Shown one piece after another: positions 1 to 64,000 of a DNA stretch of 64,000 bases. Positions within the stretch are counted from its first letter, which is position 1. Each line of letters begins with the position of its first letter. This DNA is from Microbacterium sp. (GTDB lineage: Bacteria > Actinomycetota > Actinomycetes > Actinomycetales > Microbacteriaceae), in contig NZ_JBDIAB010000001.1 of assembly GCF_039812165.1 (NCBI RefSeq), positions 5,193 through 69,192 of the forward strand. The letters run 5' to 3'. Position numbers and translations under genes: made by a program. Under the pieces are notes generated by a model. That model made no database searches. It was not told where the DNA came from and worked only from the letters and a program-made list of their open reading frames with translations.

Positions 1-1888
1 CGAGCTCGGAGTGCGTGCCCTGGCCGGCGACCCGGCCGCGGTCGAGCACGACGATGAGGTCGCTGTCGACCACCGTCGAGAGGCGGTGCGCGATCACCAC
101 GAGCGTGCGGCCGTCGGCGACGGCATCGATCGCCTCGCGCATGCGCTGCTCGTTGAGCCCGTCGAGCGACGAGGTCGACTCGTCGAGCAGCAGGATCGGG
201 GGAGCGGCCAGCAGCGCCCGCGCGATCGCGAGCCGCTGGCGCTCGCCGCCGGAGAGCATGACGCCCGCCTCGCCCACCGGGGCCTGGAGCCCCAGCGGGC
301 TGCGTTCGAGCACCTCGCCGAGGTTCACGGCGCGCAGCACCCGCTCGCAGTCGGCGTCGGACGCCTCGGGCGAGGCCAGTCGCAGGTTGTCGGCGATCGT
401 GCCGGCCAGGGTCGGTGCGTCCTGCTCGACGTAGCCGAGCCGGGCGCGGAGCGCGGAGCGGTCGAGCGTGCGCACGTCCTCGCCGTCGACCAGCACGGCG
501 CCGCCGACCGGGTCGTAGAAGCGCTCGATGAGGGCCAGCGTCGTGGACTTGCCCGCGCCGGACGGCCCGACGAGCGCGACGCGCGATCCGCGCGGGACCC
601 GGAACGACACGCCCCGCAGCACCTCGCCCTCGTCGTCGGGCAGGTCGATCGCGGTCGTGTCGACGTGCGCTTCGGCGAGCATCGCGACGGCTTCGGTCTC
701 GGTCTTCCGCCGCGCCGCGACGACGACCTCGGGGTATGAGAAGCGCACGTCGCGGAACTCGATCGCAACGGCGTCGGTCACCGCGGTCGCCGACTCCGCG
801 CCGTGTGCTGCCGCGGCGCCGCCCGTCTCCGGCGCCGTCGTCGCGGCGGCACGGACGGCCCCGGCGGTCGCGGCATCCGCCTGCGTCTCGGTCGGGAGGT
901 CGAGCACCTCCTGCACGCGCCCGAGCGCGCCGAGCGCCTGGTTCACTGAGGTGATCGCGCCGAAGAACGACCCGAGCGGCTGCACGAGGAAGAACAGGAA
1001 CATCACGAACGTCACGAGGCTCGCGATCGAGATGGCGCCGGATGCCACGCGGAACCCGCCCACGCCCAGCACGACCAGCAGCGAGAGCTGCAGCGCGATG
1101 CCCGCGACCGGCACGACGAGAGCGGACGCCTTGGCCACGCGCACGCCGGCGTCGTAGGCGGCACGGGCGTCGCCGGTGATGGCCTGCTGCTCGCGCTCGG
1201 CCGCCCCCGCCGCGCGGATCGTCCGGATGGACCCGACGGCGCGCTCGACGCCGGCGGCGAGCGCGCCGACCCTCTCCTGCTGCACGGCGGTGGCTTGGCG
1301 GATGCGTCCGCTGAGCACGCCCACGACCGCGACCGATCCGCCGATCACGGCGAGGATCAGCACGAGGAGCAGCGGGTCGATGAGGACCATCGCGATCACC
1401 GCGCCGACGAAGATCAGGACGTTGCCGATCGAGTCGGCGAGACCCTGGGTGAGCACGGCGTAGAGGAGCGTGGTGTCGGTGCCGACGCGCGAGACGAGGT
1501 CGCCGGTGCGGCGCGCGTCGTACTCCTGCACGGGCAGGTGCAGGAGCTGTGCGATGAGCCGGCGGCGGCTCGAGAACACGACCGCGGTGCCGGTGCGCTG
1601 GAGCAGGTAGTGCTGGCATCCGCCGATCAGCGACGAGGCGACGACGAGGGCCACGAGCACCCACACGAGACCGCCGAGGGTGTCGCCCTGCTGCACCCGT
1701 TCGATCACCTGGCCGACGACGAGCGGCTGGGCGAGCGTCGCGGCCGCCGCGAGGATGCTCAGCACCGTCACGAGCACGAGGACGCGCTTGTGCTCGAAGA
1801 GGTAGGGCAGCAGCTGCCGCAGGCTCGCGCGGGGACCGTCGTCCTTGCGCGAGCGGCGCGCTCCGCGGGCGGGTCTGACGACGGACAT
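1..1888 (-). CDS. ABC exporter, fused permease/ATPase (multidrug-type); C-terminus runs off the window start
   Basis: Minus-strand translation from ATG 1888 (MSVVRPARG...ASLRQLLPYLFEHKR) shows six TM segments, RTGDLVSRVGTDT, Walker A VGPSGAGKST (~540-570), LSGGERQR signature and Walker B ILLLDE. It is absent from the ORF track because no stop lies in the window. Confidence 0.9.
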   Translation of the reverse strand, partial: MSVVRPARGARRSRKDDGPRASLRQLLPYLFEHKRVLVLVTVLSILAAAATLAQPLVVGQVIERVQQGDTLGGLVWVLVALVVASSLIGGCQHYLLQRTGTAVVFSSRRRLIAQLLHLPVQEYDARRTGDLVSRVGTDTTLLYAVLTQGLADSIGNVLIFVGAVIAMVLIDPLLLVLILAVIGGSVAVVGVLSGRIRQATAVQQERVGALAAGVERAVGSIRTIRAAGAAEREQQAITGDARAAYDAGVRVAKASALVVPVAGIALQLSLLVVLGVGGFRVASGAISIASLVTFVMFLFFLVQPLGSFFGAITSVNQALGALGRVQEVLDLPTETQADAATAGAVRAAATTAPETGGAAAAHGAESATAVTDAVAIEFRDVRFSYPEVVVAARRKTETEAVAMLAEAHVDTTAIDLPDDEGEVLRGVSFRVPRGSRVALVGPSGAGKSTTLALIERFYDPVGGAVLVDGEDVRTLDRSALRARLGYVEQDAPTLAGTIADNLRLASPEASDADCERVLRAVNLGEVLERSPLGLQAPVGEAGVMLSGGERQRLAIARALLAAPPILLLDESTSSLDGLNEQRMREAIDAVADGRTLVVIAHRLSTVVDSDLIVVLDRGRVAGQGTHSEL

Positions 1889-1917
1889 GGCGGTACCTCG
1901 TTCGTTCGCTCGGGGGG

Positions 1918-2133
1918 TCACTGTCGACCGTACTTCTTGTGCGCCGCCTGGCGGGTCACGCCGAGCGCGCCGGCGATCGCCTGCCACGAATAGCCGAGAT
2001 TGCGGGCGCGGCGCACCTGGACCTCCTCGGCCCGGGCGAGCTCGCGCCGCACGTCGGCGAGACGGTGCAGCTCGGCGAGCGGCTCGCGTTCTCCCGCGGC
2101 CCCGACGAGGGTGCGGATGCCGTCGCCGCTCAT
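1918..2133 (-). CDS. Small actinobacterial HTH protein (GxSWxxIxxxLGVTRQAAHKKY type), probable regulator of the downstream ABC exporter
   Basis: Motif GYSWQAIAGALGVTRQAAHKKY; ATG 2133 preceded by GGAAGGGG; 29 bp upstream of the ABC gene on the same strand. Confidence 0.8.
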   Translation of the reverse strand: MSGDGIRTLVGAAGEREPLAELHRLADVRRELARAEEVQVRRARNLGYSWQAIAGALGVTRQAAHKKYGRQ

Positions 2134-2171
2134 GCGATCCCCTTCCGGATGCCGGAGGCCCGGCATCCACC

Positions 2172-2215
2172 GTCAACCATAGTTGACACTTCAAGGAGCG
2201 TCAACTTGAATTGAC
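2172..2215. promoter_or_regulatory. Two tandem palindromic operators GTCAAC-N4-RTTGAC
   Basis: GTCAACcataGTTGAC at 2172-2187 and GTCAACttgaATTGAC at 2200-2215, in AT-rich DNA upstream of the HTH gene. Confidence 0.7.
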
Positions 2216-2300
2216 GCCTGCCTCGTCGCAACTCATGAGCTCCGCAAGTTGTCCACAGATCGAGCATTCGCACATGTGAACCGCATGCGACACTGGGATC

Positions 2301-2603
2301 ATGAGCCGCATGATCCAGGTTCGAAACGTCCCCGACGACGTCCATGCCCGGCTCAAGGAGCGGGCTGCGGCCGAGCACCTGTCGCTGTCGGACTACCTCA
2401 ATCGCGAGCTCGCCCAGCTCGTCCGGTACCGCAGCAACGCCGAGATCGTCGCCGCGTTCCGCGCGCGCGGGCTCCGGCTGAGCCGGGAGCAGATCCTCGA
2501 CGCCGTGCACGAGGAGCACGAGCTCCGCGACGCACAGCTCGACCGGCTCGGCGACTCGGGTCCGTCTCGAGGCGAGCCGCTCCCCGGCGAGGGTCCGCGG
2601 TGA
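2301..2603 (+). CDS. vapB: Type II antitoxin, FitA-like ribbon-helix-helix
   Basis: MIQVRNVPDDVHARLKERAAAEHLSLSDYL RHH motif; stop overlaps the PIN toxin start (GTGA). Confidence 0.85.
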   Translation: MSRMIQVRNVPDDVHARLKERAAAEHLSLSDYLNRELAQLVRYRSNAEIVAAFRARGLRLSREQILDAVHEEHELRDAQLDRLGDSGPSRGEPLPGEGPR

Positions 2604-2974
2604 CCGCGGTCGTGCTCGACGCCTCCGTCGTGATCGACGCGTTCCTCGGAGAGGGTCCCCGGCAGGACTGGGCGGCCTGGCACTCGCACGCCGGCCTGGA
2701 CGTCGAGGTCCTGTCGGTGCTCCGCAGGAAGGTGCTGCGCGGCGAGCTGCCCGCCCACGGCGCCCGGGAGGTCCTCGACTCCTTCCGCGAGCTCGACATC
2801 GAGCGGCATCCGATCTCCCGGCTGCTCCCTCGGGCTTGGGCGATGCGGCACGACATCTCGGCCTACGACGCCGTGTACGTCGCGCTCGCCGAGTCGCTCG
2901 GCGTACCGCTGGTCACGCTCGACCCTCGGCTCGCCGCGACGGCGAGCCGCTACTGCGACGTCCTGGTGCCGTGA
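2600..2974 (+). CDS. vapC: PIN-domain toxin (VapC)
   Basis: Acidic tetrad VLDAS, DVEV, SAYDA, LVTLD; translationally coupled to the antitoxin. Confidence 0.85.
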   Translation: MTAVVLDASVVIDAFLGEGPRQDWAAWHSHAGLDVEVLSVLRRKVLRGELPAHGAREVLDSFRELDIERHPISRLLPRAWAMRHDISAYDAVYVALAESLGVPLVTLDPRLAATASRYCDVLVP

Positions 2975-3004
2975 GGGTGACGTCGCGCCGGCACACGCGT
3001 GCGC

Positions 3005-3358
3005 TCAGCGCCAGATGACGGCGATGCCCGCGTTCAGAAGGGTCAGGATGCCGACGAGCCAGAACACCGCGGAGGGGACCGCGCCCTCGCGGCGCTGCCG
3101 TGCCGAGCCGATGCCGAGGAGCGCGCCGATCGCGAGCAGCACGACGAGCTTGACGCCGATCTTGGGGTAGTTCAGCGCGCCCTCGACCCCCCACGGTGCG
3201 GCGAGGGCGAGGCCGGCGACCGCGGCGATCGTCATCCCGATGCTCATGAGGCGCGTCACCCGGCGGCGTCCGCCGAAGGCCTCGACCGCCCAGGCGCCGA
3301 AGAGGACGGCGAATCCGACGAGGTGGACGAGGACGACGACATGGCGCAGGATCTCCAT
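3005..3358 (-). CDS. Small four-TM membrane protein
   Basis: Hydrophobic 117 aa ORF (HLVGFAVLFG...NYPKIGVKLVVLLAI); -10 TAGACT 6 nt upstream of the ATG. Confidence 0.75.
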   Translation of the reverse strand: MEILRHVVVLVHLVGFAVLFGAWAVEAFGGRRRVTRLMSIGMTIAAVAGLALAAPWGVEGALNYPKIGVKLVVLLAIGALLGIGSARQRREGAVPSAVFWLVGILTLLNAGIAVIWR

Positions 3359-3574
3359 GCCATCAGTCTAGCTGAAGGTGAGCGACGCGATCGCCGAGCC
3401 GGCATCCGCTCGCCGTTGCGGACGGCATCCACCGGATGATCAGGTCTTTCGGATGAACCGCCCAGAGTCGGTCGATAGCGTGGGCGGGTCCACCGGTGAG
3501 GAAGACGCGGGATCCGCCCGAACGGAGACCGCCCTCGTGCACCGCGCGCCGCCCCCGCGGCCCGGAGGGCGCCG

Positions 3575-3690
3575 GGTTCTCGCCGAGCGTGAGGGTCCGG
3601 AGCACAGCCTGTGCCGGCTGCCCGCTCCCCGAGCGGCTCCCTGTCGCGCCCCGCGCGGCGCTCTGGCCGATGCAGGGAAAGTCCGACCAA
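3575..3690 (+). ncRNA. Candidate structured 5' leader (riboswitch-like) of the lytic transglycosylase gene
   Basis: Stems CAGCC/GGCTG (3605-3620), CCGCTC/GAGCGG (3622-3636), TCCCTG/CAGGGA (3638-3678) enclosing GCGCC/GGCGC, ending just upstream of the RBS. Family not identified. Confidence 0.35.
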
Positions 3691-3700
3691 CCGGAGTCCC

Positions 3701-4606
3701 GTGTCCTTCTCCCGCTCTTCCCTCGTCCGCCCTGCCATCGTCGCGCTCGCGCTCGCCGTCCCCCTCGTCGCGGCGGGCGCCGCGGCGGCCCCCGACGCGA
3801 TCGCCCCGCACCCGGCCGGCTCCGGCGTCGTCTCGTCGGCCGCCTCGGAGGCGGCCGGCTTCGGCCCGTCGCTCACCGTCAAGGCTCCCATGGTCATCGC
3901 CGTGCAGGAGTCCGGCGCCGACGGCATCGGCGGGGTCGTCGTGCGTGCGTCCTTCGACGAGCGCGCGAAGTCGGCCATCAAGGATGCCCGTCGCACCGAG
4001 AGCAGCGTGAAGGGCAAGGTCTCCGACTCCTCGCTCACGACCGCGATCTCGCGGCTCTCCGACTTCGAGGACATGCCCCTGCAGAAGGTCGACGAGCTGA
4101 CCCGTGCGCTCGAGCGCACGACCGTGCGCGCCGCCCAGCAGGCCGTCGGGCACGACGTCGACGCCGCCGTCCAGGGCGTCATCGGCTCGGCGCAGACGAT
4201 CGGCGCCCAGGCGCTGGCCACCGCGGCCGCCCAGGCGCAGGCCATCGCCGAGGCGCAGGCCGCCGCGGCCCGCGCCCAGATGCTCGCCCAGGTGAACACC
4301 CCCGACGGCTCGCGCGCCTACGCGCGCGACCTGGCCGCGTCGCAGTACGGCTGGGGCGACGGCGAGTTCCAGTGCCTCGACTCGCTGTGGATGAAGGAGT
4401 CGGGCTGGAACTACCTCGCCTACAACGACGGCAGCGGCGCCACCGGCATCCCGCAGTCCCTTCCCGGCAGCAAGATGGCCACGTTCGGCGACGACTGGCA
4501 GACCAACGCGGCGACCCAGATCGCGTGGGGCCTGGACTACATCGCCAAGGTGTACGGATCGCCGTGCTCGGCGTGGGGCCACTCGCAGGCCACCAACTGG
4601 TACTGA
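3701..4606 (+). CDS. Secreted lytic transglycosylase-like (SLT/Rpf-related) protein
   Basis: Signal peptide, Ala-rich coiled-coil, C-terminal WGDGEFQCLDSLWMKESGWN...SGATGIPQSLP...NAATQIAWGLDYI..YGSPCSAW; GGAG RBS before GTG 3701. Confidence 0.85.
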   Translation: MSFSRSSLVRPAIVALALAVPLVAAGAAAAPDAIAPHPAGSGVVSSAASEAAGFGPSLTVKAPMVIAVQESGADGIGGVVVRASFDERAKSAIKDARRTESSVKGKVSDSSLTTAISRLSDFEDMPLQKVDELTRALERTTVRAAQQAVGHDVDAAVQGVIGSAQTIGAQALATAAAQAQAIAEAQAAAARAQMLAQVNTPDGSRAYARDLAASQYGWGDGEFQCLDSLWMKESGWNYLAYNDGSGATGIPQSLPGSKMATFGDDWQTNAATQIAWGLDYIAKVYGSPCSAWGHSQATNWY

Positions 4607-4619
4607 TCCGGCACGCGCG

Positions 4620-4663
4620 CGAGACGGGCGGCGGGGCGCGGGAGCGTTCCGCCGCCCGTCTCG
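4620..4663 (+). terminator. Intrinsic terminator-like hairpin
   Basis: 15-bp perfect stem CGAGACGGGCGGCGG / CCGCCGCCCGTCTCG immediately after the stop at 4606. Confidence 0.6.
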
Positions 4664-4707
4664 TGTTCGCGCCTGCGATCGGGGCGTCGCGACGGTGGCA
4701 GCGCCCA

Positions 4708-4768
4708 TGATTAAACGCTTGACCAAACCAGATCTCGAGCGTATGATCAGTGATCAAACGCTTAATCA
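4708..4768 (+). promoter_or_regulatory. SigA promoter with two LacI-family operators
   Basis: -35 TTGACC 4719-4724, 17-bp spacer, -10 TATGAT 4742-4747; operators TGATTAAACGCTTGACCA 4708-4725 and TGATCAAACGCTTAATCA 4751-4768 with a central CG. Confidence 0.85.
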
Positions 4769-4783
4769 TCCGAAGGTGGTCAC

Positions 4784-6253
4784 GTGCGCGCTCCGGTGTT
4801 CTTCCCGCCGTCGGAGGCCTGGGTCGGCGGTGCGATCCCGTGGCAGGAGGACGGAGAGTTCCATCTCTTCTACCTGCACGAGGCACGCGTCCACGCCCGG
4901 CCGGACGCCCGCTGGCATCTCGTGACCACCGCCGACCTCCTGCACTTCTCCGATCGCGGCGTCGCACTCGCCGACGGCGGGCTCGACGACGTCGAGGTCG
5001 ACGCCTGCACCGGCAGCGTCGTGCGCGCGGACGACGGCGTGCACCACCTCTTCTACGCGAGCCAGAGCCCGAGGCGGCCGGGCGCCGACGGGCGCCCGCT
5101 GCAGCAGATCTCACACGCCACGAGCAGCGACGGCATGCGGAGCTGGCGGCGTCATCCCGAGCTCGCCTTCGGCGCGATCGACGGCTACGAGCCGGCGCAC
5201 TGGCGGGATCCGTTCGTGTTCCGCGACGACACGGCCGGCGTGTGGCGCATGCTGATCGCGGCCCGCCACCTCGACGGACCCGAGCGGCGCCGCGGTGTCA
5301 TCGCGCAGTTCGTCTCGCGCGACCTCACGACGTGGAAGCCGACCGAGCCGTTCTGGGATCCGCGTCGCTACCCCGCGTACGAGTGCCCCGAGGTCTTCCG
5401 GTGGGGCGACTGGTGGTACCTCGTCTACTCCGAGCTCTCGGAGTCGTTCGCGACCAGGTACCGGATGGCGCGGACCCTGCAGGGCCCGTGGCTCATCCCC
5501 GACCGCGACACGATCGACGGCCGCGCCTACTATTCGGCGAGATCGGCCGAACGCGACGGCCGGCGCCTCTTCTTCGGCTGGATCGCGAGCCGGGAGTTCT
5601 CCGACGACGACGGCACCTGGCAGCGGGGCGGCACGATGTCCGTGCTCGAGGCGCGGCAGGAGGCCGGCGGCACGCTCGCCTTCGCCCTGCCCGACGAGCT
5701 CGTCGCCGGCTTCGGCGTCGAGGAGCCCGTGGCGCTGCAGGATGCCGTGACCGGACTCGCCGTGCCGGCATCGGCGGTCGGATTCGCGCTGGACGCACCG
5801 GAGGGCTATGGCGCCCTCGTGACCGAGGAGGCGCTGCCCGAGCAGTTCTACGCGACGGTGCGGCTCTCGCTCGACGTGGGCACGACCGAGTGCGGCCTGC
5901 TGCTGCGCACCAGCGCGAGCGGCGACGTCGGCTACATCGTGCGCATCGAGCCGCGCCGCAACCGGATGGTCTTCGACCGCTGGACGCGCGCCGGCGCCGC
6001 CGCCGCCACGCGCGGACGGCTCCCCGGCGACGTGCCGTTCGCGCTCGAGCTCGAGCGCCCGTGCGACCTGAGCTCCGGCGAGCACGTGCTCGAGATCGTC
6101 GTCGACGGCGACCTGTGCGTCGTCAACCTCGACCGCAGTGTGATCCTCAGCACCCGGATCTACGACCACGGCGAGGGACGCCTGGGCCTGTTCGTCGGCG
6201 AGGGCGGAGTGACCTTCTCCGAGCTCGCCATCCGCACGCGCGCAGAGGCGTGA
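4784..6253 (+). CDS. GH32-family (beta-fructofuranosidase-like) protein, apparently lacking the nucleophile Asp
   Basis: HLFYLH, TGSVV, WRDPFVF and ECPEVF motifs plus a C-terminal beta-sandwich; the N-terminal motif reads WVGGAIP. Confidence 0.85.
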   Translation: MRAPVFFPPSEAWVGGAIPWQEDGEFHLFYLHEARVHARPDARWHLVTTADLLHFSDRGVALADGGLDDVEVDACTGSVVRADDGVHHLFYASQSPRRPGADGRPLQQISHATSSDGMRSWRRHPELAFGAIDGYEPAHWRDPFVFRDDTAGVWRMLIAARHLDGPERRRGVIAQFVSRDLTTWKPTEPFWDPRRYPAYECPEVFRWGDWWYLVYSELSESFATRYRMARTLQGPWLIPDRDTIDGRAYYSARSAERDGRRLFFGWIASREFSDDDGTWQRGGTMSVLEARQEAGGTLAFALPDELVAGFGVEEPVALQDAVTGLAVPASAVGFALDAPEGYGALVTEEALPEQFYATVRLSLDVGTTECGLLLRTSASGDVGYIVRIEPRRNRMVFDRWTRAGAAAATRGRLPGDVPFALELERPCDLSSGEHVLEIVVDGDLCVVNLDRSVILSTRIYDHGEGRLGLFVGEGGVTFSELAIRTRAEA

Positions 6254-6312
6254 CCCGCCGCGCGCCCGCGATGATCTACGGTCGTGGGAAGGGCGACGAA
6301 GGGAGGGCGTCG

Positions 6313-7338
6313 ATGGCGAACGAGCCCGACCGACGCGACCGCTCCGCGCACCCGGTGACGATGCGCGACGTCGCACGCGTGGCGGGCGTCTCGGTCGCGA
6401 CCGTCTCGCACGTCGTCAACGACAAGGCGGGCGCGCGCATCGGCGCCGCGGCGCGCGAGCGCGTGCGCCAGGCGATCGACGAGCTCGGGTACCGGCCGAA
6501 CATGCTCGCGAAGAACCTCGTCCGCGGGCGGTCGCGGTTCATCGGCCTGGTCGCCGACGCCATCGCGACGACCCCGTTCGCCGGCCAGATCATCCAGGGC
6601 GCCCAGAAGGAGGCGTGGAAGCACGGCTTCGTGCTGCTCGTCGCCAACACCGAGGGCGACCGCGAGGCCGAGGACGAGGCGATCGCGATGATGCTCGAGC
6701 ATCAGGTGCGCGGCATCCTCTATTCGACCTGGTACCACCGCGCGGTCGACACCCCCGCGGCGCTCGGCGAGACGACGGCGGTGCTGGTCGACTGCTACTC
6801 GCCCGACGGTCAGTTCCCCGCCATCGTCCCGGACGAGGTCGGGGGCGGGCGCACGGCCACCGAGCTGCTGCTCGCGGCCGGGCACCGGCGCATCGCGTTC
6901 GTGAACGCCGCGGAGCCCTCGCCCGCGCAGGAGGGCCGGCTGCGGGGCTACCGCGAGGCGCTCGCGGACGCCGGCATCGCGTTCGACGACGAGCTCGTCC
7001 TCGCGGTCCACGACGAGCAGGACGGCGGGTACGAGGCGGGCCGGACCGTGCTGCAGCGCGGTGCGACCGCGGTGTTCTGCTACAACGACCGCATCGCCAT
7101 GGGCCTCTACGACCGTCTGCGCGAGCAGGGGGTGTCGATCCCCGGCGAGCTGGCCGTCGTGGGGTTCGACAACCAGGAGATCATCGCCGCGCACCTGCGC
7201 CCGCCGCTCAGCACCGTCGCACTGCCGCACTACGAGCTCGGCGCGGCGGGCGTCCGCGTGCTGCTCGGGCTCGAGGAGGTGCCGGACGGCGAGCCCCTGC
7301 TGGTGGCCTGCCCTCCGGTGTCGCGGCAGTCGGTCTGA
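6313..7338 (+). CDS. LacI-family transcriptional regulator
   Basis: TMRDVARVAGVSVATVSHVVN HTH, LGYRPN hinge, VVGFDN, PPLSTV; GGAGG RBS. Confidence 0.95.
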   Translation: MANEPDRRDRSAHPVTMRDVARVAGVSVATVSHVVNDKAGARIGAAARERVRQAIDELGYRPNMLAKNLVRGRSRFIGLVADAIATTPFAGQIIQGAQKEAWKHGFVLLVANTEGDREAEDEAIAMMLEHQVRGILYSTWYHRAVDTPAALGETTAVLVDCYSPDGQFPAIVPDEVGGGRTATELLLAAGHRRIAFVNAAEPSPAQEGRLRGYREALADAGIAFDDELVLAVHDEQDGGYEAGRTVLQRGATAVFCYNDRIAMGLYDRLREQGVSIPGELAVVGFDNQEIIAAHLRPPLSTVALPHYELGAAGVRVLLGLEEVPDGEPLLVACPPVSRQSV

Positions 7339-7402
7339 GCCGCCGTCCGTCCCCGTCCGACCGTCGGCTCCCGCCTCGGCACACGAGCGGTCGTGCCACC
7401 GG

Positions 7403-7531
7403 CTCACCGGGCGCGTGCGGTCGCGCCGGTGCGTGCGAGCGACGGGATGCGCCAGGTGAGTCGCGGTCCCACCGGTCGACTGGGCGCCCGCGGTCGAGGA
7501 CGTGCCGACTGACGACAGAATGCGCCGGGTG
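7403..7531. repeat. REP-like intergenic repeat: inverted pair plus a third copy
   Basis: 7405-7424 CACCGGGCGCGTGCGGTCGC is the inverse (16/20) of 7439-7458 GCGACGGGATGCGCCAGGTG; third copy CGACAGAATGCGCCGGGTG at 7513-7531. Confidence 0.5.
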
Positions 7532-7569
7532 GATGGGGGCCTGCGCCCGTGCGCGTCCCGTCCGGTGCG

Positions 7570-8043
7570 TCAGCCGCGCAGGTCGCGCAGCACGAGCGCC
7601 GTCCGCACGGCGGCCGAAGCGGCCTCGGCGCCCTTGTCCTCCTTCGACCCCGGGAGCCCTGCCCGGTCGAGGCCCTGCTGCTCGTCGTCGAGGGTGAGCA
7701 CGCCGAACCCGACCGGCTTGCCGGTGTCGAGCGCGACGCGCGTGAGCCCGTCGGTCGCGGCCGACGACACGTACTCGAAGTGCGGCGTGCCGCCCCGGAT
7801 GATGACGCCCAGGGCCACGACGGCATCCGCCCCCGCCTCCAGCGCCGTCTTGCACGCGACCGGCAGCTCGAACGAGCCGGGCACGCGCACGAGCCGCCAG
7901 CGGGCGCCGGATGCCGTCAGCACGCGCTCCGCGCCGGCGATGAGCCCGTCGGTGATGACGTCGTGCCAGGTGCCGGCGACGATCACGACCTCGAGGCCCG
8001 TCGCCTCGAGCGCCTGCTCCTCCGGTGCGCCGTGTCCGCTCAT
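7570..8043 (-). CDS. ribH: 6,7-dimethyl-8-ribityllumazine synthase
   Basis: [35 protein letters not shown]. Confidence 0.95.
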
Positions 8044-9314
8044 CGGCTGGTCCCCTCGGTGTCGGCGAGCGCGCTGTCGAGGGCGCCCGCGTCGATGATG
8101 TGCCCCATGCGATCGCGCTTGGTCGCGAGGTACTGGTGGTTGTTCGGGCCGACGCCGACCAGCAGCGGCACCTGCTCGACGACGTTCAGGCCCAGCTCGG
8201 TCAGCTGGCTCACCTTGTTCGTGTTGTTCGTGAGCAGGCGGATGCGGTCGACGCCGAGGTCGGCGAGGATGCCGGCCGCCGCGGCGTAGTCGCGCGAGTC
8301 GGCCGGCAGGCCCAGGGCGAGGTTGGCGTCGACGGTGTCGAGTCCGCGCTCCTGCAGGCTGTACGCGCGCAGCTTGTTGATGAGGCCGATGCCGCGACCC
8401 TCGTGGCCGCGCATGTAGATCACGACGCCGCCGTCGCGCTCGATCGCGTCGAGCGCGGCGTCGAGCTGTGGGCCGCACTCGCACTTGAGCGAGCCGAACG
8501 CCTCGCCGGTCAGGCACTCGGAGTGCACGCGCACGAGCGGCACGCACTCGCTGAGGTCGCCCGCCACGACCGCGATGTGGTCGGTGCCGGTGATGCGGTC
8601 CTTGTAGGCGAGGAAACGGAACGTGCCGTGCGAGGTCGGCACCTGAGCCTCCGCACGCAGGCTGACCCGCCGCCGGTGCGGGTTGTGGGCCTGCACGGGC
8701 GCCTGCTCGACGCCGTCGAGGTGCGCGATCAGCTGCTCGATCGTGATGACGGGGACGCCTTCGCGCTCGCCCATCTCGAGCAGTCCCGGCATCCGCATCA
8801 TGCTGCCGTCCTCGGCGACGACCTCGCCGATCGCGCCCACGGGCTCGAGGCCGGCGAGCCGCATGAGCTCCACGGCCGCCTCGGTGTGGCCGGCGCGCTC
8901 GCGCACGCCGCCGTCGACGGCGCGCAGCGGGAGGATGTGCCCGGGGCGGATGACGGATGCCGGCGTCGACGACGGGTCGGCCAGCACGTTGAGGGTGTGT
9001 GCCCGGTCGGCGGCGCTGATGCCGGTCGACACGCGGTCGGCCGCGTCGACGCTCACCGTGTAGGCGGTGCCGCGCGAGTCCTCGTTCACGGCGACCATGG
9101 GTGGCAGGTCGAGCCGGTCGGCCCAGTCGGCGGGCATGGGCGCGCACAGGAAGCCGCTCGACCAGCGGATCGTCCACGCCAGCCATTCCGGGGTGGCGAG
9201 CTCGGCGGACAGGATGATGTCGCCCTCGTTCTCGCGGTTCTCGTCGTCCGCGACGATCACCGGACGTCCGGCGCGCAGCGCGTCGAGCGCCTCGGGGATG
9301 GTGCCCAGGCTCAT
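8040..9314 (-). CDS. ribBA: Bifunctional DHBP synthase / GTP cyclohydrolase II
   Basis: [46 protein letters not shown]. Confidence 0.95.
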
Positions 9315-9967
9315 CGTGGGTCTCCTTCGGTGGTGAGGTCGGGGGTCGCCGCGGCGGCGGCCGCGGAGAAGCCGAACAGGCGCTGCACGTGCCGCGCGAG
9401 GATGTCGGTCTCGAGGTTCACGCGGTCGCCGGCGGTGCGCGCGCCGAGGGTCGTGACCTCGAGCGTCTCGGGGATGAGCGACACCTCGAACCAGTGGTCG
9501 GCCGCCGCGGGCTCGCTGGCCGCGCTGACCGTCAGCGAGACGCCGTCGACGGCGACCGAGCCCTTGTCGACCACGAGCGGGGCGAGCGCGGCGGGAAGTC
9601 CGATCCGCAGCACGCGCCACTGCGCCCCGGGGCGCACCTCGAGCACCTCGCCGGTGCCGTCGACGTGCCCCTGCACGATGTGCCCGCCCAGGCGTCCGTG
9701 CGCCGCCATCGCCCTCTCCAGGTTGACCGGGGTGCCCGGACCGAAGGAGCCCAGGGTCGACATGTCGAGGGTCTGCCGCATGACGTCGGCGGTGAACCAG
9801 TCGTCGCCCTGGTCGACGACGGTGAGGCACACGCCGCTGACGGCGATCGAGTCGCCGTGCGCGGCGTCCGACACCGCGAGCGGGGCCCGCACGGTGAGCC
9901 GCACGCCGTCGCCCGACGGCGCGACCGCGGTCACGGCGCCCTGTTCCTCGATGATCCCGGTGAACAT
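9311..9967 (-). CDS. ribE: Riboflavin synthase (alpha chain)
   Basis: MFTGIIEE N-terminus, [21 protein letters not shown]. Confidence 0.95.
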
Positions 9968-11007
9968 CAGCGGGTCTCCTCCTCTGTGGTCTCGGTCTTC
10001 GGCCGCGCGACGATCAGCAGGTCGTCGCCGATGCGGTCGACGGATGCCACGTCCAGCCGTCGCTGCGCGGCGATCGTCTCGACGCCGACGTCGCCGACCG
10101 CGAGGCGCGGGCCTCCGATGAGCGTGGGGGCGATGTAGGCGAGCACCTCGTCGGCGAGCCCGTCGCGCAGGAACGCGCTCGCGAGCGTCGGGCCGCCCTC
10201 CACGAACACGCGCTGGACGCCGAGGTCGCGCAGCGTCCCCAGCAGCTCGGACAGGTCGGTGCCGTCGTGTCGCAGCAGGGGTCGCGGATGCCGGCGCACG
10301 GCGGCGTCCTCCGGGACGCTCCGCCGGCCGACCACGACGGGCAGCGGCTGGGCGGCGTACAGCGAGCCGTCGGGGCGCCGCGCCGTGAGGGCGGGGTCGT
10401 CGGCCAGCAGGGTGCCGATGCCCGCGACGACGGCATCCGCGTCGCTGCGCCGACGGTGCACGTCGGCGCGGGCGGCGGGTCCGGTGATCCACTGGCTCGT
10501 GCCGTCGGCCGCGGCGGCGCGGCCGTCGAGGCTCTGCGCCCACTTGACGGTGACGTGGGGGCGGCCGAGTCGCTGCACGGTGAGCCACGAGTCCAGGAGC
10601 GCCGCGCCTTCGTCGGCGAGGATGCCGGCCTCGACCTCGACGCCCGCGGCGCGGAGCCGTTCGGCCCCGCCGGACGAGACCGCGTTCGGGTCGTCGACCG
10701 CGTAGACGACGCGTGCGATGCCCGCCTCCAGGAGCGCGTCGACACAGGGTCCGGTGCGGCCGCGGTGATTGCACGGCTCGAGCGTGACGACCGCGGTGGC
10801 GCCGTGCGCCTCACCCGGCGCGAGGTGCGACAGCGCGTCGACCTCGGCGTGCGCCGTGCCCGCGCCGCGGTGCCAGCCCTCGGCGAGCACGTCGCCGGCG
10901 GGGGAGAGGACGACCGCGCCCACCTGCGGGTTCACGCCGCGCGGCCCGCGCGGGGCGAGTGCGAGCGCGCGCCGCATGGCGTCGTGTTCGCGGTCCGTCG
11001 CCGTCAT
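9967..11007 (-). CDS. ribD: Bifunctional riboflavin deaminase/reductase
   Basis: NPQVGAV, HAE, TLEPCNHRGRTGPC, KWAQSLDG, SQWITG, VEGGP. Confidence 0.95.
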   Translation of the reverse strand: MTATDREHDAMRRALALAPRGPRGVNPQVGAVVLSPAGDVLAEGWHRGAGTAHAEVDALSHLAPGEAHGATAVVTLEPCNHRGRTGPCVDALLEAGIARVVYAVDDPNAVSSGGAERLRAAGVEVEAGILADEGAALLDSWLTVQRLGRPHVTVKWAQSLDGRAAAADGTSQWITGPAARADVHRRRSDADAVVAGIGTLLADDPALTARRPDGSLYAAQPLPVVVGRRSVPEDAAVRRHPRPLLRHDGTDLSELLGTLRDLGVQRVFVEGGPTLASAFLRDGLADEVLAYIAPTLIGGPRLAVGDVGVETIAAQRRLDVASVDRIGDDLLIVARPKTETTEEETR

Positions 11008-11067
11008 CCTGTTCCTCGGTGTCAGGCTCCGGGGATCGCGGCTGGGGCAGCGCGCATCGCGCTGCCT

Positions 11068-11228
11068 CGTGCTGCCTCCCATCCGGACTCGCGAGGGTCT
11101 CGTCGAGAGACCCGTCGCATCACCGTCGGTCCCGGAGTTCCACCGGGTCAGCCCGTCCGGCCGGATGGCCGAGGGGCTCGCGGACTGTCACCGCCGGTTC
11201 GGATTCTCACCGACCCCGGAGCACGTTC
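11068..11228 (-). ncRNA. FMN riboswitch (RFN element)
   Basis: Minus strand reads CTCCGGGGTCGGTGAGAATCCGAACCGGCGGTGACAGTCCGCGA...GACCCGGTGGAACTCCGGGACCGACGGT...AGTCCGGATGGGAG, the canonical RFN motifs, upstream of ribD. Confidence 0.95.
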
Positions 11229-11413
11229 GATGCTCTGAGTGTAGTCAACGTCGCGCCCGTCGGATCATTCCCGCGAATGGACCTCGCGCGGCGCCGCCGC
11301 CCGGCGGCCGGGGCAGCGGACTCACAGGCTCTTCATCCGACGGTCATCGGAAGACCGGCCCTCGTGTCACCGGCGGATGACATCATGGAGCCAGAGCGGT
11401 CATGGGGGAACTG

Positions 11414-13165
11414 ATGGACACGGAACCGACACGATTCGACGCGCTGGCAGAGCGGCCGTACGCCGACGTGCTCATCGTGGGCGGCGGCATCAACGGGCTC
11501 GCGACGTTCCGCGATCTGGCGCTGCAGGGCGTGGACGTGGCCCTCGTCGAGCGCGGCGACTTCGTCAGCGGCGCGTCGTCGGCGTCGTCGCACATGATCC
11601 ACGGCGGCATCCGCTATCTCGAGAACGGCGAGTTCCGCCTCGTGAAAGAGGCCGTCCAGGAGCGCAACCGGCTGCTGCGTCTCGCCCCGCACTACGTCCG
11701 GCCGCTGCGGACGACGATCCCGATCTTCTCGACCTTCTCCGGCATCCTGAGCGCGCCGCTGCGGTTCCTGCGCCACGGCGCGGGCAGGCCGCGCGAGCGC
11801 GGCGCGCTCCTGATCCGCCTCGGCCTCGTGCTCTACGACTCGTTCTCGCGCGCGGGCGGATCGGTTCCGCGCCACCGCTTCCACGGCCGGCGCCGCTCGC
11901 TGGCCGAGCTCCCCGCCCTCAACCCCGAGCTGTCCTACACGGCGACGTACTGGGACGCCTCGCTCCACGACCCCGAGCGTCTCGCGGTCGACGTGCTGCG
12001 CGACGGCGAGGCCGCCGGGGCGGGCCATGCCCGTGCGGCGAACTACGTCGCGGCGGTGGATGCCGCGGGCTCGCGCGTCGTGCTCCGCGACGCCGTCACC
12101 GGACGCGAGGTCGCGTTCGCGGCATCCGTCGTCGTCAACGCCACGGGCCCGTGGACCGACGAGACCAACGCCGACCTCGGCGAGCGGACGCGGCTCATGG
12201 GCGGTACGAAGGGCTCGCACATCGTGCTCGACCACCCGGAGCTGCTGGCCGCCACCGGCGGACGCGAGCTGTTCTTCGAGAACGCGGACGGCCGCATCGT
12301 GCTGATCTACCCGCTCGAGGGGCGTGTGCTCGTGGGCACCACCGACCTCGAGCACACGATGGGCGACCCGATCGTGTGCACCGAGGAGGAGGTCGACTAC
12401 TTCCTCGACCTCATCCATCAGGTGCTGCCGGCGATCCCGGTCGACCGCTCGCACATCGTGTACCGGTTCGCGGGCGTGCGACCCCTGCCCGGCCACGGGC
12501 ACGTGACGCCCGGCTTCGTCTCGCGCGACTACCGCATCGAGGAGCGTCCGCTCGGGGGTCCCGACGCCACCGTCCTGAGCCTCGTCGGCGGCAAGTGGAC
12601 CACGTTCCGGGCCTCGGCCGAGAGCGTCGCGGACCGCGCCCTGGCCGTGCTCGCGCGGCCGCGCCTGCGCTCCACGAAGGACGTGCCGATCGGCGGCGGC
12701 AAGGGATACCCGGTGACCCCTCGCGATCGCGCCCGCTGGATCGCCGACCATGCCAGGCGGCTGTCCGCCGCTCGCGTCGCCGAGCTGCTCGACCGCTACG
12801 GCACCGTCGCCGCAGACGTGATCGCCGCGATCGAGGCCGACCCCGCCGACGCCGCGCTGGCCGCCGCACCCGCGTACAGCACGGCGGAGCTGCGCCATCT
12901 CGCGCGCACCGAGCACGTCGTGCACCTCGACGACCTCCTCATGCGCCGCACCTCGCTCGCGTTCGTCGGCGCCGTCACCGACGCGGCGGCCGCCGCGATC
13001 GCTGCGGCGATCGCGCCGGCGATGGGGTGGGATGCCGCGACCGCCGCCGCCGAGGCGTCCCGGGCGGTCGCCCGCGTGCACGCGGCCGACCCGACGTGGA
13101 ACGGCGGGGCGACGGGCCGCGCGAAGGAGGCGGATCGGGCGGCGACGGATCCGATCGGGCGGTGA
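11414..13165 (+). CDS. glpD: Glycerol-3-phosphate dehydrogenase/oxidase
   Basis: DVLIVGGGING, SSASSHMIHGGIRYLE, NATGPW, GVRPLP, GGKWTT; alternative start 11402. Confidence 0.93.
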   Translation: MDTEPTRFDALAERPYADVLIVGGGINGLATFRDLALQGVDVALVERGDFVSGASSASSHMIHGGIRYLENGEFRLVKEAVQERNRLLRLAPHYVRPLRTTIPIFSTFSGILSAPLRFLRHGAGRPRERGALLIRLGLVLYDSFSRAGGSVPRHRFHGRRRSLAELPALNPELSYTATYWDASLHDPERLAVDVLRDGEAAGAGHARAANYVAAVDAAGSRVVLRDAVTGREVAFAASVVVNATGPWTDETNADLGERTRLMGGTKGSHIVLDHPELLAATGGRELFFENADGRIVLIYPLEGRVLVGTTDLEHTMGDPIVCTEEEVDYFLDLIHQVLPAIPVDRSHIVYRFAGVRPLPGHGHVTPGFVSRDYRIEERPLGGPDATVLSLVGGKWTTFRASAESVADRALAVLARPRLRSTKDVPIGGGKGYPVTPRDRARWIADHARRLSAARVAELLDRYGTVAADVIAAIEADPADAALAAAPAYSTAELRHLARTEHVVHLDDLLMRRTSLAFVGAVTDAAAAAIAAAIAPAMGWDAATAAAEASRAVARVHAADPTWNGGATGRAKEADRAATDPIGR

Positions 13166-13264
13166 CCGGGCTCGGCGACCGCGCGACGCGCGGTGCGACC
13201 GGGCAGTATTGACGCAGCAGCATCGACCAGGGCGCGAGGGCGCGCCGCGGGAGAGGAGACGGCG

Positions 13265-14803
13265 ATGGCCGACCACGTGATCGCGATCGACCAGGGCACG
13301 ACGTCGACACGGGCGATCGTCTTCGATGCGGATGCGCGCATCGTGGCCGTCGCGCAGCGGGAGCACCAGCAGATCCTGCCCCGCGCCGGCTGGGTCGAGC
13401 ACGACCCGGTCGAGATCTGGACCAACACCGAGTGGGTGCTCGCCCGGGCGCTCGGGCAGAGCGGCCTCGCGGCAGCCGACATCGCCGCGATCGGCGTCAC
13501 CAACCAGCGCGAGACCGTCATGCTGTGGGACCGCCGCACGGGGCGGCCGGTGCACAACGCGATCGTGTGGCAGGACACCCGCACGCAGCCGCGCATCGAC
13601 GCGCTCATCGCCGAGCGCGGCGTCGGCGCGTTCGCCGACGCGACCGGTCTGCCGCTCGCCGCCTACTTCTCGGCCTCGAAGCTCGCGTGGCTGCTCGACC
13701 GCGTGCCGGGCGCGCGCGCCGCGGCCGAGGCCGGCGACCTGATGTTCGGCACGCCCGACACGTGGGTGCTGTGGAATCTCACCGGCGGCAGCGACGGCGG
13801 CATCCACGTCACCGACGTCACGAACGCCAGCCGCACGCTCCTCATGGACCTGCGGACGCTCGACTGGTCGGACGACCTCCTCGCCGTGTGGGGGATCCCG
13901 CGCGCCGTGCTGCCCGAGATCCGGTCGTCGTCGGAGGTCGTCGGCGCCGTGCGGGGACCGGTCGTGCTGCGCGGCGTGCCGATCGCCGGCATCCTCGGCG
14001 ACCAGCAGGCGGCCACGTTCGGCCAGGCGGCGTTCGACGCGGGGGAGTCGAAGAACACCTACGGCACCGGCAACTTCCTGCTCGTCGGCACCGGGACCGA
14101 GATCGTCCGATCGGATGCCGGTCTCATCACGACCGTCGCCTACCGCATCGGCGACGGGCCCGCCCACTACGCGCTGGAGGGCTCGATCGCGGTCACCGGA
14201 TCGCTCGTGCAATGGCTGCGCGACAACCTCGGGATCATCGAGCGCTCCGAAGACGTCGAGACGCTCGCCGCGACCGTCGACGACAACGGCGGCGCCTACT
14301 TCGTGCCGGCGTTCTCGGGCCTGTTCGCGCCGTACTGGCGTCCGGACGCGCGCGGCGCCCTCGTCGGCCTCACGCGCTTCGTGACCAAGGCGCACATCGC
14401 GCGGGCGGCGCTCGAGGCGACCGCGTTCCAGACGCGCGACGTGCTCGACGCCGTCGTCGCCGACACCGGGCGCGGGTCGGACGAGCTGCGCGTCGACGGC
14501 GGCATGACCCGCAACGACGCGCTCATGCAGTTCCAGGCCGACATCCTCGGCATCACGGTCGTGCGCCCGCAGGTCGTGGAGACGACGGCGCTCGGCGCCG
14601 CCTACGCGGCCGGGCTCGCGACCGGCGTGTGGCGCGGGCTCGACGACCTGCGCGCGCACTGGCAGGAGGAGCGTCGGTTCGAGCCGCTCATGCCCCGCGA
14701 CGAGGCCGACCGTCGCTACCGGCTGTGGCGCAAGGCGGTGTCGAAGTCGCTCGACTGGGTCGACGACGACGCGCGCATCATGGCCGGCACGACCGGTCCG
14801 TGA
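13265..14803 (+). CDS. glpK: Glycerol kinase
   Basis: [41 protein letters not shown]; GAGGAG RBS. Confidence 0.96.
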
Positions 14804-15341
14804 GGCCGCTTCCGCCCTCGAGGCGAAACAGCCGGCAGGTCGTGCCGTAGTACGCGTCGGTGAGGCCGGCGTCGGCCATCCCGATGCGCCGGGCGACGGC
14901 CTGTGAGGCGTGATTGTCCGGGTGCGTGACGGCGAGCACGCGGGGAAGACCCGACTCGAACGCGTGGGCGAGCACGCGCGCCGCCGCCTCGGTCGCGATG
15001 CCGCGGTGCATCGCGGTGGGGTGGAGGTGCCACCCGATCTCGGTCTCGCCCGATGGCGGGAGCGGCTCCTCGTCCGCCGAGGCCGGCAGCGACTTCAGCA
15101 GCAGGTTGCCGAAGCGGGCGCCGGTCTTCCGGTCGGCGATGAGCCAGGCGCCGCGGACGCCATCGTCGAACGACGCGTACCGGGCCACCGCGGCGCGCGC
15201 CTCGGCCCGGTCGGCCATGACGCGCGGCGTGCGACCGATGTACCGCTGCACCTCCGCGCGCGAGTAGACGTCGAGCACGAAGTCGACGTCGGCGTCCGTG
15301 AACGGTCGCAGCAGCAGGCGTTCCGTCGTCAGCTCGATCAC
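14778..15341 (-). CDS. GNAT (RimJ/RimL-like) acetyltransferase
   Basis: [19 protein letters not shown]...[20 protein letters not shown]; -10 TAGGCT just upstream of GTG. Confidence 0.85.
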
Positions 15342-15394
15342 GGGCGCGAGCCTATCCGACCGTCGCGAGCCCGGCCGACCGTCGCGGCACAATC

Positions 15395-15498
15395 GCGATG
15401 GCGCCACTTCTCTGCGATGGCGCCACATATTCGTAGGGGCCGAAGCAGGGAACTGGCGCCGACCTCGGGCTCCTTCCGGTTGGCGACACCTTTCTGCG
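15395..15498. repeat. Intergenic repeat cluster, same family as 54634-54945
   Basis: GCGATGGCGCCAC twice (15395, 15414); CAGGGAACTGGCGCCGA 15446-15462 is identical to 54731-54747; TTGGCGACACCTTTCTGC 15480-15497 matches 54634-54651 at 17/18. Confidence 0.8.
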
Positions 15499-15539
15499 TT
15501 TCTGCACTGCGGTCGCCGGCCGGTGCCGGGCACGGCCGG

Positions 15540-16400
15540 CTACTTGAGCAGACGCGAGAGCCGCCGGTCGGCGAGGATCTTGCCGCCGGTCTGGCAGGTC
15601 GGGCAGTACTCCAGGCTGTTGTCGGCGAAGAACACCGACCGCACGGTGTCGCCGCACACGGGGCAGGCCTCGCCGCGGCGGCCGTGCACGCGCATGCCGC
15701 GGCGCTTGGCGTCCTTGAGATCGGCGGGCGGCTTTCCGGATGCCGTGGCCACGGCATCCGTCAACAGCTCGATCATCGCGTCGTAGAGCCGGTCGACGTC
15801 CGCGTCGCCGAGGCTCGTGGCGAGCGCGTACGGCGACATCCTCGCGGCGTGGAGGATCTCGTCGGAGTAGGCGTTGCCGATGCCGGCGATGATCGACTGG
15901 TCGCGCAGGACCCCCTTGATCTGCGTGCGCCTGCCGTCGAGCAGCCCGGCGAGCGTGTCGCGGTCGAAGGCGGGGTCGAGCGGATCCGGGCCGAGGCGCG
16001 CGACGCCGGGGACGTCGCGCGGGTCGCGCACGACGTAGACGGCGAGGGACTTCTTCGTGCCGGCCTCGGTGAGGTCGAAGCCGGAGCCGTCGTCGAGCCC
16101 TACGCGCAGGGCGATGGGCGTCCGGCCCGGGCGGATGACGGTGGACGGCAGCTGGTCGTACCAGCGCAGCCAACCGGCCTTGGCGAGATGGAAGACGAGG
16201 TGCGGCCCGGTCGTGGCGAGGTCGACGAACTTTCCGTGGCGCGCGGCGCCCGTGACGACCGCGCCCTTCAGGGCGTCGACCGGCGGATCGTAGGTCTTGA
16301 GCGCAGCGATGTTCGCGACCGTGACCTTCGTGATCGCGAGCCCCGCGAGCCGCTCGCCGAGGAAGTCGACGAGCCCCTGCACCTCCGGCATCTCGGGCAT
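15540..16400 (-). CDS. Fpg/Nei-family DNA glycosylase
   Basis: MPEMPEV N-terminal catalytic Pro, H2TH DQSIIAGIGNAYSDEIL, zinc finger CPVC...CPTCQ. Confidence 0.93.
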   Translation of the reverse strand: MPEMPEVQGLVDFLGERLAGLAITKVTVANIAALKTYDPPVDALKGAVVTGAARHGKFVDLATTGPHLVFHLAKAGWLRWYDQLPSTVIRPGRTPIALRVGLDDGSGFDLTEAGTKKSLAVYVVRDPRDVPGVARLGPDPLDPAFDRDTLAGLLDGRRTQIKGVLRDQSIIAGIGNAYSDEILHAARMSPYALATSLGDADVDRLYDAMIELLTDAVATASGKPPADLKDAKRRGMRVHGRRGEACPVCGDTVRSVFFADNSLEYCPTCQTGGKILADRRLSRLLK

Positions 16401-16492
16401 GCGCCCATCCTCGCACGCAGCTCCGACGATGCCCAGGTGTTGCACGGCCGCGAGCCGCTGGCCCTCGGGCTAGGTTCGCCGCGCCCGCTGGT

Positions 16493-16561
16493 CATAACTC
16501 AGGCAAGACGGCGGCTCGGCCCGGCCGAGCAGTCTCTGACGGCTGTTCTGCCTGAGTTGTG
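16493..16561. repeat. REPIN-like inverted-repeat doublet, left flank of the DUF559 gene
   Basis: CATAACTCAGGCA (16493-16505), 43-bp spacer with an internal GCTCGGC/GCCGAGC hairpin, TGCCTGAGTTGTG (16549-16561). Confidence 0.85.
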
Positions 16562-16719
16562 CGCGCTGCCGCGATGGTTCCGGGAGATGCCGGGTGTCCG
16601 TTACCTCTTGCGAGACCTCAAACCGAAGAGTCCTCCTCCACAAGCGGCCAATCCCAGCAGCTCTGCACATTCTCGGGAACGAGCCTCTTGGCGGCTTCGG
16701 ATGGGTCCACCCTGGGAGG

Positions 16720-17583
16720 ATGCTGCGATCGCGGGTCGAAAAGGGAACGGTCCTGACCCGTGCCGATCTGCTCTCCGCGGGCATGCGTCCGAGGCAGATC
16801 ACGGCCGCGGTGGGGAACGGGAGCCTTCAGCGACTCCGCCGCGACAGGTACCTCGCGGAACCGCTCGACGGCGTCGGCCAGGCCGTTCGGGTGGGAGGTC
16901 GACTCGCCTGCGTGTCGATGCTGGCGCCGCTCGGGGTCTTCGTCCTCGACAGCTCACGGCTGCATGTCCATGTCGAACGTTCGATGTCCCGGTTGCGCTC
17001 GCCCCACGATCGTCTGCGTGGACTGGACCAGAACTCTCGGCGGGAACTGGACCTGCACTGGTGGCCGTTGCGAGGAGACGACGCCACACTCGGCCACGTC
17101 GGACTCCTCGATGCCGTGTGCCAGGCGATCAGGTGCCAGCCCCCGCGCGCCGCGGTCGCGACCATCGACAGCATCCTTCATCTCGGTCTGATGACACGAG
17201 CGGAGATCCGCGACCTCTTCGGATGCCTGCCCAAGCAATACCGCATCATCCTCTCTCTGACAGACGGAATCGCCGAGTCCGGCCCGGAGACGTTCATGCG
17301 CCTGATCCTCCGGCAACTCGGGCTGCGCTATCGGACGCAGGTGACGATTCCGGGCGTGGGCCGAGTGGACTTCCTCGTCGAGGGATGGCTGATCATCGAG
17401 TGCGACAGCAGGGCGCACCATGAAGGCTGGGAGAAGCAGCGTCAGGACCGACGCCGTGACCTGGCTGCCGCCGCGCTCGGCTACGCGACGCTCAGGCCGC
17501 TCGCCGAGCACCTCATGTACGACCCCGCTGTGGTCATCTCAGCCGTGCGCGGAATCGCTCGCACCCGCCGCCGCGCGGCGTAG
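16720..17583 (+). CDS. AbiEi-like N-terminal wHTH plus C-terminal DUF559/Vsr-like PD-(D/E)xK endonuclease
   Basis: N-terminal TRADLLSAG...GSLQRLRRDRY; C-terminal ESGPET..R...QVTIPGVGRVDFLVEGWLIIECDSRAHH...DRRRD...GY..LR; visibly more A/T-ending codons than neighbours. The ORF is open back to 16594, so the start is uncertain. Confidence 0.8.
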   Translation: MLRSRVEKGTVLTRADLLSAGMRPRQITAAVGNGSLQRLRRDRYLAEPLDGVGQAVRVGGRLACVSMLAPLGVFVLDSSRLHVHVERSMSRLRSPHDRLRGLDQNSRRELDLHWWPLRGDDATLGHVGLLDAVCQAIRCQPPRAAVATIDSILHLGLMTRAEIRDLFGCLPKQYRIILSLTDGIAESGPETFMRLILRQLGLRYRTQVTIPGVGRVDFLVEGWLIIECDSRAHHEGWEKQRQDRRRDLAAAALGYATLRPLAEHLMYDPAVVISAVRGIARTRRRAA

Positions 17584-17623
17584 GCGCAGCGGGCAGGCCG
17601 GTCACGGTTCGCGGCACTATCGC

Positions 17624-17698
17624 GCGCATAACTCAGGCAGATCAAGCCCGCCTGACCTGTGAGGCCTCGTTTGGCCTCGAACTGCCTGAGTTATGCGC
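17624..17698. repeat. REPIN-like inverted-repeat doublet, right flank of the DUF559 gene
   Basis: Perfect 17-bp inverted repeat GCGCATAACTCAGGCAG (17624-17640) / CTGCCTGAGTTATGCGC (17682-17698); 43 bp between the 13-bp cores; internal GAGGCC/GGCCTC hairpin. Confidence 0.9.
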
Positions 17699-17732
17699 AG
17701 GGTGCGAGCCGGATGAGGTAGCCGCCTGGACG

Positions 17733-18737
17733 CTAGACGCGGCGGAGGAGGCCGACCTTGTCGTAGACGTCGGCGAGGGTCGCGTTCGCGACCTCCTCGG
17801 CGCGCCCCGCGTTGACCGCGAGCACGCGGTCGAGCTCGCCGGGATCGGCCAGCAGCGCGAGCGCGCGCTCGCGTACCGGGCCGAACTCGTTCACGACGAC
17901 CTCGGCGAGGCCCTTCTTGAAGTCTCCGTAGCCGCGTCCGGCGTACTCGTCCTCGATCGACGGGATCTGACGCCCGGTCAGCGCGGCGTAGATCACCAGC
18001 AGGTTCGACACGCCCGGCTTGGCCTGCCGGTCGTAGCGCACCGAGCCCTCCGAGTCGGTGACGGCCCGCATGATCTTCTTCGCGGTGACCGCCGGGTCGT
18101 CCAGCAGCCACAGCACGCCGGCGTCCGACTCGGCCGACTTCGACATCTTGGCGGTCGGGTTCTGCAGGTCGAAGATGCGCGCGGTGTCCTGCTGGATGAC
18201 CGGCATCGGCACCGTGAACGCCCGCCCGTACCGCGAGTTGAACCGCTCCGCGAGGTCGCGCGTGAGCTCGACGTGCTGCTTCTGGTCGTCGCCGACCGGC
18301 ACGATGTCGGTCTGGTAGAGCAGGATGTCGGCCGCCATGAGCATCGGGTAGGTGAAGAGCCCGACGTTGGTGGCGTCGGACCCGTACCGCTGCGACTTGT
18401 CCTTGAACTGCGTCATGCGGCCGGCCTCGCCGAAGCCGGTGATGGTCGACAGGATCCACGCCAGCTCGGCGTGGGCGGGCACGTGCGACTGCACGTACAG
18501 CGTCGCGCGCGACGGCTCGATGCCGGCCGCGATGTACTGGGCGGCGGTGCGCCGCGTCTTCTCGCGCAGCTCGGCCGGGTCGTTCGGCTGGGTGAGCGCA
18601 TGCAGGTCGACGACCGAGAAGAACGCCTGGTACGACTGCTGCAGCTCGCGCCACTGCATGAGCGCCCCGATGTAGTTGCCGATCTGGAGGGAGTCGGCGG
18701 AGGGCTGCATTCCGGAGTAGAGGCGCGGTTTGGTCAC
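17733..18737 (-). CDS. trpS: Tryptophan--tRNA ligase
   Basis: SGMQPS, LQIGNYIGA, VDLHALT, VPVGDDQKQH, KMSKS. Confidence 0.97.
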   Translation of the reverse strand: MTKPRLYSGMQPSADSLQIGNYIGALMQWRELQQSYQAFFSVVDLHALTQPNDPAELREKTRRTAAQYIAAGIEPSRATLYVQSHVPAHAELAWILSTITGFGEAGRMTQFKDKSQRYGSDATNVGLFTYPMLMAADILLYQTDIVPVGDDQKQHVELTRDLAERFNSRYGRAFTVPMPVIQQDTARIFDLQNPTAKMSKSAESDAGVLWLLDDPAVTAKKIMRAVTDSEGSVRYDRQAKPGVSNLLVIYAALTGRQIPSIEDEYAGRGYGDFKKGLAEVVVNEFGPVRERALALLADPGELDRVLAVNAGRAEEVANATLADVYDKVGLLRRV

Positions 18738-18800
18738 CCGACAATCCTAGGGCTGGCGGATGCCGGGGCTTCCGACGGCGGCGAGGCCCGCGCCGCGGGC

Positions 18801-19643
18801 TCAGGCCCCGATGCGGTAGTCGGCCACGACCGGAGCGTGGTCGCTCCAGCGGGTGTCCCACGACGGCGCGCGCAGCACGTGGTAGCCGGAGACGCGCTCG
18901 GCGAGCTCGGGGGTCGCGAGGTGGTAGTCGATGCGCCAGCCGGTGTCGTTGTCGAAGGCGCGTCCGCGCATCGACCACCACGTGTACGGCCCGTCGATGT
19001 CGCCGTGGAAGCGGCGCCCGACGTCGACCCAGCCGAGGCCGGTGCCCGACGAGCCGTCGACCCCTGCGACGACCGCGCCGTCGGGGCCGAGGAAGCGGTC
19101 GAAGTACGCGCGCTCGCGCGGCAGGAACCCGGACTTCTTGCGGTTCGCCCGCCAGTTGCGGATGTCGAGCTCGCGATGCCCGACGTTCAGGTCGCCCATC
19201 ACGAGCGCGAGCGGCGCCTCGGCGCGGAGCACCGGCAGCCGTGCCTCCATCGCGTCGAGGAACGCCCACTTCGGGTCCTGGCGGGGTGTGTCGGCCTCGC
19301 CGGTGTGCACGTAGGCGCTCACGACGGTGACGCTCTCGCCGTCGACGTCGAAGTCGGCCTCGATCCACCGCCCGGCCGAGTCGAGGCCCTCGGCCCCCAG
19401 CACCGTGCGGGTGCGGACGGGGGCGCGGCGGCTCGCGACGGCGACGCCCGCGCGGCCCTTCTGCAGCGCCTCGTCGCCGACGAGCTCCCAGCCGGGGAGC
19501 GCGGCGGCCAGCTCGTCGGCGGAGGCGCGCACCTCCTGCAGGGCGACGATGTCGGGCTGGGCCGCCTCGATCCAGTCGAGCATGCCCTTGCGGACGGCGG
19601 CACGGATGCCGTTGACATTGACGGTCGCGATTCGTACGGGCAC
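18801..19643 (-). CDS. xthA: Exodeoxyribonuclease III (AP endonuclease)
   Basis: ATVNVNGIRA, LQEV, GDLNV, YTWWS, GWRIDY, SDHAPV. Confidence 0.93.
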   Translation of the reverse strand: MPVRIATVNVNGIRAAVRKGMLDWIEAAQPDIVALQEVRASADELAAALPGWELVGDEALQKGRAGVAVASRRAPVRTRTVLGAEGLDSAGRWIEADFDVDGESVTVVSAYVHTGEADTPRQDPKWAFLDAMEARLPVLRAEAPLALVMGDLNVGHRELDIRNWRANRKKSGFLPRERAYFDRFLGPDGAVVAGVDGSSGTGLGWVDVGRRFHGDIDGPYTWWSMRGRAFDNDTGWRIDYHLATPELAERVSGYHVLRAPSWDTRWSDHAPVVADYRIGA

Positions 19644-19795
19644 GACCGTCAGCTTAGGCCAGCGCTCCGACACCGCACCGCCGTCGCGACCGGTCGTGAC
19701 GCGAGGACCACCGGCTTCGCGGGATCGAGCCGCTGAGCGGCACCGGACCCCGCTGCGGCGTCGTGGCATCCGCCCTCAAGGCCGCCTCAGCCGCC

Positions 19796-20983
19796 TCAGC
19801 CGCCCCCGCCGGGGCGGGCACGGCGGGCGGGCGGAGGCTCCTCCGACCCCGACGCCTCGACCTCGAACAGCGCGTCGAGCGCGTCGCGCACCGCGCGGTC
19901 GGCGCCCGCCGCACGCCACCAGGGCGTCCTGCGCCGCACCTCGCGCGCCGCGCGGAGGCGGGCCCGCGCCTGCTGCACGCGCACGCCGTGCTCGACGGCG
20001 CGCCGCTCGGCCTCACTCGGCGGCAGCAGCGGGATGTCGCCGTCGCGGGCGAACACCGCGATCCACGACGCCGCGAAGAGGAGGATGACGCCGACCAGCT
20101 GGAACCACAGCAGCAGACCCACGAAGATCGCGAAGGTCGCGAGCAACGGGTTGCGCGGCACCGAGGTCAGCAGGTAGCCGGTCGCCACCTGCAGCAGCGT
20201 GATGCCGGCCGCACCGAGGAGCGCTCCCGGCCTGATCGCGCGCCAGGCGAGGGCCGTGCGGGTGAGGAAGCGCAGGAGCCCCGCGAGCGTGACGGCGTAC
20301 ACGGTGAACGAGATGGTCACCGAGGCCAACCAGATGCCGAAGCCGTACAGGGCGGAGTGGGTGCCCCAGCCCAGCGCGGTGAGGATCAGTCCGGCGGCGC
20401 CCGTGCCGGCGGTGCCGATCACGAAGCCCGCGATCAGCGCGAGCGCGAGCGCGCACGCGGCCACGAGGTCGCGGGCCTTGACGACCACGATGTTCTGGCG
20501 GTCGGGCGGCAGGCCGAACACGTTGCGCACCGCGCGACGCGAGAACGAGACGAAGCCGATGGCCGTCCAGATCGACACGACGATCGCGACGGAGCCCGTG
20601 ACGGCGAGGACGCCGCGCGACTCGCGGGCGATGTCCCAGACCTGGCTGCGCGTGAACAGCCCGCCCTCGCCGATGAGGCCGTGGACGTAGCTGTTGATGC
20701 CGTCGATCAGCGCGTTCACCGCGGCGGGGCTCGCGCCGAGCCAGATGCCGGCGGCGGCGAACGCCACGTAGATGCCGGCGAACACCGCGAACAGCGCCTG
20801 ATAGCTGACGCCCGCGGCGAGCAGGAACCCGCTGTGGTCGAGGAAGTGCCGCCACACCCGCACCGGGAACCACTCGAGAGTGCGCTGCGCGACGGTGCTC
20901 GCACGGGCGATCGGACCGGTGAGCCGTTCGCGGATCGCCGGCCCTGAACCACCGATCGACGCCTCGTCGCGATTGCCGGACAC
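19796..20983 (-). CDS. YihY/BrkB-family membrane protein (copy 2)
   Basis: GFLLAAGVSYQALFAVFA, multiple TMs, NPLLATF..VGLLLWF; paralogous to the adjacent gene. Confidence 0.85.
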   Translation of the reverse strand: MSGNRDEASIGGSGPAIRERLTGPIARASTVAQRTLEWFPVRVWRHFLDHSGFLLAAGVSYQALFAVFAGIYVAFAAAGIWLGASPAAVNALIDGINSYVHGLIGEGGLFTRSQVWDIARESRGVLAVTGSVAIVVSIWTAIGFVSFSRRAVRNVFGLPPDRQNIVVVKARDLVAACALALALIAGFVIGTAGTGAAGLILTALGWGTHSALYGFGIWLASVTISFTVYAVTLAGLLRFLTRTALAWRAIRPGALLGAAGITLLQVATGYLLTSVPRNPLLATFAIFVGLLLWFQLVGVILLFAASWIAVFARDGDIPLLPPSEAERRAVEHGVRVQQARARLRAAREVRRRTPWWRAAGADRAVRDALDALFEVEASGSEEPPPARRARPGGGG

Positions 20984-21037
20984 GAGAGTCAGACTATCGA
21001 TCCCGCTCCGGCGCGCGTGCGCACGCGCGCACCGGCA

Positions 21038-22213
21038 TCAGTCGTAGAGGATGCCGCGCCTGGGCGGCGGGGGAGCGCTCGCCCTCAGCCGCGCGAGCTC
21101 GTCCTCGGCCTCGCGCACGGCGCGGTTGGCCCGCCACACGCGATACCAGGCCGCGCCGGCGCGGGCCTCCTGGGCGTCGCGCAGCCGCATCTCGGCCGCC
21201 GACGTCAGCACGGCGTGCTCGGCGCGCCGGCGGTCCTCCTCGCTCACCGGCTCCAGCGGGATCTCCCGGTCGGAGGCGGTGACGGCGATCCACGACGCCG
21301 CGACGAGCATGACGATGCCGACGAGGCGGAACCACAGGAGGAACCCGATCACGACCGAGAACGTGGCCAGCAGCGGATTGGTCGGCGTGTAGGCGAACAG
21401 GGCCGCGACGCCCACCTGGAGCACCGCCATGCCGCCGCCGCCGAGCAGCGCGCCGGGCCAGATCGTGCGCCAGGGCAGCGATGCGCCGGCGAGGAAGCGG
21501 AAGAGCCCCGCGAGCGCCGCCGCGTTGATCGCGAAGGCGACGACGAGCGACAGCGTCCGCAGGAGCAGCTGGAACCAGATCGACGTCTCGGTGATCCCCA
21601 CGAGGGAGAGGAGGGCGTCGAGCAGCCCGGTGGTGGCGACGCCGAGCATGAAGCCGATGACGAGCGCGACGCCGAACAGCGCCGCCGCGAAGAAGTCGCG
21701 CGTCTTCAGCAGCACGTAGTTGCGGCGGTCGAACGGCAGGCCGAAGATGTCGCGGACGGCGCGACGCGCGAAGGTCACGAACCCGGTGGCGGTCCAGACC
21801 GCGGCGACGATCGCGACGGCGCCGGTGAGCGCGAGCGCCCCGGCGCTGCGGGTCGCGATCGTCGCCACCTGCTCGGGGGTGACGAGCCCGTCCGCCGCGA
21901 TGATGCCCGGGATGTACCGGTTCACGAGGTCGATCACACGGTCGACGGCCTGCGTGCTGCCGCCGAGCCACACCCCGACGGCGGCGAACGCGACGTAGAT
22001 GACCGCGAAGATCGCGAACAGCGCCTGGTAGCTGATGCTCGCGGCCAGCAGGAACCCGTTGTGCTGGAGGAAGTGGCGCCACACCCGCACCGGGAACCAG
22101 GCGAGGGTCTTCTTCGTCAGCTCGGTCGCGCGGGCGATCGGCTCCTCGAAGCGCTCGCGCAGTGTCGCGCTCTCTCCGGCGCCGGATGCCGGTTCGTCGC
22201 CGTCGCCTGTCAC
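21038..22213 (-). CDS. YihY/BrkB-family membrane protein (copy 1)
   Basis: GFLLAASISYQALFAIFA, NPLLATFSVVIGFLLWF. Confidence 0.85.
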   Translation of the reverse strand: MTGDGDEPASGAGESATLRERFEEPIARATELTKKTLAWFPVRVWRHFLQHNGFLLAASISYQALFAIFAVIYVAFAAVGVWLGGSTQAVDRVIDLVNRYIPGIIAADGLVTPEQVATIATRSAGALALTGAVAIVAAVWTATGFVTFARRAVRDIFGLPFDRRNYVLLKTRDFFAAALFGVALVIGFMLGVATTGLLDALLSLVGITETSIWFQLLLRTLSLVVAFAINAAALAGLFRFLAGASLPWRTIWPGALLGGGGMAVLQVGVAALFAYTPTNPLLATFSVVIGFLLWFRLVGIVMLVAASWIAVTASDREIPLEPVSEEDRRRAEHAVLTSAAEMRLRDAQEARAGAAWYRVWRANRAVREAEDELARLRASAPPPPRRGILYD

Positions 22214-22244
22214 GCAGCCAGACTACCGACCGGGCGCGGGCGGC

Positions 22245-23023
22245 TCAGCCGCGCAGGACCGCCTGCTTGACCTCGGCGATGGCCTTGGTGACCTCGATGC
22301 CGCGGGGGCACGCCTCGGTGCAGTTGAAGGTCGTGCGACAGCGCCACACGCCCTCCTTGTCGTTGAGGATGTCGAGGCGCACGTTCGCGGCGTCGTCGCG
22401 CGAGTCGAAGATGAACCGGTGCGCGTTGACGATCGCGGCGGGGCCGAAGTACTGGCCGTCGGTCCAGAACACCGGGCACGACGACGTGCACGCCGCGCAG
22501 AGGATGCACTTGGTCGTGTCGTCGAAGATCTCGCGGTCGACGATCGACTGGATGCGCTCCTTGCCGGGCTCGGGCTTCGAGTTCGCGATGAGGAACGGCT
22601 GCACCTCGCGGTACGAGGCGAAGAACGGCTCCATGTCGACGACGAGGTCCTTCTCCAGCGGCAGGCCCTTGATGGCCTCGACGTAGATCGGCTTCGAGAT
22701 GTCGAGGTCCTTGATGAGCGTCTTGCACGCCAGGCGGTTGCGGCCGTTGATGCGCATCGCGTCGGAGCCGCAGATGCCGTGTGCGCAGGAGCGGCGGAAC
22801 GTGAGCGAGCCGTCGACCTCCCACTTGATCTTGTGCAGCGCGTCGAGCACGCGGTCGGTGGAGTACAGCTCCACGTCGTAGTCGACCCAGCGCGGCTCGG
22901 AGTCGCGCTCCGGGTCGAAGCGACGGATGATGAAGGTCACGAGGAAGGACTGGATGGGAGCCTCGTCGCTCGCCTCGGCGACGGTGTCCTGCTCGACGAC
23001 CTCTTCGACGATGGCGGTCGACA

Positions 23024-23024
<1 letters not shown>
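22245..23024 (-). CDS. sdhB: Succinate dehydrogenase iron-sulfur subunit
   Basis: RRSCAHGICGSDAM, CILCAACTSSCP, CRTTFNCTEACP. Confidence 0.96.
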
Positions 23025-24850
<1,826 letters not shown>

Positions 24851-24880
24851 GTGTGGAGGCTTTCTTCTACTCGGCGTGCG

Positions 24881-25351
24881 TCACGAAAGGCAGAGGTCCT
24901 GGAGCCACTGGACGCTGTCGCCGCTCGCGCCCAGGCACGGGTCGAAGGTGAAGACGACGAGCGTGCCGAGCAGGATGAGGAACGCGGCGGACAGCCACAG
25001 CGCGGCGACCAGCACGCGGCGGATGCGCGGCCCTGTCACATAGTCGTTCACGATCGTGCGCATGCCGTTGGCGCCGTGGATGAGGGCGAGCCACAGCATG
25101 AGCACGTCCCACCACTGCCAGAACGGCGTCGCGAACTTGCCGGCGACGAACGCGAAGTCCACGCCGTGGATGCCCTCGCCCATCATGAGGTTCACGAACA
25201 GGTGGCCGAAGATCAGGACGACCAGCAGCACGCCGGAGACGCGCATGTAGATCCAGCCCCACTTCTCGAGGTTCGCGCCCTTGCGGCGCACCGTCGTGCG
25301 GGGGGCGGCGAGCGCGTCGCGCTGCGAGCGGCGGAGCGTGTCGGTGGCCAT
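24881..25351 (-). CDS. sdhD: Succinate dehydrogenase membrane anchor subunit
   Basis: WIYMRVSGV...GHL, HGANGMR; operon position. Confidence 0.9.
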   Translation of the reverse strand: MATDTLRRSQRDALAAPRTTVRRKGANLEKWGWIYMRVSGVLLVVLIFGHLFVNLMMGEGIHGVDFAFVAGKFATPFWQWWDVLMLWLALIHGANGMRTIVNDYVTGPRIRRVLVAALWLSAAFLILLGTLVVFTFDPCLGASGDSVQWLQDLCLS

Positions 25352-25785
25352 CAGTGACCGCCTCCCACCGAGGAGAAGACGATCGGCAGGTGACGGGCCG
25401 AGAAGCCGACGATCGTGACCGCCCACACGCCCAGGACCGTCCACCACAGCTGCCGCTGGTGACGGGTCGCCCAGGGCCATGTGTCGACGGCGATGATCCG
25501 CAGGCCGTTGAACGCGTGGTACGCGATCGCGGCCACGAGGGCGACCTCGCCGAGCCCCATGATCGGGTTCTTGTAGGTGCCGATGACCGCGTCGTACGCC
25601 TCCGGCGAGACGCGGATGAGAGCGGTGTCGAGCACGTGCACGAGCAGGAAGAAGAAGATCGCGACGCCGGTGATGCGATGCAGCACCCAGGACCACATGC
25701 CTTCGTTGCCGCGGTACAGGGTGCCGCGCGGGGTTCTCGACGTGGTCTGCGTCAACGACGGTGTGACGCGTGCTGGTGCAGACAC
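25351..25785 (-). CDS. sdhC: Succinate dehydrogenase cytochrome b556 subunit
   Basis: GMWSWVLHRITG, HAFNGLR; GGGAGG RBS. Confidence 0.92.
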   Translation of the reverse strand: MSAPARVTPSLTQTTSRTPRGTLYRGNEGMWSWVLHRITGVAIFFFLLVHVLDTALIRVSPEAYDAVIGTYKNPIMGLGEVALVAAIAYHAFNGLRIIAVDTWPWATRHQRQLWWTVLGVWAVTIVGFSARHLPIVFSSVGGGH

Positions 25786-25999
25786 GATCGTCCTCCCTTG
25801 GTGTGAGCCGACTGCTCGAAGCGCCGGAGGGCAAGCGATGACCCGGGGGCCGAGCCCTGCGTCGCACGGGCGCACAGTCATCCTATTCCTGTCCGCCCCG
25901 TGCGGCGACTGAGGCGAGCCTTACCGGGAGACGACGCGAGGCGCGCTCGGGCGGCGCGTGCGGAGGCGGAACGCCGGAGGCCGCGGGTACGCTCGGACC

Positions 26000-27115
26000 A
26001 TGGTGGACGCGATCTCCGACCTGTATGCCGTCATCCCCGCGGGAGGGGTGGGAAGCCGGCTGTGGCCGCTCTCGCGCGCCGACGCGCCGAAGTTCCTGCA
26101 CGACCTCACCGGCTCCGGCAGCTCGCTGCTGCGCGACACGTGGGACCGGCTCGAGCCGCTCACCGGCCATGACCGCATCGCGGTGGTGACCGGTCGCGCG
26201 CATCGGGCGGCGGTGGAGGCGGAGCTTCCCGGCATCCCGGATCGCAACGTGTTCCTCGAGTCCGAGCCGCGCGACTCGGGGGCGGCCATCGGGCTGGCTG
26301 CGGCGATCCTGAGCCGCCGCGATCCCGACGTGATCATCGGCTCCTTCCACGCCGACCATGTCATCCGGGTGCTGCCGGTGTTCCACTGGGCGGTGCAGCA
26401 GGCGGTCGCCGTCGCGCGCGAGGGATACATCTGCACGATCGGCATCACCCCGACCGAGCCCGCCGTGGGCTTCGGCTACATCCAGAAGGGCGAGATGCTC
26501 GCCGTCGAGGGCGCCCCCGAGGCGGCCCTGGTCGACCGCTTCGTGGAGAAGCCCGACCTGGCCACCGCGAAGGAGTACGTGGCATCCCGCTCCTTCTTCT
26601 GGAATGCGGGCATGTTCATCTCGCGCGCCGACGTGCTGCTCGGCGAGATCGCCGAGAACGACCCGGAGCTGTACGCGGGGCTCATGGACCTCGCCGAGGT
26701 GTGGGACGACCGCGAGCGGCGCGGCCCGGTCGTCGACCGCGTGTGGCCGACGCTCCCGAAGATCGCCATCGACTACGTCGTCGCCGAGCCGGCGGCCGCC
26801 AAGGGCCGGCTCGCCGTCGTGCCGGGGCACTTCGACTGGGACGACGTGGGCGACTTCGCGAGCCTCGCGAAGCTCAACTCGGGCGGACGCAAGAACGACC
26901 TCGCGATCCTCGGCGAGAACGCGCGCATCCTCTCCGACGCCGCGAGCGGCATCGTGGTCAGCCACACGAAGCGCGTGATCAGCCTCATCGGCGTCAAGGA
27001 CATCGTCGTCGTCGACACCGAGGACGCGCTCCTGGTGACCACGAGCGAGCACGCGCAGCGCGTCAAGCACGTGGTCGACGCGCTCAAGCTCACCGGCCGT
27101 GGGGACGTCCTCTGA
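26000..27115 (+). CDS. manC: Mannose-1-phosphate guanylyltransferase
   Basis: VIPAGGVGSRLWPLSR, ADH, GFGYI, FVEKP, WNAGMF, WDDVG. Confidence 0.92.
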   Translation: MVDAISDLYAVIPAGGVGSRLWPLSRADAPKFLHDLTGSGSSLLRDTWDRLEPLTGHDRIAVVTGRAHRAAVEAELPGIPDRNVFLESEPRDSGAAIGLAAAILSRRDPDVIIGSFHADHVIRVLPVFHWAVQQAVAVAREGYICTIGITPTEPAVGFGYIQKGEMLAVEGAPEAALVDRFVEKPDLATAKEYVASRSFFWNAGMFISRADVLLGEIAENDPELYAGLMDLAEVWDDRERRGPVVDRVWPTLPKIAIDYVVAEPAAAKGRLAVVPGHFDWDDVGDFASLAKLNSGGRKNDLAILGENARILSDAASGIVVSHTKRVISLIGVKDIVVVDTEDALLVTTSEHAQRVKHVVDALKLTGRGDVL

Positions 27116-27231
27116 CCCGCTGTGTTGCGAGTTCATAACCATTCACCGAATGTCCTGGTGAATCGCGCCGCAATGGGTAGCTTCTTCTCGGAAGCTCGCG
27201 ATGTCCGCGAGTCGAGATCGTGGAGGCAGAG

Positions 27232-28332
27232 TTGACCATTTCTACCCGAAAGCGCCTGCTCGGCGGCGTCGTCGCCGCGAGCGTGCTCGTCGCCCTCGTC
27301 GGCTGTGGATCGGCACCCGAGGAGTCCTCGTCCGACGGCGGCGGAAGCGGCGCCGTCGACGGCTTCAAGCCCTGCATCGTCTCCGGCACCGGCGGCTGGG
27401 AGGACCGGTCGTTCAACGAGCTCGGCAAGAAGGGCTTCGACGAGGCGCTCGAGGAGCTCGGCATCGACGGCGTCGACGTGGCGTCGAACACGAGCTCGGA
27501 CTTCGCCCCCAACATCCAGAGCGTGCTCGACCAGAACTGCACCATGGTGATCACGGTCGGCTTCGACCTCGCCGCGGCGGCGGCCGAGGCGGCGGCGGCC
27601 AACCCCGACGTGCAGTTCGTCTCGATCGACGACATCGTCGACCAGGACTTCGACGGCAAGACCGACCAGCCCAACATCAAGCCGATCATCTTCGACACCG
27701 CCCAGGCGGCGTTCCTGGCCGGCTACGCGTCGGCCTCGTTCTCGAAGGCGAAGAAGGTCGGCACGTTCGGCGGCAAGCCGTTCCCGACCGTCACGATCTT
27801 CATGGACGGCTTCAAGCAGGGCGTCGAGTACTGGAACGAGCAGAAGGGCGACACCGTCGAGGTGCTCGGCTGGGACGGCACCAACGGCGTGTTCGCCGAC
27901 GCGTTCGTGCCCGGCCAGCCGGCGACCAACGCCGCGCAGGGCCTCGTCGACCAGGGCGTCGACGTGCTCCTCCCGGTCGGCGGCGGCATCTACCAGAGTG
28001 CCGCGTCGGTGATCCGCGACTCCGGACGCGAGATCGCGCTCCTGGGCGTCGACGCCGACGTGTTCGAGACCGACCCGAACGTCGGCGACCTGCTCCTGAC
28101 CTCGATCCGCAAGTTCATCGACGTCGGCGTCAAGGAGACGGTCGTGGCGGCGGGCAAGGGCGACTTCGACGCCGCCCCGTTCATCGGCACGCTCGAGAAC
28201 AAGGGCGTGGGCCTGGCCCCGTTCCACGACTTCGAGAGCAAGGTCTCGCCCGACCTGCAGGGCGAGCTCGACGAGATCACCGCCGGCATCGTCGACGGAT
28301 CGATCCCGGTCACCTCGTACCTGGCGGAGTGA
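27232..28332 (+). CDS. BMP-family nucleoside ABC transporter substrate-binding lipoprotein
   Basis: Lipobox LVGC, DRSFN, AAFLAGY, LGVDAD; TTG start after a GGAGG RBS. Confidence 0.9.
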   Translation: MTISTRKRLLGGVVAASVLVALVGCGSAPEESSSDGGGSGAVDGFKPCIVSGTGGWEDRSFNELGKKGFDEALEELGIDGVDVASNTSSDFAPNIQSVLDQNCTMVITVGFDLAAAAAEAAAANPDVQFVSIDDIVDQDFDGKTDQPNIKPIIFDTAQAAFLAGYASASFSKAKKVGTFGGKPFPTVTIFMDGFKQGVEYWNEQKGDTVEVLGWDGTNGVFADAFVPGQPATNAAQGLVDQGVDVLLPVGGGIYQSAASVIRDSGREIALLGVDADVFETDPNVGDLLLTSIRKFIDVGVKETVVAAGKGDFDAAPFIGTLENKGVGLAPFHDFESKVSPDLQGELDEITAGIVDGSIPVTSYLAE

Positions 28333-28345
28333 CCCCGTGACGGAC

Positions 28346-28378
28346 CCGAGGGCGGCTGGCTGATCCAGCCGCCCTCGG
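28346..28378 (+). terminator. Intercistronic hairpin
   Basis: 14-bp perfect stem CCGAGGGCGGCTGG / CCAGCCGCCCTCGG after the lipoprotein gene. Confidence 0.6.
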
Positions 28379-28438
28379 CCGTTCGCGAGAGGCATCCATC
28401 TGGTGCGCTCCGGCACCCCGACTCCTAGGATCAGGAAC

Positions 28439-29953
28439 ATGAAGCTCGAGCTCCGCGGCATCACCAAGCGGTTCGGCAGTCTCGTCGCCAACGACCACAT
28501 CGACCTCGTGGTCGAGCCCGGCGAGATCCACTGCCTCCTCGGCGAGAACGGAGCGGGCAAGTCCACGCTCATGAACGTCCTCTACGGCCTCTACACGGCC
28601 GACGAGGGCGCGATCCTCCTCGACGACCGCGTGCAGGCCTTCCGCGGTCCCGGCGACGCGATGCGCGCCGGCATCGGCATGGTCCACCAGCACTTCATGC
28701 TGGTGCCCGTCTTCACCGTCGCCGAGAACGTCATGCTCGGCCACGAGTCCACCAAGGCCGGCGGCCTCCTCGACCTCGCCGCGGCGCGCGCCCGGGTGCG
28801 CGAGATCTCGGCGCGCTTCGGCTTCCACGTCGATCCGGATGCCGTCGTCGAGGACCTCCCGGTCGGCGTGCAGCAGCGCGTCGAGATCATCAAGGCGTTG
28901 TCGCGCGACGCGCGTGTGCTCGTCTTCGACGAGCCCACCGCCGTCCTCACCCCGCAGGAGACCGACGAGCTGATGGGCATCATGCGCCAGCTCAAGGAGT
29001 CCGGCGCCGCCATCGTCTTCATCACCCACAAGCTGCGCGAGGTGCGCGAGGTGGCCGACCGCATCACGGTGATCCGCCTCGGCAAGGTCGTCGGCGAGGC
29101 GTCTCCGCAGTCGTCGAACGTCGAGCTCGCGTCGATGATGGTCGGTCGTGCGGTCGACCTCACCGTCCACAAGGACCCGCCGCAGCTGCGCGAGGGCGGG
29201 CTCGTCGTCGACGGGCTCAGCGTCATCGACCCGAACGGCCAGGTGGTCGTCGACGACCTCTCGTTCCGGGTGCGCGGCGGCGAGATCCTCGCCATCGCGG
29301 GCGTGCAGGGCAACGGCCAGACCGAGCTCACCGAGGCGCTCCTCGGCCTGCAGCCGCAGGTGCGCGGCTCCATCACCCTCGACGGCCAGGAGCTCGTCGG
29401 GCGGAGCGTGCGTCGCGTCCTCGACGCCGGCGTGGGCTTCGTGCCCGAGGACCGCAACGAGGACGGCCTGGTCGGCGCCTTCTCGATCGCCGAGAACCTC
29501 ATGCTCGATCGCGCCGAGGGCCCGCCGTTCGTCAAGGGCGGCTCGGTGCAGCGGGGCTACCTGGAGAGGTTCGCGACCGAGAAGTTCGCCGAGTTCGACG
29601 TGCGCGCGCAGGGCATCGACACTCCGGTCGCGCGGATGTCGGGCGGCAACCAGCAGAAGGTCGTGCTCGCGCGCGAGCTGAGCCGCGAGCTCGCCCTGTT
29701 CGTCGCCGCCCAGCCCACACGCGGCGTGGACGTGGGCTCGATCGAGTTCATCCACAAGCGCATCGTGGCCACGCGCGACAGCGGCGTCCCCGTCATCGTC
29801 GTCTCCACCGAGCTCGACGAGGTCACCGCGCTCGCCGACCGCATCATGGTGATGTACCGTGGCCGCATCGTCGGCATCGTGCCGGGCGACGCGCCGCGCG
29901 ACACGATCGGCCTCATGATGGCCGGCGAGCTGCCCGAGGGGGTGGCCGCATGA
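28439..29953 (+). CDS. Nucleoside ABC transporter ATPase (CUT2 double domain)
   Basis: LGENGAGKST, DEPT, MSGGNQQK, QPTRGVDV. Confidence 0.93.
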   Translation: MKLELRGITKRFGSLVANDHIDLVVEPGEIHCLLGENGAGKSTLMNVLYGLYTADEGAILLDDRVQAFRGPGDAMRAGIGMVHQHFMLVPVFTVAENVMLGHESTKAGGLLDLAAARARVREISARFGFHVDPDAVVEDLPVGVQQRVEIIKALSRDARVLVFDEPTAVLTPQETDELMGIMRQLKESGAAIVFITHKLREVREVADRITVIRLGKVVGEASPQSSNVELASMMVGRAVDLTVHKDPPQLREGGLVVDGLSVIDPNGQVVVDDLSFRVRGGEILAIAGVQGNGQTELTEALLGLQPQVRGSITLDGQELVGRSVRRVLDAGVGFVPEDRNEDGLVGAFSIAENLMLDRAEGPPFVKGGSVQRGYLERFATEKFAEFDVRAQGIDTPVARMSGGNQQKVVLARELSRELALFVAAQPTRGVDVGSIEFIHKRIVATRDSGVPVIVVSTELDEVTALADRIMVMYRGRIVGIVPGDAPRDTIGLMMAGELPEGVAA

Positions 29954-31218
29954 GCGCCGTCGACGCGGCCCCGCCGCAGCCGTCGAAGTGGCACGAGGCG
30001 TTCCTGCGGATCACGCAGAAGGGCTGGCTCGTCTCCGTCCTGGCGATGGTCCTCGCCGTCATCGCGGGCGGGCTCCTCATCGCCGTGACCGACGAGAACG
30101 TCCAGAAGGCCGCGGGATACTTCTTCGCGCGGCCCGGCGACACGTTCGCGGCGATCTGGGATGCCGTCGCCGGCGCCTACGCGGCGTTCTTCCGCGGCGC
30201 GGTGTTCAACCCGGGCGCGCCGACCTTCGCGCGCGCCATCCGGCCCCTCACCGAGACGCTGACCTTCGCGACCCCGCTCATCGCGGCGGGCCTGGGCGTC
30301 GCCCTGGCCTTCCGCATCGGGATGTTCAACATCGGCGGTCGCGGTCAGATGCTCATGGCAGCGGCCGGCGCGGGCTGGATCGCCGGCTCGTTCGAGCTGC
30401 CGTGGGGCCTCCACATGATCCTCGCCGTCGTCGCCGGCATCGTCGCCGCCGCCCTCTGGGCCGGCATCGCGGGGTTCCTGAAGGCCACCACGGGCGCCCA
30501 CGAGGTGATCGTCACGATCATGCTCAACTACGTCGCCATCTACCTGCTGCTGTTCATGCTGCGCCGCCCGGGCCTCCTGCAGGCCCCGGGCCAGAGCAAC
30601 CCCATCTCGCCGGCGGCCAAGCCCACGGCCGTCTTCCCCGATCTGCTCGGACCGCAGTTCAACCTGCACTTCGGGCTGGTCCTCGTGATCCTCGCGACCG
30701 TGCTGGTGTGGTGGATCCTCGACCGCTCCGCCCTCGGCTTCAAGTTCCGCGCTGTCGGCGAGAACCCCAACGCCGCGCGGGTCGCGGGCATCGACGTCAA
30801 GCGCATGTACGTGTACGGCATGCTGATCTCCGGCGCCCTCATCGGCCTCGCCGGGGCGAGCCAGGTGCTCGGCACGATCACGACCGGCTTCACCGTCGAC
30901 ATCGACGCCGGCATCGGCTTCGACGCGATCACGGTGGCCCTCCTCGGCCGATCGACCCCCTGGGGCACGCTCGCCGCCGGCATCCTGTTCGGCGCGTTCA
31001 AGGCGGGCGGCTTCTCGATGCAGGCCGCCGAGGGGGTGCCGGTCGAGATCGTCGTCGTCGTGCAGTCGCTCATCGTGCTGTTCATCGCGGCGCCGCCGCT
31101 CGTGCGGGCGATCTTCTTCCTGCCCTCACCGGAACGCGATCGCAAGAGAGCGGAGCGCGCGCACGAGAAGGCGCTCAAGGCCGCCGCCCGCAACGAGCTC
31201 GAGGGGGTGGCCAAGTGA
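29950..31218 (+). CDS. Nucleoside ABC transporter permease
   Basis: FNIGGRGQ, EVIVTIMLN, GFDAITVALLG. Confidence 0.9.
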   Translation: MSAVDAAPPQPSKWHEAFLRITQKGWLVSVLAMVLAVIAGGLLIAVTDENVQKAAGYFFARPGDTFAAIWDAVAGAYAAFFRGAVFNPGAPTFARAIRPLTETLTFATPLIAAGLGVALAFRIGMFNIGGRGQMLMAAAGAGWIAGSFELPWGLHMILAVVAGIVAAALWAGIAGFLKATTGAHEVIVTIMLNYVAIYLLLFMLRRPGLLQAPGQSNPISPAAKPTAVFPDLLGPQFNLHFGLVLVILATVLVWWILDRSALGFKFRAVGENPNAARVAGIDVKRMYVYGMLISGALIGLAGASQVLGTITTGFTVDIDAGIGFDAITVALLGRSTPWGTLAAGILFGAFKAGGFSMQAAEGVPVEIVVVVQSLIVLFIAAPPLVRAIFFLPSPERDRKRAERAHEKALKAAARNELEGVAK

Positions 31219-32501
31219 GCGCGCCGCACGTCTCCACCGCCGGTCTCATGCCCGACGTCCCCGCGACGACCGTCGTCCGCTCGTACAAGGCGCCGGTCGC
31301 GCTCGCCGCGTTCGCGATCCTGTTCGCGCTGCTGGTGCTGCTCGCCCCCCGCACGGGGCAGGCGACGCTGCGCCTGTCGAACGACTCGGACGCGATCCAG
31401 CTGCCGGCCCTGTCGCTCCCGGTCGCCGCGACCGGCTGGGTCTGCCTCGTCCTGATGCTGCTCCTCACGGCCGGGGCCCTGTACTTCGTGCGGGCCCAGG
31501 GCCGCGCGCCGCTGTGGATCGTGATCGTGTACATCCTCGTCGCGATCGTCGGCTTCCTCGGCTGGGCGGCGGCCGGGGCGACGATCCCCGTCGTGGGCCT
31601 CCTCGCCGGGGCCGTCGCCCTCGCCGTGCCGCTCATCTACGGCGCGCTCGGCGGCGTGATCGGCGAGCGCGCGGGCGTCGTGAACATCGCGATCGAGGGG
31701 CAGCTGCTCGCCGGCGCCTTCACCGCCGCGATGCTGTCGTCCATCACCCGGCAGCCCCTCATGGGCCTCCTCGGCGCGATGATCGCCGGCATGCTCGTCG
31801 CGGCGGTGCTCGCGACGTTCGCGATCACCTACTTCGTCGACCAGGTGATCGTCGGCGTGGTGCTCAACGTCCTCGTCATCGGCCTCACCTCGTTCCTGTT
31901 CTCGCAGGTGCTGCAGCCCAACGCGTCGGTGCTCAACAGCCCGGTGCGGTTCGACCGCGTGCCGATCCCGCTGCTGGCCGACATCCCGGTGCTCGGTCCG
32001 GTGCTGTTCCGCCAGACGATCCTCGTGTACGTCATGTACGCGGCCGTCGCGCTCGTGTACGTCGGGATGTTCCACACCCGGTGGGGCCTGCGGCTGCGTG
32101 CGGTGGGCGAGCACCCCAAGGCCGCCGACACCGTCGGCATCAACGTCAACGCGACGCGGTTCTGGAACGTGCTGCTCGCCGGCGCCATCGCCGGCCTCGG
32201 CGGCACCATCTTCACGATCGGCAACGGCATCCCCTTCAACAAGGAGATGACCGCCGGTGCGGGCTTCATCGCCCTCGCGGCGGTGATCTTCGGCCAGTGG
32301 GATCCGATCAAGGCGACGCTCGCGGCCCTGCTGTTCGGGTTCGCGTCGAGCCTGCAGAACACGCTCAGCGTGATCGGCTCGCCGGTGCCGAGCGAGTTCA
32401 TGCTCATGCTGCCGTACCTCGTGACGATCTTCGTGGTGGCAGGCGTGGTCGGGAAGTCCAGAGCCCCCGCCGCGGACGGCAAACCGTACATCAAGGGATG
32501 A
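31215..32501 (+). CDS. Nucleoside ABC transporter permease
   Basis: ERAGVVNIAIEG, GLRLRAVGEHP, GFIALAA; GTGA coupling to the upstream permease. Confidence 0.9.
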   Translation: MSAPHVSTAGLMPDVPATTVVRSYKAPVALAAFAILFALLVLLAPRTGQATLRLSNDSDAIQLPALSLPVAATGWVCLVLMLLLTAGALYFVRAQGRAPLWIVIVYILVAIVGFLGWAAAGATIPVVGLLAGAVALAVPLIYGALGGVIGERAGVVNIAIEGQLLAGAFTAAMLSSITRQPLMGLLGAMIAGMLVAAVLATFAITYFVDQVIVGVVLNVLVIGLTSFLFSQVLQPNASVLNSPVRFDRVPIPLLADIPVLGPVLFRQTILVYVMYAAVALVYVGMFHTRWGLRLRAVGEHPKAADTVGINVNATRFWNVLLAGAIAGLGGTIFTIGNGIPFNKEMTAGAGFIALAAVIFGQWDPIKATLAALLFGFASSLQNTLSVIGSPVPSEFMLMLPYLVTIFVVAGVVGKSRAPAADGKPYIKG

Positions 32502-32902
32502 CGATGGACATCGACTGGGATGAGCTGCGCGCGGTGGCGGCGGATGCCATGACGCACGCCTACGCGCCGTACTCGCGCTACCGGGTGGGCGCTGCGGCGC
32601 TCGTGTCGGACGGACGGATCGTGTCGGGGTGCAACGTCGAGAACGCCTCGTACGGGGTGGGGCTGTGCGCGGAGTGCGGCCTGGTCTCGGAGCTGCACCG
32701 CTCCGGCGGCGGCGAGCTCGTCGCGTTCGTGTGCGTGAACGGCGACGGCGAGACGATCATGCCGTGCGGCCGGTGCCGTCAGCTCCTGAACGAGTTCGCG
32801 ATCCCCGGCATGCTGCTCGAGACGGTCTCCGGCATCCGCACGATCGACGAGGTCCTGCCCGACGCGTTCGGGCCGCGCGACCTCGAGGAGGCGGCCCGAT
32901 GA
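32498..32902 (+). CDS. cdd: Cytidine deaminase
   Basis: YAPYS, GCNVENASY, CAE, PCGRCRQ. Confidence 0.95.
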   Translation: MTMDIDWDELRAVAADAMTHAYAPYSRYRVGAAALVSDGRIVSGCNVENASYGVGLCAECGLVSELHRSGGGELVAFVCVNGDGETIMPCGRCRQLLNEFAIPGMLLETVSGIRTIDEVLPDAFGPRDLEEAAR

Positions 32903-34194
32903 GCGCCGACGTGGAGCCGTTCGACGCGGTCGACGTGATCCGCACGAAGCGCGACGGCGGCGCGGTGCCCGAGGACGCCCTCCGCTGGATGGTCGACGCG
33001 TACACGCGCGGCTACGTCGCCGACGCGCAGATGGCCGCGTTCGCGATGGCGGTGCTGCTGCGCGGCATGGAGCGCGACGAGATCCGCGTGATGACGGATG
33101 CCATGATCCGCTCCGGCGAGCGGATGAGCTTCGCCGGGCTCGGCAAGGTCACCGTCGACAAGCACTCCACCGGCGGCGTCGGCGACAAGATCACGCTGCC
33201 CCTGGCCCCGCTCGTGGCCTCGTTCGGGGTCGCCGTGCCGCAGCTGTCCGGCCGCGGGCTCGGCCACACCGGTGGCACGCTCGACAAGCTGGAGTCGATC
33301 CCGGGCTGGCGCGCGGCACTGTCGAACGACGAGCTGTTCGCGCAGCTGCGCGACATCGGCGCCGTCATCTGCGCCGCGGGCTCGGGGCTCGCCCCCGCCG
33401 ACAAGAAGCTCTACGCCCTGCGCGACGTCACCGGCACGGTCGAGGCCATCCCGCTCATCGCGTCGAGCATCATGTCGAAGAAGATCGCCGAGGGCACCGA
33501 CTCGCTCGTCCTCGACGTCAAGGTCGGCTCGGGCGCGTTCATGCGCGACCTCGACCGCGCGCGTGAGCTCGCCCGCACGATGGTGGCGCTCGGCACCGAC
33601 TCGGGCGTGGCGACGACCGCGCTCCTGACGAACATGGACACGCCGCTGGGTCTCGCGATCGGCAACGCCAACGAGGTGCGCGAGTCGGTCGAGGTGCTCG
33701 CCGGCGGCGGACCCGCCGACGTCGTGGAGCTGACCGTCGCGCTCGCGCGCGAGATGCTCGCGCTCGCCGGGCACCCCGACGCCGACGTCGAGGCGGCCCT
33801 GCGCGACGGCCGTGCGATGGACACGTGGCGGGCGATGATCCGCGCCCAGGGCGGCGACCCCGACGCGGCGCTGGCGACGCCGCGCGCGGCGCACACGGTC
33901 GTCGCCGAGGCCGCCGGCGTCGTCACGCGCCTCGAGGCGCTGCCGTTCGGCATCGCCGCGTGGCGCCTGGGCGCGGGCCGCGCGCGGGCGCAGGACCCGG
34001 TGGTCCATGCCGCGGGAATCGACCTGCACGTCAAGCCGGGCGACGCCGTGGCCGCCGGCCAGCCGGTGTTCACGCTGCACGCCGACGACGACCAGCGCTT
34101 CGCACGCGCCCTCGACGCGGTCGACGGCGCGTGGGCGATCGGCGCCGACGCACCGGCATCCGCCCCGCTCGTCATCGAGCGCATCACCGCCTGA
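32899..34194 (+). CDS. deoA: Thymidine/pyrimidine-nucleoside phosphorylase
   Basis: DKHSTGGVGDK, SGRGLGHTGGTLDKLE, SIMSKK. Confidence 0.95.
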   Translation: MSADVEPFDAVDVIRTKRDGGAVPEDALRWMVDAYTRGYVADAQMAAFAMAVLLRGMERDEIRVMTDAMIRSGERMSFAGLGKVTVDKHSTGGVGDKITLPLAPLVASFGVAVPQLSGRGLGHTGGTLDKLESIPGWRAALSNDELFAQLRDIGAVICAAGSGLAPADKKLYALRDVTGTVEAIPLIASSIMSKKIAEGTDSLVLDVKVGSGAFMRDLDRARELARTMVALGTDSGVATTALLTNMDTPLGLAIGNANEVRESVEVLAGGGPADVVELTVALAREMLALAGHPDADVEAALRDGRAMDTWRAMIRAQGGDPDAALATPRAAHTVVAEAAGVVTRLEALPFGIAAWRLGAGRARAQDPVVHAAGIDLHVKPGDAVAAGQPVFTLHADDDQRFARALDAVDGAWAIGADAPASAPLVIERITA

Positions 34195-34236
34195 CGCCCG
34201 CCACCCCGTTCCCAGACCCCTGACGAGGACACATCC

Positions 34237-35352
34237 ATGAGCATCGACCAGCACGGCGACGCGACCCTGCAGGGCGTGTCGATCCGCTCGCTCCCCAAGG
34301 TCTCGCTGCACGACCACCTCGACGGCGCCGTCCGCCCGCAGACGGTGATCGAGCTGGCCGACGAGATCGGCCTCGACGTCCCGACGACCGACGCCGACGA
34401 CCTCGCCGACTGGTTCGAGGAGCAGAGCGACTCGGGGTCGCTCGTGGAGTACCTGAAGACGTTCGACCTCACCACCGCGGTCATGCAGACGCGCGAGGGG
34501 CTGCGTCGGGTCGCGCGCGAGTTCGTCGAGGATCTCGCCGACGACGGCGTCGTGTACGGCGAGGTGCGCTGGGCGCCCGAGCTGCACCTGCAGCGCGGCC
34601 TCGGCCTCGCCGATGTGGTCGAGGCCGTGCAGGAGGGCATCGAGGAGGGCGAGGACGCCGTCGACGGCACCGGTCGCGACATCCGCGTCGGGCAGCTCGT
34701 CACCGCCCTGCGCAACACCGACCGCTCGATGGAGATCGCGCGTCTCGCCGTCGAGTACCGCGGCCGCGGCGCCGTGGGCTTCGACATCGCCGGCCCCGAG
34801 GACGGCTTCCCGCCGTCGCGGCACCGTGCGGCGTTCGACTACCTGGCCGCGCACTTCTTCCCGGTCACCGTGCACGCGGGCGAGGCGGCCGGGCTCGAGT
34901 CCATCCGCTCCGCGCTGCTCGACGGCCGCGCCCTGCGGCTCGGCCACGGCGTGCGCATCGCGGAGGACCTCGACGTGGTCTCGCGCGCCGGCGACGAGGT
35001 GCTCGTGCAGTTCGGCGACCTCGCCCGCTGGGTGCGCGACCGGGAGATCCCGCTCGAGCTCTCGCCCTCGTCGAACCTGCAGACCGGTGCGATCGCGACC
35101 TGGGGCACGACTCTCGCCGACCACCCCTTCGACCTGCTCTACCAGCTCGGCTTCGCGGTGACCGTGAACGTCGACAACCGCACGATGAGCCGCACGTCGC
35201 TCACGCGCGAGCTGAGCCTGCTCGCCGACGCCTTCGAGTACACGCTCGACGACCTCGAGGCGTTCCAGCTCAACGCCGCCGCCGGCGCGTTCCTGACCGT
35301 CGAGGAGCGCGAGGAGCTCATCGACATCGTGGGCGAGGGCTTCGAACGCTGA
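34237..35352 (+). CDS. add: Adenosine deaminase
   Basis: PKVSLHDHLDG, HAGE, RLGHG, NVDN. Confidence 0.93.
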   Translation: MSIDQHGDATLQGVSIRSLPKVSLHDHLDGAVRPQTVIELADEIGLDVPTTDADDLADWFEEQSDSGSLVEYLKTFDLTTAVMQTREGLRRVAREFVEDLADDGVVYGEVRWAPELHLQRGLGLADVVEAVQEGIEEGEDAVDGTGRDIRVGQLVTALRNTDRSMEIARLAVEYRGRGAVGFDIAGPEDGFPPSRHRAAFDYLAAHFFPVTVHAGEAAGLESIRSALLDGRALRLGHGVRIAEDLDVVSRAGDEVLVQFGDLARWVRDREIPLELSPSSNLQTGAIATWGTTLADHPFDLLYQLGFAVTVNVDNRTMSRTSLTRELSLLADAFEYTLDDLEAFQLNAAAGAFLTVEEREELIDIVGEGFER

Positions 35353-35391
35353 CGTGCCGCCGGGCGCCGCGCCCGCGTCCGACATGGCGAA

Positions 35392-35422
35392 CCGGCCGGC
35401 CGACGCGAGTCGGACCGGCCGG
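35392..35422. terminator. Hairpin between convergent add and mtlD
   Basis: CCGGCCGG-CCGAC-GCGA-GTCGG-A-CCGGCCGG with a GNRA loop. Confidence 0.5.
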
Positions 35423-35430
35423 ATCGTGCG

Positions 35431-36579
35431 TCAGAGCGCGGCCTGGCGCGCGGCGACGGCCTCCTGCACGCGCGGGAACAGCGGGTGCGACGGCTCCAGG
35501 CCGGTGACGGATGCCGTGAACGACTCGGCGTCCTCCTCGCGGATCCGCCGCTGGAGCTCCACCGACTGCTGGTCCTCCGGATCGTCGAAGGCGAGCGCGG
35601 CCGCCATCGCGCCCACGAGGGCGTCGACCGACAGGCCGCGCTCGGCGGCCTCGGCGGCGGGGCCCACGAAGCGCTCGTGGCGGGACAGCTTGCGCAGCGG
35701 CTGCCGGCCCACGCGCCACACCGTGTCGGGCAGGGCGGGGTTGCGGAAACGGTTCAGGATCGTCGCGCGGTAGGCGGCGAGCTCGCCCACGTCGAGGCCG
35801 TGCTTGGCGGCGAGGAGCGCCGAGGTCTCCTCGAGCGTCGCGGCGACCCTGGCGGCGATCGCGTCGTCGGCGAGGGCGTCCGAGATGCGCTCGATGCCCG
35901 CCTGCGCGCCGTGGTAGGCCGTGGTGGCGTGCCCCGTGTTCACCGTGAAGAGCTTGCGCTCGATGTAGGGCGCGAGGTCGTCCACGAAGTGGGCGCCGGG
36001 GATGCGCGGCGGGTCGTCGCCGAACGGCGTCCGCTCGATCGCCCACTCGAAGAACGGCTCGACGGTCACGTCGACCCCGGCGCCCTCCGGCTGACCGGGG
36101 ACGATGCGGTCGACCGCGGTGTTGGCGAACACCGCGCGCGCGGCCAGGGCGTCCCACGCGTCGCCGGCCTCGGCGCGCATCTCGTCGCGCAGCAGGTCGG
36201 TCGCGTTGATCGCGTTCTCGCACGCCATGATCTGCAGCGGCGGCGACGACGGGTCGCGCAGCGCCAGCGCCGCGATCAGGGGCGGCGCGATGAAGCGCAG
36301 GATCGTCGGCCCCACGGCCGTGGTGACCACGTCGGCGCCGGCGATCTCCTCGATCAGCGCGGGTGCCTGCGTCGCGCTGTTGAGGGCGTGGAAGCCGGTG
36401 ACGACCTTGTCGACGCCGCCCTCCCCGACCTCGTGCACGGTGTACGACGACACCGCGTTGATCGCGTCGACCAGGGGTGCCGCGACATCCGCGAAGGTGA
36501 GCTCGTACCCGCCCTCGTGCAGCAGCAGCCCCACGAACCCGCGGCCGATGTTGCCGGCGCCGAAGTGGACCGCCCTCAT
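35431..36579 (-). CDS. mtlD: Mannitol-1-phosphate 5-dehydrogenase
   Basis: [34 protein letters not shown]. Confidence 0.96.
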
Positions 36580-37016
36580 GACTCGTTCACCGTGGCGAGG
36601 AGCGAGAGCAGCTCCTCGGGCGTCTGCGCGGCCTTCAGCTTCGCCACCTCGTCGTCGTCCGAGAACAGCAGCGCGATCTGCGACAGGATCTCGAGGTGCT
36701 CGTCGCCGACCCCGGCGATGCCCATGACGAACGTCACCGGCTCGCCGCCCCAGTCGACGCCGCCGTCGTAGCGGACCACCGAGAGGGCGGAGGCGAGGAT
36801 CGCCTCCTTGGTCTCGTTCGTGCCGTGCGGGATGGCCAGCTCGTTGCCCATGTAGGTGGACACCGTCGCCTCCCGCTGCCGCATCGCGTCGAAGTACGCG
36901 TCGGTGACGGCGCCCGCGGCGGCGAGGATGCCGGCGGCCTCCCTCATCGCCTCCTCCTGGGTCGCGCTGCCGGGGTGGATGCGCACCTGCTCGATGCTGA
37001 GAACCTCGCGTGCCAT
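36576..37016 (-). CDS. mtlF: PTS mannitol EIIA
   Basis: [13 protein letters not shown] phospho-His motif; located between mtlA and mtlD. Confidence 0.9.
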
Positions 37017-37017
37017 G

Positions 37018-38586
37018 TCAGTGTCCTTCCTGGTTTCCATCCTGATGCTGCCTGCGGACCAGTTCCACGACCTCGTCGTACCGCGGCGAGTTCATGAAGT
37101 TGTCCACCGACACGTGGATCGAGTCGGGCACCTGCGCCCGGGCCCGGTCGGTGAGCTGGTTCTGCGTCACGACCAGGTCGGCCGACGGGTCGAGGTTCGC
37201 GATCGCCTTGTTGACGACGGTCACCCCTTCGATGCCGGCCTTCTTGACCTTGTTGCGCAGCACGCTCGCGCCCATCGCCGACGAGCCCATGCCGGCGTCG
37301 CACGCGAAGACGATGCTCCTGACGAGCCGCTCGGTGGCGACCTGGGCTTCGGTGTTGGCCTCCGCCAGCTCGCTGCCGCCGCGCAGGCCCGCGAGGGCCT
37401 CGGACTTCTTGCCCTTGTTGGCCTCGGTCTTCGCGATCGCCGAGCTGAAGCTGTCGGTGCCCGCCTCGGCGGCCGCCAGGTCGCGCTTGCGCGAGGCCCG
37501 CAGGATCACCGCCGCGATGAGGAACGTGACGGCGGCCGAGAGCACCACCGACAGGATCACCGCGAAGTACGAGCCGTTCGCCGTCTGAGCGAGGACCGCG
37601 ATGATGCTTCCCGGAGCGGCCGGAGCGCGCAGCGCCCCGCCGAGGACCATGTTCGTGGTCACACCGGTCATGCCGCCGGCGATGAGCGCGACGATGAGGA
37701 CCGGCTTCATGAGCGCGAACGGGAAGTACACCTCGTGGATGCCGCCGAAGAACTGGATGATCGCCGCGCCCGGCGCCGACGCCTTGGCGGCCCCGATGCC
37801 GAAGAACGTGAACGCGAGCAGCAGCCCGACGCCCGGGCCGGGGTTCGCCTCGAGGAGGAACAGGATCGACGAGCCCTGCTCGTCGGCCTGCGCGATGCCG
37901 AGCGGCGTGAGCACGCCGTGGTTGATGGCGTTGTTCAGGAAGAACACCTTCGCCGGCTCGATGATGATGCTCGTCAGCGGCAGCAGGTTCGTCTCGACGA
38001 GCCAGTTCACCGCGTTGCCGAGGATCGTCATGAGGCCGTTGACGAGCCAGGCGACCGGGTAGAAGCCCACGATCGCCATCACGAAGCCCCAGATGCCGGC
38101 CGAGAACATGTTCACGAGCATCTCGAACCCGGCGCGGATCTTGCCGTCCCACAGCTGGTCGAGCCTCTTCATCGTGTAGGCGCCGAGCGGGCCCAGGATC
38201 ATCGCTCCGATGAACATGTGCACCTGGCCGAGCTGATCGGCGCCCTCGGGCAGCGACGCGTTGAAGTTCGCGATGAGCTGGTCGGAGCCGGCGATCGCAC
38301 CGAAGGTCGCGATCGAACCGACCACCGCGCCGCGCGGTCCGTAGACGAGGCTGCCGCCGGTGTAGGCGATCAGGATCGGCAGCAGGTAGTGGATCATCGG
38401 GCCGACGATCGTGGCCAGATCCGCGTTCGGGGTCCAGCCGACCGCGATGAAGAACGCGGTGAAGATGCCCCACGCGATCAGGGCGGGGATGTTCGGCATG
38501 ATCATGCCGGACATGAACGTGCCGACGCGCTGGACGGCGACGCGCGCGCCGGGCTTGCGCGGCGCGTCCGTTGACGACGTTGTCAT
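37018..38586 (-). CDS. mtlA: PTS mannitol EIICB
   Basis: MPNIPALIAWG, FLNNAINHG, GGIHE, FACDAGMGSS. Confidence 0.95.
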   Translation of the reverse strand: MTTSSTDAPRKPGARVAVQRVGTFMSGMIMPNIPALIAWGIFTAFFIAVGWTPNADLATIVGPMIHYLLPILIAYTGGSLVYGPRGAVVGSIATFGAIAGSDQLIANFNASLPEGADQLGQVHMFIGAMILGPLGAYTMKRLDQLWDGKIRAGFEMLVNMFSAGIWGFVMAIVGFYPVAWLVNGLMTILGNAVNWLVETNLLPLTSIIIEPAKVFFLNNAINHGVLTPLGIAQADEQGSSILFLLEANPGPGVGLLLAFTFFGIGAAKASAPGAAIIQFFGGIHEVYFPFALMKPVLIVALIAGGMTGVTTNMVLGGALRAPAAPGSIIAVLAQTANGSYFAVILSVVLSAAVTFLIAAVILRASRKRDLAAAEAGTDSFSSAIAKTEANKGKKSEALAGLRGGSELAEANTEAQVATERLVRSIVFACDAGMGSSAMGASVLRNKVKKAGIEGVTVVNKAIANLDPSADLVVTQNQLTDRARAQVPDSIHVSVDNFMNSPRYDEVVELVRRQHQDGNQEGH

Positions 38587-38963
38587 GGCTGACTCTCCTT
38601 TGCAGGGGCCGCGGGGTGCGCGGCTTCGGGTGGCGAGGCGGTGGCCTCGGCGGATTCGGGACGGTCGGCGGCGGCGTCGACGAGGTCGAGCGTCCGGGTG
38701 CCGTCGCGGTCGGAGAAGATGTCGTGCGGCAGCAGGACGACGCGGATGCCGCGGGCTGCGGCATCCCGTCGGATGTCCTCGAACGCGCCGGCCAGGTGCG
38801 GACCGAGCAGCAGCACGTCCGCGACGTCGCGCTCGACCGGCAGCGACGCCTGCGTGCCCGCCGCGGCGGTCACGGCGCGACCGCGTGCCTCGGCGGCGCG
38901 TCGGACGCGCTGCGCGACGAACGTGCTGGAGGCTCCCGCTCCGCAGACGACGAGGATCTTCAT
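38583..38963 (-). CDS. Stand-alone PTS EIIB, lactose/cellobiose type
   Basis: MKILVVCGAGASS, VLLLGPHL; ATGA overlap with mtlA. Confidence 0.8.
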   Translation of the reverse strand: MKILVVCGAGASSTFVAQRVRRAAEARGRAVTAAAGTQASLPVERDVADVLLLGPHLAGAFEDIRRDAAARGIRVVLLPHDIFSDRDGTRTLDLVDAAADRPESAEATASPPEAAHPAAPAKESQP

Positions 38964-39023
38964 CGACCATCCCTTCTGAGGAGATTCTCAGCCTAGGCCG
39001 TGCGTCCGGTCAGGCCCCATCTG

Positions 39024-39041
39024 TTTCCGCGGGTCCGGAAA
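39024..39041. promoter_or_regulatory. Candidate operator between the divergent EIIB-mtlA operon and the PRD regulator
   Basis: Palindrome TTTCCG-N6-CGGAAA about 30 bp upstream of a minus-strand -10 TAGGCT (38990-38995). Confidence 0.45.
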
Positions 39042-39185
39042 GCGCTCCCACCCGCCCCGGGCGCCGTCTCGCACCCGCGAGACCGGATGGAGTCTCGCGG
39101 CCGGGCACGGGACCGCAGCCGCGCGGCTGCTCGCGGGGGCGCGGCGAGCCGCCCGCGCCGGCGGGGTGCGTGGTTGACTGAAAGC

Positions 39186-41108
39186 GTGAGCAGAACCCGG
39201 CACGACCAGGTGATCGCGCACCTCCTGCGCGGCCGCGACTGGGTGACCGCCGCCGAGCTCGCCGGCGTCGTCGGGGTGACCCCGCGCAGTATCCGCAGCT
39301 ACGTCACCGCGATCAACGCGCGCGTGCCCGCCGGCACGGCCGTCGAGTCCGGTCCGCGCGGCTACCGCGCCGGCCCGGAGGCCGCGCAGGCGCTGCACGC
39401 CGTCGCCGAGGCGCCGTCGACGCGCGACCGACTGCACCGGCTGGTGCGGGCGCTGCTCGAGTCGCCCGAGGGCATCGAGGTGTTCGACACCGCCGCGGCG
39501 TTCTTCGTCAGCCCCGCGACGCTCGAGGCCGATCTCGCGCGCGTGCGGGCGCTGCTCGGCGGCACGCAGCTGACCCTGCACCGCACCGCGTCGCGCGCCT
39601 TCCTGCGCGGACCCGAGACGGCCCAGCGGCGCCTGCTCAGCCGGCTCGCGCACGACGAGATGGAGGCGAGCGCGTTCGACCTCGCCGCGCTGCAGCGGGC
39701 CCTCGGCGCCGACGCGGTCGAGCCGGGCGCGTTCGGCCGGTTCAAGGCCGACCTCGTCGCGGGCCTGGAGGGCCTCGGATACGTCGTCAACGAGCTCAGC
39801 ATCGGCGACGTCATGATGCACGTCGCGATCGCGGCCGACCGGGTCGCCCGCGAGCGCGGGCTCGACGAGGCGCCCGCGCCGGCGTCGGCGGAACGGGCGC
39901 AGATCGGGGAGCTGATCGACGAGCTGGCGCGCGAGCATCTCGGCATCCGCTTCGGCGGGGGAGACCTCGCCCAGCTCGCCGGTCTCGTGCAGACCAGGGT
40001 CGTCGCCGCCGGCACCGCCGCGCGGGCGGCGCTCATCCGCGAGCGGCTTCCGGTCGACGTCGAGACCGCGGTGCGCGACGTCGTCGCGCGCGCCGAGCAG
40101 GAGTACCTCATCGACCTCGACGACGAGGACTTCGTGCTGCGCCTGGCCCAGCACGTCGCGAACCTCCGCGAGCGCGCGCAGGAGGGCGCGTGGTCGCGCA
40201 ACCCGCTGACGCGGTCGCTGAAGACCGCGTACCCGATGATCTTCGAGGTGGCCGTGTTCGTCGCCGACGGGCTGCGCGGGCTCCTCGGCCTGCCGATCCT
40301 CGACGACGAGATCGCCTACCTCGCGATGCACGTGGGCGGTCACCTGGAGCGGCACCGCAGCGAGGGCCGGCGGCTCACCGCGACGATCGTGTGCCCCGGC
40401 TACTACGAGATCCACGAGCTGCTGCACGCCCGCGTCGAGGGGTCGCTCGGCCAGGCCGTCGACGTCGTGGGCGTCGAGACGCGCGCCGACCCGGACTGGG
40501 CGTCGATCGACACCGATCTCGTGCTGACCACGATCGAGCCGCGCATCGCCGGCGACGGCATCGTGCGGATCCAGCCGTTCCTCACCGACGCCGACGTGTC
40601 GCGCGTGCAGGCCGCGGTCGCGCGCGTGCGTCGCGCGCACCGGCTGGCGCGCCTGCGCACCGAGCTGGAGCGCTACTTCGACCCCGAGGCGTTCGTCGCG
40701 CGCCTGGACGGCGCCGGTGGCGAGGACGGCGTCATCCGTCGTCTGGGCGCGCTGCTGGTCGCCCAGGGGGTCATCGACGACGAGTACGTCGAGCGGGCGA
40801 TCGAGCGCGAGCGGCTGTCGTCGACCGCGTTCACCGACGCGCTCGCCGTGCCGCACGCGCTCACGATGACCGCGACGCGCACCGCGATCGCCGTCGGCAT
40901 CGCCGAGCCGCCGATCGCGTGGGGCGAGGGGCACGTGCAGGTCGTCGCGATGGTCGCGTTCTCGGAGTCGGACCGCACCGCGTTCCAGACCGTGTTCGAG
41001 CAGCTGGTGGAGGTCTTCAGCGGCCACGAGGGCGTGCAGCGCATCGTGCGGCGCGCCACCACGTTCTCGGACTTCCTCGACGAGGTCGTCGCCGTCGTCG
41101 ACGACTGA
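39186..41108 (+). CDS. MtlR/BglG-type PRD-domain transcriptional regulator (HTH-PRD-EIIB-EIIA)
   Basis: HTH ELAGVVGVTPRSIRSY, PRD DEIAYLAMH, EIIB-like IVCPGY, EIIA RERLSSTAF..LAVPH. Confidence 0.88.
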   Translation: MSRTRHDQVIAHLLRGRDWVTAAELAGVVGVTPRSIRSYVTAINARVPAGTAVESGPRGYRAGPEAAQALHAVAEAPSTRDRLHRLVRALLESPEGIEVFDTAAAFFVSPATLEADLARVRALLGGTQLTLHRTASRAFLRGPETAQRRLLSRLAHDEMEASAFDLAALQRALGADAVEPGAFGRFKADLVAGLEGLGYVVNELSIGDVMMHVAIAADRVARERGLDEAPAPASAERAQIGELIDELAREHLGIRFGGGDLAQLAGLVQTRVVAAGTAARAALIRERLPVDVETAVRDVVARAEQEYLIDLDDEDFVLRLAQHVANLRERAQEGAWSRNPLTRSLKTAYPMIFEVAVFVADGLRGLLGLPILDDEIAYLAMHVGGHLERHRSEGRRLTATIVCPGYYEIHELLHARVEGSLGQAVDVVGVETRADPDWASIDTDLVLTTIEPRIAGDGIVRIQPFLTDADVSRVQAAVARVRRAHRLARLRTELERYFDPEAFVARLDGAGGEDGVIRRLGALLVAQGVIDDEYVERAIERERLSSTAFTDALAVPHALTMTATRTAIAVGIAEPPIAWGEGHVQVVAMVAFSESDRTAFQTVFEQLVEVFSGHEGVQRIVRRATTFSDFLDEVVAVVDD

Positions 41109-41119
41109 TCCGCCCGCAC

Positions 41120-41196
41120 GAACGTCGCAGAATCGGACCGAGTCCCGGAGGATTCGCCGGGGAACGATCCGACGTACGCGCGGTTCTCCGACGTCC
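41120..41196. repeat. REP-like inverted-repeat doublet between convergent genes
   Basis: ACGTCGCAGAA (41122-41132) / TTCTCCGACGT (41184-41194), 51-bp spacer. Confidence 0.5.
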
Positions 41197-41212
41197 GGGG
41201 CCGCGGATGCCG

Positions 41213-41647
41213 TCAGTACATCGCGAGCAGCAGCTCGTACAGCTCCTCGGGGGACTGCGCCGCGCGGAGCTTCTCGACGTCGTCCTCGTCCGAGAACAGC
41301 AGCGCGATGTGCGACAGCAGCTGGATGTGCTCGCCGCCCTTGCCGGCGATGCCCACGACGAAGGTGACCGGGTTGCCGTCCCAGTCGACGCCGCCGTCGT
41401 AGCGGACGAACGAGAGCGCCGAGTCGAGGATCGTGCCCTTCGTCTCGTTGAGACCGTGCGGGATCGCGAGCTCGTTGCCCATGTAGGTCGAGATCGTCGC
41501 CTCGCGCTGCTGCATCGCGTCGAAGTAGCTCGCCGTGACCGCGCCGGCCGCCTCGAGGATCTCGGCGGCCTCCTTCATCGCCTCGATGCGCGAGACGCTG
41601 CCGGCGTGGATGCGGACCTGCCCGAGGCCCAGGATGTCGCGGGTCAT
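41213..41647 (-). CDS. Second PTS EIIA, mannitol type, close paralogue of 36576-37016
   Basis: [13 protein letters not shown]; long near-identical stretches with the first EIIA. Confidence 0.9.
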   Translation of the reverse strand: MTRDILGLGQVRIHAGSVSRIEAMKEAAEILEAAGAVTASYFDAMQQREATISTYMGNELAIPHGLNETKGTILDSALSFVRYDGGVDWDGNPVTFVVGIAGKGGEHIQLLSHIALLFSDEDDVEKLRAAQSPEELYELLLAMY

Positions 41648-42102
41648 GTCGCACCGTCTCCCGTGTTGCGCCGCTGCTCCGAGAGGATGCGCACGACGTC
41701 GTCGTAGCCCGTCGACGACATCACGTTGTCGACCGAGATGTGCAGCGCGTCGGGCGCCTTGGCCCGGGCCTTCTCGCTGCGGCTGGCCTGCGTGATCACG
41801 AGGTCGACGGTGCGGTCGAGGTGCGAGATGGCGCGCACCGACACGTCCACGTCGGCGATGCCCGCCTTCTGCAGGCGCTTGCGCAGCACGGTCGCCCCCA
41901 CGACGGCGGCCCCGACCCCCGCGTCGCACGCGAACACGACCCGGCGGATCGCGCGCGGGCCGCCGGCGGGGGCGGATGCCGCCGACCGGCGCCTGCGCAC
42001 GACCAGCAGCACCGCGATCACGGCCGCGACCACCAGGACCGCGACGACCGCGACGACGATGCCGGTGGGATCACCGGCCGCCGCCTGCGCGCGGACGTCC
42101 AC
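41644..42102 (-). CDS. Single-TM-anchored mannitol-type EIIB without EIIC
   Basis: One TM (IVVAVVAVLVVAAVIAVLLVV-RRRR), then VVFACDAGVGAA and HISVDNVM, homologous to the MtlA EIIB; ATGA coupling to EIIA. Confidence 0.75.
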   Translation of the reverse strand: MDVRAQAAAGDPTGIVVAVVAVLVVAAVIAVLLVVRRRRSAASAPAGGPRAIRRVVFACDAGVGAAVVGATVLRKRLQKAGIADVDVSVRAISHLDRTVDLVITQASRSEKARAKAPDALHISVDNVMSSTGYDDVVRILSEQRRNTGDGAT

Positions 42103-42120
42103 GAGAGGCCCCTGTGCCGC

Positions 42121-43776
42121 CTACTTCGCCGCCGCCGCCCGGGCCGCCGCACGCGCGGAGTCGGCCGAGTCGGCCGCGAGGGCCGCCGCGGCGATGCGCT
42201 GGGCGTCCTCGAGCGTGTGCTCCAGGAGCGTCGCGCGGACGTCGGCGAGCGCGGTCGGGGCCATCGACAGGCTCGTCGCGCCGAGGCCCACGAGCACCAC
42301 CGCGAGGAGCGGGTCGGCGGCGGCCTCGCCGCAGATGCCGACGGGCTTGCCGTTCTTCTTGCCGGCCGCGCCGACCATGCCGACCAGGTGCAGCACCGCC
42401 GGGTGCCACGGATCCTGGAACGACGCCACCGAGCCGAGCAGGCGGTCGGCGGCGAGCGTGTACTGGGTGAGGTCGTTCGTGCCGATCGAGGCGAAGTCGG
42501 CGATCGCGAGCACGCGATCGGCGAGCACCGCCGACGAGGGCACCTCGACCATGACGCCGGCGGTCTTGACGCCGTACTCGCGCGCGATCGCGGTGAAGTA
42601 CTCGGTCTCCTCGACCGTGGCGACCATGGGCGCCATGACCCACAGGTCGGCCTCGGTCGCGGCATCCGCCTCGGCCAGAGCGGTCAGCTGCTCGCGCAGG
42701 ATGTCCTCGCTCGCCCGCAGGGCGCGAAGGCCGCGCAGGCCCAGCGCCGGGTTCTCCTCGTGCGCGTCGTTGAGGAACGCGAGCGGCTTGTCGGCGCCGG
42801 CGTCGAGCGCCCGGACCACGACCTTCTTGCCCGGGAACGCGGCCAGCAGCTCGGTGTACGCCTCGCGCTGCTGCTCGACGGTGGGCGCCTGCGACGAGCT
42901 CAGGAACAGGAACTCGGTGCGGAACAGGCCCACGCCCTCGGCACCCAGCTCGACGGCCTCGGTCGCACCGCCCGGCTTGCCGAGGTTCGCCAGCAGCGGC
43001 ACGGCCGTGCCGTCGGCGAGCGCACCCGGGGTGAGGGGGGCGGATGCCGCGGACTTGCGCGCGTCGGCGCGGTGCTGCGCGCGCGCGAGCTCGTCCTCGG
43101 TCGGCTCGGTGGTGACGGTGCCGGCGGCGGCGTCGACGATGACCGTCTCGCCGTCGGTGAGCCCGGAGGCGGCGGCGACGCCGACGACCGCGACGATCGA
43201 CTTCTCGCGCGCGAGGATCGCGGTGTGCGAGGTCGGGCCGCCCTCGGTCGTGATGAGGCCGAGCACCTTGTCGAGGTCGAGGAGCGCCGTGTCGGCGGGG
43301 GCGAGGTCCTTCGCGACGAGCACGAACGGGTGGCCCGGGTCGGGGACGCCGGGTGCGGGCAGGCCGCGCAGGCGCGCGATGACGCGCTGGGCGACGTCGT
43401 CGAGGTCGGCGGCGCGCTCGCCGAGGTAGCCGCCCATCGCCACGAGCATGTCGCGGAAGCTGGCGAACGCCTCGTGCACCGCGAACTCGCCGGTCTTGCC
43501 CGCCGCGACGCGGGTGGAGACCTCCTGCTCGAGCGTGGGGTCCTCGGCCATCATGGCCTGCGCCTCCAGCACGTCGCGTGCGGCGCCGCCGGCCTGCGCG
43601 CCACGGGCCTCGAGCTCGCGGGCGACGGCGGCGACCGCCTCCTTGACGCGCGCGGTCTCCTCGTCCGGAGTGCGCGTGCTGGCGACGTCCTCGGGTGCGG
43701 GCAGCGGCTCCGCCATCCGCGCGACGGGCCCCTGGGCCACGCCGAGACCGATTCCGACTCCTCGCAGTTCGCTCAT
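42121..43776 (-). CDS. ptsI: PEP-protein phosphotransferase (Enzyme I)
   Basis: GGPTSHTAILAR, GVGLFRTEF, EENPALGLRG, SIGTNDL, CGE. Confidence 0.96.
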   Translation of the reverse strand: MSELRGVGIGLGVAQGPVARMAEPLPAPEDVASTRTPDEETARVKEAVAAVARELEARGAQAGGAARDVLEAQAMMAEDPTLEQEVSTRVAAGKTGEFAVHEAFASFRDMLVAMGGYLGERAADLDDVAQRVIARLRGLPAPGVPDPGHPFVLVAKDLAPADTALLDLDKVLGLITTEGGPTSHTAILAREKSIVAVVGVAAASGLTDGETVIVDAAAGTVTTEPTEDELARAQHRADARKSAASAPLTPGALADGTAVPLLANLGKPGGATEAVELGAEGVGLFRTEFLFLSSSQAPTVEQQREAYTELLAAFPGKKVVVRALDAGADKPLAFLNDAHEENPALGLRGLRALRASEDILREQLTALAEADAATEADLWVMAPMVATVEETEYFTAIAREYGVKTAGVMVEVPSSAVLADRVLAIADFASIGTNDLTQYTLAADRLLGSVASFQDPWHPAVLHLVGMVGAAGKKNGKPVGICGEAAADPLLAVVLVGLGATSLSMAPTALADVRATLLEHTLEDAQRIAAAALAADSADSARAAARAAAAK

Positions 43777-43810
43777 GGTACTTCCTTGTCCTTGTCCGGT
43801 GGTCTTCGGG

Positions 43811-44083
43811 CTATGCGTCGTGGTCGGTGGTCAGCAGCTCCGCGAGCGTGTCGAGCACGTCGTCGGGGGCGTCGCCGTCCGCCGTGAGGGTCACGTAGTC
43901 GCCGAACTCGACGCCCAGGCCGATGACGCCCAGGATGCTGGCCGCGTTGACGGGCGCGCCCGCGCCCTTGGCGATCGTCACGTTCGCGCCGGAGTCCCGC
44001 GCAGCCTGGGCGAACAGCTTCGCCGGCCGGGCGTGCAGGCCATGGGACGATCCGATGCGCACGGTGCGCGAGACCTCGGTCAT
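43811..44083 (-). CDS. ptsH: Phosphocarrier protein HPr
   Basis: GLHARPA, VNAASILGV; GGAGAGG RBS. Confidence 0.95.
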   Translation of the reverse strand: MTEVSRTVRIGSSHGLHARPAKLFAQAARDSGANVTIAKGAGAPVNAASILGVIGLGVEFGDYVTLTADGDAPDDVLDTLAELLTTDHDA

Positions 44084-44278
44084 GCGGGTTCCTCTCCATC
44101 GATGTGCGCCGCACGGCGGCCGATGCGTCTGCACGCACCAGAGCCATTCTGGCTGGCCGGGGCCGTCCGCGACAACCGTCCGCGGCCGATCCGGGCCGAC
44201 GGCATCCGTCCCGCGCCGTTCGCGCCAGCCTACGCCCTCGGTGACGCGGGCCGTGCCGCTCGACCTCCCGGGTCCGCG

Positions 44279-44854
44279 TCAGCCGCGCGCGAGGCGTTCG
44301 CGCAGCCCCAGCGCGACCGCCGGCCACTCGTGCGGGAGGATCGAGTACACGACGGTGTCGCGGAGGGTGCCGTCGGGGCCGAGCCGGTGGTTGCGCAGAA
44401 CGCCGTCGAGGCGCGCGCCGAGCCGCTCGATCGCGGCGCGCGACTGCCGGTTGTGCCAGTGCGTGCGGAACTCGACCGCGATCGCGTCGCACGCCTCGAA
44501 CGCGTGGCCGAGCAGCAGCAGCTTGGCCGCCGTGTTGACGGCGGTGCGCTGCACCGCGGGCGACAGCCACGTGTGGCCGATCTCGACGTGCCGGTTCGCC
44601 TGGTCGACGTTGCAGAACGTGGTCATGCCGACGGCGCGCCCGTCGGGCAGCACGACCGCCCACGGGTTCATGGTCCCGGCATCCCGCCAGGCGAGACGCT
44701 GTGCGATCTCGTCCGGGACGGATGCCGGGACCGACGTGTACCACGCGTGCTCGAGGCCGACCGTGGCCTCGCCGAGGTCGGCGGCGTGGTCCGGGTGGAG
44801 CGGCTCCAGCCGGACGTGGTCGTTCTCGAGCGCGATCGGTTCGGTCAGCAGCAC
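44279..44854 (-). CDS. GNAT acetyltransferase (RimJ/RimL-like)
   Basis: VEIGHTWL, NTAAKLLLL.HAFE, SRAAIERLGA, RDTVVYSI. Confidence 0.88.
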   Translation of the reverse strand: MLLTEPIALENDHVRLEPLHPDHAADLGEATVGLEHAWYTSVPASVPDEIAQRLAWRDAGTMNPWAVVLPDGRAVGMTTFCNVDQANRHVEIGHTWLSPAVQRTAVNTAAKLLLLGHAFEACDAIAVEFRTHWHNRQSRAAIERLGARLDGVLRNHRLGPDGTLRDTVVYSILPHEWPAVALGLRERLARG

Positions 44855-44874
44855 ACGCCGAGCCTACGCCGCGG

Positions 44875-45708
44875 CTACAGCGCCTCGACGAACCTCGCCA
44901 GCAGCGCCCCGATGACCGGTCCCGCCTGCTGGCCGGCCTCGATGACCTCCTCGTGGCTGAGCGGGGTGGTCTGGATGCCGGCGGCCAGGTTCGTGATGAG
45001 CGAGAACCCGGCGATCTCGAGGCCCGCCTGCCGGGCGGCGATCGCCTCCAGCGCCGTGGACATGCCCGCGATGTGCCCGCCGATCGCCTTGACCATCTGG
45101 ATCTCGGCCGGGGTCTCGTAGTGCGGGCCGCGGAACTGGCAGTACACGCCCTCGTCGAGGGTCGGGTCGATCGTCCGGGCGAGGTCGCGCAGGCGGCGCG
45201 AGTAGAGGTCGGTGAGGTCGACGAAGTTCGCGCCCTCGATGGGGGAGTCGGCCGTCAGGTTGATGTGGTCGCTGATCAGGACCGGCTGCCCGGGGCTCCA
45301 GGAGGTCTTGAGACCGCCGGCGCCGTTGGTGAGCACCATGACCTTGGCGCCCGTGGCCGCGGCCGTGCGCACGCTGTGGACGACCCGGCGCACGCCGTGG
45401 CCCTCGTAGTAGTGCGTGCGCGCGCCGATGACGAGCACGCGCTTGCCGCCGGGGGTGAGGATGCTCCGCAGCGACCCGACGTGGCCCTCCAGCGCCGGCT
45501 TGCTGAAGCCGGTGACGTCGGTGGCCGGGATGGTCGCGGTCGTCTCGCCGATGAGCTCCGCGGCACCTCCCCAGCCGCTGCCGAGCGTGAGCGCGATGTC
45601 GTGGCTCTCGACGCCGGTGAGGCGGGCGATGTCGGCGGCGGCATCGGATGCCACGGCGAACGGGTCGGCGGCGGGGTCGTCGAGAGGGTTGCTGTAGGTG
45701 TCTGACAT
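44875..45708 (-). CDS. punA: Purine-nucleoside phosphorylase
   Basis: LGSGWG, RTHYYEG, TNGAGG, GPHYETPAE, GMST, TNLAAG. Confidence 0.94.
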   Translation of the reverse strand: MSDTYSNPLDDPAADPFAVASDAAADIARLTGVESHDIALTLGSGWGGAAELIGETTATIPATDVTGFSKPALEGHVGSLRSILTPGGKRVLVIGARTHYYEGHGVRRVVHSVRTAAATGAKVMVLTNGAGGLKTSWSPGQPVLISDHINLTADSPIEGANFVDLTDLYSRRLRDLARTIDPTLDEGVYCQFRGPHYETPAEIQMVKAIGGHIAGMSTALEAIAARQAGLEIAGFSLITNLAAGIQTTPLSHEEVIEAGQQAGPVIGALLARFVEAL

Positions 45709-45775
45709 GGCACCACTTTAGGGAGGACGGGCATCGGGGTGCCAGCGCCGCCGGGCATCCGGGCAGAATGGGCTC

Positions 45776-47215
45776 ATGGCAGCGAGCTTCCAGAGCAGTC
45801 AGACCGTCGCGGTGCTGGGTGGCGGACCCGGGGGCTACGAGGCCGCCCTGGCGGCGGCGCAGCTCGGCGCCGAGGTGACCCTGATCGAGCGGGCCGCGAT
45901 CGGCGGTGCGGCGGTCATCACCGACGTGGTGCCCTCGAAGAGCCTCATCGCGACCGCCGACGCGGCCGTCGCGATCCGGCAGGCCGAGGAGCTCGGCGTG
46001 CAGCTGTTCGCGCGCGGGGGCGGCGGCGCGCCGCTGCGCCCCGAGGTGGCGATCAACCTGGCCGCGGTGAACCACCGCCTGCTGGCGCTGGCGCGGCAGC
46101 AGTCCGACGACCAGCGCGCCTCGCTCGTCGAGGCGGGCGTGCGCATCGTCTCCGGCCACGGTCGGCTGGCCGGGCCCCGCGAGGTCGTGGTGTCCACGAG
46201 CGAGGGCGGCACCGACTTCGAGCACGTCGAGGCCGACACGCTCGTGGTCGCGGTCGGCGCGTCGCCGCGCGAGCTCGCGAGCGCCCGGCCCGACGGCGAC
46301 CGCATCCTCACGTGGACGCAGCTGTACGACATGACCTCGCTCCCCGAGCACCTGATCGTGGTGGGGTCGGGCGTCACCGGAGCCGAGTTCGCCGGCGCGT
46401 ACATGAACCTCGGCGCCGCCGTGACGCTCGTCTCGAGCCGCGACCAGGTGCTCCCCGGCGAGGACAGCGACGCCGCCGTCGTGCTCGAGAACGTCTTCCG
46501 CCGCGGCGGCATGCGGGTGCTGTCGCGCACGCGCGCCGAGAGCGTCGTCAACACCGGCGACGGCGTGGTGGTGACGCTCTCCGACGGGCGCACCGTCGAG
46601 GGCAGCCACTGCCTCATGGCGGTGGGCTCGATCCCGAACACGCGCGGGATCGGGCTGGAGCAGGCCGGTGTCCAGCTGACCGACTCCGGGCACATCCAGG
46701 TGAACCGCGTCGCGCGCACCTCGGTGCCGAACGTGTACGCGGCGGGGGACTGCACGGACTTCGTGCCGCTGGCATCCGTCGCCGCGATGCAGGGACGCAC
46801 CGCGGTCTTCCACGCGCTCGGCGACATCGTCATCCCGCTCGAGCGCCGACGCATCACCGCGAACATCTTCACGTCGCCCGAGATCGCCTCGGTCGGCTTC
46901 AGCGAGCAGGACGTCGTCGACGGCCGCGCGGACGGCGTCGTCTACAAGCTGCCGCTCGCCGCCAACGCGCGCGCGAAGATGATGCGCATCACCGACGGCT
47001 TCGTCAAGGTCATCGCGCGCACCGGGAGCGGCACCGTCATCGGCGCCGTGATCGTCGCGCCGCGCGCGTCGGAGCTGATCTACCCGCTCGCGATCGCGAT
47101 CGAGCGCCGGCTGACCGTCGACCAGGTGTCGCGCGTGTTCGCCGTGTTCCCCTCGCTCACCGGCAGCATCACCGACGCCACGCGCGCGATGCACATCGTC
47201 AACCGCGACGGCTGA
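45776..47215 (+). CDS. lpdA: NAD(P)H-quinone dehydrogenase (actinobacterial LpdA-type flavoprotein)
   Basis: LGGGPGGYEAA; TDVVPSK lacks the redox Cys pair, as expected for this family; VGSGVTGAE, YAAGDC. Confidence 0.88.
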   Translation: MAASFQSSQTVAVLGGGPGGYEAALAAAQLGAEVTLIERAAIGGAAVITDVVPSKSLIATADAAVAIRQAEELGVQLFARGGGGAPLRPEVAINLAAVNHRLLALARQQSDDQRASLVEAGVRIVSGHGRLAGPREVVVSTSEGGTDFEHVEADTLVVAVGASPRELASARPDGDRILTWTQLYDMTSLPEHLIVVGSGVTGAEFAGAYMNLGAAVTLVSSRDQVLPGEDSDAAVVLENVFRRGGMRVLSRTRAESVVNTGDGVVVTLSDGRTVEGSHCLMAVGSIPNTRGIGLEQAGVQLTDSGHIQVNRVARTSVPNVYAAGDCTDFVPLASVAAMQGRTAVFHALGDIVIPLERRRITANIFTSPEIASVGFSEQDVVDGRADGVVYKLPLAANARAKMMRITDGFVKVIARTGSGTVIGAVIVAPRASELIYPLAIAIERRLTVDQVSRVFAVFPSLTGSITDATRAMHIVNRDG

Positions 47216-47225
47216 GGACGAGCCG

Positions 47226-49916
47226 GTGCGCGATCTCAGGCCGGACCGCCGCGAGGTCGTCGAGAAGGCCATGGCCGACGCGCGCCACGGCTCGCCCCGC
47301 GTGCTGTGCATCGTCGGAGCGTCCGGCATCGGGAAGACCTCTCACCTCCGCGCGATCCTCGCCGAGGCGGCCGGCTTCAGCGTGCTCCGCGCCGCGGCCG
47401 TCGAGACCGCGTACCGGCCGCCGTACGGGCTGCTGGAGGAGCTCGGTGTGCGCCGCACGGTCACCGACAGCGGCCGGCCGCAGAGCCGTGCCGTCGTCGC
47501 CCAGGCGCTGCGGCGCCTGATCGACGACGAGAGCCGCGACGGCCCGGTCGTCATCGCCGTCGACGACGCGCAGTGGGCCGACGCCGAGTCGCTCGACGCC
47601 CTGCGGCTCGTGCTGGAGAGCCTCTCCGGCGACCGGCTCCTCGTCGTGGTGGCCACCCGCCCGCCGGCCCCGGGCGACCGGTCGCCGTGGCACCGGCTCA
47701 TGGCCGACCCCGAGGCGGTCTCGCTCATGGAGCTCGACGGCATCGACCTCGACGAGGCCGCAGCGATGGTGCACGGGCTGCACGACGACGGCGGGCGGGT
47801 CCGCGGGGAGCTCGTCGAGCGTCTCTGGCGCCACACCGACCGCAACCCCATGTACCTGCGTTCGCTGCTGTCGCAGTACCCCCTCGACGAGCTCGACGGG
47901 ATGTCGCCGCTGCCGGCTCCCGCCGAGGTCGCCCGTGATCTGAACGCCCGCCTGGTGTCGATGGATCCGGACGCCGCCGCCTTCCTGCGCGCCGTCGCCG
48001 TCATCGGCTCGTCATGGGTCGATCGTCTCGACGCCGCGGCCGTCGCAGAGGTCGACGACCCGGCATCCGCCGTCGAGCTCCTCCTCGACAGCGGGCTGCT
48101 GGTCGCGCGCGGCGCCGTCGCGCTCGCCGACGTCCGGATCGTGCACGCGCTCGTGCGGGCCGCGATCTACGACTCCACGCCGGCGACCGAGCGGCGGCGC
48201 CGGCACCGGCTCGCGTCGACGCTGCTGGGGTCTCCCATGCAGCGGCTGGAGCACGAGGTCGCGGCGGCCGAGAGGCGCGACGAAGAGCTGGCGGCCCGAC
48301 TGGAGGGAGTGGCCGCGAGCGCGTACGCGGAACGCGATCACCACCGCGAGGCGCAGCTGCTGCAGTGGGCGTCGCAGCTGTCTCCGGATGCCTCCGAACG
48401 CGAGCGGCGATGGCTGCAGTCGCAGATCGCGCGCGTGCACGCGCACGACACCCGGGCGGTGCGAGCGCATCTCAGCCAGATCGGCTGGTCGGGGGAGGCG
48501 CCGCTGCGCACCCTCGTGCTGGCGTGGCTGTTCATCGCCGAGAACCGCATCGCGGACGCGCGGCGCGCGCTCGACGCCCTGCCGCCGGACCTCATGGTCG
48601 GGGCCGACGTCCGGACCCGCACCGGACTGCTCGTGCTCAAGGCGTGGACGATGCTGATGTCGGGCTACCCCGCCGACGACGTCAGGGCGGTGCTGGCCAC
48701 GATCCCGGCCGACGTGGGAGCCGACCCGGTGCTGCGCGGGGTCTACCAGCGCACGGCCGGCCAGGTCGCCACCCGCGACTTCGACTTCGAGCACATCCGG
48801 AACGACTTCGACGCGGTGCCGGTCGACGCGCGGCGGACGCCGATGGAGGACACGGACCGGCTGAGCTGGCGCGGCGCCGTCTACGCGCTCTGCGGCTTCT
48901 CGGCGGAGGGGCGTCGGGATCTGTCGGAGGTGGTCTCGCGCATCCGCGGCGGTCGGATCGACGCGGCCGCGGGCGTGAACCACGCGCTCTACGCGTTCGC
49001 GCTCTGGCAGAACGGCGAGTTCGAACGGGCGCGCATCGAGCTGCAGCTCTCCGCCGAGCTCGCCATCGACCGGATGAGCCCGCTGGCCGAGGCCATCCTC
49101 CCGCTGGTGCCGACCGTCCGCGGGGACTTCGCCCGCGCCGACGAGCTCCTCGCCAGGTCGGAGTCGCTGCTGCTCGACCTGCCGTGGCACGAGGCGGTCT
49201 CGGTGCTCACCCAGGCCGAGATCGTGCGTCTGCACGTCGGCGACGACGAGGCGGCCCGTGCGTCGTACCTCGCGCGCCTGAGGGCGCGATTCGGCGACGG
49301 CGTGACCGCCGTCGACAACGGCGACGGGGCGCTCTGGCACCTCCACGTGATCCTCGCGCGGATCTGGGCGGGCGAGCTCGACGGGGTCGAGCAGCACCTC
49401 GTGGCCATCGACACCGACATGATCGTGCCCGAGTGGGCGCGCTGGGCGAGGCCGTGGGTGACGGGTCTCGCTCGCGAGCGCGCCGGCGACATCGACGGCG
49501 GCCGTCGCCTGCTGACGGATGCCGTCGCCGCCCTCGACACCGAGCTGCCGCTGTACCGGGCGCACCTCCACGCCGACCTCGCGCGGATGTCGCTGCAGGC
49601 CGGAGACGCCGAGACCGCCGGACGCGCCACCGCGCACGCCACGGAGCTGTACACGAGGCTCGGGGCCGTCCCCTATCTCGCCAGGCTCGCCACGGCCGAC
49701 GCGGTGGCCGCGCCCACCGATCCGCTGGCCGGACTCAGCGACCGCGAGCGCGAGGTCGCGACGCTGCTGCTGGCGGGCTTCAGCTACACGCAGATCGCCG
49801 AGGAGCTCTACGTGACGCGCAGCACGGTCTCGTTCCATCTCGGCAACATCTACGCGAAGACCGGCGTCGAATCCCGCCATCAGCTGACCCGCCTGGTGCG
49901 CGAGGCCGCACGTTGA
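47226..49916 (+). CDS. Large ATP-binding LuxR-family (LAL-type) regulator
   Basis: Walker A GASGIGKT, Walker B AVDDAQWAD, C-terminal LSDREREV...IAEELYVTRSTV..HL..IY.K HTH. Confidence 0.9.
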   Translation: MRDLRPDRREVVEKAMADARHGSPRVLCIVGASGIGKTSHLRAILAEAAGFSVLRAAAVETAYRPPYGLLEELGVRRTVTDSGRPQSRAVVAQALRRLIDDESRDGPVVIAVDDAQWADAESLDALRLVLESLSGDRLLVVVATRPPAPGDRSPWHRLMADPEAVSLMELDGIDLDEAAAMVHGLHDDGGRVRGELVERLWRHTDRNPMYLRSLLSQYPLDELDGMSPLPAPAEVARDLNARLVSMDPDAAAFLRAVAVIGSSWVDRLDAAAVAEVDDPASAVELLLDSGLLVARGAVALADVRIVHALVRAAIYDSTPATERRRRHRLASTLLGSPMQRLEHEVAAAERRDEELAARLEGVAASAYAERDHHREAQLLQWASQLSPDASERERRWLQSQIARVHAHDTRAVRAHLSQIGWSGEAPLRTLVLAWLFIAENRIADARRALDALPPDLMVGADVRTRTGLLVLKAWTMLMSGYPADDVRAVLATIPADVGADPVLRGVYQRTAGQVATRDFDFEHIRNDFDAVPVDARRTPMEDTDRLSWRGAVYALCGFSAEGRRDLSEVVSRIRGGRIDAAAGVNHALYAFALWQNGEFERARIELQLSAELAIDRMSPLAEAILPLVPTVRGDFARADELLARSESLLLDLPWHEAVSVLTQAEIVRLHVGDDEAARASYLARLRARFGDGVTAVDNGDGALWHLHVILARIWAGELDGVEQHLVAIDTDMIVPEWARWARPWVTGLARERAGDIDGGRRLLTDAVAALDTELPLYRAHLHADLARMSLQAGDAETAGRATAHATELYTRLGAVPYLARLATADAVAAPTDPLAGLSDREREVATLLLAGFSYTQIAEELYVTRSTVSFHLGNIYAKTGVESRHQLTRLVREAAR

Positions 49917-50039
49917 CCGGTGCCCGCCCGTGCGCCGGGGCAGGACTGTGCAGAACGGACAGTCGCCGCCCGGCCGGTCGGCCATAGCGTCGAGTCGACC
50001 GGAAAGCCCGGATCGTCACCAGCTCCGAGGAGTCCAGAC

Positions 50040-50633
50040 ATGACGCACCACTCCCGCCCCCGCCGCCTCGCCGCGTATGCGTTCGCCGCCGCCTTCGCGG
50101 TGCCGTTCGTCCTGACCGGCTGCGCCCAGACCCCGGCGCCGGAGCCCACCTCTCCGCCGGCGACGGAACCCGCCCCCGCCCCCGAGACGCCCGCCCCCAC
50201 GCCCACGCCGACCCCGGCCGCGTTCACGTGCGAGGAGCTCGTGCCGGTCTCGCTGCTGCAGAGCACGTTCGGCGGCACGTTCACGCCGCAGGAGCCGCCC
50301 GCGCCCGGCGCCGGCTCCGCCGTGGACATGCTGGTGGACGCCGGCGGCACCTCGTGCGCGTGGTCGGACGACTCCGGAAACGTCGTGCTGCTGGCCGCCG
50401 GCCAGGTGGGCACCCAGGTCGTGGACGACGCCGAGGCCATGGTCTCGCGTGCCGGCGTGGAGACCGACGTGTTCGGTGCCGACCTGACCGCGTACTCCTC
50501 GGGCCAGGGCGGCACGTTGATCGACGTCTTCAGCGACATCGGGGCGTGGGTCCACACCGAGTCGGTGCTGTTCACCTCGCCCGCGGTCGCGGGGCCGGTC
50601 GTGGCGAACGTGCTGCAGGAGCTGCCGTCATGA
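50040..50633 (+). CDS. Putative lipoprotein with a Pro/Thr linker
   Basis: Lipobox LTGC, PT-rich linker, two further Cys (TCEELV, SCAW); GAGGAG RBS. Confidence 0.8.
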   Translation: MTHHSRPRRLAAYAFAAAFAVPFVLTGCAQTPAPEPTSPPATEPAPAPETPAPTPTPTPAAFTCEELVPVSLLQSTFGGTFTPQEPPAPGAGSAVDMLVDAGGTSCAWSDDSGNVVLLAAGQVGTQVVDDAEAMVSRAGVETDVFGADLTAYSSGQGGTLIDVFSDIGAWVHTESVLFTSPAVAGPVVANVLQELPS

Positions 50634-51841
50634 GCCGCTCCGAGTCCGGCATCCGCCCGTTCTCGGCGGATCCCGACTTCGACTACGAGATCCGGTGCGC
50701 GCTCGGCAACGCCGCCGGGGGCGCCGGAGATCTCGGCGAGATCCTCGCCGCGGTCACCCACGTCCACAAGGGCGACCACGAGGGCTGGTACGCCGCCTGG
50801 CGAGACCTCGCCGATCGCACCCTCGCCGTGGCCGTCGCCTCGGCCGCCGGGGGCCACCGCGTGAGCGCCGCAGCGGCCTGCCTGCGCGCGAGCGCGTACT
50901 ACGCGGTGGCCGTCAACGCGGTCAGCGCGCTCCCCGAGACGGACCTCCTCGCCCCCACGTTCGCGAAGCAGGAGGAGGCGTGGCGCGGGTTCATCGCGCA
51001 CACGGCCGTGACGGTCGAGGAGCTCGCGATCCCGTACGAGGGCGGGGAGATGCCGGGGTGGTTCTTCCGCGCACCCTCGCCCAGTGGCGCGGCGCTCGTC
51101 GTCGTCAACGGCAGCGACGGCTCACGCGCATCGCTGTGGGCGTCGTGCGTGTCGGCGGCGTTGGAGCGCGGCTACGACGTGCTCGTCTTCGACGGCCCCG
51201 GACAGCAGTCCGAGCTGTTCGAGCGCGGCGTGCCGTTCCGGCCCGACTGGGAGAACGTGCTCACCCCCGTCTTCGACGCGGTCGCGGCGATGGAGGGAGT
51301 GGATGCCGCACGCATCGCCGTCCTCGGCATCAGTCAGGGCAGCTACTGGATGGAGCGCGCCCTCGCCTTCGACCATCGCTTCGCCGCCGCGGTGGCCGAT
51401 CCGGGCCTCGTCGACGTGTCGACGTCGTGGACGGCCCATCTGCCGGGGAGCCTGCTGCGGCTCCTCGAGGCGGGCAGGACCGAGAAGTTCGACCGCGAGA
51501 TGGCGCTCGGGATGAAGTTCTCGCCGGCCACGGCCCGGACCTGGCGCTTCCGGGCGCGTCCCTACGGCACGAGCGGCTACGCCGAGACGATCGAGGCGGT
51601 GCGCCGGTACACCGTCGCCGACGTCGCCGGGCGGATCACGACGCCGTTGCTCATCCTCTCTCCCGAGGCCGAGCAGTTCTGGCCCGGGCAGTCGGAGCAG
51701 CTCGCCGATCTCACATCCGGCGTCTCGACGGTGGTGCGGTTCACCGCCGCCGAGGGCGCCGGCGAGCACTGCCAGCCCTTGGCCCGCGAGCTCACCGCGC
51801 AACGCGTGTTCGACTGGCTCGACGACGCGCTCGCGCCCTGA
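50630..51841 (+). CDS. Alpha/beta-fold hydrolase (S9 / DHPON hydrolase-like)
   Basis: IPYEG, NGSDG, FDGPGQ, nucleophile elbow GISQG, EGAGEHCQ. Confidence 0.85.
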   Translation: MSRSESGIRPFSADPDFDYEIRCALGNAAGGAGDLGEILAAVTHVHKGDHEGWYAAWRDLADRTLAVAVASAAGGHRVSAAAACLRASAYYAVAVNAVSALPETDLLAPTFAKQEEAWRGFIAHTAVTVEELAIPYEGGEMPGWFFRAPSPSGAALVVVNGSDGSRASLWASCVSAALERGYDVLVFDGPGQQSELFERGVPFRPDWENVLTPVFDAVAAMEGVDAARIAVLGISQGSYWMERALAFDHRFAAAVADPGLVDVSTSWTAHLPGSLLRLLEAGRTEKFDREMALGMKFSPATARTWRFRARPYGTSGYAETIEAVRRYTVADVAGRITTPLLILSPEAEQFWPGQSEQLADLTSGVSTVVRFTAAEGAGEHCQPLARELTAQRVFDWLDDALAP

Positions 51842-51919
51842 TCGTCTCGTGCGCCGCCGGACTCGGCGGACGGGAGCGGGGATGCCGCGTCCGTCCGCCC
51901 CGGCAGCGGGCGCGGGCCG

Positions 51920-53686
51920 TCAGGAGATGGTCATCAGGCGGTGACCGGCCGAGACCGTGGTCCCGGGGTCGGCGTCGATCGCGCTGACGACGCCGTCCTT
52001 GTGGGCCTGGATCGGCTGCTCCATCTTCATCGCCTCGAGCACCACCACGAGGTCGCCCTTGACGACCTGCTGGCCCTCGGCCACCGCGACCTTCACCACG
52101 GTCGCCTGCATCGGCGACTTCACCGCGTCGCCGGACGCGCCGGCCATCGCGGTCGAGGCGTGCGTGCGACGCGACGGCGGCACCGCCGCGGGGCGGCCCG
52201 TCTTCGCGGGGGCCTGTGCGATGCGGTCGGGGAGGCTCACCTCGATGCGCTTGCCCGAGACCTCGACCACCACGGTGTGGCGCGCCTGCGGCGCCTCGGG
52301 CGACTCGAGCTCGCCGTCCCACGGCGGGATGCCGCCTGCGAACTCGGTCTCGATCCACCGCGTGTAGATGCCGAAGCGGCCGTCCTCCGCCGTGAACGCG
52401 GGGTCGCGCACCACCTTGCGGTGGAAGGGCAGCACGGTCGGCATGCCGGAGACCTCGAACTCGTCGAGCGCGCGGCGAGAGCGCTCCAGCGCCTCGGCGC
52501 GGTCGCGCCCGGTGACGATGATCTTCCCGAGCATCGAGTCGAAGGCGCCCGAGACCGAGTCGCCGGCGGTGACGCCGGAGTCGAGCCGGATGCCGGGGCC
52601 GCCGAACGTCTTGAACACGTGGATGCGCCCGGGCTGGGGGAGGAAGCCGCGTCCCGGGTCCTCGCCGTTGATGCGGAACTCGATCGAGTGGCCGACCGGC
52701 TCGGGGTCGTCATAGTCGAGCAGGCCGCCCTCGGCGAGGCGGAACTGCTCGCGCACGAGGTCGATGCCGGTGACCTCCTCGGACACCGGGTGCTCGACCT
52801 GCAGTCGTGTGTTGACCTCGAGGAACGAGATGGTGCCGTCGGCGCCGATCAGGAACTCGCACGTGCCCGCGCCGACGTAGCCGACCTCCTTGAGGATCGC
52901 CTTCGACGCCTCGTAGAGGATCGCGTTCTGCGCGTCGGAGAGGAACGGCGCGGGCGCCTCCTCGACGAGCTTCTGGTGGCGGCGCTGCAGCGAGCAGTCG
53001 CGCGTGGAGACGACGACCACGTTGCCCGCGGCATCCGCGAGGCACTGCGTCTCGACGTGGCGCGGCTTGTCGAGGTACTTCTCGACGAAGCACTCGCCGC
53101 GGCCGAACGCCGTGATGGCCTCGCGCGTGGCGGACTCGAACAGCTCGGGCACCTCGTCGAGCGTGCGCGCGACCTTCAGACCGCGCCCGCCGCCGCCGTA
53201 GGCGGCCTTGATCGCGATGGGCAGGCCGAACTCCTCGGCGAACGCGACGACCTCGTCGGCGCCGGAGACCGGGCCGGGCGAGCCGGGGGCCAGCGGCGCG
53301 CCGACCTTCTCGGCCACGTGGCGCGCGGTGACCTTGTCGCCGAGCGCCTCGATGGCCTCGGGCGGCGGGCCGATCCAGACCAGGCCCGCGTCGATGACGG
53401 CGCGCGCGAACGTCGCGTTCTCGGCGAGGAAGCCGTAGCCGGGGTGCACGGCATCCGCCCCCGAACGTCGCGCGACGGAGAGGATCTTCTCGATGGACAG
53501 ATACGTGTCGGCGCTCGTGACGCCGTCGAGGGAGTAGGCCTCGTCGGCGAGCCGGGAGTGCATCGCGTCGCGATCCTGGTCGGCGTAGACGGCGACCGAG
53601 CCCTTCCCGGAGTCTCGGGCGGCACGGATGATGCGTACGGCGATCTCGCCGCGGTTGGCGACCAGCACCTTGGCGATATCAGGCAT
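51920..53686 (-). CDS. bccA: Acyl-CoA carboxylase alpha subunit (biotin carboxylase + BCCP)
   Basis: [40 protein letters not shown] biotin site. Confidence 0.95.
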
Positions 53687-53763
53687 GGATGCCAGCCTAG
53701 CGAGCACCCGGCGGACAGCTTTGGATCACTCGCACAAGATCGCGGGAATTCGTGTGGGGGAGT

Positions 53764-54417
53764 CTACGAGAGCTCGCGGTTCCACAGCCCGGTCCACACG
53801 ACGCCGAGCTGCGCGGCCAGTCGCCGCACCGTCGACAGCGACATGCCGACGACGGTCGAGGGATCGCCGTCGACCCGGTCGATGAAGGGCCCGCCGAGGC
53901 TGTCGATCGTGAAGGCGCCGGCGACCAGCAGCGGCTCGCCGGAGGCGACGTAGGCGTCGATCTCGGCGTCGGAGACGTCGGCGGCGAACGAGACCGACGC
54001 GTCGGCGACGGCGTGGACCTCGCGGTCGCCGACGCCCGGCGCGACGCGGATCACGCTGTGCCCGGAGTGCAGGATGCCGGTGCGCCCCCGCATCGCGTGC
54101 CAGCGCGCCGTCGCGACCTCGGGCAGGTGCGGCTTTCCGAGCACCTCGCCGTGGATCTCGAACATCGAGTCGCCGCCGATGACGATGCCGTCGAAGTGCG
54201 GGTCGTCGGCCCGGAGCGCCGCGGCGACGTCGGCGGCCTTGCGTCGCGCGAGCAGCAGCACGTGCTCGTCGGGGGCGAGGACGCGCCCCTCGCGGGCCTC
54301 GACGTCGGCGACGACGGCATCCTCGTCGACCCTCGGCGCGCGCACGAGCGGCTCGATGCCCGCCTGCCGCAGCAGCATGAGGCGAGCCGGTGACGTCGAG
54401 GCGAGGCACACGCGCAT
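53764..54417 (-). CDS. maf: Maf-family nucleoside triphosphate pyrophosphatase
   Basis: LASTSPAR, KA, GGDS, LGKP, AGAFTI, VVGMS. Confidence 0.92.
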   Translation of the reverse strand: MRVCLASTSPARLMLLRQAGIEPLVRAPRVDEDAVVADVEAREGRVLAPDEHVLLLARRKAADVAAALRADDPHFDGIVIGGDSMFEIHGEVLGKPHLPEVATARWHAMRGRTGILHSGHSVIRVAPGVGDREVHAVADASVSFAADVSDAEIDAYVASGEPLLVAGAFTIDSLGGPFIDRVDGDPSTVVGMSLSTVRRLAAQLGVVWTGLWNRELS

Positions 54418-54480
54418 GCGTCCCACGCTAGCCGCTGCGTCGCGGCCCGCGCCGGCGCGGCGCGTGCGGCGTCGGGTGTG

Positions 54481-54546
54481 CGGTGTCGGGCGGTGCGGTG
54501 TCGGGTGGTGCGGTGTCGGGCGGTGCGGTGTCGGGTGGTGCGGTGT
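54481..54546. repeat. Tandem repeat (VNTR), 15-bp unit CGGTGTCGGGYGGTG, 4.4 copies
   Basis: Units start at 54481, 54496, 54511 and 54526; Y alternates C/T, giving a 30-bp higher-order unit repeated twice. Confidence 0.9.
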
Positions 54547-54633
54547 TGAGCTGTGGTCTCTCTGTAGCGCCCTGGTTGTCCTCTCGATCTCGCTCGAGCG
54601 CCGCAGCCCCTCGTTCCGTCTGGCCAGGTCCGA

Positions 54634-54945
54634 TTGGCGACACCTTCCTGCGATGGCGCCTCCTCTCTGCTCTCCGGCGCGGGTCGGCTACATCTTCCTG
54701 CGATGGCGCTTCATATATGTGGCGCCATCTCAGGGAACTGGCGCCGAACCGGACGGTGTCGCCGATCCGGCGTGGCGCGGCGGCAGGAAGGTGTCGCCAA
54801 TCGGGCAGGGCGCGGCGCAAGAGCAGGAAGGTGTCGCCAACCGGATCCTGTCGCCGGGCAGGGCGCGGGGCCGGAGCAGGATGGTGTCGCCAACCGGATC
54901 CTGTCGCCGATCCGGCCTGGCGCGGCGGCAGGAAGGTGTCGCCAA
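54634..54945. repeat. Mosaic BIME/REP-like repeat array with core GCAGGAAGGTGTCGCCAA
   Basis: Direct copies at 54783, 54823, 54876 (one mismatch) and 54928; inverted copies at 54634 (exact) and 54684 (degenerate); 44-bp near-identical block 54757-54800 vs 54902-54945. Confidence 0.9.
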
Positions 54946-54980
54946 CGGGGCGGGGGACGGGGTGTGGAAGGCTCGTGGGC

Positions 54981-56288
54981 ATGGATGCCGGCGACCTCAT
55001 CGACCTCGACATCACCGACGTCGCCCACGGCGGCGTGTTCGTGGGCCGCCACGAGGGCCGCGTGGTGTTCGTCCCCGACGCGATCCCGGGCGAGCGCGTG
55101 CGCGTGCGGCTCGACGAACCCGGGGCGGGCGCCGCAGACACACGGAGGTTCCGGCGCGGCGAGGTCGTCGACGTCGTGGACGCCTCGCCCCACCGGCGAC
55201 GTCATGTGTGGCGGCAGGCCGACGTCGACGTGCCCCCGGAGCTGCGACCCGGCGGCGCCGACTTCGGCCACATCGCGCTCGAGCATCAGCGCGGGCTCAA
55301 GGAGCGGGTCGTGCACGACGCGCTGCGCCGCATCGGCCGGCTCGACGTGCCGGTCACGATCGAGGCGGCGCACGCCGGCCGCGACACCGTCGGCGAGACG
55401 ACGGAGGGGACGGCCTGGCGCACGCGCGTCGGGCTCCACGTCGACGCGGACGGCCGCATCGGGCCGTTCGCGGCGCGCAGCCATCGTGTGATCGAGGTCG
55501 ACGAGTTGCCGCTGGCCACCGCCGGCGTGGAGCGCGCCGCCCTCCTGCCGCGCACGGCGCCGCCCGGCCGCATCGAGCTCGTCCAGCCCGCGGACGGACG
55601 GGTGCGCGTCGTCGTCCGCCCGGACTCCCCGCGCGGGTCGCGCCGCGGCCCGGCGGATCCTGCGGCGCGAGAGGTCGTCGTCGAGCGCGCCGGCGGACGC
55701 GCGTTCCGCGTCGACGCGGGCGGGTTCTGGCAGGTGCACCGGCTTGCCGCCGAGACGTTGACGGATGCCGTGGGCGACGCCCTCCGCGACGCCGGCGTCG
55801 ACCCGGAGGCCTGGCACCTCGACCTCTACGGCGGCGTGGGACTGCTCGCCGCCGCCGTGGGCGCGGCCGGCGGCCCTGCGACGCGCGTGACGAGCGTCGA
55901 GTCCGATCCGCGCGCCACCGAGCACGCCGGCGAGAACCTCGCCGAGTGGGTCGGCGCGCGCGCCGGCGCCGGCCGCGTCGACCGCTGGCTCGCGGGCGTC
56001 GAGCAGACGGCGTCCGTCGCTCAGCGCGAACGGCTGCGCCGCGGCGTCGTCGTGCTCGACCCGCCCCGCGCCGGCGCCGGACGCGAGGTCGTGCAGAGCC
56101 TCGCCCGGCTGGAGCCGCGGACGATCGTCTACGTGGCGTGCGATCCCGTGGCCCTCGCGCGGGATCTCGCGACCTTCCGCGACCTCGGGTACGAGACGCA
56201 CGGCGTGCGCGCGATCGACCTGTTCCCGAACTCCCACCACGTCGAGACGATCGCGGCGCTGACGCGAGCCGACGCTCCGCGCGGCTAG
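54981..56288 (+). CDS. TrmA/RlmD-family RNA (uracil-5)-methyltransferase with TRAM domain
   Basis: VAHGG..VGR..GRVVFV..AIPGE, FWQVH, DLYGGVGL, LDPPRAG, YVACDP, DLFPNSHHVE. Confidence 0.9.
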   Translation: MDAGDLIDLDITDVAHGGVFVGRHEGRVVFVPDAIPGERVRVRLDEPGAGAADTRRFRRGEVVDVVDASPHRRRHVWRQADVDVPPELRPGGADFGHIALEHQRGLKERVVHDALRRIGRLDVPVTIEAAHAGRDTVGETTEGTAWRTRVGLHVDADGRIGPFAARSHRVIEVDELPLATAGVERAALLPRTAPPGRIELVQPADGRVRVVVRPDSPRGSRRGPADPAAREVVVERAGGRAFRVDAGGFWQVHRLAAETLTDAVGDALRDAGVDPEAWHLDLYGGVGLLAAAVGAAGGPATRVTSVESDPRATEHAGENLAEWVGARAGAGRVDRWLAGVEQTASVAQRERLRRGVVVLDPPRAGAGREVVQSLARLEPRTIVYVACDPVALARDLATFRDLGYETHGVRAIDLFPNSHHVETIAALTRADAPRG

Positions 56289-56485
56289 CGCGAGGGCGAC
56301 CCCGCCACCGGGGTTGGACGGCCGCTCGCACCCGCGCGGAAACCTCTCGCCGAGTGCGCGCCGTCGCCCGAGGTCGCCGCGGCCGCGCGCGCACGGACGG
56401 AAGCCTCCGGGAGCGCTCCGGAGCGCATGCCCGACTCCGGTCGCCGCTCCCCGTTCCCGCACGGCACCGGCACTAAGCTGATCGC

Positions 56486-57142
56486 ATGACGCGGGTGGCT
56501 CTCATCGACGACCATGAGTCGGTACGACTGGGGCTCGAGGCCGCGTGCGCACGGACGACCACGAAACAGGTGGTGTTCTCGGGCAGCAGCGTCGTCGAGT
56601 ACCTCAACTGGCGTGCGTTCTCGGCCGCCCCGCCCGCCGACGTCGTCGTCCTCGACCTGACGCTCGGCGACGGCACCACCGTCACCGAGAACGTCTCGCG
56701 CCTCGTGCGCGACGGGTCGCCGGTCATCATCCACAGCGTCGCCGACCGGCCCGCGGCCGTGCGCGAGGCGCTCGTCGCCGGGGCCGCCGGAGTGGTGAGC
56801 AAGTCGTCGCGCATCGACGACGTCATCGAGGCCATCAGCACCGTCGCGCGCGGCGACTCGCTCGACAACGTCGAGTGGGCGAGCGCCATCGAGGGCGACC
56901 GCGCCTTCGCGAGCGCCCAGCTGTCGGCCCGCGAGCGCGACGTGCTGCGCCTGTATGCGGCGGGCCTCCCGCTGAAGGTCGTCGCCGACCGGCTCGGCAT
57001 CGCCTACTCCACCGCGAAGGAGAACATCACGCGCGTGCGCGTCAAGTACGTGGAGGTCGGCCGCCCCGCCCCCACCAAGGTGGACCTGCTCCGCCGCGCC
57101 ATGGAGGACGGCCTCGTCGCCGAGGGCTCCGGTGATCGCTGA
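56486..57142 (+). CDS. NarL/LuxR-type response regulator
   Basis: LIDDH, VVVLDL phosphoacceptor, VSK, LSARERDVL HTH. Confidence 0.92.
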   Translation: MTRVALIDDHESVRLGLEAACARTTTKQVVFSGSSVVEYLNWRAFSAAPPADVVVLDLTLGDGTTVTENVSRLVRDGSPVIIHSVADRPAAVREALVAGAAGVVSKSSRIDDVIEAISTVARGDSLDNVEWASAIEGDRAFASAQLSARERDVLRLYAAGLPLKVVADRLGIAYSTAKENITRVRVKYVEVGRPAPTKVDLLRRAMEDGLVAEGSGDR

Positions 57143-58370
57143 CACGGGGACCGCGCCCGCGGACCGCGCCGTCCGACGGCCCGCCGCGCTCGGCGTGCCG
57201 GGCGCCGAGACCTTCACGCGAGCGCGCGTGGAGCGCATCGTCGTGCTCGCCGTCGGAGTGGGCTGCTCGGCGCTCGGGGCGCAGGCGTTCTTCAATGCGC
57301 TCGCCTCCGTCCAAGAGCACCCGGGCTGGCACATGGCGCTGCTGCTGGCGGTGTTCGTGCCGCTCGGGCTCATGATCGCCTCGTGCGTCGCCGGCATCCA
57401 GGCGCGCGTCTTCTCCGCGATCTTCGCGATCGTGTACCCCGTCGCGCTGCTGGCCTGGCCGGTCGCGACCGCCGGACGCGAGGCGTACTCGGCCGGCCCG
57501 CCGTGGGTCTGGTACCTGATCAACGTCGCGACCGTCGCCGCCGTGGTGGCCTTCCCGCTGCTGCTGCAGCTGCTGTGGGCGGCGCTGGTGCCGGTCATGT
57601 ACGGCGTCGTGCGGCTCGTGCAGGTCGGCTTCACCGACGACAACCTGGTGCGCGTGGGCCTGGACGTCATGTTCGCGCTGATCCTCGCGTACGTCCTGCT
57701 GACGATCGCGTGGATGCTGCGCTCGGTCTCGGTCGGCATCGACGACGCGCGCGCGGTCGCGGTGCGCTCCTACGCCGAGGCCGCCACCGCGGACGCGGTG
57801 GAGAAGGAGCGGGTGGCGGTGGCCGCGCTCATGCACGACAGCGTGCTGGCCGCCCTCATCGCCGCCGAGCGCGCGACGACGCCGCGTGAGCGCGCCCTCG
57901 CGGTCTCGATGGCGCGCGAGGCGCTCACGCGGCTCGCGAACGCCGACCGCGACTCCGGCGAGGGATCTGACGCGCCGGTCTCGCCGGCATCCGTCGCCGA
58001 CGGCCTCGACTCCGCCGCCGCCGAGTTCCGTGTGCACGTCACGGCCGAGCGGGCGATCGCCGACCACGCGCCCTCGGTGCCGGGACGGGCCGCGACGGCC
58101 CTCGTGCTCGCCGCCACGCAGGCGATCGCGAACGCGGTGCAGCACGCGGGCGCCGCGGGCCTGCACGTGCGCGTGGAGGGCACCGACCGGGGCGTCACGA
58201 TCCGCGTCAGCGACACCGGCGAGGGGTTCGACCCCGACGACATGGCGGACGACCGGCTGGGCATCCGCGCGTCGATCTTCGCCCGCATGGCCGCCGTCGC
58301 GGGACGCGCCGAGATCGACAGCGGGGACCACGGCACGGTCGTCACGCTGAGCTGGGAGCATCCGCGATGA
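57132..58370 (+). CDS. Membrane sensor histidine kinase
   Basis: About six TMs, H-box LMHDSVL, N-box ANAVQHA, G1 DTGEGF, G2 LGIR. Confidence 0.88.
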   Translation: MIADTGTAPADRAVRRPAALGVPGAETFTRARVERIVVLAVGVGCSALGAQAFFNALASVQEHPGWHMALLLAVFVPLGLMIASCVAGIQARVFSAIFAIVYPVALLAWPVATAGREAYSAGPPWVWYLINVATVAAVVAFPLLLQLLWAALVPVMYGVVRLVQVGFTDDNLVRVGLDVMFALILAYVLLTIAWMLRSVSVGIDDARAVAVRSYAEAATADAVEKERVAVAALMHDSVLAALIAAERATTPRERALAVSMAREALTRLANADRDSGEGSDAPVSPASVADGLDSAAAEFRVHVTAERAIADHAPSVPGRAATALVLAATQAIANAVQHAGAAGLHVRVEGTDRGVTIRVSDTGEGFDPDDMADDRLGIRASIFARMAAVAGRAEIDSGDHGTVVTLSWEHPR

Positions 58371-59413
58371 CGCTGTCGGTGCGCACCGTCCTCTCCGTGC
58401 TCGGCGTCGCGTTCACGGCCTACCTCGCGGTGGGCGGGCTCGCCTGGCGGCCCGTGCCGCACCCGCTGCTGCTCATCGCCATGCTCGCCATCTATCTCGT
58501 GACGACGTGGCTGTGCATCTTCTGGCCCGCCCGGCAGGCCGCGCCGGATGCCACGGCCGTCCTCACCGCGGGGCTCAGTCGCCGCTTCGTCCTGCCCGGC
58601 TGGGCCGCGGCGGTGGCGCTCGCCGTCGCCGCCGTCGTCCCGAGCGTGACGTGGTACGCCGCCGGCCCGGAGTCGCGGCTGGAGTCGTTCGCGACCTGGA
58701 GCCTGGGCGGCCTCGCGGCCCTCATGGCGATCGTCATGGTGCGCCGCCGCCCCTGGGTCGCATGGACCGGGGTCGTGCTGCTGACCGCCGCCGCGACCAT
58801 CTGGATCGGCCTCCTCGACGCGCTCACCCTCGGCGCCGTCGGCGCGGTCGTGTGGGTGGGCGTCGCCCAGCTGCTCACGTGGCTCGTCGACCGCGCGGCA
58901 CGCGACACGGCCGAGCTGACCGAGGTGCAGCGGCACGCGTCGGAGTGGCTGGCGTCGCAGGAGGGCCGTCGCCGCGAGCGCCGCGTGCAGGTGTGGCGCG
59001 CGCTCACCGTCGCGGGACCGGTGCTGACGCGCACGATCGAGACGGGCGGACAGCTGGACGACGACGAGCGGATGCGGGCGCGCCTCGCGGAGGGGAGCCT
59101 CCGCGACGAGCTGCGCGGACGGGGCCTGCTCGACGACGACGTCCGCCGCCGGCTCGAGGCGGCCCGCCGCCGCGGCGCGAGCGTCACGGTGCTCGACGAG
59201 GGCGGCCTCGACGGGCTGGACGAGCGCGGGCTGCAGACCATCCGCGCCGAGCTCGCCGGGATCCTCGACCAGGCGCACTCCGACCGCCTCTACATCCGCA
59301 CGTCGCCGCACGACGGCATCGCGGTGACCGTCGTGGGGCGTTCGCGCAGCGCCGACGACGCCGAGGAGAGCGTCGACCTCTGGCACGAGATCGCGCAGCC
59401 CCCGCACGCGTAG
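58367..59413 (+). CDS. Membrane protein resembling a degenerate sensor kinase
   Basis: Five to six TMs, coiled coil, LRDELRG, no H-box and no ATP-lid motifs; ATGA coupling to the kinase. Confidence 0.7.
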   Translation: MTLSVRTVLSVLGVAFTAYLAVGGLAWRPVPHPLLLIAMLAIYLVTTWLCIFWPARQAAPDATAVLTAGLSRRFVLPGWAAAVALAVAAVVPSVTWYAAGPESRLESFATWSLGGLAALMAIVMVRRRPWVAWTGVVLLTAAATIWIGLLDALTLGAVGAVVWVGVAQLLTWLVDRAARDTAELTEVQRHASEWLASQEGRRRERRVQVWRALTVAGPVLTRTIETGGQLDDDERMRARLAEGSLRDELRGRGLLDDDVRRRLEAARRRGASVTVLDEGGLDGLDERGLQTIRAELAGILDQAHSDRLYIRTSPHDGIAVTVVGRSRSADDAEESVDLWHEIAQPPHA

Positions 59414-59607
59414 CGTCGCGCCGGACGGTCGTCGCGGCACGGGCGCGGGCGACCGCATCCCTGTCGGACGGATGCAGGGCCGTCGTCTCGCCTCCGCCGT
59501 CCGCACCGCGTTCGCGCGGGCGCGTCACGCCGCGTTCGACCGGCGCAGGAGGCGATCCGTGATGCCGTGACGCGCGTCATCGCCGGCCCAGGAGAGGGGC
59601 TGGATGA

Positions 59608-59780
59608 GGCGAGGGGCGGCGAAGCCGCCCGCCCCTCGCCATGCGAGCGGTTACCCGAAAACCGACTCGCGGGCCGGCCCGACCTGAGAAGAGGCGGGCC
59701 AACCGAACGCAGCAGCGTTCCAGCACTTCTAGATTGCCAGCCCGCGAAGAATTCGTCTGTAGGTATTTCGGGGGACAGAT
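59608..59780. ncRNA. Candidate small RNA: three adjacent hairpins plus an AT-rich promoter-like tract
   Basis: Stems at 59608-59640, 59643-59670 (loop ACCCGAA) and 59676-59700; AT-rich 59720-59775. Confidence 0.35.
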
Positions 59781-59804
59781 CCGCGGCCGCCGTCCGGCCT
59801 CCGG

Positions 59805-60059
59805 TCAGCCGCCGAACCGGCCCCAGCCGAGCTCGCGACGCAGCGGCGTGCGCAGGCCCCGCGCCGACAGCTCCCAGCCGGTGCGTCGCGGCCGGTCGTC
59901 GGCGACGGCGGTGGCCGCCTCGCGCGCGTACGACTCGGTCACGACGGCCACGATCGCCGCGAGCTCCTCGGGCGTCGGCGAGCCGCGCAGCACGTCGATG
60001 TGCAGCGGCTTGTCGGCGAGGTCGCCGGAGCGGTCCTCGGCAGCGTTGCCCGGGGTCAT
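59805..60059 (-). CDS. accE: Acyl-CoA carboxylase epsilon subunit
   Basis: [17 protein letters not shown]...W; coupled to the beta subunit gene. Confidence 0.85.
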
Positions 60060-61645
60060 AGCGGGATGTTACCGTGCTTCTTCGCGGGCATGCTCGCGCG
60101 CTTGCCGCGCAGCGCCCGGAGCGCCTTCGCGACGTACACGCGGGTCTGCGCGGGCTCGATGATGGCGTCGAGCTCGCCGCGCTCGGCGGCCAGGAACGGC
60201 GACGCCACGTTGTAGGTGTACTCGTTCGCGAGACGGGTGCGCACCGCCGCGACGTCCTCGCCGGCCTCCTCGGCCTTGCGGATCTCGCCGCGGTACAGGA
60301 TGTTCACCGCGCCCTGACCGCCCATGACCGCGATCTCGGCGGTCGGCCACGCGAGGTTGACGTCGGCGCCGAGCTGCTTCGAGCCCATCACGATGTACGC
60401 GCCGCCGTAGGCCTTGCGCAGGATCACGGTCACCAGCGGCACGGTCGCCTCCGCGTACGCGTACAGCAGCTTCGCGCCGCGGCGGATGACGCCGGTCCAC
60501 TCCTGGTCGGTGCCGGGCAGGTAGCCGGGCACGTCGACGAGCGTGAGGATCGGGATCGAGAACGCGTCGCAGAAGCGCACGAAGCGGCTGGCCTTCTCGC
60601 CGGCCTCGATGTTGAGGGTGCCGGCCATCTGCGACGGCTGGTTCGCGATGATGCCGACGGTGCGGCCTTCGACGCGGCCGAAGCCGATCACGATGTTCGG
60701 CGCGAACAGCGGCTGCACCTCGAGGAAGTCGGCGCTGTCGACGATGTGCCCGATCACCTGGTGGATGTCGTAGGGCTGGTTCGGCGAGTCGGGGATGATC
60801 GTGTTCAGGAACTTGTCGGCATCCGTCGTCTCCCACTCGAACTCGTGCTCGTAGTCGGGGAGCTCGGCCATGTTGTTGTCGGGGAGGAAGCCCAGGAGCG
60901 ATCGCACGTAGTCGATCGCGTCGTCCTCGTCCTCGGCCAGGTAGTGCGCGACGCCCGAGCGCGTGTTGTGCGTGTAGGCGCCGCCGAGCTCCTCCATGCC
61001 GACGTCCTCGCCGGTGACCGTCTTGATGACGTCGGGGCCGGTGACGAACATCTGGCTCGTCTTGTCGACCATGACGACGAAGTCGGTGAGGGCGGGGGAG
61101 TAGACCGCGCCGCCGGCCGCGGGGCCCATGATGATCGAGATCTGGGGGATGACGCCGGATGCGGCGGTGTTCAGGCGGAAGATCTCGCCGTACTTGCCGA
61201 GGGCCACGACGCCCTCCTGGATGCGCGCTCCGCCGGAGTCGAGGATGCCCACGCACGGCATGCCGTTGCGCATCGCGAACTCCATGATCTTGATGATCTT
61301 CTCGCCGGCCACCTCGCCGAGCGAGCCGCCGAACGTCGTGAAGTCCTGCGCGTAGATGCAGACGACGCGGCCGTGGATGCGGCCGACGCCGGTGACGACC
61401 GAGTCGCCGTAGGGGCGCGCGCGATCCATGCCGAACGCGGCGGTGCGGTGGCGCACGTACTCGTCGAGCTCGACGAACGAGCCCGGGTCGACGAGCATGT
61501 CGACGCGCTCGCGTGCGGTGAGCTTGCCCTTCGCGTGCTGCTTCTGCTGCGCCTTCTTCTCGGCGTCGACGACCGCCTCCTGGTAGCGCGCGCGGAGGTC
61601 GGCGATCTTGCCGGCTGTCGTTGAGAGGTCGGGCTGGTCCGTCAC
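60056..61645 (-). CDS. pccB: Acyl/propionyl-CoA carboxylase beta subunit
   Basis: [43 protein letters not shown]. Confidence 0.94.
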
Positions 61646-61782
61646 GGGTTCCACCCTAGCGAGCGACTCCGCGCAGGCGGTGGCGACCCGCGACAACGGA
61701 ACACGGCATCCGCTGTCGGCTTCCACGGGGTCGCGGGCCGTCCGGGATGCCGTGCGGTCGGGCCGCGCGTATCGTGGCGGGC

Positions 61783-62565
61783 ATGTCGATTCCATCGGAG
61801 GGGTACCCCGAGGCGGCCGCGGTCAGCCCTCGCCTGCACGTCGTCGAGACCACCGACTCGACCAATGCGCTGCTGCTGCGCGCCGTCGCCGACGCGCCGG
61901 ACGAGCACCCGCACCTGTCGGTCGTGCTCACGCGCGACCAGCGCGCCGGACGCGGGCGGCTCGATCGCACGTGGGTCGCACCGCCCGACACCGCGCTCGC
62001 GATCTCGGTGCTGCTGCGCGCGGGCGCCGTGCCGATGCACGCGCGCGGCTGGATCCCGCTCGCGGCCGGAGCGGCCATGTGCCGCGCGCTGCGCACGCAG
62101 CTGGGCGCGCACGACGTCGTCCTCAAGTGGCCGAACGACGTGCTGGTCGACGGCCGCAAGATCTGCGGCATCCTCGCCGAGGTCGCCCCGGGCGACCCGC
62201 AGGCGGTCGTCGTCGGCGCGGGGGTCAACACTGCGATGCCGGCCGCCGAGCTGCCCGTGCCCACCGCGACCTCGTTCGCCGCGCTCGGCGAGACCGCCGA
62301 CGAGGACCGCCTGCTCGCGGACTACCTCACCGGCCTGCGCGACCGCGTCGCCGCGCTCGCCGTCGCCGACGGCGCGGCGGACGGCCTGCGCGACGAGGTC
62401 GCCGAGCTCTGCGCCACGATCGGCGCCGAGGTCTCGGTGGCCCTTCCCGGCGGCGGCGCGCTGGAGGGCCGGGCCGTCGGCCTCGACGCCGACGGACGGC
62501 TCGTCGTCGAGTCGCTCGGGGTCGAGACCGCAGTGGGGGCAGGGGACGTCGTCCACGTGCGCTGA
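61783..62565 (+). CDS. birA: Biotin--[acetyl-CoA-carboxylase] ligase
   Basis: [37 protein letters not shown]. Confidence 0.94.
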
Positions 62566-62616
62566 TCCGGGCGCGCCGGGGCCGCGCACGCCGTCCCGGC
62601 GCGTCACAATGGAGGG

Positions 62617-63192
62617 GTGACCCAGCCGACCGCGTACATCGGGCGTCCGCTCACCCCCGCTCCGGGGGCCGCCACGGGCGAGCTACGGGTCGCGCGCTTC
62701 CGCCCGCACGCGCGGCGTCTGCTGTGGTCGGCGCTCCTCCTCATCGCCGTGTCGGGGGCGGTCGGCTACCTCACCGGCAACCTGCCCGCCCCGTTCGCCG
62801 ACTGGATGCTGTGGGCCGCGGCGACCGTCGTCGTGCTGCTCCTCGTCGTCATCCCGTACCTGCGCTGGGCCGCGCACACCTACACGATCACGACGCGCCG
62901 CATCATCGAGCAGCGCGGGCTGGTCGCGCGGCACCAGTCGGAGCTCAGTCACGTCCGCGGCTACACGATCGCCGAGCGCCGCGGACCGCTGCAGCGGATG
63001 TGGGGCTGCGGCACGCTCACCCTCTCGAACGGCGTCGACGCGCCGCTGCGGCTGGTCGACATCCCCCTCGTGACGCTCGTGCACGAGGTGCTCGCGGACC
63101 AGGTCGAGGTGAGCCAGATCATCGCGCACCGGGACTCGCAGAGCATCCCGCGCCTGCCCGAAGGCCCCACCCCCGGTCAGCCCGCCTCCTGA
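62617..63192 (+). CDS. Bacterial PH-domain membrane protein
   Basis: Two TMs, YTITTRR, LQRMWGCGTL; birA-PH-purK order typical of actinobacteria. Confidence 0.8.
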   Translation: MTQPTAYIGRPLTPAPGAATGELRVARFRPHARRLLWSALLLIAVSGAVGYLTGNLPAPFADWMLWAAATVVVLLLVVIPYLRWAAHTYTITTRRIIEQRGLVARHQSELSHVRGYTIAERRGPLQRMWGCGTLTLSNGVDAPLRLVDIPLVTLVHEVLADQVEVSQIIAHRDSQSIPRLPEGPTPGQPAS

Positions 63193-63243
63193 CGCCGGTC
63201 GCCCCCGGCGTGGGCGAAGATGGGTGAGGACGGAAGGAGCGCG

Positions 63244-64000
63244 ATGTCGCTGAAGGTGGGAGTCGTCGGCGGAGGGCAGCTGGCGCGCATGATGATCGCC
63301 CCGGCGGTCGAGATCGGCATCGAGCTGCGCGTGCTGGCCGAGGAGCCCGGCATGGCGGCGGCCCTCGCCGCCACCGCGGTGGGCGACTACCGCGACGCCG
63401 AGACGGTCCTCGCGTTCGCGCGCGACGTCGACGTCGTCACCTTCGACCACGAGCACGTGCCGCAGGACGTCCTCGCCGCGCTCGTCGACGCCGGCGTCGC
63501 CGTGCACCCCGGGCCCGCGGCGCTGGCCTTCGCGCAGGACAAGCTGCGCATGCGTGCGCGGCTGGAGGAGCTCGGGATGCCGCAGCCGGAGTGGGCGGCC
63601 GTCGCCGACGCCGCGCAGCTGCAGGCCTTCGTCGACGCCCACGGCGGCCGCGCCGTCGTGAAGACGCCGCGCGGCGGCTACGACGGCAAGGGCGTGCGCG
63701 TCGTCGCCGACGCCGGCGAGGCCGCCGACTGGCTGGCCGCGCTCTCCGGCGACGGGCGGCTGCTCGTCGAGGAGCTCGTCGACTTCACGCGCGAGCTCGC
63801 GCAGCAGGTCGCCCGTCGGCCCTCCGGAGAGCTGCGCCCCTACCCGGTCGTGGAGACGGTGCAGCGCGACGGCGTGTGCGCCGAGGTGATCGCGCCCGCA
63901 CCGCACGCGAGCGAGCGGCTCGTCGCGGTCGCCGCCGAGATCGGCGTCGGCATCGCGGAGGGCCTGGGCGTGACCGGGATGCTGGCGGTCGAGCTGTTCG
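63244..64000 (+). CDS. purK: N5-carboxyaminoimidazole ribonucleotide synthase (partial, runs off the window end)
   Basis: VGVVGGGQLARM, VTFDHEHV, AQDKL, KTPRGGYDGKG; GAAGGAG RBS. Confidence 0.95.
   Translation, partial: MSLKVGVVGGGQLARMMIAPAVEIGIELRVLAEEPGMAAALAATAVGDYRDAETVLAFARDVDVVTFDHEHVPQDVLAALVDAGVAVHPGPAALAFAQDKLRMRARLEELGMPQPEWAAVADAAQLQAFVDAHGGRAVVKTPRGGYDGKGVRVVADAGEAADWLAALSGDGRLLVEELVDFTRELAQQVARRPSGELRPYPVVETVQRDGVCAEVIAPAPHASERLVAVAAEIGVGIAEGLGVTGMLAVELF

Follow-up and report, generated by a model that had tools for sequence, protein, structure and literature searches.

The stretch of DNA analysed here (the window: 64,000 nucleotides of contig C1 of a Microbacterium genome) contains sdhA, an AbiEi/DUF559 gene and, dispersed over both strands, the heptamer GGATGCC or its reverse complement GGCATCC (Table 1). 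An earlier note on this DNA had counted about 95 copies of the word against about 15 expected. The present count agrees with it: 52 copies on the plus and 44 on the minus strand, 96 against 14.5 (14.46 ± 3.85 in 100 dinucleotide-preserving shuffles, maximum 23). All coordinates in the note are among the listed matches, with the GAT-GCC sites on the plus strand and the GCA-TCC sites on the minus strand, as expected. The 9-mer CGGATGCCG contains 41 of the 96 window copies (3.6 ± 1.7 expected).

In the whole genome (3.1 Mb, 72% GC, analysed as a 90%-complete assembly), the word occurs 4867 times, that is 1.57 per kb or 6-7 times the expectation. Its observed-to-expected ratios are 6.6, 7.2, 4.8, 2.0 and 1.3 under Markov models of order 0, 1, 3, 4 and 5, respectively, and it ranks first among the 7-mers of the genome under orders 1-4. 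Genomic words one base away are not enriched (GGACGCC, 0.99-fold; 39 against 47 in a further count), and the variant GGATGTC is weakly enriched in the Microbacterium genome. The flanks carry C at position -1 in 51% and G at +1 in 80% of the copies, which gives the fuller form cGGATGCCg; outside these two positions they hold no information, which rules out a mobile element or a REP-like repeat. The word is not its own reverse complement and is palindromic only in the frame CGG-NNN-CCG (CGG-ATG-CCG). No description of it was found in the literature on the word, on Microbacterium or Microbacteriaceae methylomes, on actinobacterial uptake sequences, or on over-represented oligonucleotides in the family.

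Table 1. Copies of GGATGCC and related features in the window
Feature	Position	Strand	Remarks
Dispersed GGATGCC/GGCATCC	872..63581	both	96 copies; first at 872, last at 63575-63581
Convergent inverted pair GGATGCCGG-aggc-CCGGCATCC	2147..2168 (C1:7339-7360)		9-bp stem; non-coding, upstream of a minus-strand gene start
Perfect 22-bp palindrome GGATGCCGTGG/CCACGGCATCC	15738..15759		
Word-poor 3-kb stretch	15760..18757		Sole copy at 17221; around AbiEi/DUF559 gene with its own flanking repeats; DUF559 match at C1:22509-22739
Two sdhA "baseline" copies, GGC-ATC-C (Gly-Ile) in the gene	23731-23737, 24055-24061	+	In ~75 of 80 species and an outgroup
Rare-codon copy AAG-GAT-GCC, sdhA nt 549	24296..24302	-	From the alignment; present in 26 of 80 orthologues
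Convergent pair GGATGCCGC-gggct-GCGGCATCC	38744..38766		9-bp stem

Layout of the word and codon choice

The two orientations are equally frequent in every genome examined (2431 forward and 2436 reverse copies in this one). No replication or strand polarity was found across five contigs, which carry 174 plus and 153 minus copies and are each 46-55% plus. Spacing is more even than random, with a dispersion index of 0.77 over 224 one-kb bins (chi2 ~172, 223 df, p ~0.008), as obtained by manual tallies of 327 sites and with one small control word, GGACGCC, at 0.85; the gaps between copies in the window have a CV of 0.75. Convergent inverted pairs number 126 against ~40 expected and involve ~5% of the copies, many with 9-12 bp stems and often forming hairpins, and the 30 divergent pairs are at chance level. 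Of the four close inverted pairs listed in the earlier note, those at 2147/2162, 15738/15753 and 38744/38760 are convergent with 9-12 bp stems, while the copies at 61705/61745 are divergent, lie 33 nt apart and form no extended stem.

The effect on codon choice was assessed in 1998 genes called by GC3. These contain 3543 copies, 3.2 times the 1108 ± 14 left by synonymous-codon shuffles, and shuffles that also preserve each codon with its next base yield 1344 ± 27, leaving a 2.6-fold excess. The loss of enrichment under codon- and dipeptide-preserving shuffles, which the earlier note had named as the outcome that would speak against it, was thus not seen. The excess extends to six of six frames: G-GAT-GCC (1195 observed, 172 in shuffles), G-GCA-TCC (750 and 22), xGG-CAT-CC (205 and 27), GGA-TGC-C (135 and 16), xGG-ATG-CC (174 and 89) and GGC-ATC-C (1084 and 782). 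Rare codons are imposed in roughly 13-17% of compatible Asp-Ala and Ala-Ser dipeptides. Since the excess outlives synonymous shuffles in all frames, the rare-codon forms found most often (G-GAT-GCC and G-GCA-TCC) are mutual reverse complements, and the density in uncalled regions (1.70 per kb) is similar to that in called genes (1.51 per kb), the signal acts at the DNA level. The earlier claims of copies in intergenic DNA and of a genome-wide signal of the HIP1/DUS kind that bends codon choice hold accordingly. The note's guess of Microbacteriaceae also proved correct.

In the alignment of sdhA across species, the word fills the rare-codon site at nt 276 in 32 of 80 species and that at nt 549 in 26, against ~5% expected, for sites picked in one gene because they carry the word. 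The nt 549 copy was gained in this lineage, with GAC-GCG, GAC-GCC or GAC-GAC in other species. Sites in this gene were created by more than one kind of substitution (C>T and G>C) and have endured where nearby synonymous positions are scrambled.

Taxonomic range, acquired DNA and uptake genes

The enrichment is specific to Microbacteriaceae and graded. Densities range from 0.08 to 1.89 per kb across 90 genera of the family, the word being nearly missing from one species (G116, 0.08 per kb), and from 0.18 (M. mitrae) to 2.25 per kb among Microbacterium species, with M. oleivorans, M. hydrothermale and M. schleiferi as examples of high density; ~58 other actinobacterial families have 0.07-0.41 per kb. 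Acquired defence genes of this genome contain few copies (0.3 per kb each in the type ISP gene and DrmD, 0.7 per kb in DrmMI) compared with 2.3 per kb in neighbouring native DNA, and the word-poor stretch around the AbiEi/DUF559 gene fits this scarcity in mobile or acquired DNA. Four sampled phages have 0.17-0.54 per kb, which is near the expectation from shuffles, the standard of comparison here; Min1, whose host flank is itself word-poor, gives no information, and the other three show no excess. Low density in acquired DNA and phages is also expected under any slow chromosomal process, which weakens it as evidence for an uptake drive.

The uptake channel ComEC is encoded in 79 of 80 genera and all 18 congeners, with no match in the present 90%-complete assembly, and the Tad-type pilus ATPase in 80 of 80; being near-universal, neither tracks the density of the word. 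PilB/PilT were detected in 40 of 80 genera, and the full locus tracks density weakly (0.71 vs 0.52 per kb) and is absent from the densest genus. Profiling of ComEC, Tad and pilus ATPases across the 80 genera was non-discriminating. No candidate for a sequence-specific receptor was found. To our knowledge, no sequence-specific DNA uptake has been described in any Gram-positive bacterium.

Likeness to known iterated words

Published uptake sequences lie mostly inside ORFs, favour neither orientation, are evenly spaced, as noted by Karlin, and fall in inverted repeats in ~10% of cases (PMC1939737). The DUS of Neisseriaceae (core GCCGTCTGAA, with dialects; recognized by the minor pilin ComP) and the USS of Pasteurellaceae (core AAGTGCGGT) resemble GGATGCC in being short, non-palindromic, family-wide words of ~1-2 copies per kb and graded density (PMC1939737, PMC3630211, PMC2397512). 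All of them lie mostly within genes, override codon choice, occupy both strands equally with even spacing and no replication polarity, form inverted, hairpin-forming pairs in a minority of cases, and are scarce in foreign DNA. They differ in length (7-9 bp for GGATGCC, 9-12 bp for DUS and USS) and in host, the present one being a Gram-positive actinobacterial family that is not known to undergo natural transformation or to take up DNA in a sequence-specific manner, and for which no receptor is known.

HIP1 of cyanobacteria (GCGATCGC) is likewise hyper-abundant and GC-rich, occurs in all frames, and imposes non-preferred codons, and its copies are conserved between orthologues, as the two sdhA sites may be here; the functions under debate are biased repair, a role in chromosome structure and, more recently, transformation or HGT (PMC4390886, PMC5861425, bioRxiv 10.1101/2024.09.10.611283, PMC13756078). 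However, HIP1 is a perfectly palindromic octamer enriched 15-300 fold, whereas GGATGCC is asymmetric apart from its CGG...CCG frame and enriched 6-7 fold, and HIP1 abundance goes with cognate orphan methyltransferases, whereas the present genome keeps its word without the sole conserved orphan methyltransferase. The polar octamers Chi and KOPS/AIMS are also short, lineage-specific and over-represented, and they are read by DNA-processing machines, but they are strongly skewed with replication direction, in contrast to GGATGCC.

Possible origins and significance

Our tentative preference is that GGATGCC is a "self tag" read by a putative family-specific protein, most likely through an uptake or recombination drive similar to that of DUS and USS; we infer both the reader and the process. 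A protein conserved in Microbacteriaceae would recognize GGATGCC (cGGATGCCg) on double-stranded DNA, fragments bearing the word would be preferentially taken up and/or recombined, and alleles with the word would spread and displace alleles without it. The resulting weak, strand-symmetric, selection-like force, about as strong as codon bias, would maintain ~1-2 copies per kb on resident DNA. Among the options raised in the earlier note, the hypothesis of uptake or recombination best matches the anatomy of the word.

Biased mismatch repair or gene conversion, possibly methylation-directed, would resolve near-copies to the full word and let copies without a function of their own accumulate, as in Elhai's model for HIP1 (PMC4390886). 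A force that is weak, genome-wide and active on both strands is compatible with this model, and four DUF559 genes of Vsr-like fold are present in the genome. An orphan beta-class N6-adenine methyltransferase of family PF01555, 63-89% identical, was found in 73 of 80 Microbacteriaceae genera and in five of five complete high-density genomes. All seven genera that lack it have few copies of the word (0.08-0.54 per kb), and it is present in each of the 33 genera with at least 0.6 per kb, an association that is uncorrected for phylogeny and uses thresholds set after the data were seen. Its closest NCBIfam model is the YhdJ family, whose site ATGCAT has the ATGC/GCAT core in common with GGATGCC (PMC9239280). 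Yet in this genome (G000) and its nearest relative (G031), which are separated by ~13% nucleotide divergence, the gene is deleted at the syntenic place (lplA, then a gnd-like gene) and no PF01555 gene is present, while the word is kept at 1.57 and 1.72 per kb. The methyltransferase, with the same core sequence, is also encoded by Microbacterium species that are poor in the word and by outgroup families with 0.2-0.4 copies per kb, and no adjoining nuclease gene was found. Because of the deletion without word loss and the presence in word-poor congeners and outgroups, this enzyme, which tracks the word only loosely, is rejected as the driver.

Searches for a C5 methyltransferase (PF00145), a PF01555 methyltransferase and Vsr in this genome were negative, which rules out a C5 methyltransferase plus Vsr as the driver. 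Its sole DNA methyltransferases (PF02384/PF07669 matches) are a type ISP restriction-modification enzyme and the DISARM protein DrmMI, which are unlikely drivers, as both sit in strain-level defence islands that are poor in the word. The gene content thus lends no support to the methylation or repair bias, or to the connection with type IIS methyltransferases (FokI, GGATG; SfaNI, GCATC), suggested in the earlier note. In addition, gains of the word require several substitution types and include GC>AT, opposite to very-short-patch repair; no neighbouring word shows the depletion expected of a repair substrate; and sites created independently should be clumped or follow a Poisson distribution, whereas under-dispersion is observed. 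Overall, we consider biased repair unlikely.

A comparably low probability is assigned to the word being the binding site of a putative family-specific chromosomal protein (in nucleoid organisation, condensin loading, replication or repair) with its density under selection, a role that Xu et al. proposed for HIP1 (PMC5861425). The even spacing, the sharp recognition with its palindromic frame, the persistence of sites across saturated synonymous divergence and the confinement of the trait to one family would all be accommodated. However, no candidate protein was found, and a 20-fold graded density among genera, with almost no copies in G116 and M. mitrae, is ill-suited to an essential structural role.

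Context-dependent mutation bias alone, a hot spot creating the word with neither reader nor function, appears still less probable. The central A/T pair does follow the universal GC>AT mutation direction, and the graded distribution could result if a polymerase or repair enzyme had changed quantitatively, but gains by both C>T and G>C and in all frames, specificity at all seven positions, the rare-codon copies kept in many species amid scrambled synonymous sites, and the under-dispersed spacing all argue against it, as does the lack of a host-like excess in the four sampled phages, whose replication takes place in related hosts. We regard a polar signal for recombination or segregation, like Chi or KOPS/AIMS, as very improbable: Chi sequences are usually family-specific and this word is short and over-represented, but the Chi and KOPS words known so far strongly favour the leading strand, a polarity ruled out here by the counts on the five contigs, and 1.5 copies per kb far exceeds the density of E. 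coli Chi. Hardly credible, finally, is a side effect of how codons, dipeptides or amino acids are used, or of restriction-site avoidance (e.g. of GACGC), for although about one-fifth of the copies are GGC-ATC-C (Gly-Ile) in preferred codons, giving a ~0.2-0.4 per kb baseline across high-GC Actinomycetia, the excess survives both kinds of shuffle, extends to non-coding DNA and is lacking in ~190 other actinobacterial genomes (Streptomyces-sized ones included; G+C untabulated), and GGACGCC at its expected frequency rules out avoidance.

Under the preferred self-tag reading, GGATGCC could be a sequence for DNA uptake or self-recognition, the first from a Gram-positive (actinobacterial) family, a possibility that we regard as doubtful. 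If so, Microbacteriaceae would use natural transformation and a sequence-specific receptor to exchange chromosomal DNA, and the density of the word in each genus would record the past activity of this exchange. Genome-wide iterated words are rare, and USS, DUS, Chi, KOPS and HIP1 each led to a specific DNA-handling machine. The word offers an inexpensive way to tell native from acquired DNA in Microbacteriaceae genomes, and constructs that carry it might make better genetic tools for this large and ecologically important family, whose members include plant pathogens as well as common isolates from soil, plants and skin. With natural methyltransferase-plus and -minus lineages and high- and low-density species identified, it becomes a testable question whether Microbacteriaceae tell self from foreign DNA by sequence in uptake, recombination or chromosome organisation.

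Abundance, exact form and codon context of GGATGCC

In the window, the 7-mer GGATGCC (reverse complement GGCATCC) is present in 96 copies, 52 on the plus strand and 44 on the minus strand, versus 14.5 ± 3.9 expected from dinucleotide-preserving shuffles; the earlier note had counted about 95 against about 15, and all the positions it named are among the matches. Across the whole genome assembly (G000; 3.11 Mb in 312 contigs, 72% GC, about 90% complete), in which the window is C1:5193-69192, the word occurs 4867 times, or 1.57 copies/kb. Its observed-to-expected ratios under Markov models of orders 0 to 5, a check proposed in that note, are 6.6, 7.2, 6.0, 4.8, 2.0, and 1.3, and at orders 1–4 it ranks first among all 7-mers. 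No single-base neighbor of the word is enriched genome-wide; GGACGCC, its GC-richer synonymous neighbor, stands at 0.99 of expectation in the genome and at 39 copies versus 47 ± 6 expected in the window. Flanking information is limited to positions -1 (C, 51%) and +1 (G, 80%), and the 9-mer CGGATGCCG was found 41 times in the window versus 3.6 ± 1.7 expected. No description of the word was found in the literature library searched. The genome also has 115 copies of another odd word, AGTGACT/AGTCACT, at 8–13 times its high-order Markov expectation, and the order-5 list is headed by several AG-NNN-CT words (AGCGGCT, AGTCGCT, AGGCGCT, and AAGCGCT).

Codon choice was analyzed in 1998 genes called by GC3, which cover 76% of the genome, by permuting synonymous codons inside each gene with proteins and per-gene codon usage preserved. 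These genes contain 3543 copies of the word versus 1108 ± 14 after the synonymous shuffle and 1344 ± 27 after a stricter shuffle preserving each codon together with the next base. The excess thus survives both codon shuffles, the test put forward for refuting it, and a codon artefact is essentially excluded. All frames are enriched over shuffle expectation: G-GAT-GCC (1195 observed vs 172 expected), G-GCA-TCC (750 vs 22), xGG-CAT-CC (205 vs 27), GGA-TGC-C (135 vs 16), xGG-ATG-CC (174 vs 89), and GGC-ATC-C (1084 vs 782). GAT, GCA, and CAT are minor codons of this genome (12%, 4%, and 13%, respectively), and in the G-GAY-GCC context the share of GAT is roughly half instead of about 12%, bearing out the claim that the word bends codon choice. 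As previously noticed, the word is also found outside genes, at 1.70 copies/kb in uncalled regions versus 1.51 in called genes. The two commonest rare-codon forms, G-GAT-GCC and G-GCA-TCC, are reverse complements of each other, which together with the density of uncalled regions indicates that the cause acts on double-stranded DNA rather than on translation.

Forward and reverse counts are equal in every genome examined. In the window and four other contigs, 174 copies lie on the plus strand and 153 on the minus strand, with 46–55% plus on each contig; the strand bias that had been suggested as a check is therefore lacking, and a polar signal of the Chi or KOPS type is essentially excluded. 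By hand tallies from the site listings, the spacing of the word is more even than random: the gaps in the window (n = 95) have a mean of 660 bp and a coefficient of variation of 0.75, the longest is 2272 bp versus about 3400 bp expected, and the variance/mean ratio is 0.77 over 224 one-kb bins with 327 sites (chi-square about 172, 223 df, one-sided p about 0.008), while the sole control word, GGACGCC, gave 0.85 over 64 bins, which is not significant. Convergent pairs GGATGCC-N0-20-GGCATCC number 126 in the genome versus about 40 expected from site densities, and the divergent arrangement numbers 30. Many convergent pairs form extended palindromes or hairpins with stems of 9–12 bp, including three in the window, where close inverted pairs had been reported. 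Beside one hairpin pair, GTCAAC-cata-GTTGAC makes up an inverted repeat, after which comes GTCAACTTGAA; the repeat looks like an operator within a divergent promoter region (see the table).

Coordinates of the features discussed in the text
Feature	Location	Genome	Remark
Inverted repeat	window 2169-2210	G000 (studied here)	
sdhA	window 23024-24850, minus strand	G000	gene used for site history
sdhA orthologue	L040 (G018:C11:1242-3053)	G018	
sdhA orthologue	L043 (G019:C1:591040-592791)	G019	
DISARM class 1 module (DrmMI + DrmD)	G000:C92 (L028:2-6078)	G000	short contig outside window, word-poor
Type ISP restriction-modification enzyme, C-terminal two thirds	G000:C228 (L027:973-4068)	G000	short contig outside window, word-poor
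Orphan methyltransferase	L137:1462-3210	G011	DPPFNTG ... FAGSGTTG motifs, beside lipoate-protein ligase
Orphan methyltransferase	L132:1462-2343	G001	same motifs and neighbor
Orphan methyltransferase	L136	G014	same motifs and neighbor
Orphan methyltransferase absent	L254:2297-2640	G000	
Right end of phage Min1 record EF579802	L167:40945-46365		FGAM synthase II, fatty acid desaturase

Taxonomic range and origin of the sites

The source organism is a Microbacterium; the best match of its sdhA (97%) is from the MAG Microbacterium sp. 1H019. Within this genus, the density of the word ranges from 0.18 to 2.25 copies/kb, with word-poor species such as M. mitrae (0.18), M. sorbitolivorans (0.23), and M. 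oxydans (0.59) and word-rich species such as M. oleivorans (1.64), M. hydrothermale (1.64), and M. schleiferi (1.63). M. nanhaiense also belongs to the word-poor species and M. proteolyticum to the word-rich ones. A survey of 90 Microbacteriaceae genera, one genome each, revealed a continuum of 0.08–1.89 copies/kb, with about 20 genera at 1/kb or more. Twelve other families of the order have 0.15–0.41 copies/kb, and in a class-wide draw of about 190 genomes, including three unpublished ones (G169, G174, and G181) that are ordinary baseline points and on which no claim is based, every one of about 58 other families lies at 0.07–0.41. Thus, the enrichment is a Microbacteriaceae trait whose strength is graded.

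The history of individual sites was followed in sdhA. Of 80 Microbacterium species, about 75 share two GGC-ATC-C (Gly-Ile) copies with an outgroup, and such shared copies explain the baseline of all high-GC actinobacteria. The rare-codon copies are clade-structured. At nt 276, GAC-GCC or GAC-GCG is found in the outgroups and the word-poor species, and GAT-GCC in all seven word-rich species, among which neighboring synonymous sites vary freely; at nt 549, GAT-GCC is found in the genome studied here and in one distant species, and GAT-GCG in the closest tested relative. The word occupies nt 276 in 32 and nt 549 in 26 of 80 orthologues, where the expected occupancy of a neutral Asp-Ala pair would be about 5%; this comparison is biased by the selection of both sites for carrying the word. 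Since both C>T and G>C changes are required, the gains are not explained by any one mutational path. The orthologues of G018 and G019 each contain one in-frame TGA in an otherwise full-length match, a codon that may reflect a sequencing error, pseudogene status, or recoding.

In acquired DNA, the word is present at 0.3 copies/kb in the type ISP restriction-modification gene and at 0.3 (DrmD) and 0.7 (DrmMI) in the DISARM genes, versus 2.3 in native DNA on the same contig, and in the window a single copy lies in the 3 kb surrounding a repeat-flanked AbiEi/DUF559 gene. Four phages, judged against expected counts rather than measured host densities, have no host-like excess: the temperate phage Min1, whose host flank is itself word-poor, has 16 copies versus 11.0 expected, and 11-kb samples gave 2 copies versus 2.3 for Nicky22 (M. 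foliorum), 6 versus 2.4 for Franklin22 (M. testaceum), and 3 versus 2.7 for Squircle (Curtobacterium). Host-like metabolic genes are present at the right end of the record for Min1, a region resembling chromosomal flanking DNA or cargo.

Methyltransferases and possible forces maintaining the word

No C5 methyltransferase, PF01555 methyltransferase, or Vsr was found in the about 90%-complete assembly, the sole DNA methyltransferases being components of the type ISP enzyme and the DISARM system. Each of five complete word-rich congeners has one PF01555 gene, adjoining lipoate-protein ligase and lacking a nuclease partner, for an orphan beta-class N6-adenine methyltransferase, which has a variable Ala/Pro/Glu-rich linker and is closest to models of the YhdJ family and M.RsrI/CcrM; Microbacterium sp. 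MMO-56 is an example of a strain with the enzyme. Orthologues occur in 73 of 80 Microbacteriaceae genera, 0.9-Mb genomes included, and the seven genera without one are all word-poor (0.08–0.54 copies/kb), a suggestive association (p about 0.006–0.02, with kinship ignored and thresholds picked post hoc). However, enzymes with the same core sequence are also present in word-poor congeners and outgroup families and, decisively, the gene is deleted at the syntenic place, with a gnd-like gene coming after lplA, in both the genome studied here and its nearest relative, G031; these have zero PF01555 genes, yet keep 1.57 and 1.72 copies/kb. Therefore, its methylation is not needed to keep the word, and this enzyme was rejected as the cause. 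The proposed methylation link is accordingly not supported, and the suggested profiling of methyltransferases across the family yielded the seven word-poor genera in its favor and these two word-rich genomes against it.

Among 80 genera, ComEC was identified in 79 and a Tad/CpaF-type ATPase in every one; ComEC is also present in all 18 congeners, though it was not found in the about 90%-complete assembly studied here. Half of the genera (40 of 80) additionally have a complete pair of type IV pilus ATPases, PilB/PilT, a locus that tracks the density of the word only weakly and is absent from the densest genus. This machinery would be consistent with uptake throughout but does not discriminate by word density.

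The anatomy of the word agrees point by point with the published properties of DUS/USS uptake sequences (PMC1939737) and partially with those of HIP1 (PMC5861425, PMC4390886), in line with the HIP1/DUS-like signal proposed initially. Ranked first on this agreement, though tentatively, an uptake or recombination drive of the DUS/USS kind may lie behind the word and would keep it on resident DNA. Its build-up by biased repair or gene conversion, ranked next, seems unlikely, since even spacing, substitutions of more than one type, and deletion of the methyltransferase all weaken it. A function as chromosomal binding sites follows and is similarly doubtful, and creation by pure mutation bias is improbable.

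GGATGCC is established as a sharp, strand-symmetric, family-specific, DNA-level word, and the force keeping it on resident DNA is about as strong as codon bias. Such a word points to a protein that reads it.

Follow-up and report, generated by a model that had tools for sequence, protein, structure and literature searches.

A nuclease gene in a Microbacterium sp. lies between two ~70-bp palindromic arrays. We give an even chance to the reading that this locus is one unit of a partnership between repeat and enzyme across Microbacteriaceae, in which such an array is paired with an AbiEi/DUF559 nuclease. The reading is drawn from two findings: the gene sits between copies of a scattered element, and each sister gene has its own matching family of elements. 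The locus is contained in a stretch of 64,000 nt (GCF_039812165.1, NZ_JBDIAB010000001.1, positions 5,193-69,192 of the forward strand), here called the window. A preliminary description had interpreted the locus as a system with a fixed 43-bp geometry, a paired or cruciform recognition site and a position among DNA-repair genes. This interpretation was supported in part: the pairing of repeat and nuclease is supported, the geometry proved to be one of several, a cruciform is disfavored and the repair neighborhood is incidental.

The doublets and the nuclease gene

We searched the window for the 13-bp arm CATAACTCAGGCA, allowing up to 2 mismatches, and found exactly 4 matches, where 0.18 were expected and 0 of 100 shuffles reached four. 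As described before, the four arms form two inverted pairs (doublets), one on each side of the gene. The left doublet (16493-16561) has arms at 16493-16505 on the forward strand and 16549-16561 on the reverse strand, the latter with 1 mismatch. The right doublet (17627-17695) has arms at 17627-17639 (forward) and 17683-17695 (reverse), both perfect over 13 bp. Re-examination also agreed with the earlier account of the spacers, which are 43 bp long in both doublets, are unrelated to each other in sequence and each have their own small GC hairpin in a single-strand fold. The left doublet was recovered as inverted repeat I11 and the right doublet as I2, whose 26-nt arms are 88% complementary; imperfect complementarity around the right doublet stretches to 17624-17698. 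Single-strand folding gave z-scores of -4.96 (left) and -6.14 (right), to which the arms contribute most. The 13-bp arm itself is not self-complementary and has a mixed base composition, and the outer heptamers of the doublets are GCATAAC and GTTATGC. The left doublet occupies the divergent region between nei (reverse strand) and the nuclease gene (forward strand), ~160 bp 5' of the likely start codon, and the right doublet lies where the nuclease gene and trpS converge. An Rfam scan of the locus at E <= 1 gave no match, and scans of 16380-17780 for sigma-70 promoters and T-tail terminators gave no sites.

The longest open reading frame, P0001 (16594-17583, forward strand), has a GTG start at 16594 and encodes 329 aa. 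We take the ATG at 16720 as the likely start, because residues 1-41 of P0001 are predicted to be disordered and homologues are ~285-290 aa long. The likely coding sequence is 16720-17583 on the forward strand (287 aa plus stop). Its N-terminal DNA-binding module, delimited by fold, covers residues 43-225 of P0001 (16720-17268, forward) and consists of a winged helix and a following domain. In Foldseek, this part of the model matched the AbiEi antitoxin and Rv2827c in fold (6y8q with E 4e-4; 1zel). PF13338 (AbiEi_4) is recorded in many homologues, close ones included, and had no Pfam match in P0001 itself at E <= 0.1. The C-terminal Vsr-fold/DUF559 nuclease domain covers residues 226-329 (17269-17580, forward). 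In Pfam, P0001 matched DUF559 (PF04480) with 24.6 bits against a cut-off of 20.6, and MTES_1575 as well. A PDB profile search with the nuclease domain matched 3hrl (3e-6) and 3r3p, and Foldseek matched 3r3p (TM 0.79), 1vsr and 3hrl; 3r3p, from I-Bth0305I, is the closest solved catalytic domain. A search of NCBIfam with the protein returned nothing useful. The earlier assignment of a winged helix joined to a Vsr/DUF559-like nuclease is in agreement with these results.

Four residues are constant columns in 58 sequences: E232 (17287-17289), D259 (17368-17370), D271 (17404-17406) and H276 (17419-17421), all encoded on the forward strand. They are putative catalytic residues. The dimer model scored 0.74 versus 0.06 for the best of 3 controls, and the dimer runs had a contact agreement of at least 89% and a partner pLDDT of at least 84. 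Of 30 proteins with structures solved as pairs, 20 reached the mark used in calibration, as did 1 of 23 with single-chain structures. The predicted interface comprises residues 265-325, and the modeling suggests that the enzyme is probably a homodimer joined via its nuclease domains. The pass may mirror the likeness to I-Bth0305I, because the catalytic domain of that enzyme was deposited with two chains (3r3p A, B).

The gene stands alone between nei and trpS and is flanked by an intact palindrome on each side. Its neighbors encode an Fpg/Nei protein, a class Ib tRNA synthetase (trpS) and an Exo_endo_phos protein, and the flanking Fpg/Nei and tRNA synthetase genes are both on the strand opposite to the nuclease gene. 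The atypical codon usage noted before was seen as a GC3 of 0.81, compared with 0.93-0.98 in nei, trpS and the xthA-like gene. No AbiEii (DUF1814 nucleotidyltransferase) toxin gene adjoins the nuclease gene, the flanks being nei and trpS, and no transposase, recombinase or integrase was found within the doublet-gene-doublet unit.

Paralogues, dispersed copies and related genomes

The preliminary description had not seen the arm elsewhere in the window. This was borne out, yet the genome-wide search for arm pairs uncovered three more doublets, on contigs C60 (66-bp spacer), C104 (43 bp) and C265 (43 bp, with a degenerate arm). All four clear paralogues in the genome were bracketed by doublets, and the idea that each would have its own flanking repeat was confirmed: their arms are GCATAACTCAGGCA, GCACAACGGCGGAGATC, TCGGAGATC and GATCAGGAGATC. 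A more distant member on contig C41 has the arms CGCGAGACC. The same bracketing test was passed by 10 of 1500 random gene-sized intervals (0.7%).

Genome-wide, 137 elements in eight families were counted. The total numbers of doublets were 5 in family A, 6 in B, 25 in C and 13 in D. Families E (47 elements), H (19), F (12) and G (11) have the same plan and no cognate gene found in this 90%-complete assembly; a gene was specifically sought for E and H, with none found in the same assembly. Pairs of E doublets were considered as brackets of a cognate gene and rejected, since they enclose only ordinary genes (phosphoribosyltransferase, FMN reductase, aminotransferase). The families that lack a cognate gene count against the partnership reading. 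So do the doublets of a related genome, G205, which has five A-type doublets and a best homologue that is merely 29% identical (94%-complete assembly).

Solo copies, about 5 to 25 per arm family, were almost always intergenic and mostly lay between convergent gene ends (20, versus 1 between divergent genes). Intergenic location was judged by a test of codon-phase continuity, because an open-frame test is uninformative in a high-GC genome. The bias toward convergent ends would equally suit a role at transcript 3' ends. The locus had been described as free of target-site duplications, and none was found in any of the eight families; flanking 2-bp identities occurred in at most ~16% of the copies in any family, and there was a single 3-bp match. 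The missing duplications and the A-type interiors, which cannot be aligned, do not match a MITE or another DDE-transposon derivative. The Y1_Tnp domain of RAYTs (PF01797) was not found in the genome, whose assembly is 90% complete.

Among Microbacterium orthologues, 30 of 58 passed the strict two-sided bracketing test. The other 28 failed it, which counts against the partnership reading. In five other genera, 7 of 16 homologues were bracketed under the same test. Together with the 4 of 4 paralogues, and set against the random intervals, these numbers support the earlier proposal of a REP/RAYT-analogous pairing with a different nuclease. The bracketing arms were specific to each genome, and the dispersed copies in each genome examined bear the arm of that genome's own gene. 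Genome G218 has 14 doublets with AACTCAGGC. Genome G220 has 7 doublets with CAACGTCGGC, the arms of its nei-trpS gene, and 17 with AACTCCTGCA, the arms of a paralogue. These results show that arm sequences vary among genomes and are uniform inside one genome.

We found 1345 relatives of the protein in a search limited to similar length. Arm classes were clustered on the protein tree, with 16 changes versus 30.6 when shuffled, and several switches were observed; a G220 paralogue with AACTCCTG arms groups apart from the other AACTCCTG proteins. The clustering is not independent evidence of co-evolution, because relatives share labels and the class switches several times. The switches of arm class also count against the partnership reading.

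The gene occupies the nei-trpS position in many species of the genus. In G218, the gene and its two doublets are at a different locus and a solo doublet is kept at nei-trpS, and genome G000 has no doublet beside the sole findable neighbor gene of this new locus. This shows that the gene-plus-arrays unit can occupy different loci in different species. The DNA-repair genes next to the unit, noted before, are therefore incidental neighbors. The empty site anticipated in relatives was found in G205, where the gene is absent and nei-trpS is a clean 31-bp gap. An ungapped search for long palindromes in the 600-800-bp nei-trpS gaps of gene-less species returned nothing relevant. In the paralogue on contig C123, the two doublets are direct copies that are near-identical across 70 bp.

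The relocation in G218, the clean empty site, the direct doublet copies around a gene and a GC3 below that of the neighbors are all points in favor of a mobile gene cassette. In such a case, doublet, gene and doublet would form a selfish element that is excised by recombination between its direct doublets and inserts again at another one, and solo doublets would be remnants or landing sites, comparable to solo LTRs or attachment sites, and not multiplied by the enzyme. We consider this unlikely. Each genome examined has one gene copy per arm family, versus up to 25 solo arrays, and the interiors of the solo copies are unlike those at the gene. The unit has neither a recombinase or transposase nor target duplications, and the occurrence at nei-trpS in many species resembles vertical descent.

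Architecture of the arrays and possible mechanisms

In well-populated families, conservation is restricted to short boxes, which are in the order → → ← ← and ~19 bp apart. Each half-array in the better-populated sister families consists of two boxes, and the outer boxes at the locus described here are the 13-bp arms. The span from AACTC to GAGTT falls into three classes (63-65, 72-74 and 84-86 bp), and the 43-bp geometry, previously thought to be fixed, is merely one of three length classes. Variable mirrored linker positions pair at 0.24-0.45, compared with 0.34-0.42 with shuffled partners (six families). Arrays of binding sites on duplex DNA are favored over hairpins because only the boxes are conserved, the linkers have no compensatory pairing, and there are neither target-site duplications nor a RAYT gene. 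Of the paired or cruciform site suggested before, recognition of paired sites on duplex DNA is thus favored over a cruciform, since linkers pair no better than shuffled ones; the AbiEi fold of the N-terminal part points the same way, as AbiEi antitoxins bind inverted-repeat arrays on duplex DNA (PMC7319586). In A-type families, the interiors are unalignable among copies, which counts against the partnership reading, and the ~20-bp arms are nearly identical. Simple copy-and-paste therefore fits these families poorly.

We tentatively propose, at less than even odds, a new duplex-DNA partnership, in which a dimer of a winged-helix/Vsr-fold nuclease would create, homogenize and depend on its own arrays, as REPIN/RAYT-like symbionts that arose independently, with an unrelated enzyme and another mode of DNA recognition. 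On the broader partnership reading, the winged-helix modules of the dimer would read inverted boxes on duplex DNA, which would account for conservation that is limited to the boxes and to a length quantized in ~10.5-bp steps. The nuclease may nick or cut at or near the bound arrays, and the ensuing repair or recombination could keep the boxes uniform and seed new arrays. The gene might move between arrays through recombination of two direct copies. If the proposal of self-made arrays is true, contact boxes and helical-phase spacing are preserved and interiors are free to vary, and the arrays account for many unexplained intergenic palindromes at actinobacterial gene ends.

The array upstream of the gene could also be an operator through which the gene regulates itself, as is the case for AbiEi and Rv2827c. 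Monomers of these two proteins bind 23-bp inverted repeats on duplex DNA, and the Rv2827c promoter has four such repeats (PMC7319586). The N-terminal fold is shared with these proteins of type IV AbiE toxin-antitoxin systems, and the four Rv2827c repeats resemble the → → ← ← plan. The present gene differs in having no AbiEii toxin neighbor and in a nuclease that replaces the C-terminal antitoxicity domain, and its sites extend beyond its own promoter to either flank of the gene and to other parts of the genome. A plain AbiEi-like repressor, with the doublets as operators for autoregulation and a small regulon and with nuclease activity unrelated or lost, would suit the matching fold and the binding of AbiEi and Rv2827c to inverted-repeat arrays at their own promoters (PMC7319586). 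It would also suit the doublet in the divergent promoter region upstream of the gene, and conservation that is confined to boxes and lacks hairpin covariation. We regard this as quite unlikely: the second doublet is always downstream of the gene, solo copies shun divergent promoter regions (1, versus 20 at convergent ends), none of the putative catalytic residues varies among 58 sequences, and the turnover of arms between species is unusual for a conserved regulon.

It is very unlikely that the doublets are independent structural repeats, namely REP- or terminator-like RNA or DNA hairpins that spread otherwise and among which the nuclease genes merely sit. Strong predicted stems, enrichment between convergent gene ends, the large families of the same plan that have no cognate gene found and a genome rich in such elements, with 137 in eight families, would agree with this. 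Yet arms match on both sides of every paralogue, versus 0.7% of random intervals, and the genome-specific populations agree with the local gene. There is also no compensatory pairing outside the boxes, and the scans of the locus gave neither T-tail terminators nor an Rfam family.

Integron attC sites have a size range that includes ~70 bp and the core consensus RYYYAAC / GTTRRRY. The ends GCATAAC and GTTATGC, each one mismatch from this consensus, and a gene placed between imperfect ~70-bp palindromes with conserved ends and variable interiors prompted us to consider attC-type sites recombined by a tyrosine recombinase, a reading that we dropped as almost certainly wrong, because the ends are family-specific, with a heptamer that varies freely in sister families (TCGGAGATC, CAGGAGATC, CGAGTCACTG), neither a conserved folded structure nor covariation is seen, and the sites are scattered singly instead of being arrayed beside an integrase, which the unit lacks.

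Relation to known systems and significance

The organization of the locus is REPIN/RAYT-like, the enzyme is different, and the mode of DNA recognition is probably different. REPIN-RAYT systems combine an HUH Y1 transposase with self-palindromic REP hairpins that have a GTAG-type head, and the REPINs form a population around a master sequence. As in these systems of Proteobacteria, the enzyme gene is present in one copy between its cognate repeats, which are also dispersed as intergenic inverted doublets, and several gene/repeat families occur per genome, with each pair mutually specific. The gene is also mostly inherited at a fixed locus, with no target duplications. In contrast, the enzyme here joins an AbiEi-type winged helix to a PD-(D/E)xK/Vsr-fold nuclease, in place of the HUH Y1 transposase. 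The arms are unlike self-palindromic hairpins that have a GTAG-type head, the linkers have no covariation, and the A-type interiors are unrelated, unlike a REPIN master-sequence population.

I-Bth0305I belongs to the 'EDxHD' group of Vsr-like homing endonucleases. It is a homodimer with several domains, and its footprint covers ~60 bp of pseudopalindromic DNA; its gene lies within a group I intron, and the enzyme cleaves the allele that lacks the intron (PMC3239194). The catalytic fold, the predicted nuclease-domain dimer and a footprint size near the doublet size are shared with it. The gene described here differs in being free-standing and interrupting no target, and its presumed sites are intact on both sides and elsewhere.

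BoxC, PIT or intrastrand triplex-motif repeats, another unexplained intergenic repeat family, consist of three successive homopyrimidine/homopurine blocks (PMC4666352). The arms described here are not such blocks, and the protein differs as the long form with an AbiEi module. The TM_ECO consensus (CCCTCNCCC N3-6 GGGNGAGGG N3 GGGNGAGGG) had no match in this genome, and identity with BoxC/triplex elements was ruled out by its absence and by the mixed composition of the arms. In the literature searched, we found no published description of an AbiEi/DUF559 gene together with a cognate palindrome layout.

DUF559 proteins and those annotated as 'AbiEi family antitoxin domain-containing' are numerous among actinobacterial annotations, and their function is unexplained, as are the short intergenic palindromes of these high-GC genomes. 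The pairing of gene and repeat gives both a testable meaning and predicts a DNA sequence for each protein. It also provides natural orthogonal pairs of protein and site, at least four of them in this genome. Should the arrays mark transcript ends as well, they would bear on terminators without T-tails in Actinobacteria. The arrays would be a second, independent case of a repeat population that lives alongside an enzyme gene of its own, as described to date for REPIN/RAYT.

Inverted doublets on both sides of a nuclease gene

We found four copies of the arm CATAACTCAGGCA (≤2 mismatches) in the window and none further, at 16493, 16549 (-), 17627 and 17683 (-), compared with 0.18 expected; four matches were reached in 0 of 100 shuffles. 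The arms form two inverted pairs (doublets) with exactly 43 bp inside each, one on either side of the ORF encoding P0001 (16594-17583). The two spacers are unrelated in sequence, and single-strand folding turned both pairs into a strong stem, each with its own small inner hairpin. All of this agrees with the preliminary description, as does the atypical codon usage: GC3 is 0.81 in this gene and 0.93-0.98 in adjoining genes. The neighbours are a Fpg/Nei glycosylase gene (nei; 15540-16445, -) and a class Ib tRNA synthetase gene (previously named trpS; 17733-18737, -), with an Exo_endo_phos protein gene in the neighbourhood. Since residues 1-41 are predicted to be disordered and homologues have about 285-290 aa, P0001 likely starts at the ATG at 16720. 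A family distinct from the doublets, with GCGATGGCGCC-type motifs, occupies ~64 bp a short way 3' of the nei stop (15400-15463) and has at least nine further matches in the same genome at 85-97% identity (contigs C45, C109, C62 (three), C221, C167, C131 and C9).

The assignment of P0001 as a winged-helix protein with a Vsr/DUF559-like nuclease was upheld. Pfam identified DUF559 (24.6 bits, cut-off 20.6) and MTES_1575 at residues 238-318. In a structure model from a 58-sequence alignment (mean pLDDT 86, pTM 0.81), the N-terminal two thirds resemble the AbiEi antitoxin (6y8q) and Rv2827c (1zel), and the C-terminal domain resembles the catalytic domain of the homing endonuclease I-Bth0305I (3r3p, TM 0.79), with further matches to Vsr (1vsr, 1cw0) and a DUF559 protein (3hrl). 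Residues E232, D259, D271 and H276 are invariant across the 58 sequences (26-78% identity). Close homologues are publicly named 'DUF559 domain-containing', 'AbiEi family antitoxin domain-containing', 'endonuclease domain-containing' or 'very-short-patch-repair endonuclease', and many are annotated with PF13338. A homodimer through residues 265-325 was predicted with a score of 0.74 (best control, 0.06), with contacts agreeing at least 89% between runs and partner pLDDT of at least 84. Of the proteins with solved structures used for calibration, 20 of 30 pairs and 1 of 23 single chains reached the threshold. The pass may reflect likeness to I-Bth0305I, because the related 3r3p was deposited with two chains, A and B.

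Repeat families and sister genes in the same genome

The genome containing the window (G000) is assembled in 312 contigs and is about 90% complete. The proposed genome search uncovered three further doublets with the window arm (family A), all between ordinary genes: hydrolase and LigD primase-polymerase, FGGY kinase and PfkB kinase, and short-chain dehydrogenase and enoyl-CoA hydratase. Their spacers are 43 bp in two and 66 bp in one, so the fixed 43-bp geometry described earlier holds for both window pairs but not for the whole family. Three paralogues of P0001 (28-32% identity) were identified, all three bracketed by doublets with an arm specific to each (GCACAACGGCGGAGATC, TCGGAGATC and GATCAGGAGATC). 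These arms recur as solo doublets, giving family totals of 6, 25 and 13 elements, respectively. Under the same criteria, 10 of 1500 random gene-sized intervals were bracketed, one of the ten being a true paralogue.

Four extra palindromic families with ~19-bp units in a → → ← ← plan were found: E (CGAGTCACTG; 47 elements, of which some have 5-8 units, e.g. C4:874-941), H (GAACTTCGCA; 19, e.g. C32:2830-2904), F (CGCGAGACTCCA; 12) and G (CGCGAGAGTGCA; 11, e.g. C1:5015-5085, shortly before the window begins). For none of the four was a partner gene with an exact match found in the incomplete assembly. On contig C41, doublets of the CGCGAGACC type lie on both sides of a more distant member of the gene family; their arms are related, not identical, to those of family F. 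The eight families together comprise 137 counted elements. A fifth, distant MTES_1575/DUF559-like gene (391-aa ORF; C37:9661-10836, locus L064:1162-2337, -) has tandem direct repeats (units with GTCGCGACCATGTGCGTCA and TGACTTGGCCCG) on either side in place of a simple inverted doublet.

In the well-populated families each half contains two conserved boxes, ~19 bp from one to the next, and the two halves face each other in inverted orientation (→ → ← ←). Elements of this design are 63-75 bp long, sometimes with extra units. A paired or cruciform site had been suggested. The boxes do come in inverted pairs, but base pairing at variable mirrored positions (0.24-0.45) was no better than with shuffled partners (0.34-0.42), so the complementarity is due to the boxes and not to a continuous hairpin under selection. 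A-type families (window and two other genomes, G218 and G220) have ~20 bp per arm that are almost invariant and interiors that are unalignable; the AACTC-to-GAGTT span falls into classes of 63-65, 72-74 and 84-86 bp, with steps of about one helical turn. Irrespective of arm family, about one third of the 84-86-bp elements in G220 and G218 (L145-L175) have CGCGGAATCCCGCG, CGTGATTCCGCG or a similar motif at the centre, where the conserved nuclease domain might make contact or cleave.

The elements are intergenic: coding phase continues unchanged across 5 of 124 elements, compared with 56% of random positions. Among elements with coding sequence on both sides, 20 separate convergent gene ends and 1 separates divergent starts, a bias that would also be compatible with a function at transcript 3' ends. 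As noted before, no target duplications were seen; scans of the window region around the gene gave no Rfam match and no T-tail terminator, and the G000 assembly contained no RAYT gene and no match to a triplex-motif consensus.

Homologous loci in other genomes

The association between gene and repeat extends beyond this genome. A homologue is present between nei and trpS in many Microbacterium species, flanked by two doublets with arms uniform within a genome and different between genomes (e.g. GCACAACTCCTGCA, GCACAACGTCGGCA). A strict two-sided test (12-mer arm, ≤1 mismatch inside each doublet and ≤1 between sides) was passed by 30 of the 58 orthologue loci taken from public genomes and by 7 of 16 homologues from five other genera of the family, in line with the expectation that homologues have their own flanking repeats. 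Scattered doublets carry the arm of their own genome's gene. There are 14 doublets with AACTCAGGC in G218; G220 has 7 with CAACGTCGGC, the arm of its nei-trpS gene, and 17 with AACTCCTGCA, the arm of a paralogue itself bracketed by AACTCCTGCA. As to co-phylogeny, the protein tree shows several changes of arm class.

The suggested comparison of this locus in relatives revealed sites without the gene. At nei-trpS, G218 has one solo doublet and no gene, and its homologue with two doublets is at another locus; G205, another Microbacterium genome, has a clean 31-bp gap. The gene-plus-doublets unit can thus lie at different loci in different species. No doublet was found in G000 beside the sole findable neighbouring gene of G218's alternative locus. 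G205 (94% complete) has five A-type doublets with CAYAACTCCTGCA arms (C53:16419, C56:3053, C82:10282, C99:15524 and C109:1099), and its best nuclease homologue (29% identity) is 20 kb from the nearest; these are either an orphan repeat population or the gene is missing from the assembly. Six further species (G206, G216, G211, G222, G201 and G226; L047-L052) have a nei-trpS gap of 600-800 bp with neither nuclease gene nor recognisable doublet. In G043, from another genus, near-identical 84-bp doublets are paired ~220 bp apart with ~140 bp between, no room for a gene (C1:875694-876002, C1:2037607-2037918 and C2:187122-187421), and could be local duplications or gene-loss remnants. The nucleases of contigs L081 ('uncultured Blastococcus sp.') and L076 ('Actinomycetes bacterium', which groups inside Microbacterium) are almost identical (branch lengths 0 and 0.005), probably because a public record was wrongly binned or labelled.

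Relation to REPIN/RAYT and a proposed mechanism

The suggested analogy to REPIN/RAYT holds for the organisation: a single-copy gene with cognate repeats on its flanks, a doublet population dispersed through the genome, several specific gene-repeat pairs in one genome and largely vertical inheritance. However, the enzyme is unrelated, and the elements resemble a series of binding sites on duplex DNA. Inverted repeats of 23 bp in double-stranded DNA are bound by monomers of AbiEi and Rv2827c, and the Rv2827c promoter has four such repeats (PMC7319586). In footprinting, the I-Bth0305I homodimer covers about 60 bp of a pseudopalindromic sequence (PMC3239194). Based on these parallels, we propose a dimer mechanism; the genomic associations are shown, whereas binding, cutting and spreading are inferred. 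A dimer joined at the nuclease domains would read the inverted boxes through its winged-helix modules, use the upstream array to repress its own gene, and nick or cut at bound arrays. The ensuing repair and recombination would homogenise the boxes, give rise to new arrays and let the gene pass from one array to another. Identical arms beside unalignable interiors are unexpected from simple copying, and the arm-class switches also count against the proposal; families E-H and the G205 doublets, with a weak homologue alone, fit it poorly.

In our literature search, the DUF559 papers found do not link DUF559 to flanking repeats, and no paper combined REPIN, RAYT and Actinobacteria. Contributions of the present analysis are the four-box layout with its resemblance to AbiEi operator arrays, the absence of hairpin covariation, the quantised lengths, a dimer prediction for a winged-helix/DUF559 nuclease, and, in G218, a case of a relocated gene with a solo doublet left behind.
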